DNA from: Pseudomonadota bacterium
GTDB taxonomy: Bacteria > Pseudomonadota > Gammaproteobacteria > Burkholderiales > Burkholderiaceae_C
Assembly: GCA_046050465.1 (NCBI GenBank)
Contig: JBJOPS010000036.1
Coordinates: 48,180-112,179 of the forward strand
Length of the DNA stretch: 64,000 nucleotides
Reading direction: 5' to 3'
Made by a program: the position numbers and the translations under genes. Below, one piece after another: positions 1-64,000 of the stretch (positions are counted from its first letter, which is position 1; every line of letters begins with the position of its first letter). The notes beneath the pieces were generated by a model, which saw nothing but the letters and a program-made list of their open reading frames with translations, ran no database searches and was not told the origin of the DNA.

Positions 1-1032
1 TTCAAGAGCTTCGTCAATGGCATCGTCCAGTTCTTGTGGGTTGGTTGGCAAAGAAATAAATTTCTCGGGGCCCCGATAAACTTGGCGACGCTCGAAATCC
101 ATGATGCCCCGGCGCAAAGCCTTATAGGCGATGTCCTGATCAGAAGAGTCTAGCGTCGTGTAAACATTCAGGCCGCGCACATAAGTCTCTTCCCCATACT
201 GGGCGTAAATAAGCTGCCTGACCATCTCCGCTACGTATTCAGCATGAACCCGGGTGTTTTCAGGGCCTGTCTTGACCTTGAGTTCCTGATTTTTTGCCAG
301 TTCAGCCTGTGCCGTAGTGATAAAGCCGTTTTCCGCCATCCTGCCAATGATGTGTATCTGGCGGGTACGTGCGCGTTTGGGGTTGCTGATCGGGTTGTAG
401 GCGGACGGCGCCTTTGGCAGGCCAGCCAGCATGGCTGCCTCGGCTATGGTAATGTCCTTCAGCGGTTTGCCAAAGTAGGCATCTGACGCTGCGGCAAACC
501 CGTAAGCCCGATTACCCAGAAATATCTGATTCATGTAAATCTCAAGAATCTGGTCTTTCGTTAGCGTGTGCTCAAGCTTGAACGTCAGCAAGATCTCGTA
601 GATCTTTCTCGTGAAAGTTTTTTCGGATGACAGATAGACATTGCGGGCAACCTGCATCGTGATGGTGGAGGCGCCTTGACTCTTGGCATTCCTGAGGTTC
701 GCCAGGCCTGCGCGCATGACGCCTCTGTAATCGACTCCACCATGCTCATAAAAACGTGCATCCTCAATAGCGAGTACTGCATCGATCATGACTTTTGGGA
801 TATCCGTGAGAGGCGTCAGGCTGCGTCGTTCTTCGCCAAACTCTCCAATGAGCAGACCATCCGCAGAAAATACTCTGAGAGGTAATTTAGGTCGGTACTC
901 GGATAAATCGGAGATGTCCGGAAGGTTGGGAAGGGCTACTGAAAGCGCCAGAGCGATCACTATCAAGGCTGAAGCAATGCCTGCTGCTGCCAAACCTATT
1001 GTCCAGAGACTCAGGCGCAAGAGCCAGTGCAT
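1..1032 (-). CDS. mrcA: penicillin-binding protein 1A (transglycosylase/transpeptidase), N-terminal part; 3' end runs off the left edge
   Basis: Absent from the ORF track because there is no stop in the window. Reverse complement from the ATG at 1030-1032 reads MHWLLRLSLWTIGLAAAGIASALIVIALALSVALPNLPDISDLSEYRPKLPLRVFSADG...AIEDARFYEHGGVDYRGV...GASTITMQVARN. This is a signal anchor plus GT51 glycosyltransferase motifs. Divergent from pilM, as is typical. Confidence 0.9.
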   Translation of the reverse strand, partial: MHWLLRLSLWTIGLAAAGIASALIVIALALSVALPNLPDISDLSEYRPKLPLRVFSADGLLIGEFGEERRSLTPLTDIPKVMIDAVLAIEDARFYEHGGVDYRGVMRAGLANLRNAKSQGASTITMQVARNVYLSSEKTFTRKIYEILLTFKLEHTLTKDQILEIYMNQIFLGNRAYGFAAASDAYFGKPLKDITIAEAAMLAGLPKAPSAYNPISNPKRARTRQIHIIGRMAENGFITTAQAELAKNQELKVKTGPENTRVHAEYVAEMVRQLIYAQYGEETYVRGLNVYTTLDSSDQDIAYKALRRGIMDFERRQVYRGPEKFISLPTNPQELDDAIDEALE

Positions 1033-1322
1033 GGATTTCAGGCTTGGGTCTCTCTGATCGGATTTGAGGGGCATAAAAACCTATGTAAGATCGCGTCACC
1101 ATTATAGAAATGAGGATTGCCCCCAGTGAATATGATGATCCCACGCGTTAGCCGACGAGTCATTCGTAACGGATAAACGCTAACCGGATCACTTCCTCAA
1201 ATCCAAAACGTCTGCTTTTGGCAACGTTTCTAACCTGTTAACCAGGCAAATGTCTTTGCGGAACAACGGGCTTACTGATAGCATTCATGTGAAGTCTTAA
1301 GTTTCGCCGATTCTCAATCGGC

Positions 1323-2417
1323 TTGTTTCAGGGGATAGTCTTGATCTCTTTGGGGTCTTTGTTTAGTCGCCAGCCGGCGCCCATGTTGGGTTTGGACATT
1401 AGTTCGTCCAGCGTCAAACTGGTTGAATTAAGTCAAAGCAAATCAGGCGCTTTGGTGCTTGAGCGTTGCGCGATGGAGCCCTTGGAGCGGGGTTGGGTGA
1501 CTGACGGCAATATAGAGAAGTTTGATGAGGTGGCAGAAGCCGTTCGGCGACTGGTGAAAAAAAGTGGTGCCAAAGCCAAAAATGTTGCAATGGCATTGCC
1601 ACCTTCGGCGGTAATTACCAAAAAAATCATTCTCCCTGGGGGGCTTACCGATCAGGAGTTGGAGGCTCAGGTTGAGACTGAAGCCAATCAGTACATCCCC
1701 TTTCCTCTGGATGAGGTGAGTCTGGATTTTTGTGTGATTGGCCCCAGTGCATCTTCAAGTGGGGATCTGGATGTGCTGATTGCAGCTTCGCGGCGAGAAA
1801 AGGTTCAGGATATTCAGGGCCTGGCTGAGGCGGCTGGTCTGAAGCCGGTAATTGTGGACGTTGAGTCTTATGCGTCACGCCTTGCTACCAGCAGATTGAT
1901 TGAAAATCTGCCCAATCAGGGTGTTGGATCCATTGTTGCGCTTTTTGAGGTTGGGGCGATGACCACCAGCATGCAGGTTATCCGCGATGATGAGGTTCTC
2001 TATGATCGGGATCAGGCCTTCGGGGGGGCTCAATTGACTCAATTGATTGTGCGCCAGTATGGATTTTCTCTGGAAGAGGCTGAAAGCAAGAAGCGTGGCG
2101 GTGAGTTGCCGGATGACTATGAGTCCAACGTGCTTCGCCCCTTTGTGGATAGCATGGTGCAAGAAATTGGACGAGCGCTGCAGTTCTTTTTTACCAGCAC
2201 ACCGCATAACAAGGTTGACTACATCATGCTGGCTGGTGGCTCTGCCGCCTTGCCTGGGCTTACTGCAGCGGTGACTCATCAGACTACTTTTTCATGTACT
2301 CTGGTTGATCCGTTCGAAGGCATGGAAATGGGCGATGGTGTGCGCCTCAAGAAGATGACGAGGGAAGCGCCCTCCTATCTGACATCTTGTGGCTTGGCGT
2401 TGCGGAGGTTTGTCTAA
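1323..2417 (+). CDS. pilM: type IV pilus assembly ATPase-like protein PilM
   Basis: 364-aa ORF with the LGLDISSSSVKLVEL actin-like N-terminus, first gene of pilMNOPQ. The true start may be TTG at 1341 (AGGGGA 5 nt upstream) or ATG at 1383. Confidence 0.9.
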   Translation: MFQGIVLISLGSLFSRQPAPMLGLDISSSSVKLVELSQSKSGALVLERCAMEPLERGWVTDGNIEKFDEVAEAVRRLVKKSGAKAKNVAMALPPSAVITKKIILPGGLTDQELEAQVETEANQYIPFPLDEVSLDFCVIGPSASSSGDLDVLIAASRREKVQDIQGLAEAAGLKPVIVDVESYASRLATSRLIENLPNQGVGSIVALFEVGAMTTSMQVIRDDEVLYDRDQAFGGAQLTQLIVRQYGFSLEEAESKKRGGELPDDYESNVLRPFVDSMVQEIGRALQFFFTSTPHNKVDYIMLAGGSAALPGLTAAVTHQTTFSCTLVDPFEGMEMGDGVRLKKMTREAPSYLTSCGLALRRFV

Positions 2418-3062
2418 GTGGTATTGATTAACCTGCTCCCGCATCGCGAGGCGGCGCGTAAGCGTCGGCGGGATGTATTTAATATTTCTCTCGGAGCCTC
2501 CGCGTTGGTTGGTGGTCTTGTTGCTGGAGGTGTTTTCCTGTGGTATCAGGCCCAGATTTCGTTGCAGCAGGGGAAAAACCAGTTGCTTACCACCGAGATT
2601 CAGAAGCTTGAAGTCCAGATCAAGGACATTGCTTCCTTGGAGGCCGAGATCGCGGGTTTGCGTGCTCGTCAGCAGGCCGTGGAGGATTTGCAGGCTGACC
2701 GAAATATCCCTGTCCACTTGCTGACCGAGATGGTCAAGCAAATGCCTGATGGCGTGTACATATCCAGCATGAAGCAGGAAAATCAGCTGGTAACGCTGGC
2801 TGGTGTAGCGCAATCGAACGAGCGGGTCTCTGAATTATTGCGTAATCTGGCAAACAACACGCCGTGGTTTACCAAGCCGGAGCTGATTGAAATTGTTGCA
2901 GGCAATGTGGCATTAAGTTCACGTGAGCAAAAGCGCGTGGCGAATTTTACAATCAGGGTCAAGTTGATGCGTGCCAGCGAGGCTGAGAAGGCTGCGCAGG
3001 CAGCTGCAGGCGTGAGTGCGGTGGTGCCAGTGGCTGTTGCCTCCGCGCCCGCCAAAAAATAG
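2418..3062 (+). CDS. pilN: type IV pilus inner-membrane component PilN
   Basis: 214 aa with the INLLPHRE N-terminus, one TM segment and a coiled coil. Abuts the pilM stop. Confidence 0.85.
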   Translation: MVLINLLPHREAARKRRRDVFNISLGASALVGGLVAGGVFLWYQAQISLQQGKNQLLTTEIQKLEVQIKDIASLEAEIAGLRARQQAVEDLQADRNIPVHLLTEMVKQMPDGVYISSMKQENQLVTLAGVAQSNERVSELLRNLANNTPWFTKPELIEIVAGNVALSSREQKRVANFTIRVKLMRASEAEKAAQAAAGVSAVVPVAVASAPAKK

Positions 3063-3073
3063 CAGGCGCATGT

Positions 3074-3748
3074 ATGGCAAATAATCCTTCAGTCCTCTCC
3101 GAATTTCCTGCTTTTCAGGAAAGACTGGTTAGCCAATTTCGTGGACTTGATACCAAAGATCCTGCCGGTTGGCCGATGCTGCCTCGGTATCTGCTATTTG
3201 TTGTTGTTGCGGCAGCCATTGTCATTGCATTGTGGTTTTTATGGATTAACTCGTCTGAGGTTGCTCTCGAAACAGAGCGCGCGACGGAAATCAAGCTGAG
3301 AGAAGATTACAAGGTCAAGCTGGCGAAGGCTGTCAACCTTGACGCGCTCAAGAAGCAGCGCGAGCAGGTGTTGCAGTATGTGACCCAGCTTGAAAAGCAA
3401 CTGCCCAGCAAAGCAGAAATGGACGCACTATTGTCTGACATCAATCAAGCTGGGCTTGGGCGTAGCCTGCAGTTTGATTTGTTTAGACCGGGTCAGGTTG
3501 CTGTGAAGGAATACTATGCGGAACTGCCTATAACTTTGAGGGTGGTTGGCAGCTATCATGACATCGGATCTTTTGCTTCTGACATCGCAAATTTGTCTCG
3601 AATTGTGACGTTGAATAACCTCACGATAACGCCACGGTCAGATGGTATTTTGATAATGGATTCGACGGCCAAAACTTTTCGTTATCTTGACTCTGGCGAA
3701 GTTGATGCGCAGCGTAAGGCGAATCAGCCTGCGGGAGCCAAAAAATGA
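3074..3748 (+). CDS. pilO: type IV pilus inner-membrane component PilO
   Basis: 224 aa with an N-terminal TM, a coiled coil, and a ferredoxin-like C-terminal region (YAELPITLRVVGSYHDIGSFASDIANLSRIVTL). Position in the operon fits. Confidence 0.85.
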   Translation: MANNPSVLSEFPAFQERLVSQFRGLDTKDPAGWPMLPRYLLFVVVAAAIVIALWFLWINSSEVALETERATEIKLREDYKVKLAKAVNLDALKKQREQVLQYVTQLEKQLPSKAEMDALLSDINQAGLGRSLQFDLFRPGQVAVKEYYAELPITLRVVGSYHDIGSFASDIANLSRIVTLNNLTITPRSDGILIMDSTAKTFRYLDSGEVDAQRKANQPAGAKK

Positions 3749-4287
3749 CCTTTTTTCATATTGGCCCTCTTTTAATGGCAGGCTTCTTGTTGTCCGGGTG
3801 CTTGGGCTCTGACGATGAGGACCTGGCGCAATGGATGACGGAGCAGAAAGCGCAAACCAAGCCGAAGGTGGCGCCTATATCTGAGCCCAAACAATTCAAA
3901 CCGGAAAGCTATACACAGGCAAGTGCAGTTGAACCCTTCAGTAAGGAAAAGTTGGCTCAGGCTTTGAAGCGTGATTCTTCGCAAGAGGCATCCAATGGAG
4001 CATTGGTGGCCCCCGAGTTGGTGCGTCGTAAAGAGCCACTCGAAGCATTTCCGCTTGATTCAATGGCTCTTGTCGGCAGTCTTGTTCAGACAGGTAAGCC
4101 AGTTGCCCTGGTCAGGGTGGATAACTTGCTCTATCAGGTTCGACCAGGTAACTATCTTGGGCAGAACTATGGTCGTGTTACCAAAATCAATGAGACGGAG
4201 GTTACCTTGCGGGAAATTGTGCAAGACGCCGTAGGTGAGTGGATTGAACGCACGGCTACGTTGCAGCTGCAGGAAAGGTCGAAATGA
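3745..4287 (+). CDS. pilP: type IV pilus lipoprotein PilP
   Basis: 180 aa with lipobox LLSGC. Overlaps the pilO stop and the pilQ start by 4 nt. Confidence 0.8.
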   Translation: MTFFHIGPLLMAGFLLSGCLGSDDEDLAQWMTEQKAQTKPKVAPISEPKQFKPESYTQASAVEPFSKEKLAQALKRDSSQEASNGALVAPELVRRKEPLEAFPLDSMALVGSLVQTGKPVALVRVDNLLYQVRPGNYLGQNYGRVTKINETEVTLREIVQDAVGEWIERTATLQLQERSK

Positions 4288-6362
4288 ACAACCAAAATGG
4301 TATTAAGGGAGTGCGCATGATGCAACAACTGGTAGTCGCTATGGCGATGGTTTTAGCCTCAATTGCCGCTCATGCTCAGATGACTATTGATGCGGTTGCT
4401 GGTTCGACTTCTGGCGGAGCTGAAGTGGTGCGGATAGAGTTGTCTCAACCATTGGCTGCAGCCCCTGCGGGGTTTTCAATTCAGTCGCCTGCACGGATCG
4501 CACTGGACTTTCCCGGAATATCCAACGGGATGGGGCGATCCACGATCGATATTAATCAGGGTAACCTTAAGTCAGTGAGTGTGGTCCAGGCAGGGGATCG
4601 GACGCGCGTTGTCCTGAATTTGAAGCAGGCAACAACCTATAAGACACTAATCCAAGGCAAGTCGCTGCTGGTAACGCTAGATCCCTCCGCGAGTTCGGTC
4701 CCTGTCGCCACCGCTTCCCCATCTGTATTTGCGGAAAACAAAAATCGGGATACGCTGCCGCTCAAAGATGTGGATTTCCGCCGTGGAGCTGAAGGTTCAG
4801 GGCGCGTTGTTGTGGCTCTCTCAAACAATCAAGTCGGGGTGGATATCAGGCAACAGGGCCAGGCCTTGGTGGTTGAGTTTATGAAATCCACGCTTCCGGA
4901 GGGCCTGCGTCGGCGCCTGGATGTCTCCGACTTTGGTACTCCTGTGCAATCTGTCACGACTTCCCAGTCCGGTGATCGGGTTCGCATGGTGATAGAGCCC
5001 AAGGGGCTATGGGTTCACAGTGCTTATCAGAGCGATGATCAGTTTGTGGTCGAAGTTAAACCTCAAAAAGTGGATCCTTCCAAGCTGACTCAGGGTATTG
5101 GGTACAACGGCCAGAAATTGTCGTTGAATTTTCAAAATATTGAAGTTCGGTCATTGCTGCAGGTTATTGCTGACTTCACCAACTTCAATATCATTACGTC
5201 AGATTCAGTGAATGGTGCGGTCACACTGCGCCTGCAAGATGTGCCATGGGATCAGTCGCTTGACATTATTTTGCAAGCCAAAGGTCTCGGGATGCGAAAG
5301 ACCGGTAATGTGATCTGGATCGCGCCGAAAGACGAAATAAACGCCAAGGAAAAGCTGGAACTGGAATCCGTTGCCGCGCTGCAAAGTCTGGAGCCCCTGC
5401 GTACGGAATCGTTCCAGTTAAACTACACAAAGGCAGCTGAAGTTGCTGCAGGGTTGACGGCTACAGGTGGTGGCACCGGGGCGAACACAAGTCGAATCCT
5501 AAGCCCGCGTGGCAGTGTAATTTTTGAGACCCGCACCAATCAACTGTTTGTTACCGATATTGTTTCAAAGCTGGAGCAGGTCCAGCAGTTGATTTCGAAG
5601 ATTGATATTCCAGTGCGGCAGGTGTTGATTGAGGCGCGCATTGTGGAGGCTTCAGATACATTTGGCAAGTCCTTGGGGGTTCGGCTGGGTGGCGGTGCTC
5701 CCGCAGGCAGCAATGCAAGTTTTGGCTCCAGCTATGCGACAGGAGCTGCTGGAACAACATCAGGTAACTTCGTCAATTTACCAGCGGTTGGTCAGGGTGG
5801 TTATAGCCCGGCAGGTTTTGCTATTTCTCTGTTCAATGCTTCAAAGAGTAACTTTCTAAATCTGGAAATTCAGGCGCTTGAGGCTGATGGCAAGGGGCGT
5901 GTAGTTTCCAGCCCTCGGGTGGTCACGGCTGATCAGATCAAGGCGCTGATTGAACAAGGTACGGAATTGCCATATCAGGTGGCCACATCCAGTGGCGCGA
6001 CCTCTATCGCGTTTCGCAAAGCCAATCTGAAACTGGAAGTGACGCCTCAGATCACTCCGGAAGGAAACATCATCCTGACGCTGGATGTTAATAAGGACAC
6101 CGTTGGGCAATCAACCTCGGCCGGGTTTGCGATCAATACCAAGCATATTCAAACCCAGGTGCTGGTTGAAAACGGTGGCACGGTTGTCATTGGTGGTATC
6201 TTTGAACTGACTGAAACCGAGAATGAAACCAAGGTTCCATTTCTGGGTGATTTGCCAGGGGTAGGAAATCTATTCAAGGCAAAGGGTCGTATCTCCAATA
6301 AACAGGAAATGCTGGTTTTCATTACCCCCAAGATGATCGCTGACAAAGCGGTTGTGCGGTGA
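4284..6362 (+). CDS. pilQ: type IV pilus secretin PilQ
   Basis: 692 aa with a signal peptide, AMIN-like N-terminal repeats and a secretin C-domain (VPFLGDLPGVGNLFK...EMLVFITPKMI). Confidence 0.95.
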   Translation: MNNQNGIKGVRMMQQLVVAMAMVLASIAAHAQMTIDAVAGSTSGGAEVVRIELSQPLAAAPAGFSIQSPARIALDFPGISNGMGRSTIDINQGNLKSVSVVQAGDRTRVVLNLKQATTYKTLIQGKSLLVTLDPSASSVPVATASPSVFAENKNRDTLPLKDVDFRRGAEGSGRVVVALSNNQVGVDIRQQGQALVVEFMKSTLPEGLRRRLDVSDFGTPVQSVTTSQSGDRVRMVIEPKGLWVHSAYQSDDQFVVEVKPQKVDPSKLTQGIGYNGQKLSLNFQNIEVRSLLQVIADFTNFNIITSDSVNGAVTLRLQDVPWDQSLDIILQAKGLGMRKTGNVIWIAPKDEINAKEKLELESVAALQSLEPLRTESFQLNYTKAAEVAAGLTATGGGTGANTSRILSPRGSVIFETRTNQLFVTDIVSKLEQVQQLISKIDIPVRQVLIEARIVEASDTFGKSLGVRLGGGAPAGSNASFGSSYATGAAGTTSGNFVNLPAVGQGGYSPAGFAISLFNASKSNFLNLEIQALEADGKGRVVSSPRVVTADQIKALIEQGTELPYQVATSSGATSIAFRKANLKLEVTPQITPEGNIILTLDVNKDTVGQSTSAGFAINTKHIQTQVLVENGGTVVIGGIFELTETENETKVPFLGDLPGVGNLFKAKGRISNKQEMLVFITPKMIADKAVVR

Positions 6363-6406
6363 ACTGAAAACAAGTGTGATATGCCTGCCTGTGTGCTTCG
6401 TGTAAA

Positions 6407-6937
6407 TTGATATTTAGCCTGATTGGCCTGCCTGGATCGGGCAAGTCCACGGTGGGGAGGCAACTTGCCCGACGACTTCAAATCCCCTGTGTTGATTCCG
6501 ATCATGAAATTGAAATCCGTTTGGGTTGTTCCATTCGCGAGTATTTTGAACGCGAAGGAGAAGACAGCTTCCGTGATGTTGAAGCGTCGGTTATTGATGA
6601 ACTGACGTTAAATCAAGTGGCGGTGCTCTCAACGGGGGGAGGCTCGGTGTTGCGCCATGTAAACCGCAAGCATCTTCGTGAACGTGGGAAAGTCGTATAT
6701 CTAAAATCGTCACCGGATGAGTTGTTCAGGCGCTTGAGGCATGATGTGAATCGGCCTCTTTTGCAAGTGTCGGATCCCCTTGCTCGATTACGTGATCTCT
6801 ATGCCATGCGCGATCCCCTGTACCGCGAAACGGCGCACTACGTATTGGAAACAGGCCGCCCTTCTGTAACGAGCTTGGTGAATATGATTGTGATGCAACT
6901 CGAACTCGCCAACGTTTTACCTCATCAAAAGCCGTAG
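6407..6937 (+). CDS. aroK: shikimate kinase
   Basis: 176 aa with Walker [16 protein letters not shown]. The pilQ-aroK-aroB order is conserved. TTG start. Confidence 0.9.
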
Positions 6938-6985
6938 TAACGCGCGCCTGGTGTGAAGCCAACAGGCTCTAAACTCTCCGTAGTT

Positions 6986-8158
6986 ATGAATGCATGTTCC
7001 ATTGAAACAGTTGCCATTAATCTTGCTGATCGTGGCTATCCCATTTTGATTGGCCCGGGACTTCTGAGTGATCCACAGACCTTTTCGTCTGTGTCAGGAT
7101 CGGCCACAGCCCTGATTGTGAGCAATACTTCAGTGGCGCCACTGTATGCCCAGCAACTGAAATTAGCCATCGCTGCCCGGTTCAAACAGGTGCACGTTGT
7201 GTCGTTGCCGGATGGTGAAAAATACAAAAACTGGCAAACCCTGCACCTGATTTTTGATGCCCTGCTGGAGAACAAGAGTGACCGCAAAACGGTACTTTTC
7301 GCCCTGGGTGGTGGCGTGGTGGGGGACATGACCGGCTTCGCAGCCGCCAGCTACATGCGTGGCGTGCCATTTGTGCAAGTGCCCACTACCTTGCTGGCTC
7401 AGGTAGATTCATCGGTTGGCGGCAAGACGGCGATCAACCACCCACTGGGCAAGAACATGATCGGTGCTTTTTATCAGCCCGTGAGAGTCATCTGCGATCT
7501 GGACACACTGAAGACGTTGCCAGTGCGTGAATTAAGTGCCGGGCTGGCCGAAGTCATTAAATACGGGCCGATTGCCGATATGGCATTTCTGGACTGGATT
7601 GAAACCAATATGGATGCCCTGTTGGCCCGCGAACCATCGGCGCTGGCCCATGCCGTCAAACGCAGTTGCGAAATCAAGGCCTGGGTGGTGGGACAGGACG
7701 AACGTGAGTCTGGTCTGCGTGCCGTTTTGAACTTCGGTCACACCTTCGGGCACGCCATTGAGGCGGGCATGGGTTATGGCCAATGGCTGCATGGCGAGGC
7801 TGTGGGCTGCGGCATGGTAATGGCTGCGCATCTTTCGCACCGTTTGGGTCTGATCGATAGTGCGCTGGTTAATCGGTTGACGACGCTGATTCAGCGCGCG
7901 GGTTTGCCCGTTGTCGGCCCCGATCTCACCGCGCAAAGTACACAAAGCAAAGGCATGGGCAAACCATCCGCCTTGGGTAGTGCATCAGACAATGCAGACC
8001 GCTATCTGGACTTGATGCGTGTTGATAAAAAGGCTGAAGCAGGTGAAATCAGATTTGTCGTGCTTGATGGCCCCGGGCGTGCTGCCGTGCGTGGCGCGCC
8101 CGACGCGCTGGTGCGTGAAGTCATTGACGCATGTTGTATGTTGATCGCTATCAAATAG
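6986..8158 (+). CDS. aroB: 3-dehydroquinate synthase
   Basis: Motifs [46 protein letters not shown] and HTFGHAIE. The ORF track starts at 6953; ATG 6986 ([23 protein letters not shown]) fits the family N-terminus. The stop codon lies inside repeat copy 1. Confidence 0.9.
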
Positions 8159-8201
8159 ATAGCTACTTGTGTATATTTTACGAGGGCTAAGGCCATATTT
8201 T
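8147..8201 (+). repeat. 55-nt interspersed repeat, copy 1
   Basis: GCTATcaaatagaTAGCTacttgtgtATATTttacgagGGCTAaGGCCatatttt, at the aroB 3' end and aroB-dgt spacer. Confidence 0.85.
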
Positions 8202-8209
8202 CTTATGAA

Positions 8210-9409
8210 ATGATGCTTCTGGCGCCTTACGCCTGTGACCCTGGCCAGACACGTGGCCGCCGCCATGCCGAACAGGCGGCCCCGAGCCGTACCGAGTATC
8301 AGCGGGACCGGGACCGCATCGTCCACTCCACGGCTTTTCGTCGCCTTGTCTACAAGACCCAGGTGTTCCTCAATCACGAGGGCGACCTGTTTCGCACGCG
8401 GCTGACGCATTCGCTGGAGGTTGCGCAACTGGGCCGCTCCATTGCACGGTCGCTGCGGCTGAATGAAGATCTGGTCGAGGCCATTTCGCTGGCGCACGAT
8501 CTGGGGCACACGCCCTTTGGTCATGCCGGGCAGGATGCCCTGAACGAATGCATGGCGGCACACGGCGGGTTTGAACACAACCTGCAAAGCCTGCGGGTGG
8601 TCGATCACCTGGAGGAGCGGTATCCGTCTTTCGATGGCCTGAACCTTACTTTCGAGACCCGGGAGGGCATTCTCAAACACTGCTCGCGCGCCAACGCCGA
8701 GCAGCTTGAGGCGGCGCAAGGGTTCGAAAGAAATTCCCGGGGCGGCATTGCCAGACGCTTCCTGGACCGCACACAGCCCGGTCTGGAGGCGCAACTTTGC
8801 AATCTGGCAGACGAGATTGCCTACAACGCCCACGATATCGACGATGGTGTGCGCTCGGGCCTGCTCACACTGGAGCAGTTGCAGGAAGTGCCTCTGGTCG
8901 AAGATTTTCGTGTGCAGACGCTGGCTGATCACCCGCACCTGAAAGACGCCGGGCAGGGACGCAGATTGCTGTATGAAACCATCCGGCGCATGCTCAGCGC
9001 CCAGGTGTATGACGTGATCGCGGCTACCCGGCGCGCACTGGATGCGCAAGCCCCTGCATCGGCAGATGCTGCACGGCAATTGCAGCCGCTGGTCCAGTTT
9101 GGCGACGATATGCGTCACCGGTCGCAGGTGCTCAAAAAGTTTCTTTTCCGCAATCTGTACCGGCACCCGCAGGTAGCGCACATGACCGGGCAAGCCCGGC
9201 AAGTGGTGCTTGAGCTGTTTGCTGCCTACTCCAGCGCGCCACAGGAAATGCAGACGGGTTTCGCAGCCCGCTCTGATGCCGCAAGCGGCGCTGCTGACGA
9301 AGCCCACACAGTCGCCCGCGTGGTGGCCGACTACATTGCGGGCATGACAGACCGCTTTGCGGCTCGTGAGCACGAACGCCTGACCGGGCGCAAACTCCTT
9401 GCCCCATGA
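8210..9409 (+). CDS. dgt: dGTP triphosphohydrolase-like HD-domain protein
   Basis: 399 aa with YQRDRDRIVHSTAFRRL, HSLEVAQLGR and HDLGHTPFGH motifs. Confidence 0.85.
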   Translation: MMLLAPYACDPGQTRGRRHAEQAAPSRTEYQRDRDRIVHSTAFRRLVYKTQVFLNHEGDLFRTRLTHSLEVAQLGRSIARSLRLNEDLVEAISLAHDLGHTPFGHAGQDALNECMAAHGGFEHNLQSLRVVDHLEERYPSFDGLNLTFETREGILKHCSRANAEQLEAAQGFERNSRGGIARRFLDRTQPGLEAQLCNLADEIAYNAHDIDDGVRSGLLTLEQLQEVPLVEDFRVQTLADHPHLKDAGQGRRLLYETIRRMLSAQVYDVIAATRRALDAQAPASADAARQLQPLVQFGDDMRHRSQVLKKFLFRNLYRHPQVAHMTGQARQVVLELFAAYSSAPQEMQTGFAARSDAASGAADEAHTVARVVADYIAGMTDRFAAREHERLTGRKLLAP

Positions 9410-9981
9410 CCGCACTGCCTGCCACCGCGATTGCGGATACTCGTCACTGGCTGGAACGCGCCGTCATTGGCCTGAATCTGTGTCCGTTTGCCAAAAGTGT
9501 GCACGTTAAAGGGCAGATTCACTATGCGGTCAGTGCGGCGACCAGCCCCCAAGAGCTGCTGGATGACTTAAAAAATGAGCTAAAAAGCCTTGTAGCCCTT
9601 GACAGTATTGCACGGGATACTACGCTTTTGATAGCGCCTGACTGTCTGGAAGATTTTCTCGATTTCAACGACTTGCTGTCCAAAGCAGATAAGGTGCTGA
9701 AGGCCCTGAAGCTGAACGGCACCATCCAGATCGCCAGTTTTCACCCGCAGTTTCAGTTCGCAGGCACAGCGGTGGACGACATCACCAACTGCACCAACCG
9801 CGCGCCGTATCCCACGCTACACCTGTTGCGTGAAGCCAGCATCGACCGCGCGGTGGAGGCCTTTTCGCAAGCCGAAACCATTTTTGAAGCCAACATGCAA
9901 ACGCTGGAGCAACTGGGCCATGCGGGCTGGGATGCGCTGGAGGTGGGGCCGTCCACCACGCGTGGCAAGATCAAGCCATGA
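9406..9981 (+). CDS. DUF1415 family protein
   Basis: 191 aa with LCPFA...ASFHPQFQFAG...NCTNRAPYPTLHLLRE, characteristic of DUF1415. 4-nt overlap with dgt. Confidence 0.75.
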   Translation: MTALPATAIADTRHWLERAVIGLNLCPFAKSVHVKGQIHYAVSAATSPQELLDDLKNELKSLVALDSIARDTTLLIAPDCLEDFLDFNDLLSKADKVLKALKLNGTIQIASFHPQFQFAGTAVDDITNCTNRAPYPTLHLLREASIDRAVEAFSQAETIFEANMQTLEQLGHAGWDALEVGPSTTRGKIKP

Positions 9982-10853
9982 AAGCCAAAAACAAATCGAC
10001 GCAGGAAGTGAAAACCCCGCCAGATGCTTCGTCCATTGCACCGGAAATCCGTCCCGGCCAGTCGGTGGAGTTGCTCAAAGAGCTGCACATCCTCACGCGG
10101 GAGGCCAAGCTCAACCAGGACTCGCGGCGCAAGCTCAAGCAGGTGTATCACCTGTTCCAGTTCATCGAAAAGCTGCTGCAGGAGCTGCCTGCGGGCGACG
10201 TCGGTATCACGCTGGCTGACCACGGCGCTGGCAAGTCGTATCTGGGGTTCATCATCTATGACCTGTTTTTCAAGGCGCTGAACGCAGGGCACATCTACGG
10301 CATCGAAACCCGCCCCGAGCTGGTTGAAAAGTCCCGTGAGCTGGCAAAACGCCTCGGGTTTGACCGCATGTCGTTCCTGAATCTGACGGTGGCTGAGTCT
10401 GCCCGGTCCGGCGAACTGCCCACGCAGATTGACGTTGTTACCGCCTTGCATGCATGCGATACCGCGACGGATGACGCCATCGCGTTCGGTTTGGCCAAGC
10501 ACGCCAAATTCATGGTGCTCGTGCCCTGCTGCCAGGCCGAGTTGGCTCGCCACCTGAATGCCGGCAAGGCACTTACCTTGAACCGCACGCCACTGGCCGA
10601 ACTCTGGCGCCACCCGCTGCACACCCGCGAGATGGGCAGCCAGATCACCAACGTGCTGCGCTGCCTGTACCTTGAAGCCATGGGTTACCAGGTGACCGTG
10701 ACCGAGCTGGTGGGATGGGAGCACAGCATGAAAAACGAATTGATTCTGGCGTGTTATACCGGGCAGAAAAAGCGCAGTGCGGCGCAGCGGCTGCAGGCGA
10801 TTGGGGCGGAGTTTGGGTTGGTGGAGTTGCTGCAGGCGCGGTTCAAAATATAA
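9978..10853 (+). CDS. class I SAM-dependent methyltransferase (Methyltransf_32-like)
   Basis: 291 aa with LADHGAGKSYLGF (SAM-binding G-x-G) and ALHACDTATDDAI. ATGA overlap with the upstream gene. Confidence 0.75.
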   Translation: MKAKNKSTQEVKTPPDASSIAPEIRPGQSVELLKELHILTREAKLNQDSRRKLKQVYHLFQFIEKLLQELPAGDVGITLADHGAGKSYLGFIIYDLFFKALNAGHIYGIETRPELVEKSRELAKRLGFDRMSFLNLTVAESARSGELPTQIDVVTALHACDTATDDAIAFGLAKHAKFMVLVPCCQAELARHLNAGKALTLNRTPLAELWRHPLHTREMGSQITNVLRCLYLEAMGYQVTVTELVGWEHSMKNELILACYTGQKKRSAAQRLQAIGAEFGLVELLQARFKI

Positions 10854-11141
10854 TCACGGATGCGCCTTGCGACTGCGTTGGTGCTCAAGATTTGCCCTCT
10901 TCCCCTCATGTAAACGAACAAAGTAAATGAAAGCCGGCATGCCGAAGTGGGGTATACCAATCACAGTTTCCAACCGATCTTGAATGCAAAGGTTGTCAAC
11001 CAAAGGTGTGCGTGCTCCCCGAATTGAAAACCGCGAAATTTCAACACCTAAATGTTTCAGAGTTCCCACGCAATGCGCCCTGGTGTCTTTGCCTGGCAAC
11101 GCCAGTGTCAGACCGCAGATGCGTCGCAGGTAATCAGTCAA
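10854..11141 (-). CDS. hypothetical 95-aa ORF (possibly a gene remnant or non-coding)
   Basis: Only ORF in the 322-bp gap after nagZ. TTG start, and about 55 percent GC at third codon positions (my rough hand count of its codons). I recognise no family. Confidence 0.25.
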   Translation of the reverse strand: MTDYLRRICGLTLALPGKDTRAHCVGTLKHLGVEISRFSIRGARTPLVDNLCIQDRLETVIGIPHFGMPAFIYFVRLHEGKRANLEHQRSRKAHP

Positions 11142-11175
11142 TCCCGACGGATGGTCTGCATTGCCACGCTTTGGA

Positions 11176-12258
11176 TTAAGGAATCAGCTCCAGCGCCTGC
11201 ATGTAGGATGGCTGCACCATCAATGCATCCCATTCTGTTACAGGTGTTTGCGCCAGCAGTGCCAGCCGGAGCGCCTCACTGGCGTCCAGCGACTGCCACT
11301 GACCTCGCAGCAGTGCCTCCGTCATGCCGTCAAGCAGTTCATCCACGGCCTGCCCACCATCTACAGACTGGTTGCACAGCAGAACAAAATCACACCCCGC
11401 ATTCAGCGCCACCACGGCAGCCTGGGTGTAGCTGACTTGCTGGCCGTCAATCAGGCGGGCACCGGCCATGGACAGGTCATCGCTGAAAATCGCCCCGCAA
11501 AAACCTAACTGACCACGCAAGATGTCTCCCAGCCATTTGGGCGAAAAACCTGCCGGGCGGGAATCCACTTGAGGATAAATCACATGCGCAGGCATGACAC
11601 TGGCCAGCGTGGTGCTCAACCAGCCGTACGGGGCGGCATCGTCAGCCAGGATAGCCTTGAGGTTGCGCTTATCAACCGGGGTATCAATGTGCGAATCGGC
11701 CTTGACAAAGCCATGTCCGGGAAAGTGCTTGCCGCAATTGGCCATACCGCTGATCTGCAGCCCATGCATCAGGCTTTTGGCCAGCAGGCTGACCACACGC
11801 GGGTCGCGCCCGAAGGAGCGGTCACCAATCACACTGCTTTCGCCAAAGTCCAGGTCCAGCACCGGGGTGAAGCTCAGGTCAACACCACAGGCACGCAGCT
11901 CGGCGCCCAACACATAGCCGCAAGCCGTAGCCGCGTTGGTGGCGCACATGGCGCCGCTGCCCGCTCCGTCGCGGCCGTCGTTCATCCACATCTCGCCCAA
12001 TGCACGCATCGGCGGCAAGTGTGTGAACCCATCGGTCTTGAAACGCTGCACGCGGCCACCTTCGTGATCGACGCAAATAAGCAGATCGCTGCGCACATTT
12101 TTGATGTCATGGCACAGGCTGGACAGCTGTTCGCGATTGCTCCAGTTGCGGGCAAACAAAATGATGCCGCCAACCAGCGGGTGTTTGAGGCGCTGGCGGT
12201 CTTTTGCGGTGAGGTTCAGGCCAGCGATATCGATGATCAAGGGGGCGTGCTGTGTCAT
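11176..12258 (-). CDS. nagZ: beta-N-acetylhexosaminidase (peptidoglycan recycling)
   Basis: 360 aa with GGIILFARN, CVDHEGGRVQRF and KHFPGHG motifs of GH3 NagZ. Confidence 0.9.
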   Translation of the reverse strand: MTQHAPLIIDIAGLNLTAKDRQRLKHPLVGGIILFARNWSNREQLSSLCHDIKNVRSDLLICVDHEGGRVQRFKTDGFTHLPPMRALGEMWMNDGRDGAGSGAMCATNAATACGYVLGAELRACGVDLSFTPVLDLDFGESSVIGDRSFGRDPRVVSLLAKSLMHGLQISGMANCGKHFPGHGFVKADSHIDTPVDKRNLKAILADDAAPYGWLSTTLASVMPAHVIYPQVDSRPAGFSPKWLGDILRGQLGFCGAIFSDDLSMAGARLIDGQQVSYTQAAVVALNAGCDFVLLCNQSVDGGQAVDELLDGMTEALLRGQWQSLDASEALRLALLAQTPVTEWDALMVQPSYMQALELIP

Positions 12259-12307
12259 ATTATCAGTCGGTTGAGATGTTGTTCATTGGTAGAAGAAGTT
12301 GTCATAA

Positions 12308-12381
12308 GCTATAAAAATAATAGCTTATTATGCATATTCCATAAGGGCAAGATGCCAATTGAAGGGCTAGATGCCAATTTT
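12308..12381 (+). repeat. 55-nt interspersed repeat, copy 2 (tail block duplicated)
   Basis: GCTATaaaaataaTAGCTtattatgcATATTccataagGGCaAgatGCCaatt followed by gaagGGCTAgatGCCaatttt, in the nagZ-acpS spacer. Confidence 0.85.
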
Positions 12382-12780
12382 CTCCACAACACAAAAACTG
12401 GCAGCATAGTCTGCCTCGTCGGTCACGCTCACATGTGCTGTGAGTCCCCGGGCATCAAACCAGTCTTTGAGGCCGCCATACAGCACGATGCAGGGTTTGC
12501 CGGCGTTGGGGTGGTCCTGTGGCAGTGTGGCGATTTCGCACAGACGCCAGGTCATGGGCATGCGCATGCCCAGTCCAATCGCTTTGCTGAATGCTTCCTT
12601 GGCACTGAACCGCGTGGCCAGATACCGCACACCCCGCTCGGGCCAACGTGCGCTTCGCGCCGTCCAGGTGCTGAATTCGGCGTCGCTCAATACTTTTTTC
12701 GCGAACCGGTCGCCGTGGCGCTCCAGACTGGCACGTATACGGCGTACGTCGCAGATGTCGGTGCCAATACCGTAAATCAT
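12367..12780 (-). CDS. acpS: holo-[acyl-carrier-protein] synthase
   Basis: Start moved to the internal ATG giving [15 protein letters not shown], the family N-terminus. The ORF track extends to 12897. The stop codon lies in the tail of repeat copy 2. Confidence 0.85.
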
Positions 12781-12811
12781 GTTGGTGTGTCGTATCTGGA
12801 GGCGGCAAAGC

Positions 12812-13582
12812 TCAGCCGGGACTACCGGCGGCAAACGCTTCATCAATGCAGCGCAGATAGTCCCGAATGGTCGCGGCATAACCCATTTCCAGTGCATCAG
12901 CGATCAAGGCGTGGCCAATGGAGACTTCCTGCACGCCAGGAACCCGCTTCAAGAAGGTGGTCAGGTTGTCCCTGTTCAAATCATGGCCAGCGTTGACGCC
13001 CAAACCCGCATCCAGTGCGGCCTGTGCCGCCAGCCCAAAACGTGTCAGTTGCGCCTCTTGCTGAGCGCTTCCCCAAGCGGCTGCAAAGGGCTCGGTGTAC
13101 AACTCCACCCGGTCTGCCCCCACTGCTTTGGCGGCCGCGATGGAGCGGGCATCGGCATCCATGAAGAGGCTCACGCGTACCCCCAGCGCCTGTGCTTCGG
13201 CGATGAAGGGTGCCAGGCGTTTCGCTTCAGACGGCAAATCCCAACCGTGGTCGCTGGTGAATTGCCCTTGCGAGTCTGGTACGAACGTGCACTGGTGCGG
13301 TCGCAACTCCCGCACAAAATCCATCAGGTTTTGATAGGGGTTGCCTTCGATGTTGAACTCCCGGTCCGGCCACGCTTTCATCAGCGCAGACAGGTCGCGC
13401 ACATCACCCGCCCGGATGTGACGCTCGTCCGGACGCGGATGAACGGTAATGCCATTCGCGCCCGCCTGCAAACACAGCGTAGCCGCTCGGGTAACACTGG
13501 GAATACCCAGGTGACGCGTGTTGCGCACCAGTGCAACCTTGTTCAGGTTGACCGAGAGTGCGGCGGGAAACTTAAAGTGCAT
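12812..13582 (-). CDS. pdxJ: pyridoxine 5'-phosphate synthase
   Basis: Start at the ATG giving [23 protein letters not shown], with [16 protein letters not shown] downstream. The ORF track over-extends to 13774. Confidence 0.9.
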
Positions 13583-13599
13583 GATCAGCGGGCATGGCT

Positions 13600-14376
13600 T
13601 TACAAGGACTGAAGATCGATCATCATTTGCCGGGTACGCAAAGTACCGACCCCGCAATGGTAATTCAGCAGCGTGCGCAATTGGGGTTTCAGCTCCGCCA
13701 TCACGGCGGCACAGGCGCGCAGCGTGGCGGTAAACGGGGCATCGTCGCCCAAGCTCTGCTGCAATTGGGCCCATTGACCGCCGCTCAGGCTTGCACGATC
13801 ACCTGCACTGGTCTGCCTCAAGCCGCCTTCCGGGACGAGGCTGTAATGGGTGTCTGCATCGAGTTGCGCCAGCGTCATGGTCTGGGCGTCGAGCAGCGGC
13901 AGCAGCCCGATTTCGCGCAATAGCAGCAGCTCAAAGGTACGCAGCGCTGCCTGCAGCACCTCACCGTGCTCGGAAGCGACGACCTGCACAACATGGGAAT
14001 AGATGTCAAACAGCCGCGGGTGGGGATCGTCGCGGGCCAGCAAGTGCAAAAGCAATTCATTGAGGTAATAGCCCGACATCAGGGCGTCGCCTGTGGGCAT
14101 GACATGCCCACCCATCCACTCCGCGCCTTTGAGCGTCCGGATTTCGGCATCGCCGCCAAACGCAACATGCAGCGGTTGCAGCGGTAACAAAATGGGACGA
14201 AAACTGGAGCTGGGCCGCTTGACGCCCTTGGCAACCAGCGCGACGCGACCATGGTTGCGGGTGAAAACGTCCAGAATCAGGCTGGATTCGCTCCAGTCAT
14301 AACGATGGAGCACAAAGGCGGGTTCGTCCGAGATTCGCTTACTCGTAGCCAAAGCTGCGCACCCGCGCTTCATCAT
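13600..14376 (-). CDS. recO: DNA repair protein RecO
   Basis: 258 aa with [32 protein letters not shown] (OB fold). Sits in the era-recO-pdxJ order. The start is uncertain because it overlaps the era 3' end. Confidence 0.85.
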
Positions 14377-15358
14377 CAGCCCAACCCGATCGCACCTTGA
14401 CCCACAGCTCTAAAAACACCTTGGCATCGGCCAGTTTTTCCAGTTCCACCCGGGTTTCCATGCCGATACGCTTGATGCGTTCGCCCTTGTCGCCAATCAC
14501 CATGGCTTTATGACCGTCCCGCTCAACCACAATGGTGGCGGCGATGCGCAGCAGACGCTTGTGTCCCTTTTTCTGCGGCGGTTCTTCTTCAAACTTGTCG
14601 ATGATCACGGTCGAGGTGTAGGGCAACTCATCACCCGTCAGGCGAAACAGTTTTTCACGAACCAGTTCGCTGGCCAGAAATTTCTCGCTGCGATCGGTCA
14701 ACTCGTCTTCGGCGTACCACCAGGACTGCTCCGGCAGGAACCTGGCACATATATCCAGCAACCGTTCAACGTCTTTTGTATTTTTGGCCGACATGGGGAC
14801 AAACTCGGCAAAGCTGTGCTTTTCCTGCATGCTTTGCAGCCAGGGAGCGATATCACCCCGGCGATGCACGTTATCAAGCTTGTTGGCAATCAAGAGTGTT
14901 GGAATATTTTTGCCCAGCAATGCCAGCACGCGGGCATCTGCTGGTGTAAAACTGCCCGCTTCGACCACAAACAAAATGAGGTCCACATCTGCAACAGCAC
15001 CGACAACCGTCTTGTTCAGCGATTTGTTCAGCGCATTGGCATGCAGCGTTTGAAAGCCCGGTGTGTCAACAAATACAAACTGATTGACCCCCTGGGTGCG
15101 CATGCCGGTGATGCGGTGGCGAGTGGTCTGCGCCTTTCGGGAAGTAATGCTGATCTTCTGACCCACCAGCGCATTGAGCAAGGTGGATTTGCCTACATTC
15201 GGCTTGCCCACAATGGCAACCAGCCCACAATGCTGCCCTTGCACCGGCGTACCCGAGCCGGGCGCCACACGCACGCTCTTGAGCATGGTTTCAATATCAT
15301 TTTGGCCTTCGGCCCTTATTGGATCTGGGTTATTAGCTATATTTTTAGGAGCGTTCAT
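14339..15358 (-). CDS. era: GTPase Era
   Basis: G1 motif [24 protein letters not shown], and a C-terminal KH domain. The first 20 codons are encoded by repeat copy 3. Alternative start is ATG 15286 (MLKSV...). Confidence 0.9.
15299..15352 (-). repeat. 55-nt interspersed repeat, copy 3
   Basis: Minus strand: GCTCCtaaaaataTAGCTaataacccagatccaataaGGGCcgaaGGCCaaaat, at the rnc/era junction. Block spacing is the same as in copy 1. Confidence 0.7.
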
Positions 15359-16041
15359 CAGCGTGCCTTTGCTTTGAGTGTTTGCAGCATCGCAGCCGCG
15401 GCAGCCTGTTCACCTGCACGACGTGAACCACCGATTCCACGTTCGGTCACATTGAATTCCGTGACTTCACACTCAACATCAAATGTTTGTTTGTGGGCAA
15501 CACCCAGCGTGCCAACGACACGATAAATAGGCAGTTTCATTTTGCGCCTCTGCAGCCACTCCTGTAACTCGGTTTTGGCGTCTTTCCCGATGGCATCCAT
15601 CTGCGGGTTGATTTCTACGGCTTTGAAAAGACGGTGCACCAGACTTTGCGCTACGGCAAAGCCGGCGTCCAGATACACGGCACCAATCACCGCTTCCAGG
15701 GCATCCGCCAGAATAGACGGTCGCTTTTGCCCGCCAGAACGAACCTCCCCCTCGCCCAACCGGATCACTCCTGGCAAACCGAGGGTCACGGCCAGTTGGT
15801 GCAGGGTATCCTGTTTGACGAGGTTGGCACGCACCCGTGAAAGGTCGCCCTCCGGCAATTCACCCAAGCGCAAATACAGCAAATCCGCTACCGCCAGGTT
15901 CAACACCGAATCACCCAGAAACTCCAGGCGCTCATTGTGGTCAGCCGAGAAACTGCGGTGCGTAGTCGCCTGGCTCAATAGCGAGACATTGGCAAACTGA
16001 TGCTCCAACCGCTGCTGCAACGCAGCCAGCCCATCACTCAC
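15358..16041 (-). CDS. rnc: ribonuclease III
   Basis: 227 aa with the [12 protein letters not shown] signature and a dsRBD C-terminus. Confidence 0.92.
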
Positions 16042-16066
16042 GCTGCGAAGCCTTCATGCCTGCAGG

Positions 16067-16420
16067 TCATTTCGACTGACCATCATATTTTAGGGTCAGG
16101 TAGGCGGGACCCGCCAAGGGGATTTCACGTTGGTATGCAAACTTGACAACAATTTTTTCACCTACCTTGGTGACTTCGAGATCTTTTCCGGTAATAGACG
16201 AAATATCGTCTACCGCGCGGGCCTTTTCAAAAATACTGCGCACTTCAGCAACCGTGCTTCCTGTACTGGCTTTATTAATAGCCTTTTTGACAGCCTCAAA
16301 CTCGATCAAGGTCGGGACGATTTGTGCGCCTACGACACCACAAACCGCGAGTACGATGCCAACAAACAAAAGGCCTAAAAATGACATCCCAGTTTGCCTG
16401 GATTTAAATTGAATTTTCAT
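16067..16420 (-). CDS. DUF4845 domain membrane protein
   Basis: ATG 16420 (MKIQFKSRQTGMSFLGLLFVGIVL) is preceded by AAGGA. Small TM protein between lepB and rnc, as in other betaproteobacteria. The ORF track starts at a TTG at 16450. Confidence 0.7.
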   Translation of the reverse strand: MKIQFKSRQTGMSFLGLLFVGIVLAVCGVVGAQIVPTLIEFEAVKKAINKASTGSTVAEVRSIFEKARAVDDISSITGKDLEVTKVGEKIVVKFAYQREIPLAGPAYLTLKYDGQSK

Positions 16421-16446
16421 ATGTTTCCTTGGTTTCACCACCGATT

Positions 16447-17412
16447 TCAATCAAACGAGCCAAAACGTTTCAAATCACCAAAATTCATCCAGACAAAAAA
16501 TGCCCTGCCAACAATGTTTTTATCAGGGACAAACCCCCAGTACCGGGAATCGAGTGAATTGTCACGGTTGTCGCCCATCATGAAATAGTGCCCCTGCGGC
16601 ACTTTGCAAACAAAACCTTCGATACCGTAGCGGCAATTTTCCTTGAAAGGAAAGTCTTCGACGCCCGGGACAAATGCCGGTCGTTCGTCATCATTCAACA
16701 GTCGATGCGGTTTATGACCTAATTTTTCTTCGAACTGCTTGTAGTAACGCATGGCATCACTATCGAAAAATTCTGGCACGACAGTAGTGCTAATTGCCTT
16801 GCCATTGACAGTGAGGCGTTTGTTCAAATAGGCAACCTCATCGCCAGGCACTCCGACGACCCGTTTGATGTAGTCAAGGTTTGGCTTTGGGGGATACCTA
16901 AAAACCATGACGTCGCCCGCCTTTGGCTGGTTACCCTCAGTGATTTTGGTGTTTATAACCGGCAGGCGAATGCCATAGTGATATTTATTGACCAGAATAA
17001 GATCGCCCACCATCAGGGTAGGAATCATGGAGCCAGAAGGAATTTTGAAAGGCTCAAATAAAAATGAACGAAGTAAAAACACCGCAACGATGACGGGAAA
17101 CAGCCCAGCCGTCCAGTCCAGCCACCATGGCTGCTTGAGCAAACGACTCTGTGTTGCCGCAATGTCGTCGTCCATTTGGTTGATGCCCATTCTGCCCAGA
17201 TTTTCCCGGCGCTTTACGGTATCAGTCTCAAGCTGGGCAACCGCCTGCCGCCGCTTTGGAAGGAAGTGAAACTGCTCAGCCAGCCAATAGATCCCGGTTA
17301 CAACCGTCGCCATAAATAGCAGCAAGGCAAAATTGCCCTCAACGAAGCCAAAATACCATGCAGTCGCGTAGCCAATAAATGCCGAGAGAACAAGGGAGGT
17401 TAGAAATGGCAT
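16447..17412 (-). CDS. lepB: signal peptidase I
   Basis: 321 aa with SGSMIPTL (catalytic Ser box) and GDNRDNSLDSRYWG. Confidence 0.92.
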   Translation of the reverse strand: MPFLTSLVLSAFIGYATAWYFGFVEGNFALLLFMATVVTGIYWLAEQFHFLPKRRQAVAQLETDTVKRRENLGRMGINQMDDDIAATQSRLLKQPWWLDWTAGLFPVIVAVFLLRSFLFEPFKIPSGSMIPTLMVGDLILVNKYHYGIRLPVINTKITEGNQPKAGDVMVFRYPPKPNLDYIKRVVGVPGDEVAYLNKRLTVNGKAISTTVVPEFFDSDAMRYYKQFEEKLGHKPHRLLNDDERPAFVPGVEDFPFKENCRYGIEGFVCKVPQGHYFMMGDNRDNSLDSRYWGFVPDKNIVGRAFFVWMNFGDLKRFGSFD

Positions 17413-19226
17413 CAGTCGTCCACCTGCAAAATCGCCAGAAATGCTTCCTGCGGAACCTCAACGGAACCAATTTGCTTCATACGTTTTTTGCCTTCTTTTT
17501 GCTTATCCAGGAGTTTGCGCTTGCGTGAAATATCGCCACCGTAACATTTGGCGATAACGTTTTTGCGCAATGCCTTGATTGTCTCACGCGCGATGATGTT
17601 AGCCCCGATGGCCGCCTGGATGGCCACGTCGTACATTTGACGGGAAATGACTTCGCGCATCTTGCCCACCACCGCGCGCCCCCGATATTGTGATTGCGAT
17701 CGGTGCACGATGATGGATAGCGCATCCACCTTGTCACCATTGAGCAAAATGTCCACCTTGACCACGTCTGCCGCGCGGTATTCCTTGAACTCGTAGTCCA
17801 TGGACGCGTAGCCGCGCGAGACACTCTTGAGTTTGTCGAAGAAGTCCAGCACGATCTCCGCCAGCGGCATCTCGTAGGTCAACATGACCTGGCGACCGTG
17901 ATAGGCCATGTTCATCTGCACACCACGTTTCTGGTTGGCCAGTGTCATGACCGAGCCCACATATTCTTGCGGCATGTATAGATGCACGGTCACGATGGGC
18001 TCGCGGATTTCATCCAGGCGGCCCTGGTCCGGCATCTTCGACGGGTTCTCAACCATCTTCACGGTGCCGTCCACCCCTACCACCTGGTAGACCACGCTGG
18101 GCGCCGTGGTGATCAGATCCTGATCAAACTCGCGCTCCAGGCGCTCTTGCACGATCTCCATGTGCAGCAAGCCCAGGAAGCCGCAGCGAAAGCCAAAGCC
18201 CAGCGCCTGGCTCACCTCGGGTTCGTAGTGCAGCGACGAGTCGTTGAGTTTGAGTTTCTCCAGGCTGTCGCGCAGGCCTTCGTACTGATTGGCTTCAGTC
18301 GGGTACAACCCTGCAAACACCTGTGGCTGGATTTCCTTGAAGCCGGGCAAGGCTTCAGTGGCCGTGGCCGCAGCACCGCCCGTTCCGGGCCTGATCAGCG
18401 TAATAGTGTCACCCACCTTGGCCGCCTGCAATTCGCGGATGCCGGCTATGATGTAACCTACCTCACCCGCTTCGAGGGACGTGCGTGGTTCGTTGGCGGG
18501 CGTGAACACGCCCAGGCTATCGGCGTTGTAGGTGGCACCCGTGGCCATCATTTTGATACGCTCACCTTTGCTCACACGGCCATCTACCACACGCACCAGC
18601 ATCACGACGCCAACATAGTTATCAAACCAGCTGTCGATGATCATTGCACGCAAAGGAGCATCCGGACTCCCCCTGGGCGCCGGAATTCGGATGACGATAG
18701 CTTCCAGTATGTCCTCGATGCCCATACCTGTCTTGGCAGAGCAGGGAATCGCGTCAGTCGCGTCGATGCCAATAACATCTTCAACCTCAGCCCTCGCGTT
18801 GTCCGGATCAGCATTCGGTAAATCCATCTTGTTTAGCACAGGAACAACCTCAACGCCCAACTCGAGTGCGGTATAGCAATTGGCTACCGTCTGTGCCTCC
18901 ACTCCCTGGCTGGCATCCACCACCAGCAACGCACCTTCACATGCAGACAACGAACGACTGACTTCATAAGAGAAGTCCACGTGACCCGGTGTGTCTATCA
19001 GATTGAGGTTGTAGACCTTGCCGTCGAGCGCTCTGTATTTGAGCGAAGCAGTCTGCGCCTTGATGGTTATCCCACGCTCTTTCTCGATGTCCATCGAGTC
19101 CAGAACCTGTGCCTCCATCTCGCGTTCCGCAAGTCCGCCGCATCGCTGAATCAGCCGATCTGCCAATGTCGATTTGCCATGATCAATGTGCGCAATGATC
19201 GAAAAATTTCTGATGTGATTCATCAA
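17412..19226 (-). CDS. lepA: elongation factor 4 (LepA)
   Basis: 604 aa with [19 protein letters not shown] and DTPGHVDF, plus the LepA C-terminal domain. Confidence 0.95.
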
Positions 19227-19260
19227 CGGGAACGCTTAAGTAATTGAATTAAAACGGAGT

Positions 19261-19299
19261 GCAAAAGAAAAAAGGGCGCGTCGTGTTACGGCGCGCCCT
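19261..19299 (-). terminator. intrinsic-terminator-like hairpin just upstream of the lepA start (T2)
   Basis: On the minus strand: AGGGCGCG-11 nt loop-CGCGCCCT followed by TTTTTTCTTTTGC. Only about 35 nt separate it from the lepA start codon. Confidence 0.6.
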
Positions 19300-19652
19300 G
19301 AACCAACAATCTTTGGCAACTGCGAAGGTTGGAACTTCATTGTAGGGAAAAAGATAGGCCTGCACAGCATCCAAAATTGCAGTAATCAGAAGTTGTGATG
19401 CAGCAACACATATGTTGCACACAGTTTATACACAAAATTTCAGAACGTGCTGGAACAAGTTGTGAGCGATCTGTGGAGCACTCATTTTTATCCCATATCG
19501 TGGACTTTGACATTTTTGATATGCCTGTAATTCCAAATAAACAACTGCCATTCTAACTAAAAGCCTGATCCAAAAATATAAGTTAGTAATCACATACAAA
19601 ATATCGGCATATATTTTGTTAAATATTTTTAAAGCGGTTGATGCCGGCAAAC

Positions 19653-19687
19653 AAAAAGCCCACACCCGCGTCAGGGGTGGGGCTTTT
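19653..19687 (-). terminator. intrinsic terminator after mucD (T1, bidirectional shape)
   Basis: GCCCCACCCC / GGGTGTGGGC stem with two bulges, flanked by an A-run and a T-run. Starts 13 nt after the mucD stop. Confidence 0.7.
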
Positions 19688-19699
19688 GAAACAGGCAAC

Positions 19700-21178
19700 T
19701 CAGCGTGCTGGACGGATCAACGCGTACTGCGCCCATTCGCCTCTGCGCAGCAAGACATTGACGGGTTTGCTCTTGTCAATTTTCGTAACCGCGGCATCAA
19801 ATTCCTTGACACTGGCGACTTCGATATTGGCAATGGCCACAATCACGTCACCTTCGCGAACGCCGGCCCGGGCGGCGCCTTCCGTTGCCGCTTCAACCTT
19901 GACGCCACCCTTGATCTTGAGTTCCTTCTTCTGTGCGTCACTGAGCTCGCTCACTGTCAACCCTAAAGCCTGAGCGGCCGGAGATTGTCTGGGCTTCTCT
20001 TCAGGCGCTGCTGCTTTCTTGACCGGTTTTTCCGGCTCGATTTCAGCAATCGTTACGCTCAGGTCTTTGGTCGCGCCACGACGAAACACCGTCAGCGTGC
20101 TCTTGGTCCCGGGTTTGGTAGCGCCCACCATGCGCGGCAAGTCACTGGATTTTTCAATGGATTTGCCGTCGAATTTGGTGATGATGTCGCCGGCTTCGAC
20201 ACCTGCTTTCTCGGCTGGAGAGCCCGTCTCCACGCCTCGCACCAGAGCCCCTTGTGGTTTGCCCAACCCAATAGACTCAGCCACCTCCTTGGTTACTTGA
20301 TCGATCTGCACGCCGATGCGACCACGCGAAACGCGGCCAGACGCGCGAAGCTGATCACTCACGCGCACCGCCTCATCCATCGGGATTGCGAACGAAATGC
20401 CCATGAAGCCGCCGGAGCGGGAGTAAATTTGGCTATTGATGCCCACCACCTCGCCACGCATATTGATCAACGGGCCACCCGAGTTGCCAGGGTTGATGGC
20501 CACGTCGGTCTGGATGAAGGGCAGGTAGTCGCCGGTGTCTCGCTGTTTGGCGCTCACAATGCCGGCGGTCACGGTATTTTCCAGACCAAACGGCGAGCCG
20601 ATAGCCATGACCCACTCACCCACCCTGAGTCGGCTCACATCCCCCGTTTTAACGGCAGGAAGCCCCACGGCTTCTATTTTGACAACCGCTACATCGCTGC
20701 GCTTGTCCGCTCCAATAATTCGGGCCTTGAACTCGCGCTTGTCCATGAGTGTGACCAACAATTCATCAGCACCATCAACCACATGGGCATTGGTCATTAC
20801 GTAGCCATCACTCGTCAGGATAAAACCCGATCCCACGCCACGTGGCTGTGGCTCCTCATCCTGTGGCTGGGCACGATTATTGGGCTTGGGCATCTGCTTT
20901 GGCAGGTTGGGAATGGGTACGCCAAATCGGCGGAAGAATTCCAGCATTTCTTCATCCATAGCACCACCGTTGCCGGGTGCTCTTGATGACATCTTCTCCT
21001 GTGTTCGAATGTTCACAACAGATGGACCAACTTGTTCAACCAGATCAGTGAAATCGGGCAACACACGGTTCTGTGCAAAAGCAGGCGCTACGGGTACAAA
21101 AACAGCAACAGCTATTGCGACCATCGTGCCGGTCAACATGCACAAGCGCAGCTTCTTCCAATCGGCTAAAAACATCAT
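19700..21178 (-). CDS. mucD: periplasmic serine endoprotease, DegP/DegQ/MucD family
   Basis: 492 aa with a signal peptide, TNAHVV, DVAVVK and GNSGGPL (catalytic triad), and two PDZ domains. Follows rseB, as in mucABCD-type loci. Confidence 0.9.
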   Translation of the reverse strand: MMFLADWKKLRLCMLTGTMVAIAVAVFVPVAPAFAQNRVLPDFTDLVEQVGPSVVNIRTQEKMSSRAPGNGGAMDEEMLEFFRRFGVPIPNLPKQMPKPNNRAQPQDEEPQPRGVGSGFILTSDGYVMTNAHVVDGADELLVTLMDKREFKARIIGADKRSDVAVVKIEAVGLPAVKTGDVSRLRVGEWVMAIGSPFGLENTVTAGIVSAKQRDTGDYLPFIQTDVAINPGNSGGPLINMRGEVVGINSQIYSRSGGFMGISFAIPMDEAVRVSDQLRASGRVSRGRIGVQIDQVTKEVAESIGLGKPQGALVRGVETGSPAEKAGVEAGDIITKFDGKSIEKSSDLPRMVGATKPGTKSTLTVFRRGATKDLSVTIAEIEPEKPVKKAAAPEEKPRQSPAAQALGLTVSELSDAQKKELKIKGGVKVEAATEGAARAGVREGDVIVAIANIEVASVKEFDAAVTKIDKSKPVNVLLRRGEWAQYALIRPAR

Positions 21179-21248
21179 CGCCCTTTCATTGAAAACCAGT
21201 TATCCGAAACAAGTGCAACGATATGGACTCTTTCCACGTTGACATGAG

Positions 21249-22340
21249 TTAATTGAGGCTGGACTTTTTTCGTTCAAGCCCCTGCGCAAAACCAGCGAGC
21301 GTCTGGGCTGGCGCTTCCCCCACAACAGTAAGCCACCAATCACCGATACGCCGGGTGATTGTCTGCGTAGCCCCTATGGCCATCAGACCTTCCTGGCCGT
21401 GCTGGCGGCGATCAAACAACTCCACAAAAAGCGAAACCGACGCAAGCCCATCCGAAAATATCCACTGCATCGTGTTGTCGGCCGCAGCCGTTTCAGTAGC
21501 CGCGACAGGCCGCTTGAAACAACTCATGGCTTTGAAACCGGCTACTGGCGCCTTGAGCACCCAGCCTTCAGCGGCCGCCGTTGTCTTGATCAACTCGGCG
21601 GGCCTGTCAACCTTGTAGCCCCCGGTGTTGCTCATCATCTGGTTGAGCTTTGTCATGTTCACGGGGGCATCCAGTTGCAACTCTGAAAAAGCAGACTGCT
21701 CCAGCACCCGCCCATCTACATCCAGTGTTTGCAGCTTTACCACCAGACCAGTCCGTCTTTCGCTCCAGACCCGATAGCCATAACGCAGCTTGTCTTTGGG
21801 TTGCAACACCACCACATCGGCATCAAATCCGGCCACACGGTCATGCCCTGCCTGGCGGGCACTGTAAAACTGCGCGATTGAAGAGTCCGCTGATTGCAGG
21901 AGATTCGGAAACAGCCCCAGCGACTCGCGACGCTCCGCCACCGCATGCTTGCTTTCGGGGAGGAAAGTAATGACCTGATCGTCGCGCCGGAACGTGGAAC
22001 GGGGCGTGCCGCTCAGCGACTCCACCCGCTCCATCTGATTCTGACCATCGCAGATATGCCAGATCTTCGCGCTGGCCATGCTGGACCCCGACGACACGAC
22101 AAAAGTGCCAATATAAGCGCGACGGCGTGACGCCTCATGCATGCGAAGAAGCCATTCGTTGATGCCACGGTCCGGTTGGGCAGCTTCAACCGCGCCGGAT
22201 GACAGGCCGGGTGCAGGCGATGCAGTCGTCTGCGCAACGCCAACACTGCAAGCCCCGGCAACCGCAGCCAAAGCCAGTGCAGCATCGCGCACGCGGCGAA
22301 GCCAGCTACCGGTAAACAGGGGCATCTGCATGGGTCGCAT
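21249..22340 (-). CDS. rseB: sigma-E regulatory protein RseB/MucB
   Basis: 363-aa secreted protein directly after the anti-sigma gene. MucB_RseB-like sequence (GTFVVSSGSSMASAKIWH...). Confidence 0.8.
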   Translation of the reverse strand: MRPMQMPLFTGSWLRRVRDAALALAAVAGACSVGVAQTTASPAPGLSSGAVEAAQPDRGINEWLLRMHEASRRRAYIGTFVVSSGSSMASAKIWHICDGQNQMERVESLSGTPRSTFRRDDQVITFLPESKHAVAERRESLGLFPNLLQSADSSIAQFYSARQAGHDRVAGFDADVVVLQPKDKLRYGYRVWSERRTGLVVKLQTLDVDGRVLEQSAFSELQLDAPVNMTKLNQMMSNTGGYKVDRPAELIKTTAAAEGWVLKAPVAGFKAMSCFKRPVAATETAAADNTMQWIFSDGLASVSLFVELFDRRQHGQEGLMAIGATQTITRRIGDWWLTVVGEAPAQTLAGFAQGLERKKSSLN

Positions 22341-22354
22341 GTCTTGTCCCCGCT

Positions 22355-22981
22355 TTAGCGGTTGGGCACCTCAAAAGTAGCATTACGCAGAAATCCGGCC
22401 GGCTTTTGCAAAGCCGACATTCCGCCAAACTGCTTGTGCGCGGCCAACAACTCATCCAGCCGTGGATCACGGATCATGATCTGGGGTTGCTCGAGCGCCA
22501 CCACGGCAGCCGCGACAGGGGGGGCCGCAGGTGCGGCTGCCAGGTTGACGGTTGGCGCGGTGTTGAGGCCACTTATCAGGCCCCATCCCACGGCGGCTAC
22601 GGCCGTGAGAGATGCCAGGCCTGCCACCGGTTTCCAGTGGAAGCGGGAAGCATTTGCACTACCTTTTTTAGTGTCAAATTGGCCAGTAGCCCACGTATTT
22701 ATTGCGTCAATAGCTATCAATTTAATAGCGTCTGATGATTGATCGGCTACCTCTTCACTCTTCAACCGGAGCTGCAGACGTGCAACAAATGCCAGATCAT
22801 TGTGACCGGCAGCATTTCCCGAGCGCAGCACGTCGCCCACCACGTGGTAGGCATGCCAGGTTGCGCGGGCATCATCGTCCTTGCTGACGGCTTCAACCAC
22901 CCGCGCAAACTCCTGCCCGCGCAACTGGCCGTCAGCCAGTGCGGAAATCGCTTCGCGCGTTTTCAACGTGTCGTTTGTCAT
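22355..22981 (-). CDS. rseA: anti-sigma-E factor, RseA/MucA-like
   Basis: 208 aa with an N-terminal anti-sigma domain (REAISALADGQL...WHAYHVVGDVLR), one TM segment and a periplasmic tail. Contains repeat copy 4 in frame. Confidence 0.7.
   Translation of the reverse strand: MTNDTLKTREAISALADGQLRGQEFARVVEAVSKDDDARATWHAYHVVGDVLRSGNAAGHNDLAFVARLQLRLKSEEVADQSSDAIKLIAIDAINTWATGQFDTKKGSANASRFHWKPVAGLASLTAVAAVGWGLISGLNTAPTVNLAAAPAAPPVAAAVVALEQPQIMIRDPRLDELLAAHKQFGGMSALQKPAGFLRNATFEVPNR
22676..22729 (-). repeat. 55-nt interspersed repeat, copy 4 (variant core), inside rseA-like CDS
   Basis: Minus strand: GCTATtaaattgaTAGCTattgacgcAATAAatacgtGGGCTActGGCCaattt. Confidence 0.85.
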
Positions 22982-23014
22982 CTTATTCCACCTTTTCAGA
23001 CCTGCTTTTCAGGC

Positions 23015-23641
23015 CTACCAACGTTTTCCCGACCGGTTATTCAGCAAGGGTTTTACTTTTTCAGAAATCGCCTCACGTGCCCGAAAAATGCGCGACCGCA
23101 CGGTTCCGATCGGGCAATTCATTACGGTCGAAATTTCCTCATAGCTCAGCCCTTCGATTTCCCTCAAAGTCACTGCCTGACGCAAATCCGCAGGCAAAGC
23201 GTCCATCGCGGCGTTCACCACCGCTGCAATTTCCTTGGCCGCCAGCACCGATTCCGGCGTTTCATCTGACGTTGGTTCGTTTCCGTGCCAGGAAGTTTCA
23301 TCGTCATCGTCACCTGAACGTAAAGACCCCTCAGACACGGTCGGATCGCGCTTGAGCTCCAGCAGCGCTTTCTTGGCGGTGTTGACGGCAATCCTGTACA
23401 GCCAGGTGTAAAACTGGGCGTCACCACGGAACTGGTGCAGGGCCCGGTAGGCACGGATGAAGGTTTCCTGAGCGATATCTTCCACCAGATCAACATCCCG
23501 CACCATGCGTCCAATCAGCCGCTGGATCCGGCGCTGGTATTTGATTACCAGCAATTCAAAAGCCCGTTGGTCACCCGCAACCGTGCGCTCGACCAGCATC
23601 AAGTCGCTATCGGTGGTAACGGGGGGCAGCGCGTCGGTCAT
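23015..23641 (-). CDS. rpoE: ECF RNA polymerase sigma factor RpoE/AlgU
   Basis: Start at the ATG giving MTDALPPV.... Region 2 is DIAQETFIRAYRAL and region 4 is REIEGLSYEEISTVMNCPIGTVRSRIFRAREA. The ORF track over-extends to 23731. Confidence 0.9.
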   Translation of the reverse strand: MTDALPPVTTDSDLMLVERTVAGDQRAFELLVIKYQRRIQRLIGRMVRDVDLVEDIAQETFIRAYRALHQFRGDAQFYTWLYRIAVNTAKKALLELKRDPTVSEGSLRSGDDDDETSWHGNEPTSDETPESVLAAKEIAAVVNAAMDALPADLRQAVTLREIEGLSYEEISTVMNCPIGTVRSRIFRAREAISEKVKPLLNNRSGKRW

Positions 23642-24108
23642 GACAACCCTGCGCCCACAGTCAAGGTAGTTGAGGCGGTACCCCTTTTTGTGCGGGGGTG
23701 AGCATAAATGGCCCGCCGCAGGGGCATCCACTGGACGGGGCTGGTCCGCCGTTCGAGCAATAGCCAGCGCGGCGCAACCCCCGCACCGAAATACTTCAAC
23801 AACAGGAATTTTTGAAAATCCAGATGAACCGCCAGCGTGCCGGAGATAACGGAATTGGCGTCAACCCAGATCCAATTGGACAGATCCCAGCGCAATTGGC
23901 CCGCCGGCATACGCCACCAGGCCCGAAGTGCGGCGGCTCCGGTCAGCACAAGCACAGTGAAGGTGAAACCTTGCCGCCAGCCCGTAACGGCCGGACCATG
24001 CAGCCAGAACAGCCACACACACAGACCTGTCAACCACAGGCTTGCGATGGCACACAAATGGGCCCAGGAGCGACGAACCGGATAGCTGACTGCAGGGGCG
24101 CCATACAT
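23638..24108 (-). CDS. two-TM membrane protein, CptA/YgfX-like (DUF1434-like)
   Basis: Start at ATG 24108, which avoids overlapping fabF. Two TM helices, then GQLRWD..NWIW....LLL....RWLLLER....W.PLRRAIY, resembling E. coli YgfX. Its stop overlaps the rpoE ATG (ATGA). Confidence 0.5.
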   Translation of the reverse strand: MYGAPAVSYPVRRSWAHLCAIASLWLTGLCVWLFWLHGPAVTGWRQGFTFTVLVLTGAAALRAWWRMPAGQLRWDLSNWIWVDANSVISGTLAVHLDFQKFLLLKYFGAGVAPRWLLLERRTSPVQWMPLRRAIYAHPRTKRGTASTTLTVGAGLS

Positions 24109-24130
24109 GGTCCGTCCCGATACGACGATC

Positions 24131-25375
24131 TCAGACCCGCTTGAAAACGAGTGTGCCGTTTGTCCCGCCGAAACCAAAATTGTTCTTCACCGCCACGTCA
24201 ATCTTCATGTCACGTGCCGTATTGGCACAGTAATCCAGGTCGCATTCGGGGTCCTGATTGAAGATGTTGATCGTGGGCGGAATCTTTTGATGGTGCAACG
24301 CCAGCACCGTGAATACGGACTCGATACCGCCCGCGCCACCCAGCAGGTGACCGGTCATGGACTTGGTGGAGTTCACCACGAGTTTTTTTGCATGGTCACC
24401 AAACGCGGCCTTGATGGCGTTGGTTTCATTGATATCACCTAATGGCGTTGAAGTGCCATGAGCGCTGACAAATTGAACGTCCCCGGCATTGACCCCCGCG
24501 TTGCGCAGTGCCATTTGCATGGAGCGACGCGGGCCGTCGACGCTGGGCGTGGTCATGTGATACGCATCACCGCTCATGCCAAAGCCGCACACTTCAGCAT
24601 ATATTTTGGCGCCGCGTGCCTTGGCGTGTTCGTACTCTTCGAGCACCACCACACCCGCACCTTCGCCCAGCACGAAGCCATCGCGATCCTTGTCCCAAGG
24701 GCGCGAAGCTGTCTTGGGGTCATCATTTCGCGTGCTCAGGGCACGGGCAGCGGCAAAGCCACCAACGCCCAATGGAGAGACAGTTGACTCGGCCCCGCCA
24801 GCCACCATGACATCACAGTCACCGTATTCGATCATGCGCGCCGACAGTCCAATGGCATGCAAACCGGTGGTGCAGGCTGTAACGACGGCCACGTTGGGGC
24901 CCTTGAACCCGAACTTGATGGATACATGGCCCGAAATCATGTTGATGATCGAAGCCGGCACAAAAAATGGTGACACGCGACGCGGGCCACGATTCACCAG
25001 TTCGTCCCGGGTTTGCTCGATCATGGGCAAACCACCAATACCCGAACCAATATTGCAACCGATGCGTGTGGCCTCTTCCTCGCTCAGGGCGTCGCCAACC
25101 GGCAAACCGGAATCAGCGACAGCCTGGCAGGCCGCCGCCAGCCCCAGGTGGATGAAGCGGTCCATGTGACGCGCTTCCTTCTCGGCAATGTAGTCCGCAA
25201 TATTGAATCCCTTGACCTCACCAGCGAATTTGCACGCAAAGGCACTCGCATCAAAGCTGGTGATGAGATCAATGCCGGACTGCCCGGCCAGCAATTGAGT
25301 CCATGACTCGGCCACCGTGTTGCCCACGGGGCTGATGCAACCCAATCCTGTTACGACTACGCGACGACGGGACAT
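24131..25375 (-). CDS. fabF: 3-oxoacyl-ACP synthase II
   Basis: [20 protein letters not shown]-terminus, active-site ACTTG, and the HGTSTP and GHLLGGAG motifs. Confidence 0.93.
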
Positions 25376-25390
25376 ACGCTGAAGATCCAA

Positions 25391-25666
<276 letters not shown>

Positions 25667-25732
25667 TTAGCCGGGCTCGGGGCCTTCCCCTCATACCAGC
25701 CGCTGAACGGACAAACCAACTTGGAGCCTGGC

Positions 25733-26479
25733 TTACATGTACATCCCGCCATTGACGTGCAGCTCCTGCCCTGTCACATAACTGGCCTGTGGCGATGCCA
25801 GATACACCACCGCATGGGCAATGTCGGCAGGCTTGCCCAGATGGCCCAGCGGAATCTGGCCCAGCAGCGCCTTTTGCTGTTCTTCCTGCAAACTGGCGGT
25901 CATGTCGGTTTCGATAAAGCCGGGCGCTACACAGTTGACCGTCACGTTGCGCGAACCCAGTTCGCGGGCCAGCGCGCGGGTCATGCCGGCCACACCGGCC
26001 TTGGCGGCCGCGTAGTTGGCCTGGCCCGGGTTGCCCGATGCGCCCACCACACTGGTGATACTGATGATGCGGCCATAACGCTGCTTCATCATCGTGCGCA
26101 TCACGGCGCGGCTCATGCGGAAAACCGCTTTCAAATTGGTATCCAGCACGGCATCCCAGTCGTCATCTTTCATGCGCATGGCCAGGTTGTCGCGGGTGAT
26201 GCCCGCGTTATTCACCAGCACCTGCAAACCGCCGTGCTCCCTGACGATCGCGTCAATCACCGCTTCAGCTGCTGCAGCGTCGTTCACGTTCAGGTTTTTG
26301 CCGCTACAACCCGGGAAAGTTGCCAGTGCAGTGCTGATTTTGGCCGCCCCCTCATCGGTTGTGGCGGTGCCCACCACTTTCAGGCCGCTGCGGGCGAGTT
26401 CCAGTGCGATGGCGGCACCAATGCCACGGGAGGCGCCGGTTACCAGAGCCACCTGGCCTTCAAACTTCAGATCACTCAT
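25733..26479 (-). CDS. fabG: 3-oxoacyl-ACP reductase
   Basis: 248-aa SDR with TGASRGIG, NNAG and YAAAKAG. Confidence 0.93.
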   Translation of the reverse strand: MSDLKFEGQVALVTGASRGIGAAIALELARSGLKVVGTATTDEGAAKISTALATFPGCSGKNLNVNDAAAAEAVIDAIVREHGGLQVLVNNAGITRDNLAMRMKDDDWDAVLDTNLKAVFRMSRAVMRTMMKQRYGRIISITSVVGASGNPGQANYAAAKAGVAGMTRALARELGSRNVTVNCVAPGFIETDMTASLQEEQQKALLGQIPLGHLGKPADIAHAVVYLASPQASYVTGQELHVNGGMYM

Positions 26480-27437
26480 GACAAAGCCCTTTTACCTCGA
26501 TCAGACTGGCAGGATCAAAAAGAGGCAGGCCGGTCATCCCGGCGTCAATGCGCTTGACCATACCCGTCAGCACCTTGCCCGGACCGCATTCCACCACGGT
26601 TGTCAAGCCACGTGCCTTGATGGCCTGCACACACTCGACCCAGCGAACCGGTCCGAACGCCTGACGATAAAGCGCGTCACGGATGCGCTGCGCATCCATC
26701 TCCACCGCCACATCGATGTTGTTCACCAGCGCTACCTGCGGCGCGGCGAAGGTGATTGACGCCAGCTCGTGCTTCAATTTGTCGGCCGCGGGTTTCATCA
26801 GGCTGGAATGAAAGGGCGCCGACACCGGCAGCGGCAAGGCCCGTTTGGCACCGTTTGCCTTGAGAAGCTCACACGCTTTCTCGACGGCGGCCTTGCTGCC
26901 CGCGATGACGGTTTGGGCCGGATCGTTGAAATTGACTGCCTCCACGATTTCGTGGGCGTTTTCAATGCCAAAAGCTCGCATGGCCCCCGTCACTTCTGCG
27001 CAACCAGCTATTACTCTTGTAGCATCCATGCCCAGAATGGCGGCCATGGCCCCGGTTCCCACCGGCACCGCCTCCTGCATGGCCTGCGCCCGAAAACGCA
27101 CCAGCGGTGTGGCTTGAGCCAGCGTCAACACGCCCGCGGCCACCAGCGCCGAATATTCTCCCAGCGAATGCCCGGCCACAGCCTGGGGCGCAACGCCGGT
27201 CTCGGCCATCCAGACCCGATAAGCGGCCACAGCAGCCACCAGCATCACGGGCTGGGTGTTGGTGGTCAGCGCCAGGGCTTCTTTCGGACCGTCATGGATG
27301 AGTTGAGCCAGGTCTTCACCCAGCGCATCAGATGCTTCCAGCAAGGTCTGCCTGACCACGGGGTGGTCGCCCCAGGCGTCGAGCATACCGACGGACTGGG
27401 AGCCTTGCCCCGGAAAAACAAATGCGAAAGGTTTCAT
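26472..27437 (-). CDS. fabD: malonyl-CoA:ACP transacylase
   Basis: 321 aa with FPGQGSQ and GHSLGEYSAL. Confidence 0.92.
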   Translation of the reverse strand: MKPFAFVFPGQGSQSVGMLDAWGDHPVVRQTLLEASDALGEDLAQLIHDGPKEALALTTNTQPVMLVAAVAAYRVWMAETGVAPQAVAGHSLGEYSALVAAGVLTLAQATPLVRFRAQAMQEAVPVGTGAMAAILGMDATRVIAGCAEVTGAMRAFGIENAHEIVEAVNFNDPAQTVIAGSKAAVEKACELLKANGAKRALPLPVSAPFHSSLMKPAADKLKHELASITFAAPQVALVNNIDVAVEMDAQRIRDALYRQAFGPVRWVECVQAIKARGLTTVVECGPGKVLTGMVKRIDAGMTGLPLFDPASLIEVKGLCHE

Positions 27438-27460
27438 TGAATTTGCCGAAATTACAGGTT

Positions 27461-27514
27461 AAATGAGGCCTTATCCCTCGTGGAATATGCGTAAACAGCT
27501 ACAAATTCAGGAGC
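27461..27514 (-). repeat. 55-nt interspersed repeat, copy 5
   Basis: Minus strand: GCTCCtgaatttgTAGCTgtttacgcATATTccacgagGGaTAaGGCCtcattt, at the fabH 3' end and fabH-fabD spacer. Confidence 0.85.
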
Positions 27515-28476
27515 ACAGCGCCCCACGTGAAACCACCGCCCACACCTTCAAGCATGAGCAGTTGACCTGGCTTGACGCGGCCTGCACGCACACCGGCGTC
27601 CAGTGCCAGCGGAATCGACGCTGCCGATGTGTTGCCATGTTGGTCCACCGTCACGATCACTTTATCCATCGGCAGCTTGAGTTTTTTGGCTGTACTTTGC
27701 ATGATGCGGATATTGGCCTGGTGCGGAATCACCCAGTCGATATCGGCCTCTAGCCTGTCGGCTTTGGCCAACACCGTGCGGGCCGCCTGCTCCAGAACAC
27801 CCACCGCCAGCTTGAACACCGCCTGCCCATCCATCTTGAGGAACGGGTCACCCAGCACCTGGCCGCCTGATACGTGGCCCGGCACGCACAAAATGCCCAC
27901 GTGTTTGCCATCCGCGTGCAAATCACTGGCCAGAACACCCGGCGTGCTGGAAGCCTCCAGCACCACCGCACCGGCGCCATCACCGAACAGCACACAGGTG
28001 GTGCGGTCCCTGAAATCCAGAATGCGGGAGAAAATTTCCGAGCCGATCACCAGCGCCTTGTTTGCGACACCAGTTTGAATCATGGCGTCGGCAATCGTCA
28101 GCGCGTAAACAAAGCCGCTGCACACCGCCTGCACGTCAAACGCGGCGCCGCCCGGTGCGCCCAGCTTGTGCTGCACGATGCACGCCGTGGACGGAAAAAC
28201 CATGTCCGGCGTGGAGGTGGCCACGATGATCAGATCAATATCCCTGGCGTGCACACCTGCTGCCTGCAGGGCCTGTTTGGCGGCTGCGGTGGCCAGATCG
28301 CTGCAAACCACGTCGGTCGCTGCGAAATGCCGGGCCCGGATACCGGTGCGCTCGACAATCCATTCGTCCGAGGTTTCCACACCGGTCGCAGCCAACTCGG
28401 CTACCAGATCGGCATTGGTCAGGCGACGGGGAGGCAAGTAACTGCCGGTTCCGGTGATGCGGGAATATCGTCTCAT
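27499..28476 (-). CDS. fabH: 3-oxoacyl-ACP synthase III
   Basis: 325 aa with AVCSGF, HQANIRI and GNTSAASIP. The stop codon lies in repeat copy 5. Confidence 0.92.
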
Positions 28477-29535
28477 TTAATGTGCTGGCGCCGGAGTGTC
28501 CACTTGCGTCGCCTGGGCAGCGCCCATCAGAAGCGGGGCCGCGTGGGCAATGCGCACTTGAAGCCGGTCAAGCAGGTTGTTGCGGGCTGCATCATACGCC
28601 CGGTTCAGCGCATAACCAAAGGCCATGGTGTCCGCCGAACCATGGCTCTTGAAGACCAGACCTCGCAGACCCAGCAGCGCACCACCGTTGTAGCGGCGGT
28701 GGTCCATCCGCTTTTTAAGCGCAGATATCACTGGATAAGCGATGATGGCGGCCATTTTGGTGAAGATGTTGCGCGAAAACTCCATCCGCAAAAATTCAAC
28801 AATCATGCTGGCCAGCCCTTCGCTGGTCTTGAGCGCAACATTGCCGACAAACCCGTCACACACCACGATGTCAGCCGTTCCCTTGAAAATATCGTTGCCC
28901 TCGACGTTTCCGTAAAAATTCAAATCACCCGCTTTAGACGCAGATCGCAACAGCTCACCCGTTTTTTTGATGACTTCGTTGCCTTTAATGGCTTCTTCAC
29001 CAATATTGAGCAGGCCGACCGACGGATTGTCGTTGCCACTCAGAACCGACACCAGGGCCGAGCCCATGACAGCAAACTGGAACAAGTGCGCCTCGGTGCA
29101 GTCCACATTGGCACCCATGTCCAGCACGGTGGTGGCCTGGCCTTTGGCATTCGGAATTTGCCCGGCAATCGCGGGGCGGTCAATGCCGTCCATGGTTTTG
29201 AGCACGTAGCGTGAAATGGCCATCAGCGCTGCCGTGTTGCCAGCCGAGACCGCCGCCTGGGCAGCCCCCTGTTTGACTTGCTCCACCGCCACGCGCATGG
29301 AAGAATCTTTTTTGCGGCGCAATGCCACTTCCAGCGGGTCATCCATGTCAACCACTTCACTGGCATTGACCCGCGTGGCGCGGGCATGAGAGAAAGCCTG
29401 CAACCTGTCAGGCAGGCCGACCAGAATCAACCCTGCGTCAGGATGTCTATCCAGAAATTCACGACAGGCAGGCAAAGTGATTTCCGGGCCATGGTCGCCC
29501 CCCATGCAATCAACAGCAATGGTGATCATCGACAC
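28477..29535 (-). CDS. plsX: phosphate acyltransferase PlsX
   Basis: 352 aa with [11 protein letters not shown]. Sits in the rpmF-plsX-fabH order. Confidence 0.92.
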
Positions 29536-29585
29536 TTATCGAAGATGCCAAGACAAGAGAAAAAGCGGAAACAGACGCACATGAC

Positions 29586-29632
29586 AAAGGCCCGACGCTA
29601 CAGGTAAAGCAGCTTCGGGCCTTTGTTTTTTT
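29586..29632. terminator. GC hairpin with flanking A/T runs between rpmF and plsX (partial terminator or attenuator)
   Basis: AAAGGCCCGA-19 nt-TCGGGCCTTT, with TTTGTTTTTTTT on the plus strand. On the minus (transcribed) strand only TTTGT follows, so readthrough into plsX is expected. Confidence 0.45.
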
Positions 29633-29639
29633 GTTTCTG

Positions 29640-29822
29640 TCAGGCTTCGGACTTGGTCTTCAGGACTTTGCGACCCCGGTAAAAACCGGTCGGACTGATG
29701 TGGTGACGCAGGTGGGTTTCACCGGTGGTCGGCTCCACGGCGATGCCTGGAACAACCAGTGCATTGTGCGAACGGTGCATGCCGCGCTTGGAAGGAGATT
29801 TCTTGTTTTGTTGGACGGCCAT
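29640..29822 (-). CDS. rpmF: 50S ribosomal protein L32
   Basis: 60 aa, [19 protein letters not shown]. Confidence 0.95.
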
Positions 29823-29929
29823 GATCCGCTCCTGGTCTGTGCATGGCGAACACCGCCATGCGTTGGGTTAGATGGACACGCAAATAAAAAAATCGCGCGA
29901 AGCCCAAGATTATAGCCTAACTGGTTGAT

Positions 29930-30478
29930 TTAGCTCAGTTTGCCGCCCTGTAACGTCGCCAAAACTGCAAATGGATTGGCCTTTTCAGGGGTTTTCACCT
30001 CAAAATCCGGGTCAACCGCTTCCAGCCGCACCGCTGTGGGGCATTTTTCATGGCGTGGCACCAGCGGCAAATCCATCAGCAACTCGTCTTCCACCAGTTC
30101 CTGCAGGTTAAACGCCTGACTCTGCACCAGCACGTCCTCGTCAGACGCGTCGTCCTCGGCTTCGGCGGTTTCTTCGTCTGCCACAAAGCGGAACGGCCGG
30201 CTCACCGACAGGCGCACCTCCATCGGCCCCATGCAACGTTGGCACACCAGGGGCAGACTGGCGTCCGCGGTCAGGGTCAGCCAGACCTGGCCCTGGCCAC
30301 CGTTGCCCTGGCGCATCTCGCCATACGCTGCCCAGTGAACAGTCAAATCGGCACCTAACCCCCGTGTTTCCTTCATGAGACGCTCATATTTTGATAGCGT
30401 TTCATGCCCGGTGAGGCTTGCCTCTGCCTGGGCAAAAGCCCGCAAGTCGAGGTGGTGTGCGGCAAACGGATGTGTCAT
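29930..30478 (-). CDS. yceD: DUF177/YceD family protein (23S rRNA accumulation protein)
   Basis: 182-aa acidic protein with CQRC...HEKC, located upstream of rpmF. Confidence 0.8.
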   Translation of the reverse strand: MTHPFAAHHLDLRAFAQAEASLTGHETLSKYERLMKETRGLGADLTVHWAAYGEMRQGNGGQGQVWLTLTADASLPLVCQRCMGPMEVRLSVSRPFRFVADEETAEAEDDASDEDVLVQSQAFNLQELVEDELLMDLPLVPRHEKCPTAVRLEAVDPDFEVKTPEKANPFAVLATLQGGKLS

Positions 30479-30503
30479 GCACGCAGTGTAAGAGAATCAC
30501 GCC

Positions 30504-31097
30504 ATGTCGCACCTCGCCAACCGAAAACTCATTCTGGGCTCCACTTCCGTTTACCGGCGCGAGCTGCTGTCGCGCCTGCGCATCCCGTTCGACGTGGTGT
30601 CGCCCGAGGTGGACGAGACGCCTCACCCGTCTGAACCGCCGCAGCAGCTGGCCTGTCGCCTGGCCATGGCCAAGGCCCGCGCCGTGGCCGCCCGATACCC
30701 GGCCGGCGTGGTTATCGGCTCGGATCAGGTGGCTGATCTGGAAGGTGAACCGCTGGGCAAACCGCACACCCACGACCGTGCCGTCGAACAACTGCGCCGC
30801 ATGCGCGGCAAAACCGTGATCTTCCAGACCGCCGTGGCCGTGGTCTGCCAGGAAGCCAAATTCGCTCAAATGGATCTGGCACAGGTCAAAGTGACCTTCC
30901 GCGACCTGAGCGATGCCGAGATCGAGGCCTATTTGCTGGCCGAAACCCCCTACGACTGCGCGGGCAGTGCCAAAAGCGAGGGCCTGGGCATTGCCATTCT
31001 GGAAGCCATCGACAACGACGACCCGACCGCGCTGGTCGGACTGCCGCTGATCCGCACTTGCCGGATGCTGCGGGCAGCGGGTCTGGTGCTGTTATGA
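30504..31097 (+). CDS. maf: Maf-like nucleoside triphosphate pyrophosphatase
   Basis: 197 aa with LILGSTSVYRRELLSRL...GSDQV...GCAGSAKSEG. Divergent from yceD, as in E. coli yceF. Confidence 0.85.
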   Translation: MSHLANRKLILGSTSVYRRELLSRLRIPFDVVSPEVDETPHPSEPPQQLACRLAMAKARAVAARYPAGVVIGSDQVADLEGEPLGKPHTHDRAVEQLRRMRGKTVIFQTAVAVVCQEAKFAQMDLAQVKVTFRDLSDAEIEAYLLAETPYDCAGSAKSEGLGIAILEAIDNDDPTALVGLPLIRTCRMLRAAGLVLL

Positions 31098-31861
31098 CGG
31101 GTCGCCTCTATCTGGTACCTGCCCCGCTGGACTATGGCTGCGCCAGCGAAACCCCTTTATCGGATGTGATCCCCGCTGGCACGATGCAAGTCGCCGCCCG
31201 GCTGGAACACTGGGTCTGCGAAAACGCCAAAACCGCCCGCGCTTACCTGAAACGCATCAACGCGCTGCACCCGCTGTCCTCGCCGCTCCAGGCACTGCAG
31301 ATTCAGGAACTGCCGCGTGAGGTGCATAAAAAGGGCGACCACGGCGGCACGTTCGATGCCAAACACCTGCTAACCGTCGCCACGCAGGGTCACGACGTGG
31401 GCCTGCTCAGCGAAGCGGGTATGCCCGCCGTGGCCGACCCCGGCTCGTCTGTCGTGCGGGCTGCGCACGACCTGGGTATCGAGGTGATTGCGCTGGTCGG
31501 CCCCGTGTCGTTGCTGCTGGCGCTTGCGGCCAGTGGTCTGGGGGGGCAGAACTTTGCCTTTGTCGGCTACCTGCCGCAAGACGCTGCAGACCGTGTGCAA
31601 CGCATCCGCCAACTGGAATCACTGGCGCTTAAAACCGGTCAGACCCAGCTATTCATTGAGACGCCCTACCGCAACGCCGCGCTGTTGCAGGCACTTACGC
31701 AGACCCTGCAATCCAACACCCGCCTGTCCGTCAGCAGTGGGCTGACGCTGACCAGCGCCCACACGCGCAGCGAACTGGTGAAGCAATGGCGCCACAAGCC
31801 AGACAAACAACCCGGACAGCCAGACAACCAGACACCTGCCGTGTTTTGCATCGGTCGCTGA
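31094..31861 (+). CDS. SAM-dependent methyltransferase, tetrapyrrole-methylase superfamily (RsmI-like)
   Basis: Start at the ATG giving MTGRLYLVPAPL (ATGA overlap with the maf stop). LLSEAGMPAVADPGSSVVRAAHDLGIEVIALVGPVS resembles the RsmI core. Confidence 0.75.
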   Translation: MTGRLYLVPAPLDYGCASETPLSDVIPAGTMQVAARLEHWVCENAKTARAYLKRINALHPLSSPLQALQIQELPREVHKKGDHGGTFDAKHLLTVATQGHDVGLLSEAGMPAVADPGSSVVRAAHDLGIEVIALVGPVSLLLALAASGLGGQNFAFVGYLPQDAADRVQRIRQLESLALKTGQTQLFIETPYRNAALLQALTQTLQSNTRLSVSSGLTLTSAHTRSELVKQWRHKPDKQPGQPDNQTPAVFCIGR

Positions 31862-31866
31862 TTGCC

Positions 31867-32907
31867 CTATCGAAGGGCGGGAACGGCCTTCGCTGCGCGC
31901 ACACTGCCCTCGCCGATGGCTGCACCAAAACGCTTGACCAGCCGCTCGGCCACGTTCTCGCGCAGTGTGTAGTCCACAATTTCTTCGGCCTTTACCACCT
32001 CGCGAGCCACGTAATCCAGGTTGCCCAGTTCGTCTGCCAGTCCAAGGGAAATGGCCTGCTGCCCACTCCAGAACAGACCACTGAAGGTCTCTGGCGTTTC
32101 GTTCAGGCGCTTGCCGCGGCCGCTCTTCACGGCATCAATGAACTGTTTGTGGATTTCATCCAGCATGGTTTGGGCAAACACACGTTGCGTTTCAGTCTGC
32201 GGGCTGAAAGGATCGAGAAAGCCCTTGTTGGCGCCCGCCGTCATCAGGCGGCGCTCCACGCCGAGCTTGTCCATCAGGCCGGTAAAGCCAAAACCATCCA
32301 TCAGCACGCCAATGCTGCCGACGATGCTGGCCTTGTCCACAAAAATCCTGTCGGCAGACACGGCGATGTAATAGGCTGCCGATGCGCACGATTCCTCAAC
32401 CACTGCATAGACGGGCTTCTTATGAAGTTCCTTGAGCCGTCGTATCTCGTCGTTGATGATGCCGGCCTGAACCGGGCTGCCACCGGGGGAATTAATCAGC
32501 AACACAACGGCCTGCGCGCCGTTGTCCTCAAAGGCGCTACGCGCGGCCGCCACCACAAACTCCGCACTGGCCTCAGCCCCGGAGGCAATCTCGCCCTTGA
32601 TTTGTACCACTGCGGTATGCACAGAGGACACATCGGCTGACGGCCCGCTGCGACTCATCATCGCCCAGGCCATAAAGATAAAAAACGCCAGCCAGGCCAG
32701 GCGCACAAAGGTACGCCAGCGCCGCGTGGCCCGCTGTTCGTCCAGCGCGGCAAATGCCAGTTTCTCCAGCGTCGAGCGTTCCCAGCCGGGTTGATCGATC
32801 ACGCCTGGTTTAGCTATGTTTTTTGTAGCTTCTTGCACATATTCAATGGGGCCTTCAGGCCGATTTGGCTCTGAATTTTGGTCTTCCTGGCGTATGGGAT
32901 CAGTCAT
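31867..32907 (-). CDS. sppA: signal peptide peptidase SppA, 36K type (S49)
   Basis: 346 aa with an S49 core (LLINSPGGSPVQ...AASAAYYIAVSADRIF). The N-terminal 30 codons cover repeat copy 6. Alternative in-frame GTG start at 32802. Confidence 0.85.
   Translation of the reverse strand: MTDPIRQEDQNSEPNRPEGPIEYVQEATKNIAKPGVIDQPGWERSTLEKLAFAALDEQRATRRWRTFVRLAWLAFFIFMAWAMMSRSGPSADVSSVHTAVVQIKGEIASGAEASAEFVVAAARSAFEDNGAQAVVLLINSPGGSPVQAGIINDEIRRLKELHKKPVYAVVEESCASAAYYIAVSADRIFVDKASIVGSIGVLMDGFGFTGLMDKLGVERRLMTAGANKGFLDPFSPQTETQRVFAQTMLDEIHKQFIDAVKSGRGKRLNETPETFSGLFWSGQQAISLGLADELGNLDYVAREVVKAEEIVDYTLRENVAERLVKRFGAAIGEGSVRAAKAVPALR
32813..32866 (+). repeat. 55-nt interspersed repeat, copy 6
   Basis: GCTATgttttttgTAGCTtcttgcacATATTcaatgGGGCcttcaGGCCgattt, between the Rieske gene stop and the conserved part of sppA. 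Confidence 0.85.
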
Positions 32908-32909
32908 TC

Positions 32910-33278
32910 TCAGAACTCGATGGGTTTCAGGTTATGCGCAGTATGCCAGTGCACGACTCCGTCAAACTCGGTCAGGGCAATTTTGACCAGACCACCTCGG
33001 CAAGGCCCGCCAAGACAGGCTCCGGTAGAGGGGCTGTACATCGCGCCGTGGGTGGCGCACATCAGCCACTGGCCGGAACTGTCAAAAAAACGATTGGGCT
33101 GGTAGTCCATCTCCATTGGCACATGGGCACAGCGGTTCAGGTAGGCATGCACCTTGCCTGCGTGGCGAACCGCGAAGGCTCGGCAGGTCTGGCCCAGGTA
33201 GATCACGTCAAAGGGAACGGCCTGACCACTGTCTTGCAGGTCAGGCGCGTTGCACAATGGAATCAGTGCTTCAGCCAT
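32910..33278 (-). CDS. Rieske (2Fe-2S) domain protein
   Basis: 122 aa with CAHVPME...CATHGAMY (C-x-H ... C-x-x-H). Confidence 0.75.
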   Translation of the reverse strand: MAEALIPLCNAPDLQDSGQAVPFDVIYLGQTCRAFAVRHAGKVHAYLNRCAHVPMEMDYQPNRFFDSSGQWLMCATHGAMYSPSTGACLGGPCRGGLVKIALTEFDGVVHWHTAHNLKPIEF

Positions 33279-33930
33279 GGGTTACCAGCCAGTCGTGCAG
33301 TTCCTGTACCGAATGCGCCACAAAACGCGGCTGCAAAACATTAAATGCAACCGGCTCGTGGGCACCATAACTTACGCCCACACTGGCGCAACCGGCGTTC
33401 AGCGCCATTTGCAGATCGTGCGTGGTGTCACCAATCATCAAGGTGCGCTCGGGTGCCACACCAAATTCGGCCATCAATTCCTGCAACATCAGCGGATGCG
33501 GTTTACCTGCTGTTTCATCGGCGGTGCGCGATCCATCAAACACACCCTTGAGTTCTACGGCCTGCAAGGCTTCGTCCAGCCCATGACGGCTCTTTCCCGT
33601 GGCCACAGTAAGCAGGTGGTGGCGCATTTTCAACTCTGCCAGTAGCGGCAACACGCCGTCAAACAGGCTGATGTCGTCCTGGTGTGCAATGTAATGGTGG
33701 CGGTAGCGAGCGCCCAGCTCCGGGTATTTGTCTTTGGGCACATCCGGCGCCGCATGGGCCAACGCCTGCATCAACGCCATGCCAATCACATACGACGCAT
33801 CCTTGTCGCTGGGTACTGTGCCACCCACATCGCGCACCGCCATCTGGATGCAGCGCGTGATGATGGCAGTGGAATCAAACAGGGTGCCATCCCAGTCAAA
33901 GGCGATCAGGTCAAATTGTCTGGCTTTCAC
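33271..33930 (-). CDS. HAD-superfamily hydrolase (phosphoglycolate phosphatase-like)
   Basis: 219 aa with the DWDGTL motif I, TGKS, and GDTTHD motif IV. Confidence 0.8.
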   Translation of the reverse strand: MKARQFDLIAFDWDGTLFDSTAIITRCIQMAVRDVGGTVPSDKDASYVIGMALMQALAHAAPDVPKDKYPELGARYRHHYIAHQDDISLFDGVLPLLAELKMRHHLLTVATGKSRHGLDEALQAVELKGVFDGSRTADETAGKPHPLMLQELMAEFGVAPERTLMIGDTTHDLQMALNAGCASVGVSYGAHEPVAFNVLQPRFVAHSVQELHDWLVTHG

Positions 33931-34994
33931 GTGGATTTGGCCTTGTTCGTGAGTGCAGTCCTATTCAATTGCACAAAATTCTCCAGCTCAGTCGGCAGCG
34001 GCGCGGTCAACGACAACGTATCAAGGGTCACCGGATGGGTTGCCGTCAGCCGCCAGGCGTGCAAAAACATGCGTTTGAGGCCGCGCTTGTGCAGCCCCTT
34101 GTTCAACTCGAAGTCTCCGTATTTGTCATCACCAGCAATGGGACAACCTTCGCTGGCCAGGTGTACACGGATCTGATGGGTGCGGCCGGTCTTGATAGTA
34201 ACTTCCAGCAAGGTAAAGCCGTTGAGCTTCTCCGCAATTTTTACCAACGTGACCGATTTCAAGCCGTCCGGATCGTCACGCCCCACCACCTTGACCCGGC
34301 GCTCGCCCTCCCCAGCTGCACCATCTGCGCCAGCCAGCAGGAATTTCTGGAGCGGCTTGTCCAGCACCTTTTTATTGGCGGGCCAGTTCCCGACCACCAG
34401 CGCCAGGTAGGTTTTGCCGGTTTCGCGTTCCCTGAACTGGTCCTGCAGGTGTTTCAGCGCGCTGCGTTTTTTGGCAACCAGCAAAATGCCGCTGGTTTCG
34501 CGGTCCAGCCGGTGCACCAGCTCCAAAAATCTGGCCTGTGGTCTGGCCATGCGCAAGGTTTCAATCACACCAAAACTCACACCAGAACCACCGTGCACAG
34601 CAATACCGGCTGGTTTGTCAATCGCCAGCACATGCTCGTCTTCCATCAAGACCGGAAATTCGCGGGCAGGCACGCCACGAGCCTTGGCCTGGGCGACCGT
34701 TTCTGCCATAGCTTGTGCTTTCTCCGCCATCCGTTCGGACAACCGTACCGGGGGCACACGCACCAAATCCCCCGCGTCTACCCGGGTGTCTGCCGTAGCA
34801 CGGCCCTTGTTCACCCGCACTTCACCGCTGCGGATGATGCGGTAAACGTGGGTTTTGGGCACGCCTTTGAGCAGCCGGATCAGGAAATTATCCAGCCGCT
34901 GGCCTGCGCAATTCTCGTCCACGAGAACACCTTGCACTTTGGGAAATACTTCCGTGAACCGCAGGGACTGATTGCCCTCTATAATGTGTTTCAC
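33927..34994 (-). CDS. rluC: 23S rRNA pseudouridine synthase RluC
   Basis: 355 aa with an S4 domain plus the HRLDRETSG catalytic motif. Divergent from rne, as in E. coli. GTG start. Confidence 0.88.
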   Translation of the reverse strand: MKHIIEGNQSLRFTEVFPKVQGVLVDENCAGQRLDNFLIRLLKGVPKTHVYRIIRSGEVRVNKGRATADTRVDAGDLVRVPPVRLSERMAEKAQAMAETVAQAKARGVPAREFPVLMEDEHVLAIDKPAGIAVHGGSGVSFGVIETLRMARPQARFLELVHRLDRETSGILLVAKKRSALKHLQDQFRERETGKTYLALVVGNWPANKKVLDKPLQKFLLAGADGAAGEGERRVKVVGRDDPDGLKSVTLVKIAEKLNGFTLLEVTIKTGRTHQIRVHLASEGCPIAGDDKYGDFELNKGLHKRGLKRMFLHAWRLTATHPVTLDTLSLTAPLPTELENFVQLNRTALTNKAKST

Positions 34995-35540
34995 TCGCGA
35001 TGTGCTGTAAGTGGTTGATTTAGCTGATAGTTAATTCGAAGTCTGGAGTGGAGTTTAGTCCACCCTCAACAAGCAGCCCCGCCAGGATAGGTCGATGCCG
35101 CCCGGTGGCATTGCCTGCAGACTGAAGGCCAACGCCAACAGTGGCACGCAACCCGCCAGGTTAAAGCCGACGAATTGAAACACTGATACGGAATACCGAA
35201 GCCTGCAAGCGCATCGCTTGCAGGCGGATCAAAGCGACATGTTTGTGTTGATGAGCCTGATTTTTACCTGCCTGCAGCGCGTTTTCGCGTTGACTGTTGG
35301 CTGGAATCGGCTCGCCACGCCCGCAAAACGGGCGAGAAACGCTTATCTTTTGATAGCACCTCCACAGCAACATCTCCTCGCTGCTATCCACGCGCCTAAC
35401 GCCAGACTCACCATTTGAGTCACGGCTTCCCGGCAATTCCCTTCGTTTCAACGCGTCAGTTCAGGCCTCGTTTGCTCATATCGGGCATGTGAAGAAGAGT
35501 CGCAAGACTCCTGTGAAACTGAACAAGAAGGAAATGCGTC
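34995..35540 (+). promoter_or_regulatory. rluC-rne divergent promoter region and long structured rne 5' leader
   Basis: 546-bp non-coding gap before rne with several strong hairpins, for example a perfect 11-bp stem GCCTGCAAGCG-cat-CGCTTGCAGGC at 35201-35225. RNase E genes are known to carry autoregulatory 5' UTRs. Confidence 0.5.
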
Positions 35541-38378
35541 ATGAAACGGATGCTGATAAACGCCACGCAGGCTGAAGAACGCCGCCTGGCCATTGTCGAT
35601 GGACAAAAACTCCTCGACTATGAAATCGAAATCGAAGGGCGCGAACAGCGCAAAGGCAACATCTACAAGGCGGTGGTGACCCGCGTCGAGCCTTCGCTCG
35701 AAGCCTGTTTTGTCGATTACGGTGAAGACCGCCACGGCTTCCTGCCCTTCAAGGAAATCTCGCGCATGTACTTCAAGGAAGGCGTGCCGGTGAGCCAGGC
35801 ACGCATCCAGGACGTCATCAAGGAAGGGCAGGAAATGCTCGTCCAGGTCGAAAAGGAAGAGCGCGGCAACAAGGGCGCGGCGCTGACCACCATGGTCTCG
35901 CTGGCCGGGCGCTACGTGGTGCTGATGCCCAACAACCCGCGTGGCGGTGGCGTGAGCCGCCGCATCGAGGGCGACGACCGCGCCGAACTCAAGGAAGCGC
36001 TGGACCAGCTCGAATATCCGCAAGGCATGAGCATCATTGCACGCACCGCCGGCATTGGCCGCAGCGCGTCTGAGCTGCAATGGGACCTGAACTACCTGCT
36101 CAAGCTGTGGACGGCGATCGACGGTGCGTCCAAAACCGGCAAGGGGGCTTTTCTGATTTACCAGGAGTCCAGCCTCGTCATCCGTGCCATCCGTGACTAC
36201 TTCAACCACGACATCGGCGACATTCTGATCGACACCGATGACGTGTTTGAGCAGGCCCAGCAGTTCATGGCCCACGTCATGCCCGAGCATGCTGCCCGCG
36301 TCAAGCGCTACCGTGATGACGCACCGCTGTTCAGCCGTTTCCAGATCGAGCATCAGATCGAATCGGCCTACGCCCGCACCGTGACCCTGCCTTCGGGCGG
36401 CGCCATCGTCATCGACCACACCGAAGCCCTGGTGAGCGTGGACGTGAACTCGGCCCGCGCCATCCGTGGTGGTGACATTGAAGAAACCGCCACCCGCACC
36501 AACCTGGAGGCCGCTGACGAGGTGGCACGCCAGATGCGCCTGCGCGACTTGGGTGGCCTGATCGTCATCGACTTCATCGACATGGAAGAGTCGCGCAACC
36601 GCCGCGAAGTCGAAAACCGCCTGCGCGACGCCCTGCGCCAGGACCGCGCCCGCGTGCAGTTCGGCACCATCAGCAAATTCGGCCTGATGGAGATGAGCCG
36701 CCAGCGCCTGCGCCCGGCCTTGAGCGAAGGCGCGTCCATTCCCTGCCCACGCTGCGGCGGCGCCGGCCATATCCGCGACACGGAAAGCTCCGCGCTGCAG
36801 ATTCTGCGCATCATTCAGGAAGAATCGCTCAAGGACAACACCGCCTCGGTGCTGTGCCAGGTGCCGGTCGATGTGGCGTCATTCCTGTTGAATGAAAAAC
36901 GCACCGAAATCGCCAAGATCGAACTCAAGCAACGCATCAACGTGCTGATGGTGCCTAACAAGACGCTGGAAACACCCAATTACAAACTGGAGCGCCTCAA
37001 GCACGACGACCCGCGCCTGGACAGCATCGATGCAAGCTATAAGCTGGCTGAAGAGGTCGAAGATCCAACCTCGGTGACGCGTCGCTCCCAAGAGCCCACG
37101 AACAAGCAAACGCCCATCATCAAAGGCGTGCTGCCGGATGCGCCCGCCCCCGTTGCTGTGCCACGTGCTGAATCCCAGAAGGTTCAGGCGCCGGCGGCAC
37201 GTGTGGCGGCAGCCTCCGGTACGGTTGAAACCGGCTTCTTTGGCTGGATCAAAAGCCTGTTTGGTGGTGCTTCTGCAGTCCCGGCCCAGGTTCAAAAATC
37301 TGGCGCCAAAGAAGAAAAAGCAAATGGCAAAGGTAGTCGTGATGGTATCCATCGCCCGGAGAATCGAGCCGATGGACGCAGCGAAGGTCGTACTGGACGT
37401 GGTAGTCGTGGTAGTCGAGGCGGCAAAAATGATCGTTCGAGCTCACGCGAACGGCTAAATGCAGAGGGCAGGCCAACTCCACTGGAGCAAAGTGGCACTG
37501 CGCAACAACCCGCAGCTGGCCAGAGCCACAATGCAATCAGAGGAGAAATTCGTGGAGAGCGCCCGGAACGTGGCCAGCGTGCCCAGCGTGGAGAACGAGG
37601 TCGTGCAGCAGGGGAGCGTCCAGAAAACAGCGACCACCAGGAACGTGGCAATCGTCATGATCGGGTAGAAACAAGCAATGAGGCCGCTCGTGAAAACCGT
37701 AGTGGGCGCAATAATAATGGCCGCCGCTTGAATACCCCGGCGGTAGGTGAGAGCACACCCAATCCAGATGCCGCAACTGCGCACACATCTGGACACGGGC
37801 AAACTGAAGGGGGGCAGGGTGGTCGTGATAAACGCGCCCGAGACCGCTATGGTCGTGAGCGCGGGCCACGTGGTGATCGCAATGATCGTGGCGGCGATCG
37901 TCAGGATCGTCCGGCAGACGAAAACCGACAGGAACACGGTCAGGAAATAATCATTGAGCATCAGGAATCCACCTTGGAGGGCCTGCAAGCAGTAAAAGAC
38001 CGTGCACCTCAAATGGCGGTGACGGCTGCCCCGGCCCCCATGATGGTGCCATCTCCACCTGCAATAACAATTCATCCCCCGGTTGTCACAGCGGCTGCTC
38101 CTGTGGTGACAGGACTTCCAAAGGTTCAATCCTTCGAATTACCACTGAACCATCTCACACAACTTGCCCAGGCATCGGGCCTGAGTTGGGTCAATTCGAA
38201 CGCCGAGAAAATTGCACGGGTGCAAGCAATGATTGCAGCTGAACCCAAAACGGTTCATGTGCCACGCGAGCGACCAGTTCCCGTGCAGCTTGACCAAGGC
38301 CCACTCATACTTGTGCAAACCCGGCGTGATCTGCGTGACCTGATCCTGCCGTTTGAAAGCACGACGTCAGAAGAATAG
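35541..38378 (+). CDS. rne: ribonuclease E
   Basis: 945 aa with an S1 domain, the catalytic core, the Zn-link [12 protein letters not shown], and an Arg/Glu-rich scaffold C-terminus. Confidence 0.93.
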
Positions 38379-39683
38379 GCTGATTGCCGCCGCCGGGGGT
38401 GGGGTTATTCTCTGCGCGGCGTTGCGGTACGCCTGCGCAGCTGCTTCTCCGTCTCCGCGGCGCTGCGCCATTTCGGCCAGTGAGCGCCAGGCATTTCTGC
38501 ACAGCGCCTCATCTCTCAAACCGGCCAGCGAGTGCGTCAACAGCTGCTGTGCTTTGCCCCATAGCTGCAAGTGCATGCATGTGATGCCGGCAAGGTACTG
38601 CAGCAGTACGTCACCCGGTTTGTTCATCTGGGCTGTTTCAATGCGTGTCAGCCACGCTGCATCAGGGGCCCCTGATGCTTTAGAAAAACCCTCTTCCAGC
38701 ACACGGACTACCCGTACCCTCTGTAACCAAGACATGGGCGACTGCTCGTTCGCCATACCATCCCAAACCGGTAGCAACCAGTTACGCGACATGACGATAT
38801 CTGCACCTAACACCACGGTACGCTCAGCGGCAGCTATGGCTACTTCCGGCATGGCGCGCTCGGATTCATCAAGTTGCGCCCAAGCTTTGCGCAGCTGAGC
38901 CTCATCGTGAGCTGCTGCAATCAGTTCCAGTGCCAGGCCACACAATACGCCCTGTGCAGCTGATGCCGAGAAAGCCCTGTGATTAGCCAGCAATCGCGCC
39001 GTCTCAAGTGCCACACCAGTTCTGCGAGCCATCCTGGCTGCCCGCAAACGCAGACGCAGTGCCAGCGTACGCCTGGCCGTACCGACTGGCAGTTCATCCA
39101 GATGTTTGAATGCTATGGTCGCATTACGATCATGCACAGCCCAGCATGCCGCACGCAACTGCACACCATCACGGGCCTCCTGCGCATCGTGAACGTTTAT
39201 CTGCCCCATAGCCAGAAGGTAATGCTCGTCACGTACAACTTTGTCCTGCAAAGCATGGGCACTTTCACTTACCAATAGATGGGATAACGCCAGCAACCGT
39301 GAGGCATAGGGAAGCTTGTCCCCACCTTGGGCGAGAGATTTCCCCTGTACCAAAACCTGCTCAGCTGCCTTGCGTGCTCGGAGAAAACGGCCAGCCAAGA
39401 GGTTGAATAAGGCATCCAGCAACGCCACATGCATGGCCCGCTCCCTATGCTGTAATCGCCAGCGTCTGGCATGGTCCGGCATGGCAAACAGGGCAGCCAG
39501 TGCCCGTATGGCCAGATGCAGTACAAAAAAAGTGGTCAGTAAACCCAGCACTGCCAAATTTAGCGACAAATCAACCCGATAGGGGGGCCAGAAGACCGTG
39601 ATGGTGCTTTCGTTATTGCCGGCAAAAAGCGCACCGGCCACCGCCATGCAGAAAAGCGCCAGAAACCAGAATGCACTGCGCAT
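38367..39683 (-). CDS. hemY: heme biosynthesis protein HemY-like (TPR membrane protein)
   Basis: 438 aa with a HemY_N-type N-terminus (two TM helices). Last gene of the hemCDXY order. Its 3' end overlaps the rne 3' end by 12 nt. Confidence 0.75.
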
Positions 39684-39685
39684 GG

Positions 39686-40777
39686 TTAACGACCAGCTGC
39701 CGCTGTGGCCAGCGCAGCAAATGTTTCCTCCACCCGGGGCAGCTCAAGCGTCTGCATTTGCATCTGCGCCTGCTGAAACAGGCCCGCCGCAACCTGCGTC
39801 TTGCGGGCGCCAGGATCAAAATATTTTTGCAGGGACAACACGGCTGACGCCAGATCGGCACGCGACGACTCCATCTGCCGGGCAAGCAGTCCCAGCCGTG
39901 CATTGAGCAGTTTGAGCTTGAGGTTTTCACGAACAAAGAACGATTGCTCCGGCGACAACAAGGCGGCCTCTGGCTGCTCGATCCGGCTTACGCGCAGCAG
40001 GTTTCTGGTCTCGCGCCACACCAGTAAAAGGCCTTGTTCCCACCAGGTCGCAGGCCTTTGCTCGGGTGCCACCACCTGCGCGTTCATGACTGCCGGGGAC
40101 GCCACTGCGTTAGCCAGCGGCAGGTCGTCGACCAGACGAACCAGCTCATCCATGCGAACCAGCAAGGCGGGCATGTCAGAAACGGCCGTCGCCTTGATGC
40201 GGGCAATATCGCGGCCAATGGCGCGCTGCAGTGGCGTCAGGCGCGGCTGGGCAGCACGGGCAATGCGCTGCTCCGCACTTTTGAGAGTGGCCAACAGCGG
40301 GTCCACGCTGCCTGTGAGTTGCGCCTGCTGCTGCGCCAGCCGCACGGCCGATTCGATGTCAACCACGAGATTCTCGTCCCGTGAGCGCGAAAGGCTTTGA
40401 ATCAGCCCCTCCAGCTGGCTGCGCTGCAGGGCGACTTCGCTCAAACGGGCATCAAAAACGGCGACCCGCGCTGCCGTTTCCTGCGCAAGCTCCTGTGACC
40501 GGTGCGCAATGATGCGGGCTTCCATGGCCTGCGTTGTGGCCTCGGCACTCTGACGGGCAAGCCTTTCCTGAATATTGGCAATTTTTTGCCACAACAACCC
40601 ACTGCTCACCAGCGCCAACAACAGCAATACGCCGACAGCCAGCGCCAGACCCCGCGGGATCGTCACCCCATTGGGGCGGACAGGCGGCAAATCAACATCC
40701 GGTGCGGGAGCAGCGTCCACTACGGCCACGCGGTTCTCCAAGGCCACGGCACCGTCGTTGGCAGGGTCGGGATTCAT
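39686..40777 (-). CDS. hemX: HemX-like membrane protein (uroporphyrinogen-III C-methyltransferase family name)
   Basis: Start at the ATG giving MNPDPANDG (ATGA overlap with the hemD stop). One TM segment plus a long coiled coil. The ORF track over-extends to 40906. Confidence 0.7.
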   Translation of the reverse strand: MNPDPANDGAVALENRVAVVDAAPAPDVDLPPVRPNGVTIPRGLALAVGVLLLLALVSSGLLWQKIANIQERLARQSAEATTQAMEARIIAHRSQELAQETAARVAVFDARLSEVALQRSQLEGLIQSLSRSRDENLVVDIESAVRLAQQQAQLTGSVDPLLATLKSAEQRIARAAQPRLTPLQRAIGRDIARIKATAVSDMPALLVRMDELVRLVDDLPLANAVASPAVMNAQVVAPEQRPATWWEQGLLLVWRETRNLLRVSRIEQPEAALLSPEQSFFVRENLKLKLLNARLGLLARQMESSRADLASAVLSLQKYFDPGARKTQVAAGLFQQAQMQMQTLELPRVEETFAALATAAAGR

Positions 40778-41589
40778 CGCATCGATTCTATCGAGGCCAC
40801 TGTGTCGGCCAGCGTCGGGCGTGACTCGCAAACAACACCAAATCCGGCTTGCCGGGCTGCCGCGGCGATCCGCGCGTGGGTAACCACGGCACGCGCCCGT
40901 TGCCAACTTTGCGCGGGCAGCAGCGCAGTCAGATTCACTATCGCCTGCGAACTGCTGAACAGCCAGACCGATTCATCCGTTGCGGCGCAGACCGCCAGGC
41001 TGCGTTCGGCATCACCCCATGGCGGCAGGCATCGCCGGTACGTGGCGATCAGATCAACATGCGCCCCGGCTCCCTGGAGCTGGCTGGCAAACCAGTCGCG
41101 CCCGACGCCTGCACTGCTTTGCAGGTCAGAACCATCCTGACCCCGCACGATCAGGAACCGCTGATCGGCTTTCACGCTGGCGCCCATCACGTGCCACAGG
41201 GCTTCTGAATCAAATTGGCCCGCCTCGGGCGACGGTGCCTCAATGAAACCGGCCTCCACACCAGCCTTTAGCAGCGCCCGAACGGTACCGGGCCCCGTCG
41301 CCAGTGCTTTTGTCAGTGTTATACTTTTAATAGCGAACTGCGCAATGAATACGGGGGCTAAAGCCGGTTTTTGCATGAAAAAATGCTCAACTGCATTGCC
41401 ACTGACAAACATCACACCGCTGTAGCTGGCGATACGGCTCCAGGCCTGGCGGATGGGTTCAGGATCAGCCACCGGCTTGACTGCAATCAGTGGCAACGCC
41501 ACCGCATCCAGTCCTGCGGCCACCATCGCATCGACCCAGGGGGCCGCGTCGCGCGCTGGCCGGGTAACGATGACCCGCATGACCATCAA
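40774..41589 (-). CDS. hemD: uroporphyrinogen-III synthase
   Basis: 271 aa with [11 protein letters not shown]...[10 protein letters not shown]. Position after hemC. Contains repeat copy 7 (antisense) in frame. Confidence 0.8.
41318..41372 (+). repeat. 55-nt interspersed repeat, copy 7 (variant core), inside hemD CDS, antisense
   Basis: GtTATacttttaaTAGCgaactgcgcAATGAatacgGGGGCTAaaGCCggttttt. The closest relative is copy 4. Confidence 0.8.
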
Positions 41590-42518
41590 CCTGCAGTCTT
41601 GGACTGGGCTTTCACCGCTGCCTGCAGCCGCCCGGCGGCCTGTTCGCCCAGTACGGTGGCGCCTGCCAGATCGGTCACGGTGGCCGTGGCCTGGGCACGG
41701 ACAATCGGCGCGGCGCCTTCCGGGTCACCCCAAGCGGCGTCAATGTGCAGGCTGCTACCGCTCAGCGTGGCAAACGCTGCCAGCGGCATGGAGCAGCTGC
41801 CCCCCATGGTGCGGCTGACCGCCCGCTCGGCAGCCACGGTCAGCCACGTGTCGTGGTGAATCAGGGGCGCCAGCGCGTCCATCACGTCCTGCCGGTCCGA
41901 GCGCACCTCGATGCCTAAAGCGCCCTGCCCGGCGGCGGGCAGCATCTCGGCAGGTTCAAACGTGGTGCGAATGCGTGCGCCCAGACCCAGGCGCTTCAGA
42001 CCGGCCGCGGCCAGCACAATGGCATCGTATTGCCCATCGTCGAGCTTGCGCAGGCGCGTATCCAGGTTGCCGCGCAGGGGCTCAATACGCAAATCAGGGC
42101 GCAGTGCACGCAGCAGCACCATGCGGCGCAGGCTGGAGGTGCCCACCACCGCTCCCACCGGCAAACTGGCCAGGCTGGCGTGGTGACTGGATACAAACGC
42201 ATCGCACGGGTCCTCGCGCTCCATCACGCAGGCCAGGCTGAAGCCATCAGGCAGCTCCATCGGCACATCTTTCAGTGAATGCACGGCCAGATCGGCACGG
42301 CCTTCTTCCAGTGCCACTTCGAGCTCTTTGACGAACAGGCCCTTGCCACCGACCTTGCTCAGGGAGCGGTCCAGAATCTGGTCACCCCGGGTCGTCATGC
42401 CCAGCAGCGCAACCTCGTGGCCCAGTTGCTCCAGCAGCGCCTTCACGTGTTCAGCCTGCCACAGGGCCAAACGGCTTTCCCGGGTGGCAATAATCAGCCT
42501 GGCAGTTTTCTTGCTCAA
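41586..42518 (-). CDS. hemC: hydroxymethylbilane synthase (porphobilinogen deaminase)
   Basis: 310 aa with [24 protein letters not shown] and [11 protein letters not shown]. Confidence 0.93.
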
Positions 42519-42604
42519 AGTCGTAACCTGTTTGTAATCCTTGGGGGAGCGACGATGCTAGCATGGGCCGAGCTCCCGCCCTCCTTCACAACACGTCCAT
42601 TGTC

Positions 42605-45538
42605 ATGACCAAATCCGCCAGCACCGAGCCCGTCCGCACCGCCAAAAGCAGTGCGCTTTCCGCCACCAAAGCGCGGAACAACGAACGCCCGCTGGTCGAA
42701 GACATCCGTTTTCTGGGCCGTATTCTGGGTGATGTGATCCGCGAACAGGAAGGCGACGCCGCTTTCGAGCTGATCGAAAGCATCCGCAAGCTGTCCGTCG
42801 CGTTCCGGCGCGACGCCGATCACGAGGCCGACAAAGCCCTGAAAAAACTGCTGAAAGGCCTGAGCGGCGAACAAACGGTGAGTGTGATCCGCGCCTTCAC
42901 CTATTTTTCACACTTGGCCAATCTGGCCGAAGACCGTCACCACATCCGCCGCCGCGCCATCCACGAGCGCGCGGGCGACACGCAGGAAGGCAGCATTGAA
43001 GTGGCCCTGTCGCGCCTGCGCTGGGCGGGCATCTCCACCAAAACCATCTCCTCCACGCTGGCTAAAAGCCACGTTTCCCCGGTGCTGACGGCCCACCCGA
43101 CCGAAGTGCAGCGCAAGAGCATTCTGGATGCCGAGCGCGACATTGCCCACCTGCTGACCGACCGCGACGAGATCAAGATGCGCGGAGCGACCTGCGACCC
43201 CGCGAAAGACATGCTCACCCCGCGTGAGCTGGGCATCAACGAAGCCCACATGCGCGCCCGCGTGATGCAGCTGTGGCAAACCCGCCTGCTGCGCTTCACC
43301 AAGCTCACGGTGGCCGATGAAATTGAAAACGCGCTGAGTTACTACGAATCCACCTTTTTGCGCGAGATTCCCAAGCTGTACGCCGAGCTGGAACACGCGC
43401 TGGGCCAGCAGCCCGTGCACAGCTTTTTGCGCATGGGCCAGTGGATCGGTGGTGACCGTGATGGCAACCCCAACGTGAGCGCGCAAACCCTCGAATACGC
43501 GCTGCGCCGCCAGGCCGAGGTGGCGCTGCGCTACTACCTGACTGAAGTGCACTACCTGGGCGGTGAGCTGTCTGTATCCGCCATGCTGGTGGGCTGCTCG
43601 GCTGCGATGCAAACGCTGGCAGAGCGCTCGCCAGATACCAACGCACACCGTCAGGATGAGCCCTACCGCCGCGCACTCACTGGCATGTATGCCCGCCTGG
43701 CCGCCACACTCAAAGAGTTGACTGGTGGCGACGCTGCCCGCCACGCGGTCGCCCCGCAAAACCCCTACCGTCTGCCTGAGGAGTTTTCTGCTGATCTGCA
43801 AACCATCAAGGCATCCCTGCTGGAAAACCATGGCGCCGCCCTGATCGCCCAGCGCCTGCAGCCGCTGATGCGTGCGGTGGAGGTGTTTGGCTTTCATCTG
43901 GCCACGGTGGACCTGCGCCAAAGCTCCGACAAGCATGAAGAAGTCATCAAGGAGCTGCTCAGTGCAGCCCGTATTGAAGCCAACTACAGCGCGCTGGATG
44001 AATCTGCCAAGCGCGAGCTGCTTGCCAGGGTGCTGAACGATGCGCGCTCGCTGCGCGTGATGGGCACCACTTACTCGGCGCACGCCCAGTCCGAGCTGGC
44101 CATTTTTGAAGCCGCCAAGGTGATGCGCGAGCGCTTTGGCGCACAAGCCATTCGCCACTACATCATCAGCCACACCGAAACCGCGAGCGACCTGATGGAG
44201 GTGCTGGTGCTGCAAAAAGAAGTGGGCCTGATGCGCGGCATTCTCAATGACCCCCACGCTGACGCTGCCCCCCAAGGGGGCGCTCACGCCTTGGGGCGGC
44301 CCGGCGGCGCTCATGCCACTCCTGCAACCAACGACCTGATCGTCGTGCCCCTGTTCGAAACCATCGAGGACCTGCGCAATGCTGCGCCCATCATGCGCGA
44401 CTTTTACGCGGTGCCCGGTGTGGCACAGCTCATCCGGCGCAGCGGTGCCGAGCAGGACATCATGCTGGGTTATTCCGACAGCAACAAGGATGGCGGCATC
44501 TTCACCAGCAACTGGGAGCTTTACCGCGCCGAAATTGCGCTGGTGGAGCTGTTTGACAAGCTGGAGCACGAGCACAAAGGCGCCAAACCCATTCAGCTGC
44601 GCATGTTCCACGGCCGCGGCGGCACGGTGGGGCGTGGCGGCGGCCCCAGCTACCAGGCTATTCTGGCGCAGCCCCCGGGCACCGTGCGCGGGCAAATCCG
44701 CCTGACCGAGCAGGGCGAAGTGATCGGCTCCAAATACGCCAACCCCGAAATCGGCCGGCGCAACCTGGAAACACTGGTTGCTGCCACGCTGGAAGCCACG
44801 CTGCTGCAACCCACCAAAGCGGCCACCCAGCCGTTTCTGAACGCGGCCGCCGAGCTGTCCCAAAGCAGCATGGCTGCCTATCGGGCGCTGGTGTATGAAA
44901 CCCCCGGCTTCACCGAATATTTTTTCAGCGCCACACCCATTCGCGAAATTGCCGAGCTCAACATCGGCTCGCGCCCTGCATCGCGCAAGGCATCGCAAAA
45001 AATTGAAGACCTGCGCGCCATCCCCTGGGGCTTTAGCTGGGGTCAGTGCCGCCTGACCTTGCCGGGCTGGTATGGGTTTGGCTCGGCCATCCACACGTTC
45101 CTGAACCAGGCGGGTACCAAGTCACACAAGGAACGGCTGGCACTGCTGCAAAAGATGTATCGCCAGTGGCCGTTCTTCAACACGCTGCTGTCCAACATGG
45201 ACATGGTGATGGCCAAGAGCGATCTGGCACTGGCCTCGCGTTATGCCGAGCTGGTGGGCGACGCCCGCCAGCGCAAACGGGTTTTTACGGCCATCGAGAC
45301 CGAATGGCACAGCACCGCCCACGCGCTGGCCCAGATCACCGGTGAAAAACACCGCCTGGCCAACAACGCTGCGCTGCAGCGCTCCATTCGCCACCGTTTT
45401 CCGTACATCGACCCCCTGCACCACCTGCAGGTGGAGCTGGTGCGCCGCTACCGGGCGGGCGAAGCCGATGACCGTGAGCAGCGCGGCATTCACATTTCCA
45501 TCAACGGCATTGCGGCGGGGTTGCGCAATACGGGCTAG
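42605..45538 (+). CDS. ppc: phosphoenolpyruvate carboxylase
   Basis: [18 protein letters not shown] and [14 protein letters not shown] motifs, with the C-terminal GLRNTG. Start set to ATG 42605; the ORF track gives 42563. Confidence 0.93.
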
Positions 45539-45696
45539 CTGGCGTGCGGGCTTCAAGGGCGTGCATTTGGGCTGTTTTGTCCTTGCAATGCATGGATATC
45601 ACTCCAACTTTTTGATATCTACCCTCTCCAAGGTGCACACCATCACTTTCAGGCAGACTCCAATTATCATGATGCAAAACCACCTCTTGCATCCAA

Positions 45697-46416
45697 ATGG
45701 CCCGACTTCCCCGTCTGACAATCGCCGGTTATCAGCACCACGTTATTCAGCGGGGTAACAATCGTCAGCCGATCTTTGTCGCCCCTGCGGACCGTCAGAC
45801 ACTGCTCGACCTGTTGCATGCCAGTGCCGATAAGTTTGGCGTGGCTATTCATGCGTATGTTTTGATGACCAACCACTTCCATTTGCTGGCTACTCCGCAA
45901 ACGGTTGGCAGTCTGCCACAAATGATGCAGGCGGTGGGGCGCAGTTATGTAAGGTACTTTAATGATTCGCAGGGACGTACTGGTACCCTGTGGGAGGGGC
46001 GGTACAAGTCCACATTGATTCAAGCAGACCGCTACCTGCTGGCTTGTATGGCTTATATTGATCTCAATCCGGTGCGAGCAGGCCTGGTAGCGCAGGTTGC
46101 AGATCATGCATGGTCCAGTTATGGACACTACACGGGACATAAAACAGACAAACTGGTTACGCCGCACCCGCTGTACTGGGAGTTGGGTAACACGCCTTTT
46201 GCCAGAGAGGCGGCATATGCCGATTTGGTGCGTGTTGGCGTTTCTGATCAACAACAGGCCGCCTTGACCCAATCCGTGCTCCGTGGCTGGGCTTTGGGTG
46301 GCGAAGATTTCGTGGTTGCCTTGCAAAAAATGACGGTACGCAGGGTTATTAAAGGGTCAGCCGGGCGGCCTCCTTTTAACAAAACAAGTAGTCCAAAAGA
46401 GGCTGATCCAACATGA
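45697..46416 (+). CDS. REP-associated tyrosine transposase (RAYT) / IS200-like Y1 HUH transposase
   Basis: 239 aa: YHVIQRGNNRQPIF, HAYVLMTNHFHLL (HUH motif), TLWEGRYKS (catalytic Tyr), and YIDLNPVRAGLV. No tnpB partner and no IS-type terminal structure recognised. Confidence 0.8.
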   Translation: MARLPRLTIAGYQHHVIQRGNNRQPIFVAPADRQTLLDLLHASADKFGVAIHAYVLMTNHFHLLATPQTVGSLPQMMQAVGRSYVRYFNDSQGRTGTLWEGRYKSTLIQADRYLLACMAYIDLNPVRAGLVAQVADHAWSSYGHYTGHKTDKLVTPHPLYWELGNTPFAREAAYADLVRVGVSDQQQAALTQSVLRGWALGGEDFVVALQKMTVRRVIKGSAGRPPFNKTSSPKEADPT

Positions 46417-46582
46417 AGAACCCAGTAATGGCCATGAATTTGATGTGTCCCTAATTATTATGAAATCATACGGCTGATAAATTAATTGGAATCTGACCCC
46501 TATTAATTATCTTGGTGTTATTGTTGCGGTGCACTAAACTCATGCTCCCGCGACGATTTGCCAAGACATATAGGAGTGCGTC

Positions 46583-49500
46583 ATGACTACGAAGGCAGAG
46601 ATTGCCCATCTTCAACAAACCGGCCTGTATTCCACTGCAAACGAGCATGACGCCTGTGGCGTGGGCTTTGTGGCCCACATCCGGGGCCAGAAGTCGCACG
46701 ACATTGTCAAGAACGCGCTGAAGATTCTGGAGAACCTGGACCATCGGGGGGCCGTGGGCGCCGACAAGCTGATGGGCGACGGTGCCGGCATCCTGATCCA
46801 GTTGCCCGACGCGCTCTACCGCGAAGAGATGGCCGCCCAAGGGGTGGTCTTGCCGCCACCGGGTGAATACGGCGTGGGCATGGTGTTTTTACCCAAGGAA
46901 CACGCCAGCCGCCTGGCCTGCGAGCAGGAACTCGAGCGCGCCGTGAAGGCCGAAGGCCAAGTGTTGCTGGGCTGGCGCGATGTGGCCGTCAACCGCGACA
47001 TGCCCATGTCGCCAACGGTGCGTGAAAAAGAGCCCATCTTGCGCCAGATTTTCATCGGCCGCGGCAACGACGTGATCGTCCAGGACGCACTGGAGCGCAA
47101 GCTGTATGTCATCCGCAAGACCGCCAGCGCCGCCATCCAGAACCTCAAGCTCAAGCACAGCAAAGAATATTACGTGCCCAGCATGAGCAGCCGCACGGTG
47201 GTTTACAAGGGCCTGCTGCTGGCCGACCAGGTGGGCGTGTATTTCAAGGACCTGGCCGATATGCGTTGCGTCTCCGCCCTGGGACTGGTGCACCAGCGCT
47301 TTTCCACCAACACCTTCCCGGAGTGGCCGCTGGCCCACCCCTACCGCTATGTGGCCCACAACGGCGAGATCAACACCGTCAAGGGCAACTACAACTGGAT
47401 GAAGGCGCGCGAAGGCGTGATGTCCTCGCCCGTGCTGGCGGCCGACCTGAAAAAGCTCTATCCCATCAGCTTTGCCGACCAGTCCGACACGGCCACCTTC
47501 GACAACTGCCTGGAACTGCTGACCATGGCGGGCTACCCCATCAGCCAGGCCGTGATGATGATGATTCCCGAGCCTTGGGAGCAGCACACCACCATGGACG
47601 AGCGCCGCAAGGCCTTCTATGAGTACCACGCTGCGATGATGGAACCCTGGGACGGCCCGGCCTCCATCGTGTTCACCGACGGCCGCCAGATCGGCGCCAC
47701 GCTGGACCGCAACGGCCTGCGCCCCTCGCGTTACTGCATCACCGATGACGACCTGGTCATCATGGGTTCCGAGTCCGGTGTGTTGCCCGTGCCCGAGAAC
47801 AAAATTGTGCGCAAGTGGCGCTTGCAGCCCGGCAAGATGTTCCTGATCGACTTGGAACAAGGCCGCATGATTGATGACGAAGAGCTCAAAGCCAACCTCG
47901 CCAACAGCAAGCCCTACAAGCAGTGGATCGAAAACCTGCGCATCAAGCTTGACGACGTCAAGTTCGATGAGCGCCGTACCGACAAGGCCCTGGCCGACGT
48001 GGTAGCCGGTGTGGAACCCAAGCGCGTCACCGACCAGGTGAGCCTCCTGGACCGCCAGCAAGCTTTCGGCTTTACCCAGGAAGACCTGAAGTTCCTGATT
48101 GCACCGATGGCGACCGCCGGCGAAGAAGCCATAGGTTCCATGGGCAACGATAGTCCCTTGGCGGTTTTGTCGGACAAAAACAAGCCGCTGTACAGCTACT
48201 TCAAGCAGCTATTCGCGCAGGTGACCAACCCGCCGATCGACCCGATCCGCGAAGCCATCGTGATGTCTTTGGTGTCCTTCATCGGGCCCAAGCCAAACCT
48301 GTTGGACATCAACCAGGTGAACCCGCCCATGCGTCTGGAAGTGAGCCAGCCGATCCTGGACTTCGCCGACATGGCCAAGGTGCGCGACATCGAGCAGCAC
48401 ACCCAAGGCAAGTTCCGCAGCGCCACGCTGGACATCACCTACCCGCTGGCCTGGGGCCACGAGGGTGTGGAAGCCAAGCTGGCGTCCCTGTGCGCAGAAG
48501 CAGTGGACGCGATCAAGGGCGGCAAAAACATCCTGATCATCAGCGATCGCGGCATCAGCGCGACCCAGGTGGCCATCCCTGCATTGTTGGCACTCTCTGC
48601 CATTCATCAGCACCTGGTGCGCGAAGGGCTGCGCACCACCGCCGGTCTGGTGGTGGAAACTGGTACAGCCCGTGAAGTGCACCACTTTGCCGTGTTGGCC
48701 GGCTACGGCGCAGAGGCTGTGCATCCCTACCTCGCCATGGAAACCCTGGAGAGCATCCATAAGGACCTGCCGGGCGACCTGAGCGCTGAAAAAGCCATCT
48801 ACAACTACATCAAGGCGATCGGCAAGGGTCTGTCCAAGATCATGTCCAAGATGGGCGTGTCGACCTACATGTCCTACTGCGGTGCCCAGCTGTTCGAAGC
48901 CATTGGCCTGAACACTGAAACCATCGACAAGTACTTCACCCGCACTCCCAGCAAGGTGGAAGGCATTGGCGTGTTCGAGATCGCGGAAGAAGCCATCCGC
49001 ATGCACAAGCTGGCCTTCGGCGACAGCCCTGTGCTGGCGAACGCCTTGGACGCCGGCGGTGAATACGCCTGGCGTACCCGTGGTGAAGAGCACATGTGGA
49101 CACCGGATGCGATTGCCAAGCTGCAGCACTCCACCCGCGCCAACAACTGGAATACCTACAAAGAGTACGCCCAGATCATCAACGACCAGTCCAAGCGCCA
49201 CCTGACGTTGCGCGGCTTGTTCGAGTTCAAGGTGGACCCTGCCAAGGCCATTCCGCTGGAAGAAGTCGAGCCCGCCAAGGAAATCGTCAAGCGTTTCGCG
49301 ACCGGCGCCATGTCCTTGGGCTCCATCTCCACCGAAGCACACGCCACACTGGCTGTGGCCATGAACCGCATTGGCGGCAAGAGCAATACCGGTGAAGGTG
49401 GTGAAGACGCTGCCCGTTACCGCAACGAACTCAAGGGCATCCCGATCAAACAGGGCGACAGCCTCAAGAGCGTGATCGGTGCCGAGAACGTGGAAGTGGA

Positions 49501-51355
49501 CTTGCCTTTGTTGGCGGGTGACTCCCTGCGTAGCCGCATCAAGCAGGTGGCCTCGGGCCGCTTCGGTGTGACCGCGGAGTACCTGTCCAGTGCTGACCAG
49601 ATCCAGATCAAGATGGCCCAGGGCGCCAAGCCCGGCGAAGGCGGCCAGCTGCCCGGTGGCAAGGTGTCCGACTACATTGGCAAGCTGCGTCACTCGGTGC
49701 CTGGTGTGGGCTTGATTTCGCCCCCGCCGCACCACGACATCTATTCGATCGAAGACTTGGCCCAGCTGATTCACGATCTGAAGAACGTGGCGCCGCACTC
49801 CGGCATCAGCGTGAAGCTGGTGTCCGAAATCGGTGTGGGCACGATTGCCGCCGGCGTTGCCAAGTGCAAGGCCGACCACGTGGTGATTGCCGGGCACGAC
49901 GGTGGCACCGGCGCTTCACCCTGGTCCTCCATCAAGCATTGCGGTAGCCCCTGGGAAATCGGCCTGGCCGAAACCCAGCAAACGCTAGTGCTGAACCGCC
50001 TGCGCAGCCGTATCCGCGTGCAGGCCGATGGCCAGATGAAGACCGGCCGTGACGTCGCCATCGGCGCGCTGCTGGGCGCCGACGAATTCGGCTTTGCCAC
50101 TGCACCGCTGGTGGTGGAAGGCTGCATCATGATGCGCAAGTGCCACCTGAACACCTGCCCCGTGGGTGTGGCCACGCAAGACCCCGTGCTGCGCGCCAAG
50201 TTCTCCGGCAAGCCTGAGCATGTGGTGAACTACTTCTTCTTCATTGCTGAAGAAGTGCGCCAGATCATGGCCCAGCTCGGCATTCGCAAGTTCGACGACC
50301 TGATTGGCCGCTCGGACCTGCTGGACACCCGCAAGGGCATCGAGCACTGGAAGGCCCAGGGCCTGGACTTCGCTCGCCTGTTCGCGCAGCCGCAAGTGCC
50401 GGCCGACGTGCCCCGCTTCCAGACGCTGACACAAGACCACGGCCTGGAAAAAGCCCTGGACAACGTGCTCATCGCCAAGAGCCGACCGGCTATTGACAAG
50501 GGTGAGCGTGTGCAGTTCATGGAAGTGGCCCGCAATGTGAACCGCTCCGTGGGGGCCATGCTCTCCGGCGCGGTCACCAAGGTGCACCCTGAGGGCTTGC
50601 CGGATGACACCATCCGCATTCAGCTCGAAGGCACGGGAGGCCAGTCTTTTGGCGCGTTCCTGACTCGCGGTATCACGCTCTACCTGATCGGTGACGCCAA
50701 TGACTACACCGGCAAGGGCCTGTCAGGTGGCCGCGTGGTGGTGCGACCCAGTATCGACTTCCGTGGCGATGCCATTCGCAACACGATTGTCGGCAATACC
50801 GTGATGTACGGTGCCACGACAGGGGAGGCCTTCTTGAGCGGTGTGGCCGGTGAACGCTTCGCGGTCCGTTTGTCTGGTGCGACAGCGGTGGTGGAAGGCA
50901 CGGGCGACCACGGCTGTGAATACATGACTGGCGGCACCGTTGCGGTGTTGGGCAAGACCGGCCGCAACTTCGCCGCCGGCATGAGCGGTGGCATTGCCTA
51001 TGTGCTTGATGAGGACGGCCAATTCGCCAAGCGCTGCAACACCGCCATGGTCAGTCTGGAAAAAGTGCTGACTACCAAAGAGCAGGAAACCAGCCTCGAC
51101 AAGGCTATCTGGCACCGTGGCGAGAGTGATGAAGCGCAGCTCAAGAAGTTGCTGGAGGATCACAACCGCTGGACCGGCAGCAAGCGTGCCCGCGAGTTGC
51201 TGGACACCTGGGACACGTCACGGGCCAAGTTCGTCAAGGTATTCCCCAATGAGTACAAGCGTGCTCTGGGCGAGATGCATGCAAAGAAAGTGGCCACAGC
51301 CCCCGTAAAATCTGCGCCGACAGCTACAAAAAAAGAAGCAGAACCCGCCAAGTAA
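46583..51355 (+). CDS. gltB: glutamate synthase large subunit
   Basis: 1590 aa with an N-terminal CGVGFVA amidotransferase, the FMN domain and the GXGXG C-domain. Confidence 0.97.
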
Positions 51356-51382
51356 GGCCTCAATCAGAAACCCGCAATGTTG

Positions 51383-51406
51383 GGGACAGAGCTAAAGATC
51401 TGTCCC
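51383..51406. repeat. 8-bp stem hairpin GGGACAGA-N8-TCTGTCCC in the gltB-gltD spacer
   Basis: Perfect inverted repeat read directly from the sequence. Function unknown (mRNA processing or stability element, or REP-like). Confidence 0.5.
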
Positions 51407-51422
51407 GCAAAGGAGTAGAAAT

Positions 51423-52889
51423 ATGGGAAAAATCACTGGCTTCATGGAGTTTGAGCGCGTTGAGGAGGGCTACAAACCCGTCACCGAGCGCCTCAAGCAC
51501 TACAAGGAATTTGTGGTGGGCCTGGACGATGCGCAGGCCAACAAGCAAGCCGCGCGTTGCATGGACTGCGGCACACCGTTCTGCAACAACGGTTGCCCGG
51601 TCAACAACATCATTCCGGACTTCAACGATCTGGTTTACACGAAGAACTGGAAGGCGGCGATCGACACCCTGCACAGCACCAACAACTTCCCCGAGTTCAC
51701 TGGCCGTATCTGCCCCGCACCCTGCGAGGCCGCCTGCACGCTCAATGTGAATGACGAGGCCGTGGGCATCAAGTCCATCGAGCACGCCATCATCGACCGC
51801 GCCTGGGCCGAAGGTTGGGTCCAAGCCCAGCCTGCCAAGATCAAGACCGGCAAGAAGGTCGCCGTGGTCGGCTCCGGCCCTGCCGGCATGGCGGCTGCCC
51901 AGCAACTGGCCCGTGCGGGCCACGACGTGACGCTGTTCGAGAAAAACGACCGCATCGGCGGCCTGCTGCGCTACGGCATTCCCGACTTCAAGATGGAGAA
52001 GTCTCACATTGACCGCCGCGCCGAACAGCTGGTGGCCGAAGGCGTGACCATCCGTACCAGCGTGCTGGTGGGGGAAATGCCCAAGAGCTCCAAGGTGACG
52101 AACTGGGCCAAGGAAACGATCAGCGCCGCGCAACTGCAAAAGGATTTTGACGCAGTGCTGCTCACCGGCGGCTCTGAACAGTCGCGTGACCTGCCCGTGC
52201 CTGGCCGTGACCTGGACGGCATCCACTTTGCCATGGAGTTTTTGCCCCAGCAGAACAAGGTCAATGCGGGTGACAAGCTCAAGGGCCAGTTGCGCGCCGA
52301 CGGCAAACACGTCATCGTCATTGGCGGTGGCGACACCGGCTCCGATTGCGTGGGCACCAGCAACCGCCACGGCGCGGTCAGCGTCACCCAGTTTGAGGTG
52401 ATGCCCCAGCCGCCCGAAGAAGAAAACCGCCCCATGACCTGGCCCTACTGGCCGTTGAAGCTGCGCACCAGCTCCAGCCACGAAGAAGGTTGCGAGCGCG
52501 TGTTCTCCATTTCCACCAAGGAATTCATCGGTGAAAAAGGCAAGGTCACCGGCCTGAAGACCGTGCAGGTTGAATTCAAGGACGGGAAGCTGGTCGATGT
52601 GCCCGGTACTGAAAAAGTGCTGAAGGCTGACCTGGTGTTGCTGGCCATGGGCTTTGTGAACCCCGTGGCGACCATTCTGGACGTGTTCGGTGTGGACAAG
52701 GATGCACGCGGCAATGCCAAGGCCAGCACCGACTTCATCGGCGGCTACGCGACCAATGTGCCCAAGGTGTTTGCGGCCGGTGACATGCGCCGCGGCCAGT
52801 CCTTGGTGGTGTGGGCGATCCGCGAAGGTCGGCAGGCCGCCCGTGCGGTGGATGAATTTCTGATGGGGTTCAGCGACTTGCCAAGGTAA
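51423..52889 (+). CDS. gltD: glutamate synthase small subunit
   Basis: 488 aa with CMDCGTPFC and CPAPCE Fe-S motifs and [11 protein letters not shown]. Confidence 0.95.
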
Positions 52890-52950
52890 GCAGCTGTAAC
52901 GAATCTGTCTATTTGGGAGCCCTCTTGGGGGAATCCCTTATCATGCAATT

Positions 52951-52977
52951 GCCGGACAAAACCCGGCTTTGCTTTTT
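52951..52977 (+). terminator. weak terminator-like hairpin after gltD
   Basis: GCCGG-acaaaac-CCGGC followed by TTTGCTTTTT. Only a 5-bp stem. Confidence 0.3.
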
Positions 52978-53823
52978 ATGGTCTTGACTCCTCCTTCTGC
53001 CCTTGTTGAATTGCGCAACCTGACCTTCGGTTATGGCGACCGCGTCATTCTTGACGACATTTCGCTTTCAGTCCCGCGTGGCAAGGTCACGGCCTTAATG
53101 GGAGCATCCGGGGGGGGGAAGACAACCATTCTTCGCCTGATTGGGGGCCAAAATCGGGCGCAATCAGGACAACTGTTATTTGATGGCGGTGATGTGACAG
53201 TCATGGGGCAAACCGAGCTGTATGCGGCCCGTCGTCGCATGGGCATGCTGTTCCAGTTTGGAGCGCTATTTGCCGACCTGAGTGTTTTTGAGAATGTTGC
53301 TTTTCCGTTACGGGAGCACACGGACTTGCCCGACGCATTGATCCGCGACATTGTGCTCATGAAACTCAATGCAGTGGGTTTGCGTGGTGCGCGTGACCTG
53401 ATGCCCAGCGAGGTGTCTGGCGGCATGGCTCGGCGCATCGCTTTGGCGCGCGCCATTGCATTGGATCCGGAATTGGTGATGTATGACGAACCCTTTTCCG
53501 GGCTCGACCCCATTTCGCTGGGCACTGCGGCACGTTTGATTCGTGAACTCAACGACGCCATGGGGTTGACCAGTATTTTCGTGTCACATGAGTTGGAGCA
53601 AACCTTCAGCATTGCAGACCATGTGATCATTTTGGCAAACGGGAAAATTGCAGCGCAAGGCACTCCCGAGGAAGTGCGCACCAGTACCGATCCGCTGGTT
53701 TATCAATATGTCCATGCGTTGTCGGATGGCCCCGTCCGCTTTCACTATCCTGGTCCTGCTGTTCAGGAAGATTTCAGTATGGGACTGCAATCGAACCATG
53801 AGTCTTCCGGAGTAGCACCGTGA
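52978..53823 (+). CDS. mlaF: phospholipid ABC transporter ATP-binding protein MlaF
   Basis: Walker A GASGGGKTT, signature VSGGMARR, Walker B LVMYDEP. ATG 52978; the ORF track gives TTG 52969. Confidence 0.88.
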   Translation: MVLTPPSALVELRNLTFGYGDRVILDDISLSVPRGKVTALMGASGGGKTTILRLIGGQNRAQSGQLLFDGGDVTVMGQTELYAARRRMGMLFQFGALFADLSVFENVAFPLREHTDLPDALIRDIVLMKLNAVGLRGARDLMPSEVSGGMARRIALARAIALDPELVMYDEPFSGLDPISLGTAARLIRELNDAMGLTSIFVSHELEQTFSIADHVIILANGKIAAQGTPEEVRTSTDPLVYQYVHALSDGPVRFHYPGPAVQEDFSMGLQSNHESSGVAP

Positions 53824-54602
53824 GTTGGTACAACCCCTCAGATGTTGGTTTTGCAGCGCGCAGCAAACTGGCTGACCTCGGTCACGGGGCGCGTTTGTTC
53901 TTCAAACTGATTGCCATGATGGTGCCAACATTCAGGCGCTTTGGTCTGGTGCGGGACCAGATTCATTTTCTGGGCAACTACTCGCTGGCCATCATTGCGG
54001 TGTCGGGTTTATTTGTCGGCTTTGTATTTGGTCTGCAGGGCTACTACACACTGCAGCGATATGGGTCATCTTCGGCCTTGGGTCTTTTGGTAACGCTTAC
54101 CCTGGTCAGGGAGCTGGGACCCGTTGTTACTGCACTGCTATTTGCCGGTCGGGCCGGTACTTCGCTTACAGCCGAAATCGGGCTGATGAAAGCGGGTGAA
54201 CAAATCAGCGTCATGGAGATGATGGCTGTCGATCCAGTGCAGCGGATTCTGGCGCCACGGTTTTGGGCTGGCGTCATCACCATGCCCCTGCTGGCCGCTG
54301 TATTCAGTGCAACTGGCATCATCGGCGGCTGGGTGGTGGGTGTGCTCATGATTGGTGTTGACGGAGGTTCGTTCTGGAGCCAGATTCAGGCCGGCGTGGA
54401 TGTTTGGAAAGACGTGGGCAACGGGATTCTCAAGAGCATTGTTTTTGGATTTACGGTGACCTTTATTGCCCTGCTTCAGGGGTTTGATGCGCAACCCACG
54501 CCGGAGGGCGTGGCCAGTGCCACTACCCGAACCGTGGTGGTGGCGTCGTTGTCGGTTCTTGGTCTGGACTTCATCCTGACTGCCATGATGTTTACGATTT
54601 AG
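53820..54602 (+). CDS. mlaE: phospholipid ABC transporter permease MlaE
   Basis: 260-aa multi-TM protein with RELGPVVTALLFAGRAGTSLTAEIGLMK. Confidence 0.88.
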   Translation: MSWYNPSDVGFAARSKLADLGHGARLFFKLIAMMVPTFRRFGLVRDQIHFLGNYSLAIIAVSGLFVGFVFGLQGYYTLQRYGSSSALGLLVTLTLVRELGPVVTALLFAGRAGTSLTAEIGLMKAGEQISVMEMMAVDPVQRILAPRFWAGVITMPLLAAVFSATGIIGGWVVGVLMIGVDGGSFWSQIQAGVDVWKDVGNGILKSIVFGFTVTFIALLQGFDAQPTPEGVASATTRTVVVASLSVLGLDFILTAMMFTI

Positions 54603-54611
54603 GAGAGTGGG

Positions 54612-55100
54612 ATGCAACGCTCAAAAAATGATGTCTGGGTGGGGCTTTTTGTCCTGATTGGGGCCGCTGCCATTTTGTTTCTGGCGCTCCAGTCGGCCAA
54701 TCTGCTGTCCTTGAGTTTTCAGTCAACCTATCGGGTCAGTGCGAAATTTGACAATGTCGGTGGACTTAAACCCAAAGCGGCCGTTCGCAGCGGTGGTGTC
54801 GTCGTCGGTCGTGTGGAATCGATCACGTTTGATGACAAGTCCTTTCAGGCCAAAGTGGCATTGATGCTGGAGAAACAGTATTCTTTTCCAAAAGACAGTT
54901 CACTGAAGATTTTGACCAGCGGATTGCTGGGTGAGCAATACATCGGCATTGAAGCTGGCTCAGATGACAAGACGCTGGTTGCCGATGACACGATAGGTAC
55001 AACCCAGTCAGCGGTCGTGCTGGAAAATCTGATCAGTCAGTTCCTGTTTAACAAGGCGGCAGATGGTGGTAGTGCGCCAGCGAATGGAGTCAAAAAGTGA
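54612..55100 (+). CDS. mlaD: MCE-domain protein MlaD
   Basis: 162 aa with an N-terminal TM segment plus an MCE domain (GLKPKAAVRSGGVVVGRV). Confidence 0.85.
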   Translation: MQRSKNDVWVGLFVLIGAAAILFLALQSANLLSLSFQSTYRVSAKFDNVGGLKPKAAVRSGGVVVGRVESITFDDKSFQAKVALMLEKQYSFPKDSSLKILTSGLLGEQYIGIEAGSDDKTLVADDTIGTTQSAVVLENLISQFLFNKAADGGSAPANGVKK

Positions 55101-55852
55101 ATAAGGTTATCGGGTGGCAATTTGCTATAAAAAAAATAGCTGAACGTGCCTGCCTGCTGACGGGCATTCTGGGCATTGCCCTTTTGACGGGCTGCGCCAC
55201 AGGTCCCAACGCGAACCCCAGGGATCCTTGGGAGCCCTACAACCGCAACATGACCAAATTCAACGAGGCGGTGGATGGCGCTGTTTTGAAGCCCGCCGCA
55301 ACGGCCTACAAAACCGTAACGCCCGCCGTGGTTCGCACAGGTCTGAGTAATTTCTTTGGCAACTTGACACAGCTGTGGACGGCCTTGAATGGCGCGTTGC
55401 AGCTCAAGGGTGAGGTAGCTGCCGTCAGTCTCGTGCGCTTCAATGTCAATTTTTTCTTCGGCTTTGGCGGCGTGCTGGATCTAGCCAGTGAGATCCATCT
55501 TGAACGTTACAGAGAAGATTTTGGTCAAACACTGGGGCGCTGGGGTGTACCAACCGGTCCGTATTTTGTGTTGCCCATTTACGGACCATCCACATTGCGG
55601 GATGCGCTGGCCTTTGGTGTGGAGTCACAGGCAGATCTGGTTGGTCAATTGAACGATGGCACGGTTCGCGAGGCCTTGTATGTCCTGCGCGCACTGGAAT
55701 TGCGCGCCAATCTGTTGCGTGCTGGAGACGTGCTGGATGAAGCAGCACTGGATAAATACACGTTTGCGCGCGACGTGTTTTTGCAGCGCCGTGAGAGCCA
55801 GGTATTTGATGGGCTTGAGCGTGAGTCCAAAGATGAACCGGTTGATCAATAG
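55097..55852 (+). CDS. mlaA: outer-membrane lipoprotein MlaA/VacJ
   Basis: 251 aa with lipobox LLTGC and the PWEPYNR...FN motif. GTG start overlapping the mlaD stop. Confidence 0.8.
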   Translation: MNKVIGWQFAIKKIAERACLLTGILGIALLTGCATGPNANPRDPWEPYNRNMTKFNEAVDGAVLKPAATAYKTVTPAVVRTGLSNFFGNLTQLWTALNGALQLKGEVAAVSLVRFNVNFFFGFGGVLDLASEIHLERYREDFGQTLGRWGVPTGPYFVLPIYGPSTLRDALAFGVESQADLVGQLNDGTVREALYVLRALELRANLLRAGDVLDEAALDKYTFARDVFLQRRESQVFDGLERESKDEPVDQ

Positions 55853-55936
55853 AGCCAGGGTAAATGAATGGTCAGCGTCACCCGGCCCTGGCGCGTTATG
55901 GAACTGCGGATTGATCCGCTTACTGGGGTTACATAC

Positions 55937-56578
55937 ATGAAACGTCGATTTTTCGGAAAACTAGGCACCAGTTTGTTGACTGGCCTCGCCTTGGCAGGCG
56001 CCTGTATGGCGCAGACTGGAGACGAGGCACCCGAGACGCTTGTCAAACGCCTGTCAACAGACGTGCTGGAGTCCATCAGGGCCGACAAGAGCATTCAGAC
56101 AGGAGACACCGCCAAGGTGGTGACTCTGGTCGAAACCAAAATCATGCCAAACGTCAATTTTGAACGCATGACTTCATCGGCGGTCGGCCCTGGCTGGCGG
56201 CAGGCAACGCCTGAGCAGAAAAAACGGCTACAGGAAGAATTCAAGATTCTGCTTGTGCGAACCTATGCCGGTGCGCTGGCGCAAGTGAATGACCAGACCA
56301 TTTCTGTCAAACCTTTGCGAGCGGCCCCTGACGACAAGGAAGTCGTTGTCAAGACGGAGATCAAAGGCCGTGGCGAGCCCATACAGCTGGATTACCGGCT
56401 GGAGAAAACGCCTGGGCAAGGCGCAGGCTGGAAGATCTACAACCTGAACGTGCTGGGTGTCTGGCTGGTCGAAACTTACCGCAGCCAATTTGCACAGGAG
56501 ATCAATGCCAAAGGTCTCGATGGCTTGATTGCGTCGTTGACCGAGCGCAACAAGACCAACGCAAAAAAGGTTTCCTGA
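55937..56578 (+). CDS. mlaC: periplasmic phospholipid-binding protein MlaC (Tol/Ttg2D family)
   Basis: Start at the ATG giving MKRRFFGKLGTSLLTGLALAGACMAQ (signal peptide). The ORF track gives 55868. Confidence 0.8.
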   Translation: MKRRFFGKLGTSLLTGLALAGACMAQTGDEAPETLVKRLSTDVLESIRADKSIQTGDTAKVVTLVETKIMPNVNFERMTSSAVGPGWRQATPEQKKRLQEEFKILLVRTYAGALAQVNDQTISVKPLRAAPDDKEVVVKTEIKGRGEPIQLDYRLEKTPGQGAGWKIYNLNVLGVWLVETYRSQFAQEINAKGLDGLIASLTERNKTNAKKVS

Positions 56579-56847
56579 TGCTTGTTTTGCCCTCCGAGCT
56601 GACGCATGCGCAGGCCAATGCGTGCCTGCAGATGCTGGTTCAAGGGCTAAAGTCGCAATCTGGTTCCGCCGTTGTGGTGGATGGAGCAGGATTGCAGCGT
56701 TTTGACTCTTCCGCGCTGGCCGTATTGCTGGAGTTGCGTCGGGAATGTCTCGGACATGGCCGAAGTCTGTCGATCAGCGCGATGCCCGCGCGGTTGCGCG
56801 ATCTGGCCGGTTTGTACGGTATTGGTGAACTGCTCCCGGCAGTTTGA
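56578..56847 (+). CDS. mlaB: STAS-domain protein MlaB
   Basis: 89-aa STAS-like protein (VVDGAGLQRFDSSALAVLLELRR). Last gene of the mla operon. Confidence 0.7.
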   Translation: MLVLPSELTHAQANACLQMLVQGLKSQSGSAVVVDGAGLQRFDSSALAVLLELRRECLGHGRSLSISAMPARLRDLAGLYGIGELLPAV

Positions 56848-56876
56848 CTGCTGTCAGCTTAAAATAGCAGGCTCTC

Positions 56877-57827
56877 ATGCCTGCTATCTCATTCCAGTCT
56901 GTCTCCAAAGCCTATCCCTCACCTCGCGGCCCAAAAGGCGCTACCTTTCTGGCGCTTGATCGCGTAAGTCTGGACATTGAGGAGGGCGAGTTTTTCGGTC
57001 TTTTGGGTCCTAACGGGGCTGGCAAGACCACCATGATCAGTATTTTGGCTGGCCTCACCCGTGCCAATGCTGGGCAGGTACGCGTGCTTGGCCATGACGT
57101 CCAGGCTGATTACGCGCAGGCCCGCCGTAGTCTGGGTGTAGTCCCGCAAGAGCTGGTGTTCGATCCTTTCTTCAATGTCCGTGAAGCCCTGCGCATCCAG
57201 TCAGGCTACTTTGGTATGAAGAACAATGACGCCTGGATAGATGAGTTGCTCGAAAGCCTGGGTCTTGCCGACAAAGCCGATGCCAATATGCGCCAGCTGT
57301 CGGGTGGTATGAAACGCCGGGTATTGGTTGCCCAGGCCCTGGTACATAAACCGCCGGTGATCGTGCTGGACGAACCTACTGCTGGCGTTGACGTCGAGTT
57401 ACGCCAGACGCTGTGGCAATTCATTGCAAAGCTCAACAAACAAGGCCACACGGTCCTGCTGACCACGCATTACCTGGAAGAGGCGGAAGCCCTGTGCGGC
57501 CGTATCGCCATGCTCAAGTCGGGCCGTATTGTGGCACTTGACCATACCAGTGAATTGCTGAAGGCTGCTTCCAGCAATGTGCTTCGATTCAAAGTTGATA
57601 GCGAACTTCCAAAGGTACTGGCCGACAAGGCACGTATTACCGGCAGAATCGTGCAGTTTCCCGCCAACGATGCGCTGGCGATTGAACAGTACCTGGCAGC
57701 TGTGCGGGAAGCGGGTCTGGTTGCGCACGATGTCGAGATCCGCAAGGCTGATCTTGAGGATGTATTTCTGGACGTGATGAACAAAGGACATCAGTCGGCG
57801 GCCGCATTGGAGGTCCAACCATCATGA
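56877..57827 (+). CDS. ABC-2 type transporter ATP-binding protein
   Basis: 316 aa with GPNGAGKTT, LSGGMKRR and IVLDEPTAG. Confidence 0.85.
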   Translation: MPAISFQSVSKAYPSPRGPKGATFLALDRVSLDIEEGEFFGLLGPNGAGKTTMISILAGLTRANAGQVRVLGHDVQADYAQARRSLGVVPQELVFDPFFNVREALRIQSGYFGMKNNDAWIDELLESLGLADKADANMRQLSGGMKRRVLVAQALVHKPPVIVLDEPTAGVDVELRQTLWQFIAKLNKQGHTVLLTTHYLEEAEALCGRIAMLKSGRIVALDHTSELLKAASSNVLRFKVDSELPKVLADKARITGRIVQFPANDALAIEQYLAAVREAGLVAHDVEIRKADLEDVFLDVMNKGHQSAAALEVQPS

Positions 57828-58579
57828 ACGGCTGGCAAACCCTGTTGTACAAGGAAGTTTTGCGTTTCTGGAAAGTGGCTTTTCAGACGGTGGCAGGCCC
57901 GGTATTGACTGCCATGCTCTATCTGCTGATCTTCGGGCATGCGCTGGAGTCACACGTCAAGGTTTATGACACCGTGAGCTACACCGCATTTCTGGTGCCG
58001 GGACTTGCCATGATGAGCCTGCTGCAAAATGCATTTGCCAACAGCTCGTCTTCATTGATCATGAGCAAGGTGATGGGCAATCTGGTGTTTTTGCTTCTCA
58101 CGCCCTTGTCCTATATGAACTGGTTTGTCGCCTATGTCGGCGCTTCCATTATTCGCGGCCTGGTTGTGGGTGTTGGTGTGTTTGCTGTATCCGCGCTGTT
58201 CACGGACATCAGTTTTGTTGCACCGTTGTGGATTCTGGTGTTTGCCGTGATGGGCGCAGCTTTGATGGGAACATTGGGCCTGATCGCCGGCTTGTGGGCT
58301 GAAAAATTTGACCAGCTTGCAGCATTCCAGAACTTTGTCGTCATGCCCATGACGTTTCTCAGCGGCGTTTTTTATTCCATCCATTCACTGCCAGCGTTCT
58401 GGCAGGGTGTGAGTCATCTCAATCCTTTTTTCTACATGATTGACGGGTTTCGCTACGGATTTTTCGGCGCCAGCGATGTATCGCCCTGGGTGAGTCTGGG
58501 CGTAGTGGGTTTTGTGCTGGCCACAGTGAGCGGGATCGCGATATACCTGCTCCGCACAGGTTACAAAATCCGCGGTTAA
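57824..58579 (+). CDS. ABC-2 type transporter permease
   Basis: 251 aa with six TM segments. ATGA overlap with the ATPase gene. Confidence 0.85.
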   Translation: MNGWQTLLYKEVLRFWKVAFQTVAGPVLTAMLYLLIFGHALESHVKVYDTVSYTAFLVPGLAMMSLLQNAFANSSSSLIMSKVMGNLVFLLLTPLSYMNWFVAYVGASIIRGLVVGVGVFAVSALFTDISFVAPLWILVFAVMGAALMGTLGLIAGLWAEKFDQLAAFQNFVVMPMTFLSGVFYSIHSLPAFWQGVSHLNPFFYMIDGFRYGFFGASDVSPWVSLGVVGFVLATVSGIAIYLLRTGYKIRG

Positions 58580-58599
58580 TTAACCGGTAAGAATCCTTT

Positions 58600-58842
58600 A
58601 TGACAGCCGACGAACTGAAATCCATCATCCAGACGGGCTTGAACTGCCAATACTGTGAACTGGAAGGTGACGGTAGACATTGGTACGCCACCATTGTTTC
58701 TGCAGAGTTTGAAGGTAAGCGCCCGATTGCCCGGCACCAGCGTGTTTACGCTACGCTCGGTGCGAAAATGCATACGGACGAGGTGCATGCCCTGTCCATG
58801 AAAACCTTCACACCCGCCGAGTGGGCATCTCGTGAAAACTAG
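58600..58842 (+). CDS. ibaG: BolA family protein IbaG-like
   Basis: 80-aa BolA fold (H...HALS). Sits immediately upstream of murA, as does E. coli ibaG. Confidence 0.8.
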   Translation: MTADELKSIIQTGLNCQYCELEGDGRHWYATIVSAEFEGKRPIARHQRVYATLGAKMHTDEVHALSMKTFTPAEWASREN

Positions 58843-58873
58843 TCGGGTTCATTGAACGGCATAAAGAGAACAT

Positions 58874-60142
58874 ATGGATAAGTTGTTGATTCGGGGTGGT
58901 CGCCAGCTGTCTGGTGAAGTTCAGATTTCAGGTGCCAAGAATGCGGCGCTGCCGGAAATGTGTGCTACGTTGCTCACCAGTGAGCCTGTTCATTTGCTGA
59001 ACGTGCCACGCCTGCAGGACGTGGCCACCATGCGCCGCCTCCTCGACAACATGGGTGTGAAGACCGAAACCCACGGCGAACGTGGCGGCATGTCGTTCCA
59101 CGCGGCTGACCCGATCAAACCCGAAGCGCCTTATGAACTGGTCAAGACCATGCGTGCTTCGGTGCTGGCATTGGGCCCCTTGCTGGCACGATTTGGCAAG
59201 GCCAAGGTGTCGCTGCCTGGCGGCTGCGCCATCGGCTCGCGGCCGGTGGATCAACACATCAAGGGCCTGTCGGCGATGGGCGCCGAAATTTCGGTGGAGC
59301 ATGGCTACATGAACGCCAGCCTGCCCAAAGGCTGGAGTCGCCTCAAGGGCGCCCGCATTACAACCGACATGGTGACGGTAACCGGCACCGAAAACTTCCT
59401 GATGGCCGCCACGCTGGCTGAAGGCGAAACCATTCTGGAGAATGCCGCACAGGAGCCCGAGATTCCCGATCTGGCAGAGATGCTGATCAAAATGGGCGCC
59501 AGAATTGAAGGCCACGGTACCAGTCGCATCCGCATTCAGGGCGTGGAGCGGCTCCATGGTGCGCAACACCAGGTGGTGGCGGATCGCATCGAAACGGGTA
59601 CTTTTTTGTGTGCGGTGGCTGCAGCAGGCGGAGACGTGTTGTTGCGCTCGGCCCGGGCGGACCATCTGGACGCAGTCATTGAAAAACTGATTGATGCGGG
59701 GGCAACGGTCACAGCGGTGGAAGGCGGCATTCGCGTGCAGTCGCAAGGTCGGCTCAAGGCGCAAAGCTTTCGTACGACTGAGTACCCGGGCTTCCCAACC
59801 GACATGCAGGCCCAGTTCATGGCCCTTAATGCCATATCGATTGGCACCAGCAAGGTTACAGAGACCATTTTCGAGAATCGTTTCATGCACGTGAACGAGA
59901 TGGTGCGTCTGGGGGCGAACATTCAGATTGATGGCAAGGTGGCAGTGATTGAAGGCGTGAAACAACTCTCCGGGGCCACCGTGATGGCCACCGACCTGCG
60001 CGCATCAGCCAGTCTGGTGATTGCGGGTCTTGTGGCCGATGGCGAAACGCTGGTGGACCGCATCTACCACCTGGATCGCGGATACGACCAGATGGAAGCC
60101 AAGCTGCGTGGCATCGGCGCCGATATCGAGAGGGTGAAATGA
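58874..60142 (+). CDS. murA: UDP-N-acetylglucosamine 1-carboxyvinyltransferase
   Basis: 422 aa with [10 protein letters not shown] and [16 protein letters not shown] (active-site Cys). Confidence 0.95.
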
Positions 60143-60786
60143 TCACGCTCGCCCTGTCAAAGGGCCGCATTTTTGACGACACCTTGCCCCTGCTCAAGGC
60201 CGCAGGCATCGAGGTGCTGGAAGACCCCGAAAAATCCCGCAAACTCATTCTCACCACCAACCAGCCCGATGTACGGGTGCTGGTGGTGCGAGCAACCGAC
60301 GTGCCAACCTATGTGCAATACGGCGGTGCAGACCTGGGCATCACCGGCAAAGACACCCTGCTGGAGCATGGTAGCGAGGGGCTCTACCAGCCGCTGGACC
60401 TGCAAATCGCCAAGTGCCGAATCAGCGTGGCGGTGCGCGCAGATTTTGACTATGCATCCGCCGTCAAGCAGGGTTCACGGCTGACAGTGGCAACCAAATA
60501 CGTGGCTATCGCCCGCGAGTTTTTCGCGGCCAAGGGCGTGCACGTGGACCTGATAAAGCTCTACGGCAGCATGGAACTCGCGCCGCTCACCGGTTTGGCG
60601 GACGCGATTGTCGATCTGGTCTCCACCGGCAATACGCTCAAGGCCAACCATCTGGTGGAGGTGGAGCACATCATGGACATCAGCTCCCGGCTGGTGGTGA
60701 ACCAGGCTGCGCTCAAGCTCAAGCAGGGACCGATTCGCAAAATCATCGATGCGTTTTCGGCAGCGGTGAAGCTGGCTAATCCCTGA
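60139..60786 (+). CDS. hisG: ATP phosphoribosyltransferase (short form)
   Basis: 215 aa with LALSKGRI...[19 protein letters not shown]. Confidence 0.92.
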
Positions 60787-60801
60787 TATTCTTTTAAAGT
60801 C

Positions 60802-60855
60802 GCTATGAATTTGGTAGCTTCTCCCGCATATCTGTCAACGGCTGACAGCCAGTTT
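60802..60855 (+). repeat. 55-nt interspersed repeat, copy 8 (tail diverged)
   Basis: GCTATgaatttggTAGCTtctcccgcATATCtgtcaacGGCTgacaGCCagttt, at the hisG-hisD junction. Confidence 0.65.
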
Positions 60856-62151
60856 GATGCCAAATTCAAGACACGACTGCATTGGTCGGCCGATGCCGAT
60901 GCGGCCATTGAACAGCGCGTGGCTGACATCCTGGCGGACGTGCAGCAGCGGGGCGATGCCGCCGTGCTGGAATACACCAACCGGTTTGATGGCCTTGTAG
61001 CCACCGCCATGACCGAGCTGGAATTGACGCAGGCTGAATTGAAAGCGGCGTTTGAGTCCATTCCCGCCGCCCAGCGTGATGCGCTGCAAGCCGCAGCCAG
61101 CCGGGTACGCACTTATCACGAGGCACAAAAGAAGGCTTGTGGCGAAAGCTGGAGCTACCGCGACGAAGACGGCACGCTGCTGGGCCAGAAGGTCACGCCG
61201 CTGGACCGCGTGGGTATTTATGTGCCCGGCGGCAAGGCCGCGTATCCCTCGTCCGTGCTGATGAATGCCATCCCCGCGCACGTGGCGGGTGTGGGCGAAA
61301 TCATCATGGTGGTCCCTACGCCAGCTCGCCAAGATGGCACCTCACCCGGTGCCAAGGGCGAGAAAAACGCGCTGGTGCTGGCCGCAGCCTATGTGGCAGG
61401 CGTCACACGTGCCTTCACCGTGGGCGGTGCGCAGGCTGTTGCCGCGCTGGCCTACGGCACGGCCACCATTCCTACAGTGGACAAGATCACCGGCCCCGGC
61501 AATGCCTACGTGGCTGCCGCAAAACGGCGGGTATTTGGCACCGTGGGAATCGACATGATCGCCGGCCCGAGTGAAATTCTGGTTTTGGCTGATGGCAGCA
61601 CGCCAGCGGATTGGGTTGCGATGGACCTGTTCAGTCAGGCCGAGCACGACGAGCTGGCGCAAAGCATTTTGCTGTGCCCCGATGCGGCCTACATCGCCCA
61701 GGTGCAAGCTTCCATCGACCGTTTGCTCAACGACATGCCGCGCGCCGCCATCATCGCCAAAAGCCTGACGGACCGCGGCGCACTCATCCACACCCGCAGC
61801 ATGGAAGAGGCGTGCTCTTTATCAAACCGCATTGCCCCCGAGCACCTGGAGGTGAGCAGCCGCGACCCGTATCGCTGGGAGCCGCTGCTCAAACATGCGG
61901 GCGCCATCTTTCTGGGCGCCTACACCAGTGAGTCGCTGGGTGATTACTGCGCGGGCCCCAACCACGTGCTGCCCACCAGCGGCACTGCACGTTTCTCCAG
62001 CCCGCTGGGCGTTTATGACTTCCAGAAGCGCAGCAGTTTGATCGAGGTCAGCGAAGCAGGTGCGCAAAAGCTGGGAAAAATTGCCGCCGAGCTGGCCTAT
62101 GGCGAAGGCCTGCAAGCCCACGCGCGGGCGGCGGAAATGCGTTTGAAATAA
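60805..62151 (+). CDS. hisD: histidinol dehydrogenase
   Basis: 448 aa with [30 protein letters not shown] and SQAEHDE. The start codon lies in the loop of repeat copy 8. Confidence 0.93.
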
Positions 62152-62192
62152 CTGGAAAAGTAAGAATCGCCGCGCCAGGACGACCACTTCCC

Positions 62193-62585
62193 ATGCGTAC
62201 AACGAACTTCCCCGGCTTTTTGTCCACTCCCCGATACTGGCTGCGTGCGCTGTGCCTGCTGGCCATTGGAATTTCCGTCGTGCTGCCCGCTACAGCCATG
62301 AGCATCCGCGACCTGCGCGCGCTGGAGAAATCCGACAAAAAGCAGGGCGAAAACTACGTGCGCTACTACCTGGTCGGTGCGATGGAAGGCGCCTTGGAGG
62401 CCCACGCCCAGGGCGTGCGCAATGGTGCCAAACCCGCCATCTGCCTCAACGGCCGCAAGCTCGAGCCGCGCATGGCGCAGTCGATTTACACCACCGAACT
62501 GCAGCGCAATGCTGGCGTGTACGAAGCCGACATGCCCGTGCCCCTCGTGCTCACCAACGCGCTGGCGACGGTTTATCCTTGCTAG
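62193..62585 (+). CDS. secreted hypothetical protein, possibly Rap1a/Tai4-like fold
   Basis: 130 aa with a signal peptide (LCLLAIGISVVLPATA). Its mature part ends ...ICLNG....LVLTNALATVYPC, a pattern I associate with Rap1a-type immunity proteins. This is a weak assignment from memory. Confidence 0.5.
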   Translation: MRTTNFPGFLSTPRYWLRALCLLAIGISVVLPATAMSIRDLRALEKSDKKQGENYVRYYLVGAMEGALEAHAQGVRNGAKPAICLNGRKLEPRMAQSIYTTELQRNAGVYEADMPVPLVLTNALATVYPC

Positions 62586-62620
62586 CGCCAGCTTGGGGCG
62601 GTGCCAATTGCGCATAATTT

Positions 62621-62675
62621 GCTATCGATTCAATAGCTACTCGCACATATTTGGCGAAGGTCAGAGGCGCTTTTT
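62621..62675 (+). repeat. 55-nt interspersed repeat, copy 9
   Basis: GCTATcgattcaaTAGCTactcgcacATATTtggcgaaGGtCAgaGGCgcttttt, between the convergent hypothetical gene and mrr. It is flanked by a tail-like block (62594-62610) and a head-like GCTAT (62676-62680). Confidence 0.85.
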
Positions 62676-62691
62676 GCTATTAAATCCGCTG

Positions 62692-63624
62692 TTATGCAGC
62701 TTCTTCGTCGAAGTAGTCACCGTCGATTTTTGGGATTTTGACTGCTCGAGCGGTTACCCCGAGTTCATATTCGATCATTAGCCCCGCGAGGCGGGCTCCA
62801 TCCATCAAAACGATGCCTTCCACGGATTTTGCAAAGTCCAAAGCCTGCGCCGTGAATGCTGATGTTGTAATGAATACGCCTTTCTTCGCCTTCTGGCCAG
62901 CCAAGGCCCCGTAGAAGGCCTGAAGCTCAGGCCGCCCAACATTGCTTTGCCACCGCTTGGCCTGGACATACACCTTTTCAAGGCCCAGCCTGTCTAGAGA
63001 GATGACTCCGTCGATTCCTGCGTCACCGGAGCCGCCGACGCGTTGAAGGTCGGTACGGCTTGCTCCGTAGCCCATACGATGGAGGAGATCCAAGACAATC
63101 GCCTCGAAGAATGCAGGCGAGACGTTGGCCAATAGTTCTAGCAATTCGGATTCGGCTGCCTGGCGAAGTTCCTCAAGTGCCTGGCCCAATCGATCATCGG
63201 GGCTGGCAAGTGGCACGGCCTGCTTTGTGAAGGGTACTGAAGGCGCGGTGGCGGAATGATGTGTGGGAGGCGCGTCTTTTAACTTGACACCGATATAGCC
63301 CATTGCGAGCTTCTCTGCGAGTTCTGGAGAGAATGAATTCGGATGCTCACTGATGAAGGCGATTCCTTCTTCGGTGATTTTCCAGAAGCCTCTGCGCGGG
63401 CTACTCGAGAGGCCAGCTCGCTTTAGCCTGTCATGTGCCCAGCCAGCGCGATTCTTGTAGATCAGTTGCGCCCCGCTGGGCAGAAGCTCTTGCCGGTCAT
63501 CCTCGGTCAGTCCGAGAGCTACGGCCGCCTGGTCGTGGGACTGCTTCGCCAATACACCAGCCGGATTTGCGGCCAAGTGTCGCAACAACGGCTCGATAAA
63601 CTGGTCGTAAGTAGGAACTGGCAT
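62692..63624 (-). CDS. mrr: Mrr type IV (modification-dependent) restriction endonuclease
   Basis: 310 aa, collinear with E. coli Mrr as I recall it: MPVPTYDQFIEP, YKNRAGWAHDRLKRAGL, SPDDRLGQALEELR, and QRVGGSGDAGIDGVISLDRLGLEKVYVQAKRWQSNVGRPELQAFYGALAGQKAKKGVFITTS. Confidence 0.9.
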   Translation of the reverse strand: MPVPTYDQFIEPLLRHLAANPAGVLAKQSHDQAAVALGLTEDDRQELLPSGAQLIYKNRAGWAHDRLKRAGLSSSPRRGFWKITEEGIAFISEHPNSFSPELAEKLAMGYIGVKLKDAPPTHHSATAPSVPFTKQAVPLASPDDRLGQALEELRQAAESELLELLANVSPAFFEAIVLDLLHRMGYGASRTDLQRVGGSGDAGIDGVISLDRLGLEKVYVQAKRWQSNVGRPELQAFYGALAGQKAKKGVFITTSAFTAQALDFAKSVEGIVLMDGARLAGLMIEYELGVTARAVKIPKIDGDYFDEEAA

Positions 63625-63633
63625 GTTGTGGTG

Positions 63634-63666
63634 GCAATGAAGACGGTGGGTTGAGCGGCCTAATTT
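63634..63666 (+). repeat. 55-nt interspersed repeat, partial copy 10 (core plus tail only)
   Basis: GCAATGAAgACGgTGGGtTgagcGGCCtaattt aligns with the variant core and tail of copies 4 and 7. Lies just upstream of the mrr start. Confidence 0.5.
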
Positions 63667-63811
63667 GAAACCCGCCCACTGTACCGGATTCCTCCCCCGT
63701 TCGGATCGAGCACCGCAAGGTAGCCCGAAGGGTCCACGCGGCAGGGTCGGTCAGGCCCTGATGCCGGCCCGTCGTGCCGTTCAGGCCCAGTCCGCCTTGT
63801 AAACTCAAGCC

Positions 63812-64000
63812 ATGACATCGCTGCAAACCCTGATCGCCACCCGCATCCGCCAGGACGTGCAATCCATGCACGCCTACGCCATTCAGGACTCGGCTGGCAT
63901 GCTCAAGCTGGACGCGATGGAAAACCCGCACCGCCTGCCGCCTGATCTGCAGGCACATCTGGGGCAGCGGCTGGGCGCACTGGCGCTGAATCGTTACCCC
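63812..64000 (+). CDS. hisC: histidinol-phosphate aminotransferase, N-terminal 63 codons (runs off the right edge)
   Basis: Not in the ORF track. The ATG at 63812 reads MTSLQTLIATRIRQDVQSMHAYAIQDSAGMLKLDAMENPHRLPPDLQAHLGQRLGALALNRYP, a typical HisC N-terminus (LDAMENP, NRYP). Confidence 0.85.
   Translation, partial: MTSLQTLIATRIRQDVQSMHAYAIQDSAGMLKLDAMENPHRLPPDLQAHLGQRLGALALNRYP

Follow-up and report, generated by a model that had tools for sequence, protein, structure and literature searches.

The 64-kb stretch of DNA analysed here (the window), which derives from a Rhodoferax-like genome, contains a short module that recurs on either strand, between genes as well as inside them, and the question that it raises is whether this module works for the host or was left behind by mobile DNA. 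It appears to be undescribed and looks mobile rather than regulatory: the 68-nt module is probably a family of short, non-autonomous interspersed repeats of the Comamonadaceae and an old remnant of mobile DNA. An earlier note on the window had proposed an unrecognised interspersed repeat family, and this is borne out, as a covariance model trained on the copies of the window regained 9/9 full copies at E <= 2e-9 (51-68 bits, individual values 1.6e-13 to 1.8e-9), while a profile derived solely from the copies of other genomes regained 10 window copies at E < 1e-4. Two extra, weaker copies lie in the gltB tail and the fabD interior.

The unit is 68-69 nt long, rather than about 55 nt as first thought, and both of its ends are sharp, with information content falling to background at positions -5 and +65. 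Its consensus, (A/G)nTT GCTAT-N7-RTAGC TGCTyGCGCATATTCCACGnGGGCTAGAGGCC nATTTGRY-N4-AAA, is oriented: the AT-rich hairpin (GCTAT-N7-RTAGC) is followed by the conserved core (TGCTyGCGCATATTCCACG), then by a GC-rich block (GGGCTAGAGGCC) and finally by a tail running from a T-run to AAA. The third block recognised in the earlier note (GGGCTAnnGGCC with a T-run) is real, but the unit does not end there and continues for some 12 nt to the conserved AAA. Likewise, the hairpin loop has 7 nt and not 8: the pattern with an N8 loop occurs at chance level, whereas GCTAT-N7-RTAGC with at most one mismatch gave 24 strand-hits vs 2.6 expected, a number reached in 0 of 100 shuffles. GTAG, a form of the RTAG motif, is found in about a third of copies and precedes an imperfect GC-rich palindrome (positions 20-28/36-44), and the GC content of copies is 44% vs 61% for the loci. 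The module is enriched over shuffles and, as the note had supposed, corresponds to no family already named; Rfam 15 gave no match at gathering or permissive thresholds, and the core sequence did not occur in the papers of the literature searched.

Table 1. Copies of the repeat and a solo hairpin in the window, with orientation relative to neighbouring or host genes.
Feature	Position	Strand	Location and orientation	Basis
Copy 1	8142..8210	+	between aroB and HD-domain dGTPase-like gene; sense to both	R1 68.4 bits, E 1.6e-13; nhmmer E 1.4e-10; Pfam of neighbour genes
Copy 2	12303..12382	+	between acpS and nagZ; antisense to both	R1 51 bits
Copy 3	15289..15357	-	rnc/era junction; sense	R1 57.2 bits
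Copy 4	22666..22734	-	inside rseA; sense, in frame; aa 83-106, SDAIKLIAIDAINTWATGQFDTKK	R1 68.2 bits; translation
Copy 5 (weaker)	26960..27028	-	inside fabD; sense, in frame; MDATRVIAGCAEVTGAMRAFGIEN	R1 33.2 bits, E 2.7e-5; nhmmer, external profile, E 1.3e-6; translation
Copy 6	27451..27519	-	between fabH and fabD; sense	R1 62.5 bits; Pfam
Copy 7	32808..32876	+	between Rieske-protein gene and sppA; antisense	R1 64 bits; Pfam
Copy 8	41313..41381	+	inside hemD; antisense, in frame; aa 70-93	R1 55.2 bits; translation
Copy 9 (weaker)	51287..51344	-	C-terminal tail of large glutamate synthase subunit ORF (gltB); antisense	R1 30.6 bits, E 1.1e-4; nhmmer E 1e-5; translation
Copy 10	60797..60865	+	between hisG and hisD; sense	R1 57.7 bits; Pfam
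Copy 11	62616..62684	+	between 130-aa ORF (+) and mrr (-), convergent	R1 61.5 bits; gene calls and Pfam Mrr for neighbours
Solo hairpin	55124..55140	.	mlaD/mlaA junction; GCTATAAAAAAAATAGC; rest of module absent

The strand split of the 11 window copies (Table 1) is 6:5, and that of the strong copies, six plus and three minus, is as the note claimed; its partial copy at 63634 was matched by neither the covariance model nor the external profile. The solo hairpin is an exact GCTAT-N7-RTAGC match, is matched by the profile in its hairpin part only (E 0.6), and is possibly a remnant of the repeat. Copies abut stop codons, which are concentrated near either end of the element. The loop of copy 1 holds the aroB TAG stop and its last base coincides with the ATG of the next gene, the hairpin of copy 6 contains the last five fabH codons and TAG stop, and an ATG in the loop of copy 10 opens the longest hisD ORF. 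Copy 2 ends in a 19-nt tandem duplication (12345-12382), which is absent from the orthologous copy in relatives L121-L124 and whose second unit overlaps the acpS stop codon. By gene call, the longest sppA ORF includes copy 7 in its 5' end. Copy 3 lies inside the longest era ORF, whose ATG overlaps the rnc TGA, and would form an N-terminal extension of Era; its frame is free of indels in L121-L124 though 32% diverged, and it is absent from relatives with short rnc/era junctions. Within proteins, copy 4 occupies a hypervariable linker after the RseA_N domain (Pfam, aa 9-84; linker alignment), and the peptide of copy 8 is recognisable in 11/12 aligned HemD homologues, down to 59% identity.

Sorted by gene arrangement, 52 copies lie between convergent, 79 between co-directional and nine between divergent genes, against a background of 129/544/122 (chi2 36, p 1e-8), meaning an enrichment in convergent gaps and a shortage in divergent ones. 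About one copy in five lies in frame inside an ORF; of 39 in-ORF copies, 21 are antisense and 18 sense, and the proteins touched are RseA, HemD, Era, GltB, FabH, HsdR and a YbiB-like protein. Surviving copies sit where they are least harmful, at stop codons, in operon spacers, in convergent gaps and, in frame, in tolerant protein parts, which agrees with the operon, convergent and in-ORF settings described before. The many copies in operon spacers, straight after a stop and just before the next start, the short GC hairpin followed by a T-run in the 3' half, and the slight sense excess in co-directional spacers (48 sense vs 31 antisense copies, p 0.07) would also suit a cis-acting mRNA element that terminates or attenuates transcription weakly, stabilises 3' ends, is processed by an RNase or serves as a spacer for translational coupling. 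Such a role is nevertheless improbable, as antisense, convergent and in-ORF copies are preserved as well as sense copies, and base-pair covariation, which the note had raised for the head hairpin, was absent from all three helices tested against column shuffles (H1 0.888 paired vs 0.890; H2 0.542 vs 0.534; H3 0.683 vs 0.702). Moreover, RNA fold z-scores of window copies range from -2.5 to +0.8 and are on average not below shuffles, Rfam holds no related family, and no simple terminator or promoter consensus was matched by copies in the 20 kb scanned (six of the eleven copies), in keeping with the earlier view that the module is not a terminator.

The repeat was found on chromosomes and plasmids of Rhodoferax, Polaromonas, Curvibacter, Acidovorax, Hylemonella, Giesbergeria, Comamonas, Delftia and Diaphorobacter, while the phages searched gave no match; this spread over many Comamonadaceae genera, the old age of the copies and the lack of structural covariation go beyond the earlier note. 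Its density is about 1 copy per 6 kb in the source genome (11 per 64 kb of window), similar in many related Comamonadaceae, and about 5 copies per 22 kb in the closest relatives, and hundreds of copies per genome would be an extrapolation from this local density only. Other genomes yielded 187 copies in 875 kb, and unselected relatives 38 copies in 903 kb, where the majority of loci had none. The pairwise identity of copies has a median of 59% and a 95th percentile of 73%, and no near-identical copy pairs with different flanks were seen, hence recent movement is unsupported. The core never occurred without the rest of the module (0/137 matches in 875 kb). Within loci, 105 copy pairs agree in orientation vs 77 that differ (p about 0.03), and the R. 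antarcticus plasmid carries six copies all on one strand, whatever the gene strand.

Occupancy of junctions by the repeat differs among lineages. The acpS/nagZ, era/recO, recO/pdxJ and rnc/era junctions differ widely in length: some are short or overlapping, others longer by some 60-130 nt. The long state is due to the element at acpS/nagZ, where 18 lineages have a copy and many others do not, and also at era/recO and rnc/era in some lineages. A Polaromonas locus (L043) carries copies at era/recO and pdxJ/recO, two junctions that are free of the repeat in the window. The one nucleotide-level filled/empty pair is hsdR, with alleles about 83% identical as proteins: R. ferrireducens has an empty allele (...GCCAT|GTAAC...; no score), and the alleles of R. 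lithotrophicus and a metagenome (44 and 57 bits) carry the element at that same point, with a net gain of 54 nt, in frame and without duplication. Although the 68-nt size, high copy number, sharp ends and spacer location would fit a conventional cut-and-paste MITE from a DDE-transposase insertion sequence, terminal inverted repeats, of which the note had seen no long ones, are absent, the left end (AnTTGCTAT) and right end (...AAA) being unrelated, and there is no target duplication of any length, 2-8 nt among them, at any boundary offset tested. Together with the lack of a duplication in the hsdR pair, this largely refutes such an origin, which is very improbable.

Mobile DNA of another kind is the preferred reading, namely a long-term colonisation of Comamonadaceae genomes by a mobile element that would have left non-autonomous copies, whose movement would depend on an enzyme supplied in trans from another locus. 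The likeliest mechanism would be single-strand, hairpin-guided insertion beside a GCYAT-like target, presumably by HUH tyrosine enzymes as in IS200/IS605 and REP/RAYT, because terminal inverted repeats and target duplications are lacking, the 3' arm of the hairpin hardly varies and the 5' arm does so more (deviation of the 5' arm alone in 24 copies and of the 3' arm alone in seven, p 0.003), and the 5' arm is already present as GCCAT at the empty hsdR site; the guide/target idea builds on this one empty site and the asymmetry of the arms. After insertion, the hairpin arms decay independently, so that the structure is not upheld once a copy is resident. Against this reading, neither a transposase nor an autonomous parent was found in the loci examined, ORFs between inverted copies are unrelated genes, and several proteins with an in-ORF copy are hardly or not at all longer than their distant homologues.

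Among known systems, REP/REPIN sequences with their RAYTs are similar in being short, very abundant and hairpin-containing without terminal inverted repeats or target duplication, in their preference for gene 3' ends and operon spacers over promoter regions, in their long persistence in a lineage, and in having an RTAG motif before an imperfect GC-rich palindrome. However, REPs are GC-rich palindromes of 20-40 nt, whereas the present repeat is 68 nt and oriented, its hairpin being AT-rich and invariant and its long core non-palindromic; no inverted doublets as in REPINs or BIMEs were seen, and roughly 20% of the copies are in ORFs. A RAYT gene to go with the repeat was not found, and Comamonadaceae genera are not mentioned in a 2010 RAYT survey, which discusses a single betaproteobacterial RAYT (Thauera) and describes it as without counterpart in other betaproteobacteria. 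PATEs, derived from IS200/IS605 and moved by single-stranded DNA transposition, share asymmetric ends, subterminal hairpins and the lack of inverted termini and duplication; they insert beside a short specific sequence that pairs with an element-internal guide, similar to the target-side GCYAT here, which is complementary to the element's ATAGC. In contrast to PATEs, no parent insertion sequence or TnpA was found, and the strand bias is weak, as 6:0 occurs only on the one plasmid and the 6:5 of the window is not the strong replication-strand bias expected of IS200/IS605-type insertion. The RPEs of Rickettsia are likewise short and selfish; they enter protein-coding genes in frame and are translated as an extra peptide. 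They are about 100-150 bp long and palindromic over their whole length, and differ in sequence and taxon; most copies of the 68-nt repeat are intergenic. Correia/NEMIS and dRS3/NIME of Neisseria are also small betaproteobacterial spacer repeats, and in dRS3, too, a fixed spacer is enclosed by a short inverted repeat. Correia elements are bounded by inverted termini of 26 bp and a TA duplication, and dRS3 is a 20-bp unit flanking variable repeats, but the present family has neither feature and is not known to resemble them in sequence. The earlier exclusion of REP/BIME, ERIC, Correia and RPE is upheld. The Beta-proteobacterial repeat element (BRE) overlaps in host genera (Polaromonas, Rhodoferax, Acidovorax, Delftia) and is also small, intergenic and sometimes inside coding sequences, yet it is about 90 bp, has 64-79% GC and often forms tandem arrays (Hot et al., 2011; PMC3110155), whereas the 68-nt family has about 44% GC and one copy per site. 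A GC-rich repeat of ~90-110 nt at era/recO in some relatives fits the BRE description and is plainly different in sequence.

Some intergenic copies change slowly, which could reflect a host function. The orthologous fabH/fabD copy in L121/122/124 is 14.5% diverged, and another copy about 10%, vs 38% at 4-fold sites; at acpS/nagZ, the hairpin arms are 12-22% diverged at a 4-fold divergence of 0.3-0.6, and arms and positions 36-49 together 12-31% vs 50-58% in loop, flank and tail. The REP/BIME elements of E. coli bind gyrase and IHF, and selection could similarly keep the module, whatever its origin, as a DNA site at which a putative conserved Comamonadaceae protein, nucleoid-associated, topoisomerase-like or similar, would bind the GGCTAGAGGCC block and the invariant palindrome GCTA(T)-N7-(A)TAGC. 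This would fit fabH/fabD and acpS/nagZ copies evolving 2.5-4 times slower than 4-fold sites, arms conserved as sequence without compensatory changes, the lack of a strong orientation preference relative to genes in the 48 vs 31 split, and one consensus across genera, which needs either a long-lived active source or selection. Maintenance by the host is still unlikely, given that many related lineages have few or no copies, the rnc/era copy has decayed to 15 bits in L121/L122, the 3' half in eight orthologous pairs is near neutral (0.19-0.22 vs 0.27 at 4-fold sites), profile detection biases copies towards conserved arms, and no binding protein is known; it would, in any case, be compatible with a mobile origin. 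The best reading is therefore that of an old, non-autonomous repeat, REP-like in behaviour, some copies of which may later have been co-opted by their Comamonadaceae hosts as coding or spacer sequence.

The strings picked out by eye in the earlier note line up as a single family, and its claim of a genuine interspersed repeat is borne out by R1, a covariance model built from nine window copies, which scores these at 51-68 bits and additionally finds copies at 26960-27028(-) with 33 bits and at 51287-51344(-) with 31 bits. An external-only profile, made from copies of other genomes, retrieves ten window copies at E < 1e-4, including the latter two, and the rnc/era copy more weakly (E 0.03). Neither model finds the partial copy that had been proposed at 63634, and the proposed 8-nt loop is to be replaced by one of seven: the N8 pattern is at chance level in the window, and GCTAT-N7-RTAGC with at most one mismatch gives 24 strand-hits vs 2.6 expected. 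A solo hairpin lies at 55124-55140. In the acpS/nagZ copy the tail of the element is tandemly duplicated (Table), with the acpS stop codon carried by the second unit, and the orthologous copy in L121-L124, four loci from outside the window, is without the duplication. Neighbouring genes in the window were identified by Pfam; a gene for an Mrr-type restriction endonuclease (62692-63624) adjoins the eleventh copy downstream of the his genes, and overlapping ORFs that match nothing in Pfam occupy both strands at 62.1-62.6 kb. The GC content is 51-52% at 1-8000 and 16001-20000 vs 57-63% elsewhere in the window; GC skew, positive in the first 8 kb, tracks gene strand in the window and yields no replication direction.

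The anatomy of the unit was derived from 188 copies anchored on the hairpin, whose information content rises above background from position -4 and returns to background after +64, giving a length of 68-69 nt instead of the ~55 nt first described. The consensus is (A/G)nTT GCTAT nnAWTTn RTAGC TGCTyGCGCATATTCCACGnGGGCTAGAGGCC nATTTGRY nnnn AAA, and copies have a mean GC content of 44% vs 61% in the surrounding loci. The sole invariant hairpin is AT-rich and lies 4 nt in from the left end. The GC-rich segment is preceded by RTAG at positions 13-16, with G at position 13 in 33 and A in 68 of the 102 copies that were not selected by pattern. Towards the right end, ~15-25 nt away from it, there is a GC-rich palindromic block. 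The two termini are unrelated in the end logos, with no terminal inverted repeats, and flanking direct repeats of 2-8 nt are not in excess at any boundary offset among 165 copies. Pairing was tested on 102 copies outside the search-pattern selection, with column shuffles as control, and no covariation was detected for four candidate helices: the hairpin pairs in 88.8% of cells vs 89.0% when shuffled, the GC-rich palindrome 20-28/36-44 in 54.2% vs 53.4%, and the small GGC/GCC stem of the earlier note in 68.3% vs 70.2%. As pairing is no better than in the shuffles, the arms are conserved as sequence, with no compensatory change; where one arm deviates alone, it is the 5' arm in 24 copies vs the 3' arm in 7 (p 0.003). 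RNA folding of the window copies gives z-scores of -2.5 to +0.8; in a minority subfamily the stem is a perfect GCGCTT-N7-AAGCGC. The consensus has open frames on both strands, and the hairpin encodes A-I-x-x-I-A in either orientation.

Occupancy of individual sites differs between relatives. Window 11.3-18 kb has a syntenic counterpart in the Polaromonas locus L043, which shares the acpS/nagZ copy but carries additional ones at era/recO and pdxJ/recO, two junctions without a copy in the window. Junction lengths vary widely across 80 relatives, and the acpS/nagZ spacer measures -1 to 29 nt when empty vs 60-111 nt when filled, always with identical orientation. The clearest insertion case is the type I restriction gene hsdR, which reads ...AGTTAC ATG GCG ACT GGC... 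in the empty allele of R. ferrireducens and ...AGTTAT [element, antisense] AGCT ACT GG... in the filled alleles of R. lithotrophicus and a metagenome. The net gain is 54 nt, which keeps the frame and involves no duplication, and R1 gives 44 and 57 bits for the filled alleles but no hit in the empty one. Read in element orientation, this one empty site is GCCAT|GTAAC, with GCCAT preceding the insertion point; hence the 68-nt consensus coincides with pre-existing sequence over ~5 nt on its 5' side and ~7 nt on its 3' side. A loop of HsdR flanked by GFEAKLK and YQVGYAQHLRDALP is a hot spot (homologues P0241-P0360; L071:4566-4800): it is wholly absent from Polaromonas JS666-type proteins, R. ferrireducens has an extra ATGDGxxxPHRAEFAPP segment, and other HsdR proteins carry the element on top; the L071 protein has another 27-residue insert near aa 830. 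At a further locus, L052, three copies (3617, 5089 and 6962, all minus) have similar flanks on both sides (upstream ccgatgg.tgctgccatgcg..., downstream ...CAATCCGCCTTCACTC.GCGAAGGG), which suggests segmental duplication rather than transposition, with tandem paralogous genes that each have a copy behind them.

The genome collection was searched with an exact pattern over hairpin and core, which matched at least 120 stretches; in the 875 kb of those listed R1 recognises 187 copies, 65 of them outside the ascertainment pattern. Among the matches listed in the genome, plasmid and metagenome searches, the family is confined to Comamonadaceae (Rhodoferax/Albidiferax, Polaromonas, Curvibacter, Acidovorax, Hylemonella, Giesbergeria and others) and unclassified beta-/proteobacterial MAGs, with one MAG labelled Asaia as the sole exception. 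The window's LepA is identical to a protein of a MAG labelled 'Pseudomonadota bacterium', and its next matches, 96-97% identical, come in part from MAGs with the label Rhodoferax sp. An unselected sample of 80 metagenome loci, chosen solely by an encoded Era 79-93% identical to that of the window, contains 38 copies in 903 kb, with zero in most loci, so that abundance is lineage-specific. Copies were found in 6 of 72,556 plasmids, all from Comamonadaceae, and in none of the phage records searched. The Rhodoferax antarcticus plasmid NZ_CP019241.1 has six copies within 23 kb (8593-31911), all on one strand, while the genes change strand four times; toxin-antitoxin genes are dense here too, and two IS1634 transposases are present.

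For the location of copies relative to genes, loci were called with a purpose-written codon-model caller checked on the window, the GC3 frame method being inadequate at 57% GC. The 189 copies thus classified (Table) differ in distribution from the background spacers, of which 129 are convergent, 544 co-directional and 122 divergent (chi2 36, p 1e-8). Stops of same-strand upstream genes concentrate between -21 and +12 relative to the copy's left end, often being the TAG of the 3' arm or lying in the loop, and stops of opposite-strand genes cluster at its right end. A consensus scan for promoters and terminators (a GC-rich stem with 5 bp or more and a T-run, or -35/-10 hexamers) lists no site overlapping any of the six copies in window 8000-27999, in agreement with the earlier view that the element is not a terminator. 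Readings as sigma-54, sigma-E, DnaA-box, IHF or dif-like sites were rejected by eye for wrong spacing or poor fit.

Location classes of the classified copies and positions of individual features
Feature	Location or number	Detail
Copies between convergent genes	52 copies	
Copies in co-directional spacers, sense	48 copies	
Copies in co-directional spacers, antisense	31 copies	
Copies between divergent genes	9 copies	
Copies wholly within ORFs	39 copies	21 antisense, 18 sense
Copies at locus edge	10 copies	
Tandem duplication of element tail, acpS/nagZ copy	window 12345-12382	19 nt, GGGCAAGATGCCAATTGAA / GGGCTAGATGCCAATTTTC
Copies in YbiB-like (TrpD2) genes	L039:2050-2118, L011:2106-2174, L002 about 1350, L207:4001-4069	encode VLAALGIPAQAAIKKIANGE
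Second GC-rich repeat, era/recO	L125, L126 (about 10880-10965), L128, L140, L141, L143	
Second GC-rich repeat, era/recO	L150, L151, L168, L183, L191	

Besides hsdR, several genes contain copies within their reading frames. The rseA copy of the window is translated in frame within the linker after RseA_N, a linker too variable in alignment for boundaries to be defined. The antisense, in-frame hemD copy encodes a 13-residue peptide recognisable in 11 of 12 aligned HemD homologues (59-94% identity) and hence ancient; the segment is present in all close homologues, so there is no empty hemD allele for comparison, and solved structures are too distant to size the insert. The rnc/era copy lies within the longest era ORF, and four relatives, although 32% diverged in it, preserve its frame with no indels. 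In the fabH/fabD copy the hairpin takes in the stop and final five codons of fabH, and the gltB tail is an antisense copy. Since copies are unannotated, gene callers read them as N-terminal extensions, C-terminal tails or internal segments, and Era, FabH, HisD, GltB, RseA and HemD are affected. Several in-ORF copies bring little or no gain in length over distant homologues. In YbiB-like genes (Curvibacter, Rhodoferax and the Delftia plasmid pKV29), the copy lines up with the segment that solved YbiB proteins have natively and adds no length, the protein being 4 residues shorter there; the copy's AT-rich rare codons point to an origin from the element, and it looks like a replacement rather than a net insertion. 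The 5' half of the fabD copy (26960-27028) encodes VIAGCAE, which lines up with IAKACEE of E. coli FabD, and only ~10 extra residues follow the aligned part; this, too, is not a simple 23-codon insertion.

Identity among copies has a median of 59% and a 95th percentile of 73%, and pairwise comparison revealed no near-identical pair with different flanks. Between the window and L121, where 4-fold sites are 38% diverged, the shared copies differ by about 10% (acpS/nagZ), 14.5% (fabH/fabD), 21.7% (rseA) and 31.9% (rnc/era). Across 18 lineages, the acpS/nagZ copy is diverged by 12-22% in the arms, 23-31% at positions 36-49 and 50-58% in loop, flank and tail, at a 4-fold divergence of 0.3-0.6, a comparison biased by the profile-based detection of copies. 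For the unselected 3' half, eight orthologous pairs give a divergence of 0.19-0.22 vs 0.27 at 4-fold sites. Constraint is mixed, with many copies drifting and some constrained.

Known repeat families share some of these traits. REP/REPIN units are GC-rich imperfect palindromes of 20-40 nt with GTAG (or CGTC) conserved at one end, frequent inverted doublets at fixed spacing and a RAYT gene in the genome that is usually REP-flanked, whereas the present unit has 68-69 nt, and opposite-strand neighbours within ~100 nt, in the window and the other loci, are solely self-matches of the palindromic hairpin. RTAG at 13-16 reads GTAG in about a third of copies. MITEs have terminal inverted repeats and target-site duplications, both absent here. 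With IS200/IS605-derived PATEs the family shares subterminal hairpins and the lack of inverted termini and of duplication, and their insertion 3' of a fixed tetra- or pentanucleotide may have a counterpart in GCCAT at the one empty allele. PATE orientation follows replication direction; the strands here are 6:5 in the window and 6:0 on the R. antarcticus plasmid. No parent with tnpA sharing the ends is among 137 core matches in 875 kb. RPEs are Rickettsia-restricted and have a long palindrome, whereas this family is no full-length palindrome but shares their in-frame behaviour inside genes. In its behaviour the family resembles REP elements and, within genes, Rickettsia RPEs. Rfam gives no gathering-score match in the window and, at E up to 10, none at a copy in 60750-62720. 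The defining features of REP (unit type, doublets), MITEs and BRE are lacking, in agreement with the view of the earlier note that this is not REP/BIME or RPE. Comamonadaceae are absent from surveys of REP/RAYT and tagged palindromes, and no earlier description was found by organism, repeat terms or core sequence, in a search with subscription journals mostly outside its range. It turned up BRE alone, a different repeat of ~90 bp and 64-79% GC that is often tandem (Hot et al. 2011, PMC3110155), compared with 68 nt, 44% GC and a single copy per site here. A second, unrelated GC-rich repeat of ~90-110 nt (GCCCCCACGC...CTGCCCCCCGAGGGGG...GGGGCGGCCCGGCG) occupies the era/recO spacer in many relatives (Table) and fits the published BRE description; the window gives one chance-level match to it and lacks the repeat.

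The family is a discrete unit found on either strand, with lineage-specific occupancy and one clean insertion; it lacks inverted termini, duplication and maintained pairing, and survives at harmless positions. Mobilisation would occur in trans, by an enzyme encoded elsewhere. Pairing of the element's invariant ATAGC with a GCYAT target, formally like the guide/target pairing of IS200/IS605 and REP/RAYT, is suggested by four features: the architecture, the absence of duplication, the greater variability of the 5' arm, and GCCAT at the empty site. The one-strand copies of the R. antarcticus plasmid and the within-locus strand concordance (105 same vs 77, p about 0.03) lend weak support to such a mechanism, and a strict strand rule is at odds with the 6:5 distribution in the window. 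No ends split around a transposase were seen (all 137 core matches, a small sample, are complete short modules), and in the loci covered no Y1 transposase lies between inverted copies. Two transposases beside plasmid copies, IS1634 and IS91, were considered as movers and dismissed as coincidental, because the pKV29 copy sits inside the YbiB-like gene. A further-reaching reading, speculative and with the chances rather against it, is a new type of hairpin-guided single-strand mobile element. The inserted DNA would be ~54 nt, the hairpin would arise from pairing of its invariant ATAGC with a GCYAT target, which would thereby become part of the repeat, and the mover would be a Comamonadaceae enzyme not recognised so far. 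Essential or conserved proteins (Era, HemD, RseA, GltB, FabH, HsdR, YbiB-like) would over long times have received peptide segments from it.

With this family, Comamonadaceae gain a counterpart to the REP, RPE and Correia elements. The family would make up ~1% of the DNA in the richest lineages if the window density holds genome-wide. It could serve as a phylogenetic or typing marker, be a source of recombination between dispersed copies, and show, as a natural record, where proteins tolerate an insert of 18-23 residues. The mobilising enzyme, once found, would test target-pairing hairpin mechanisms beyond IS200/IS605 and RAYT.
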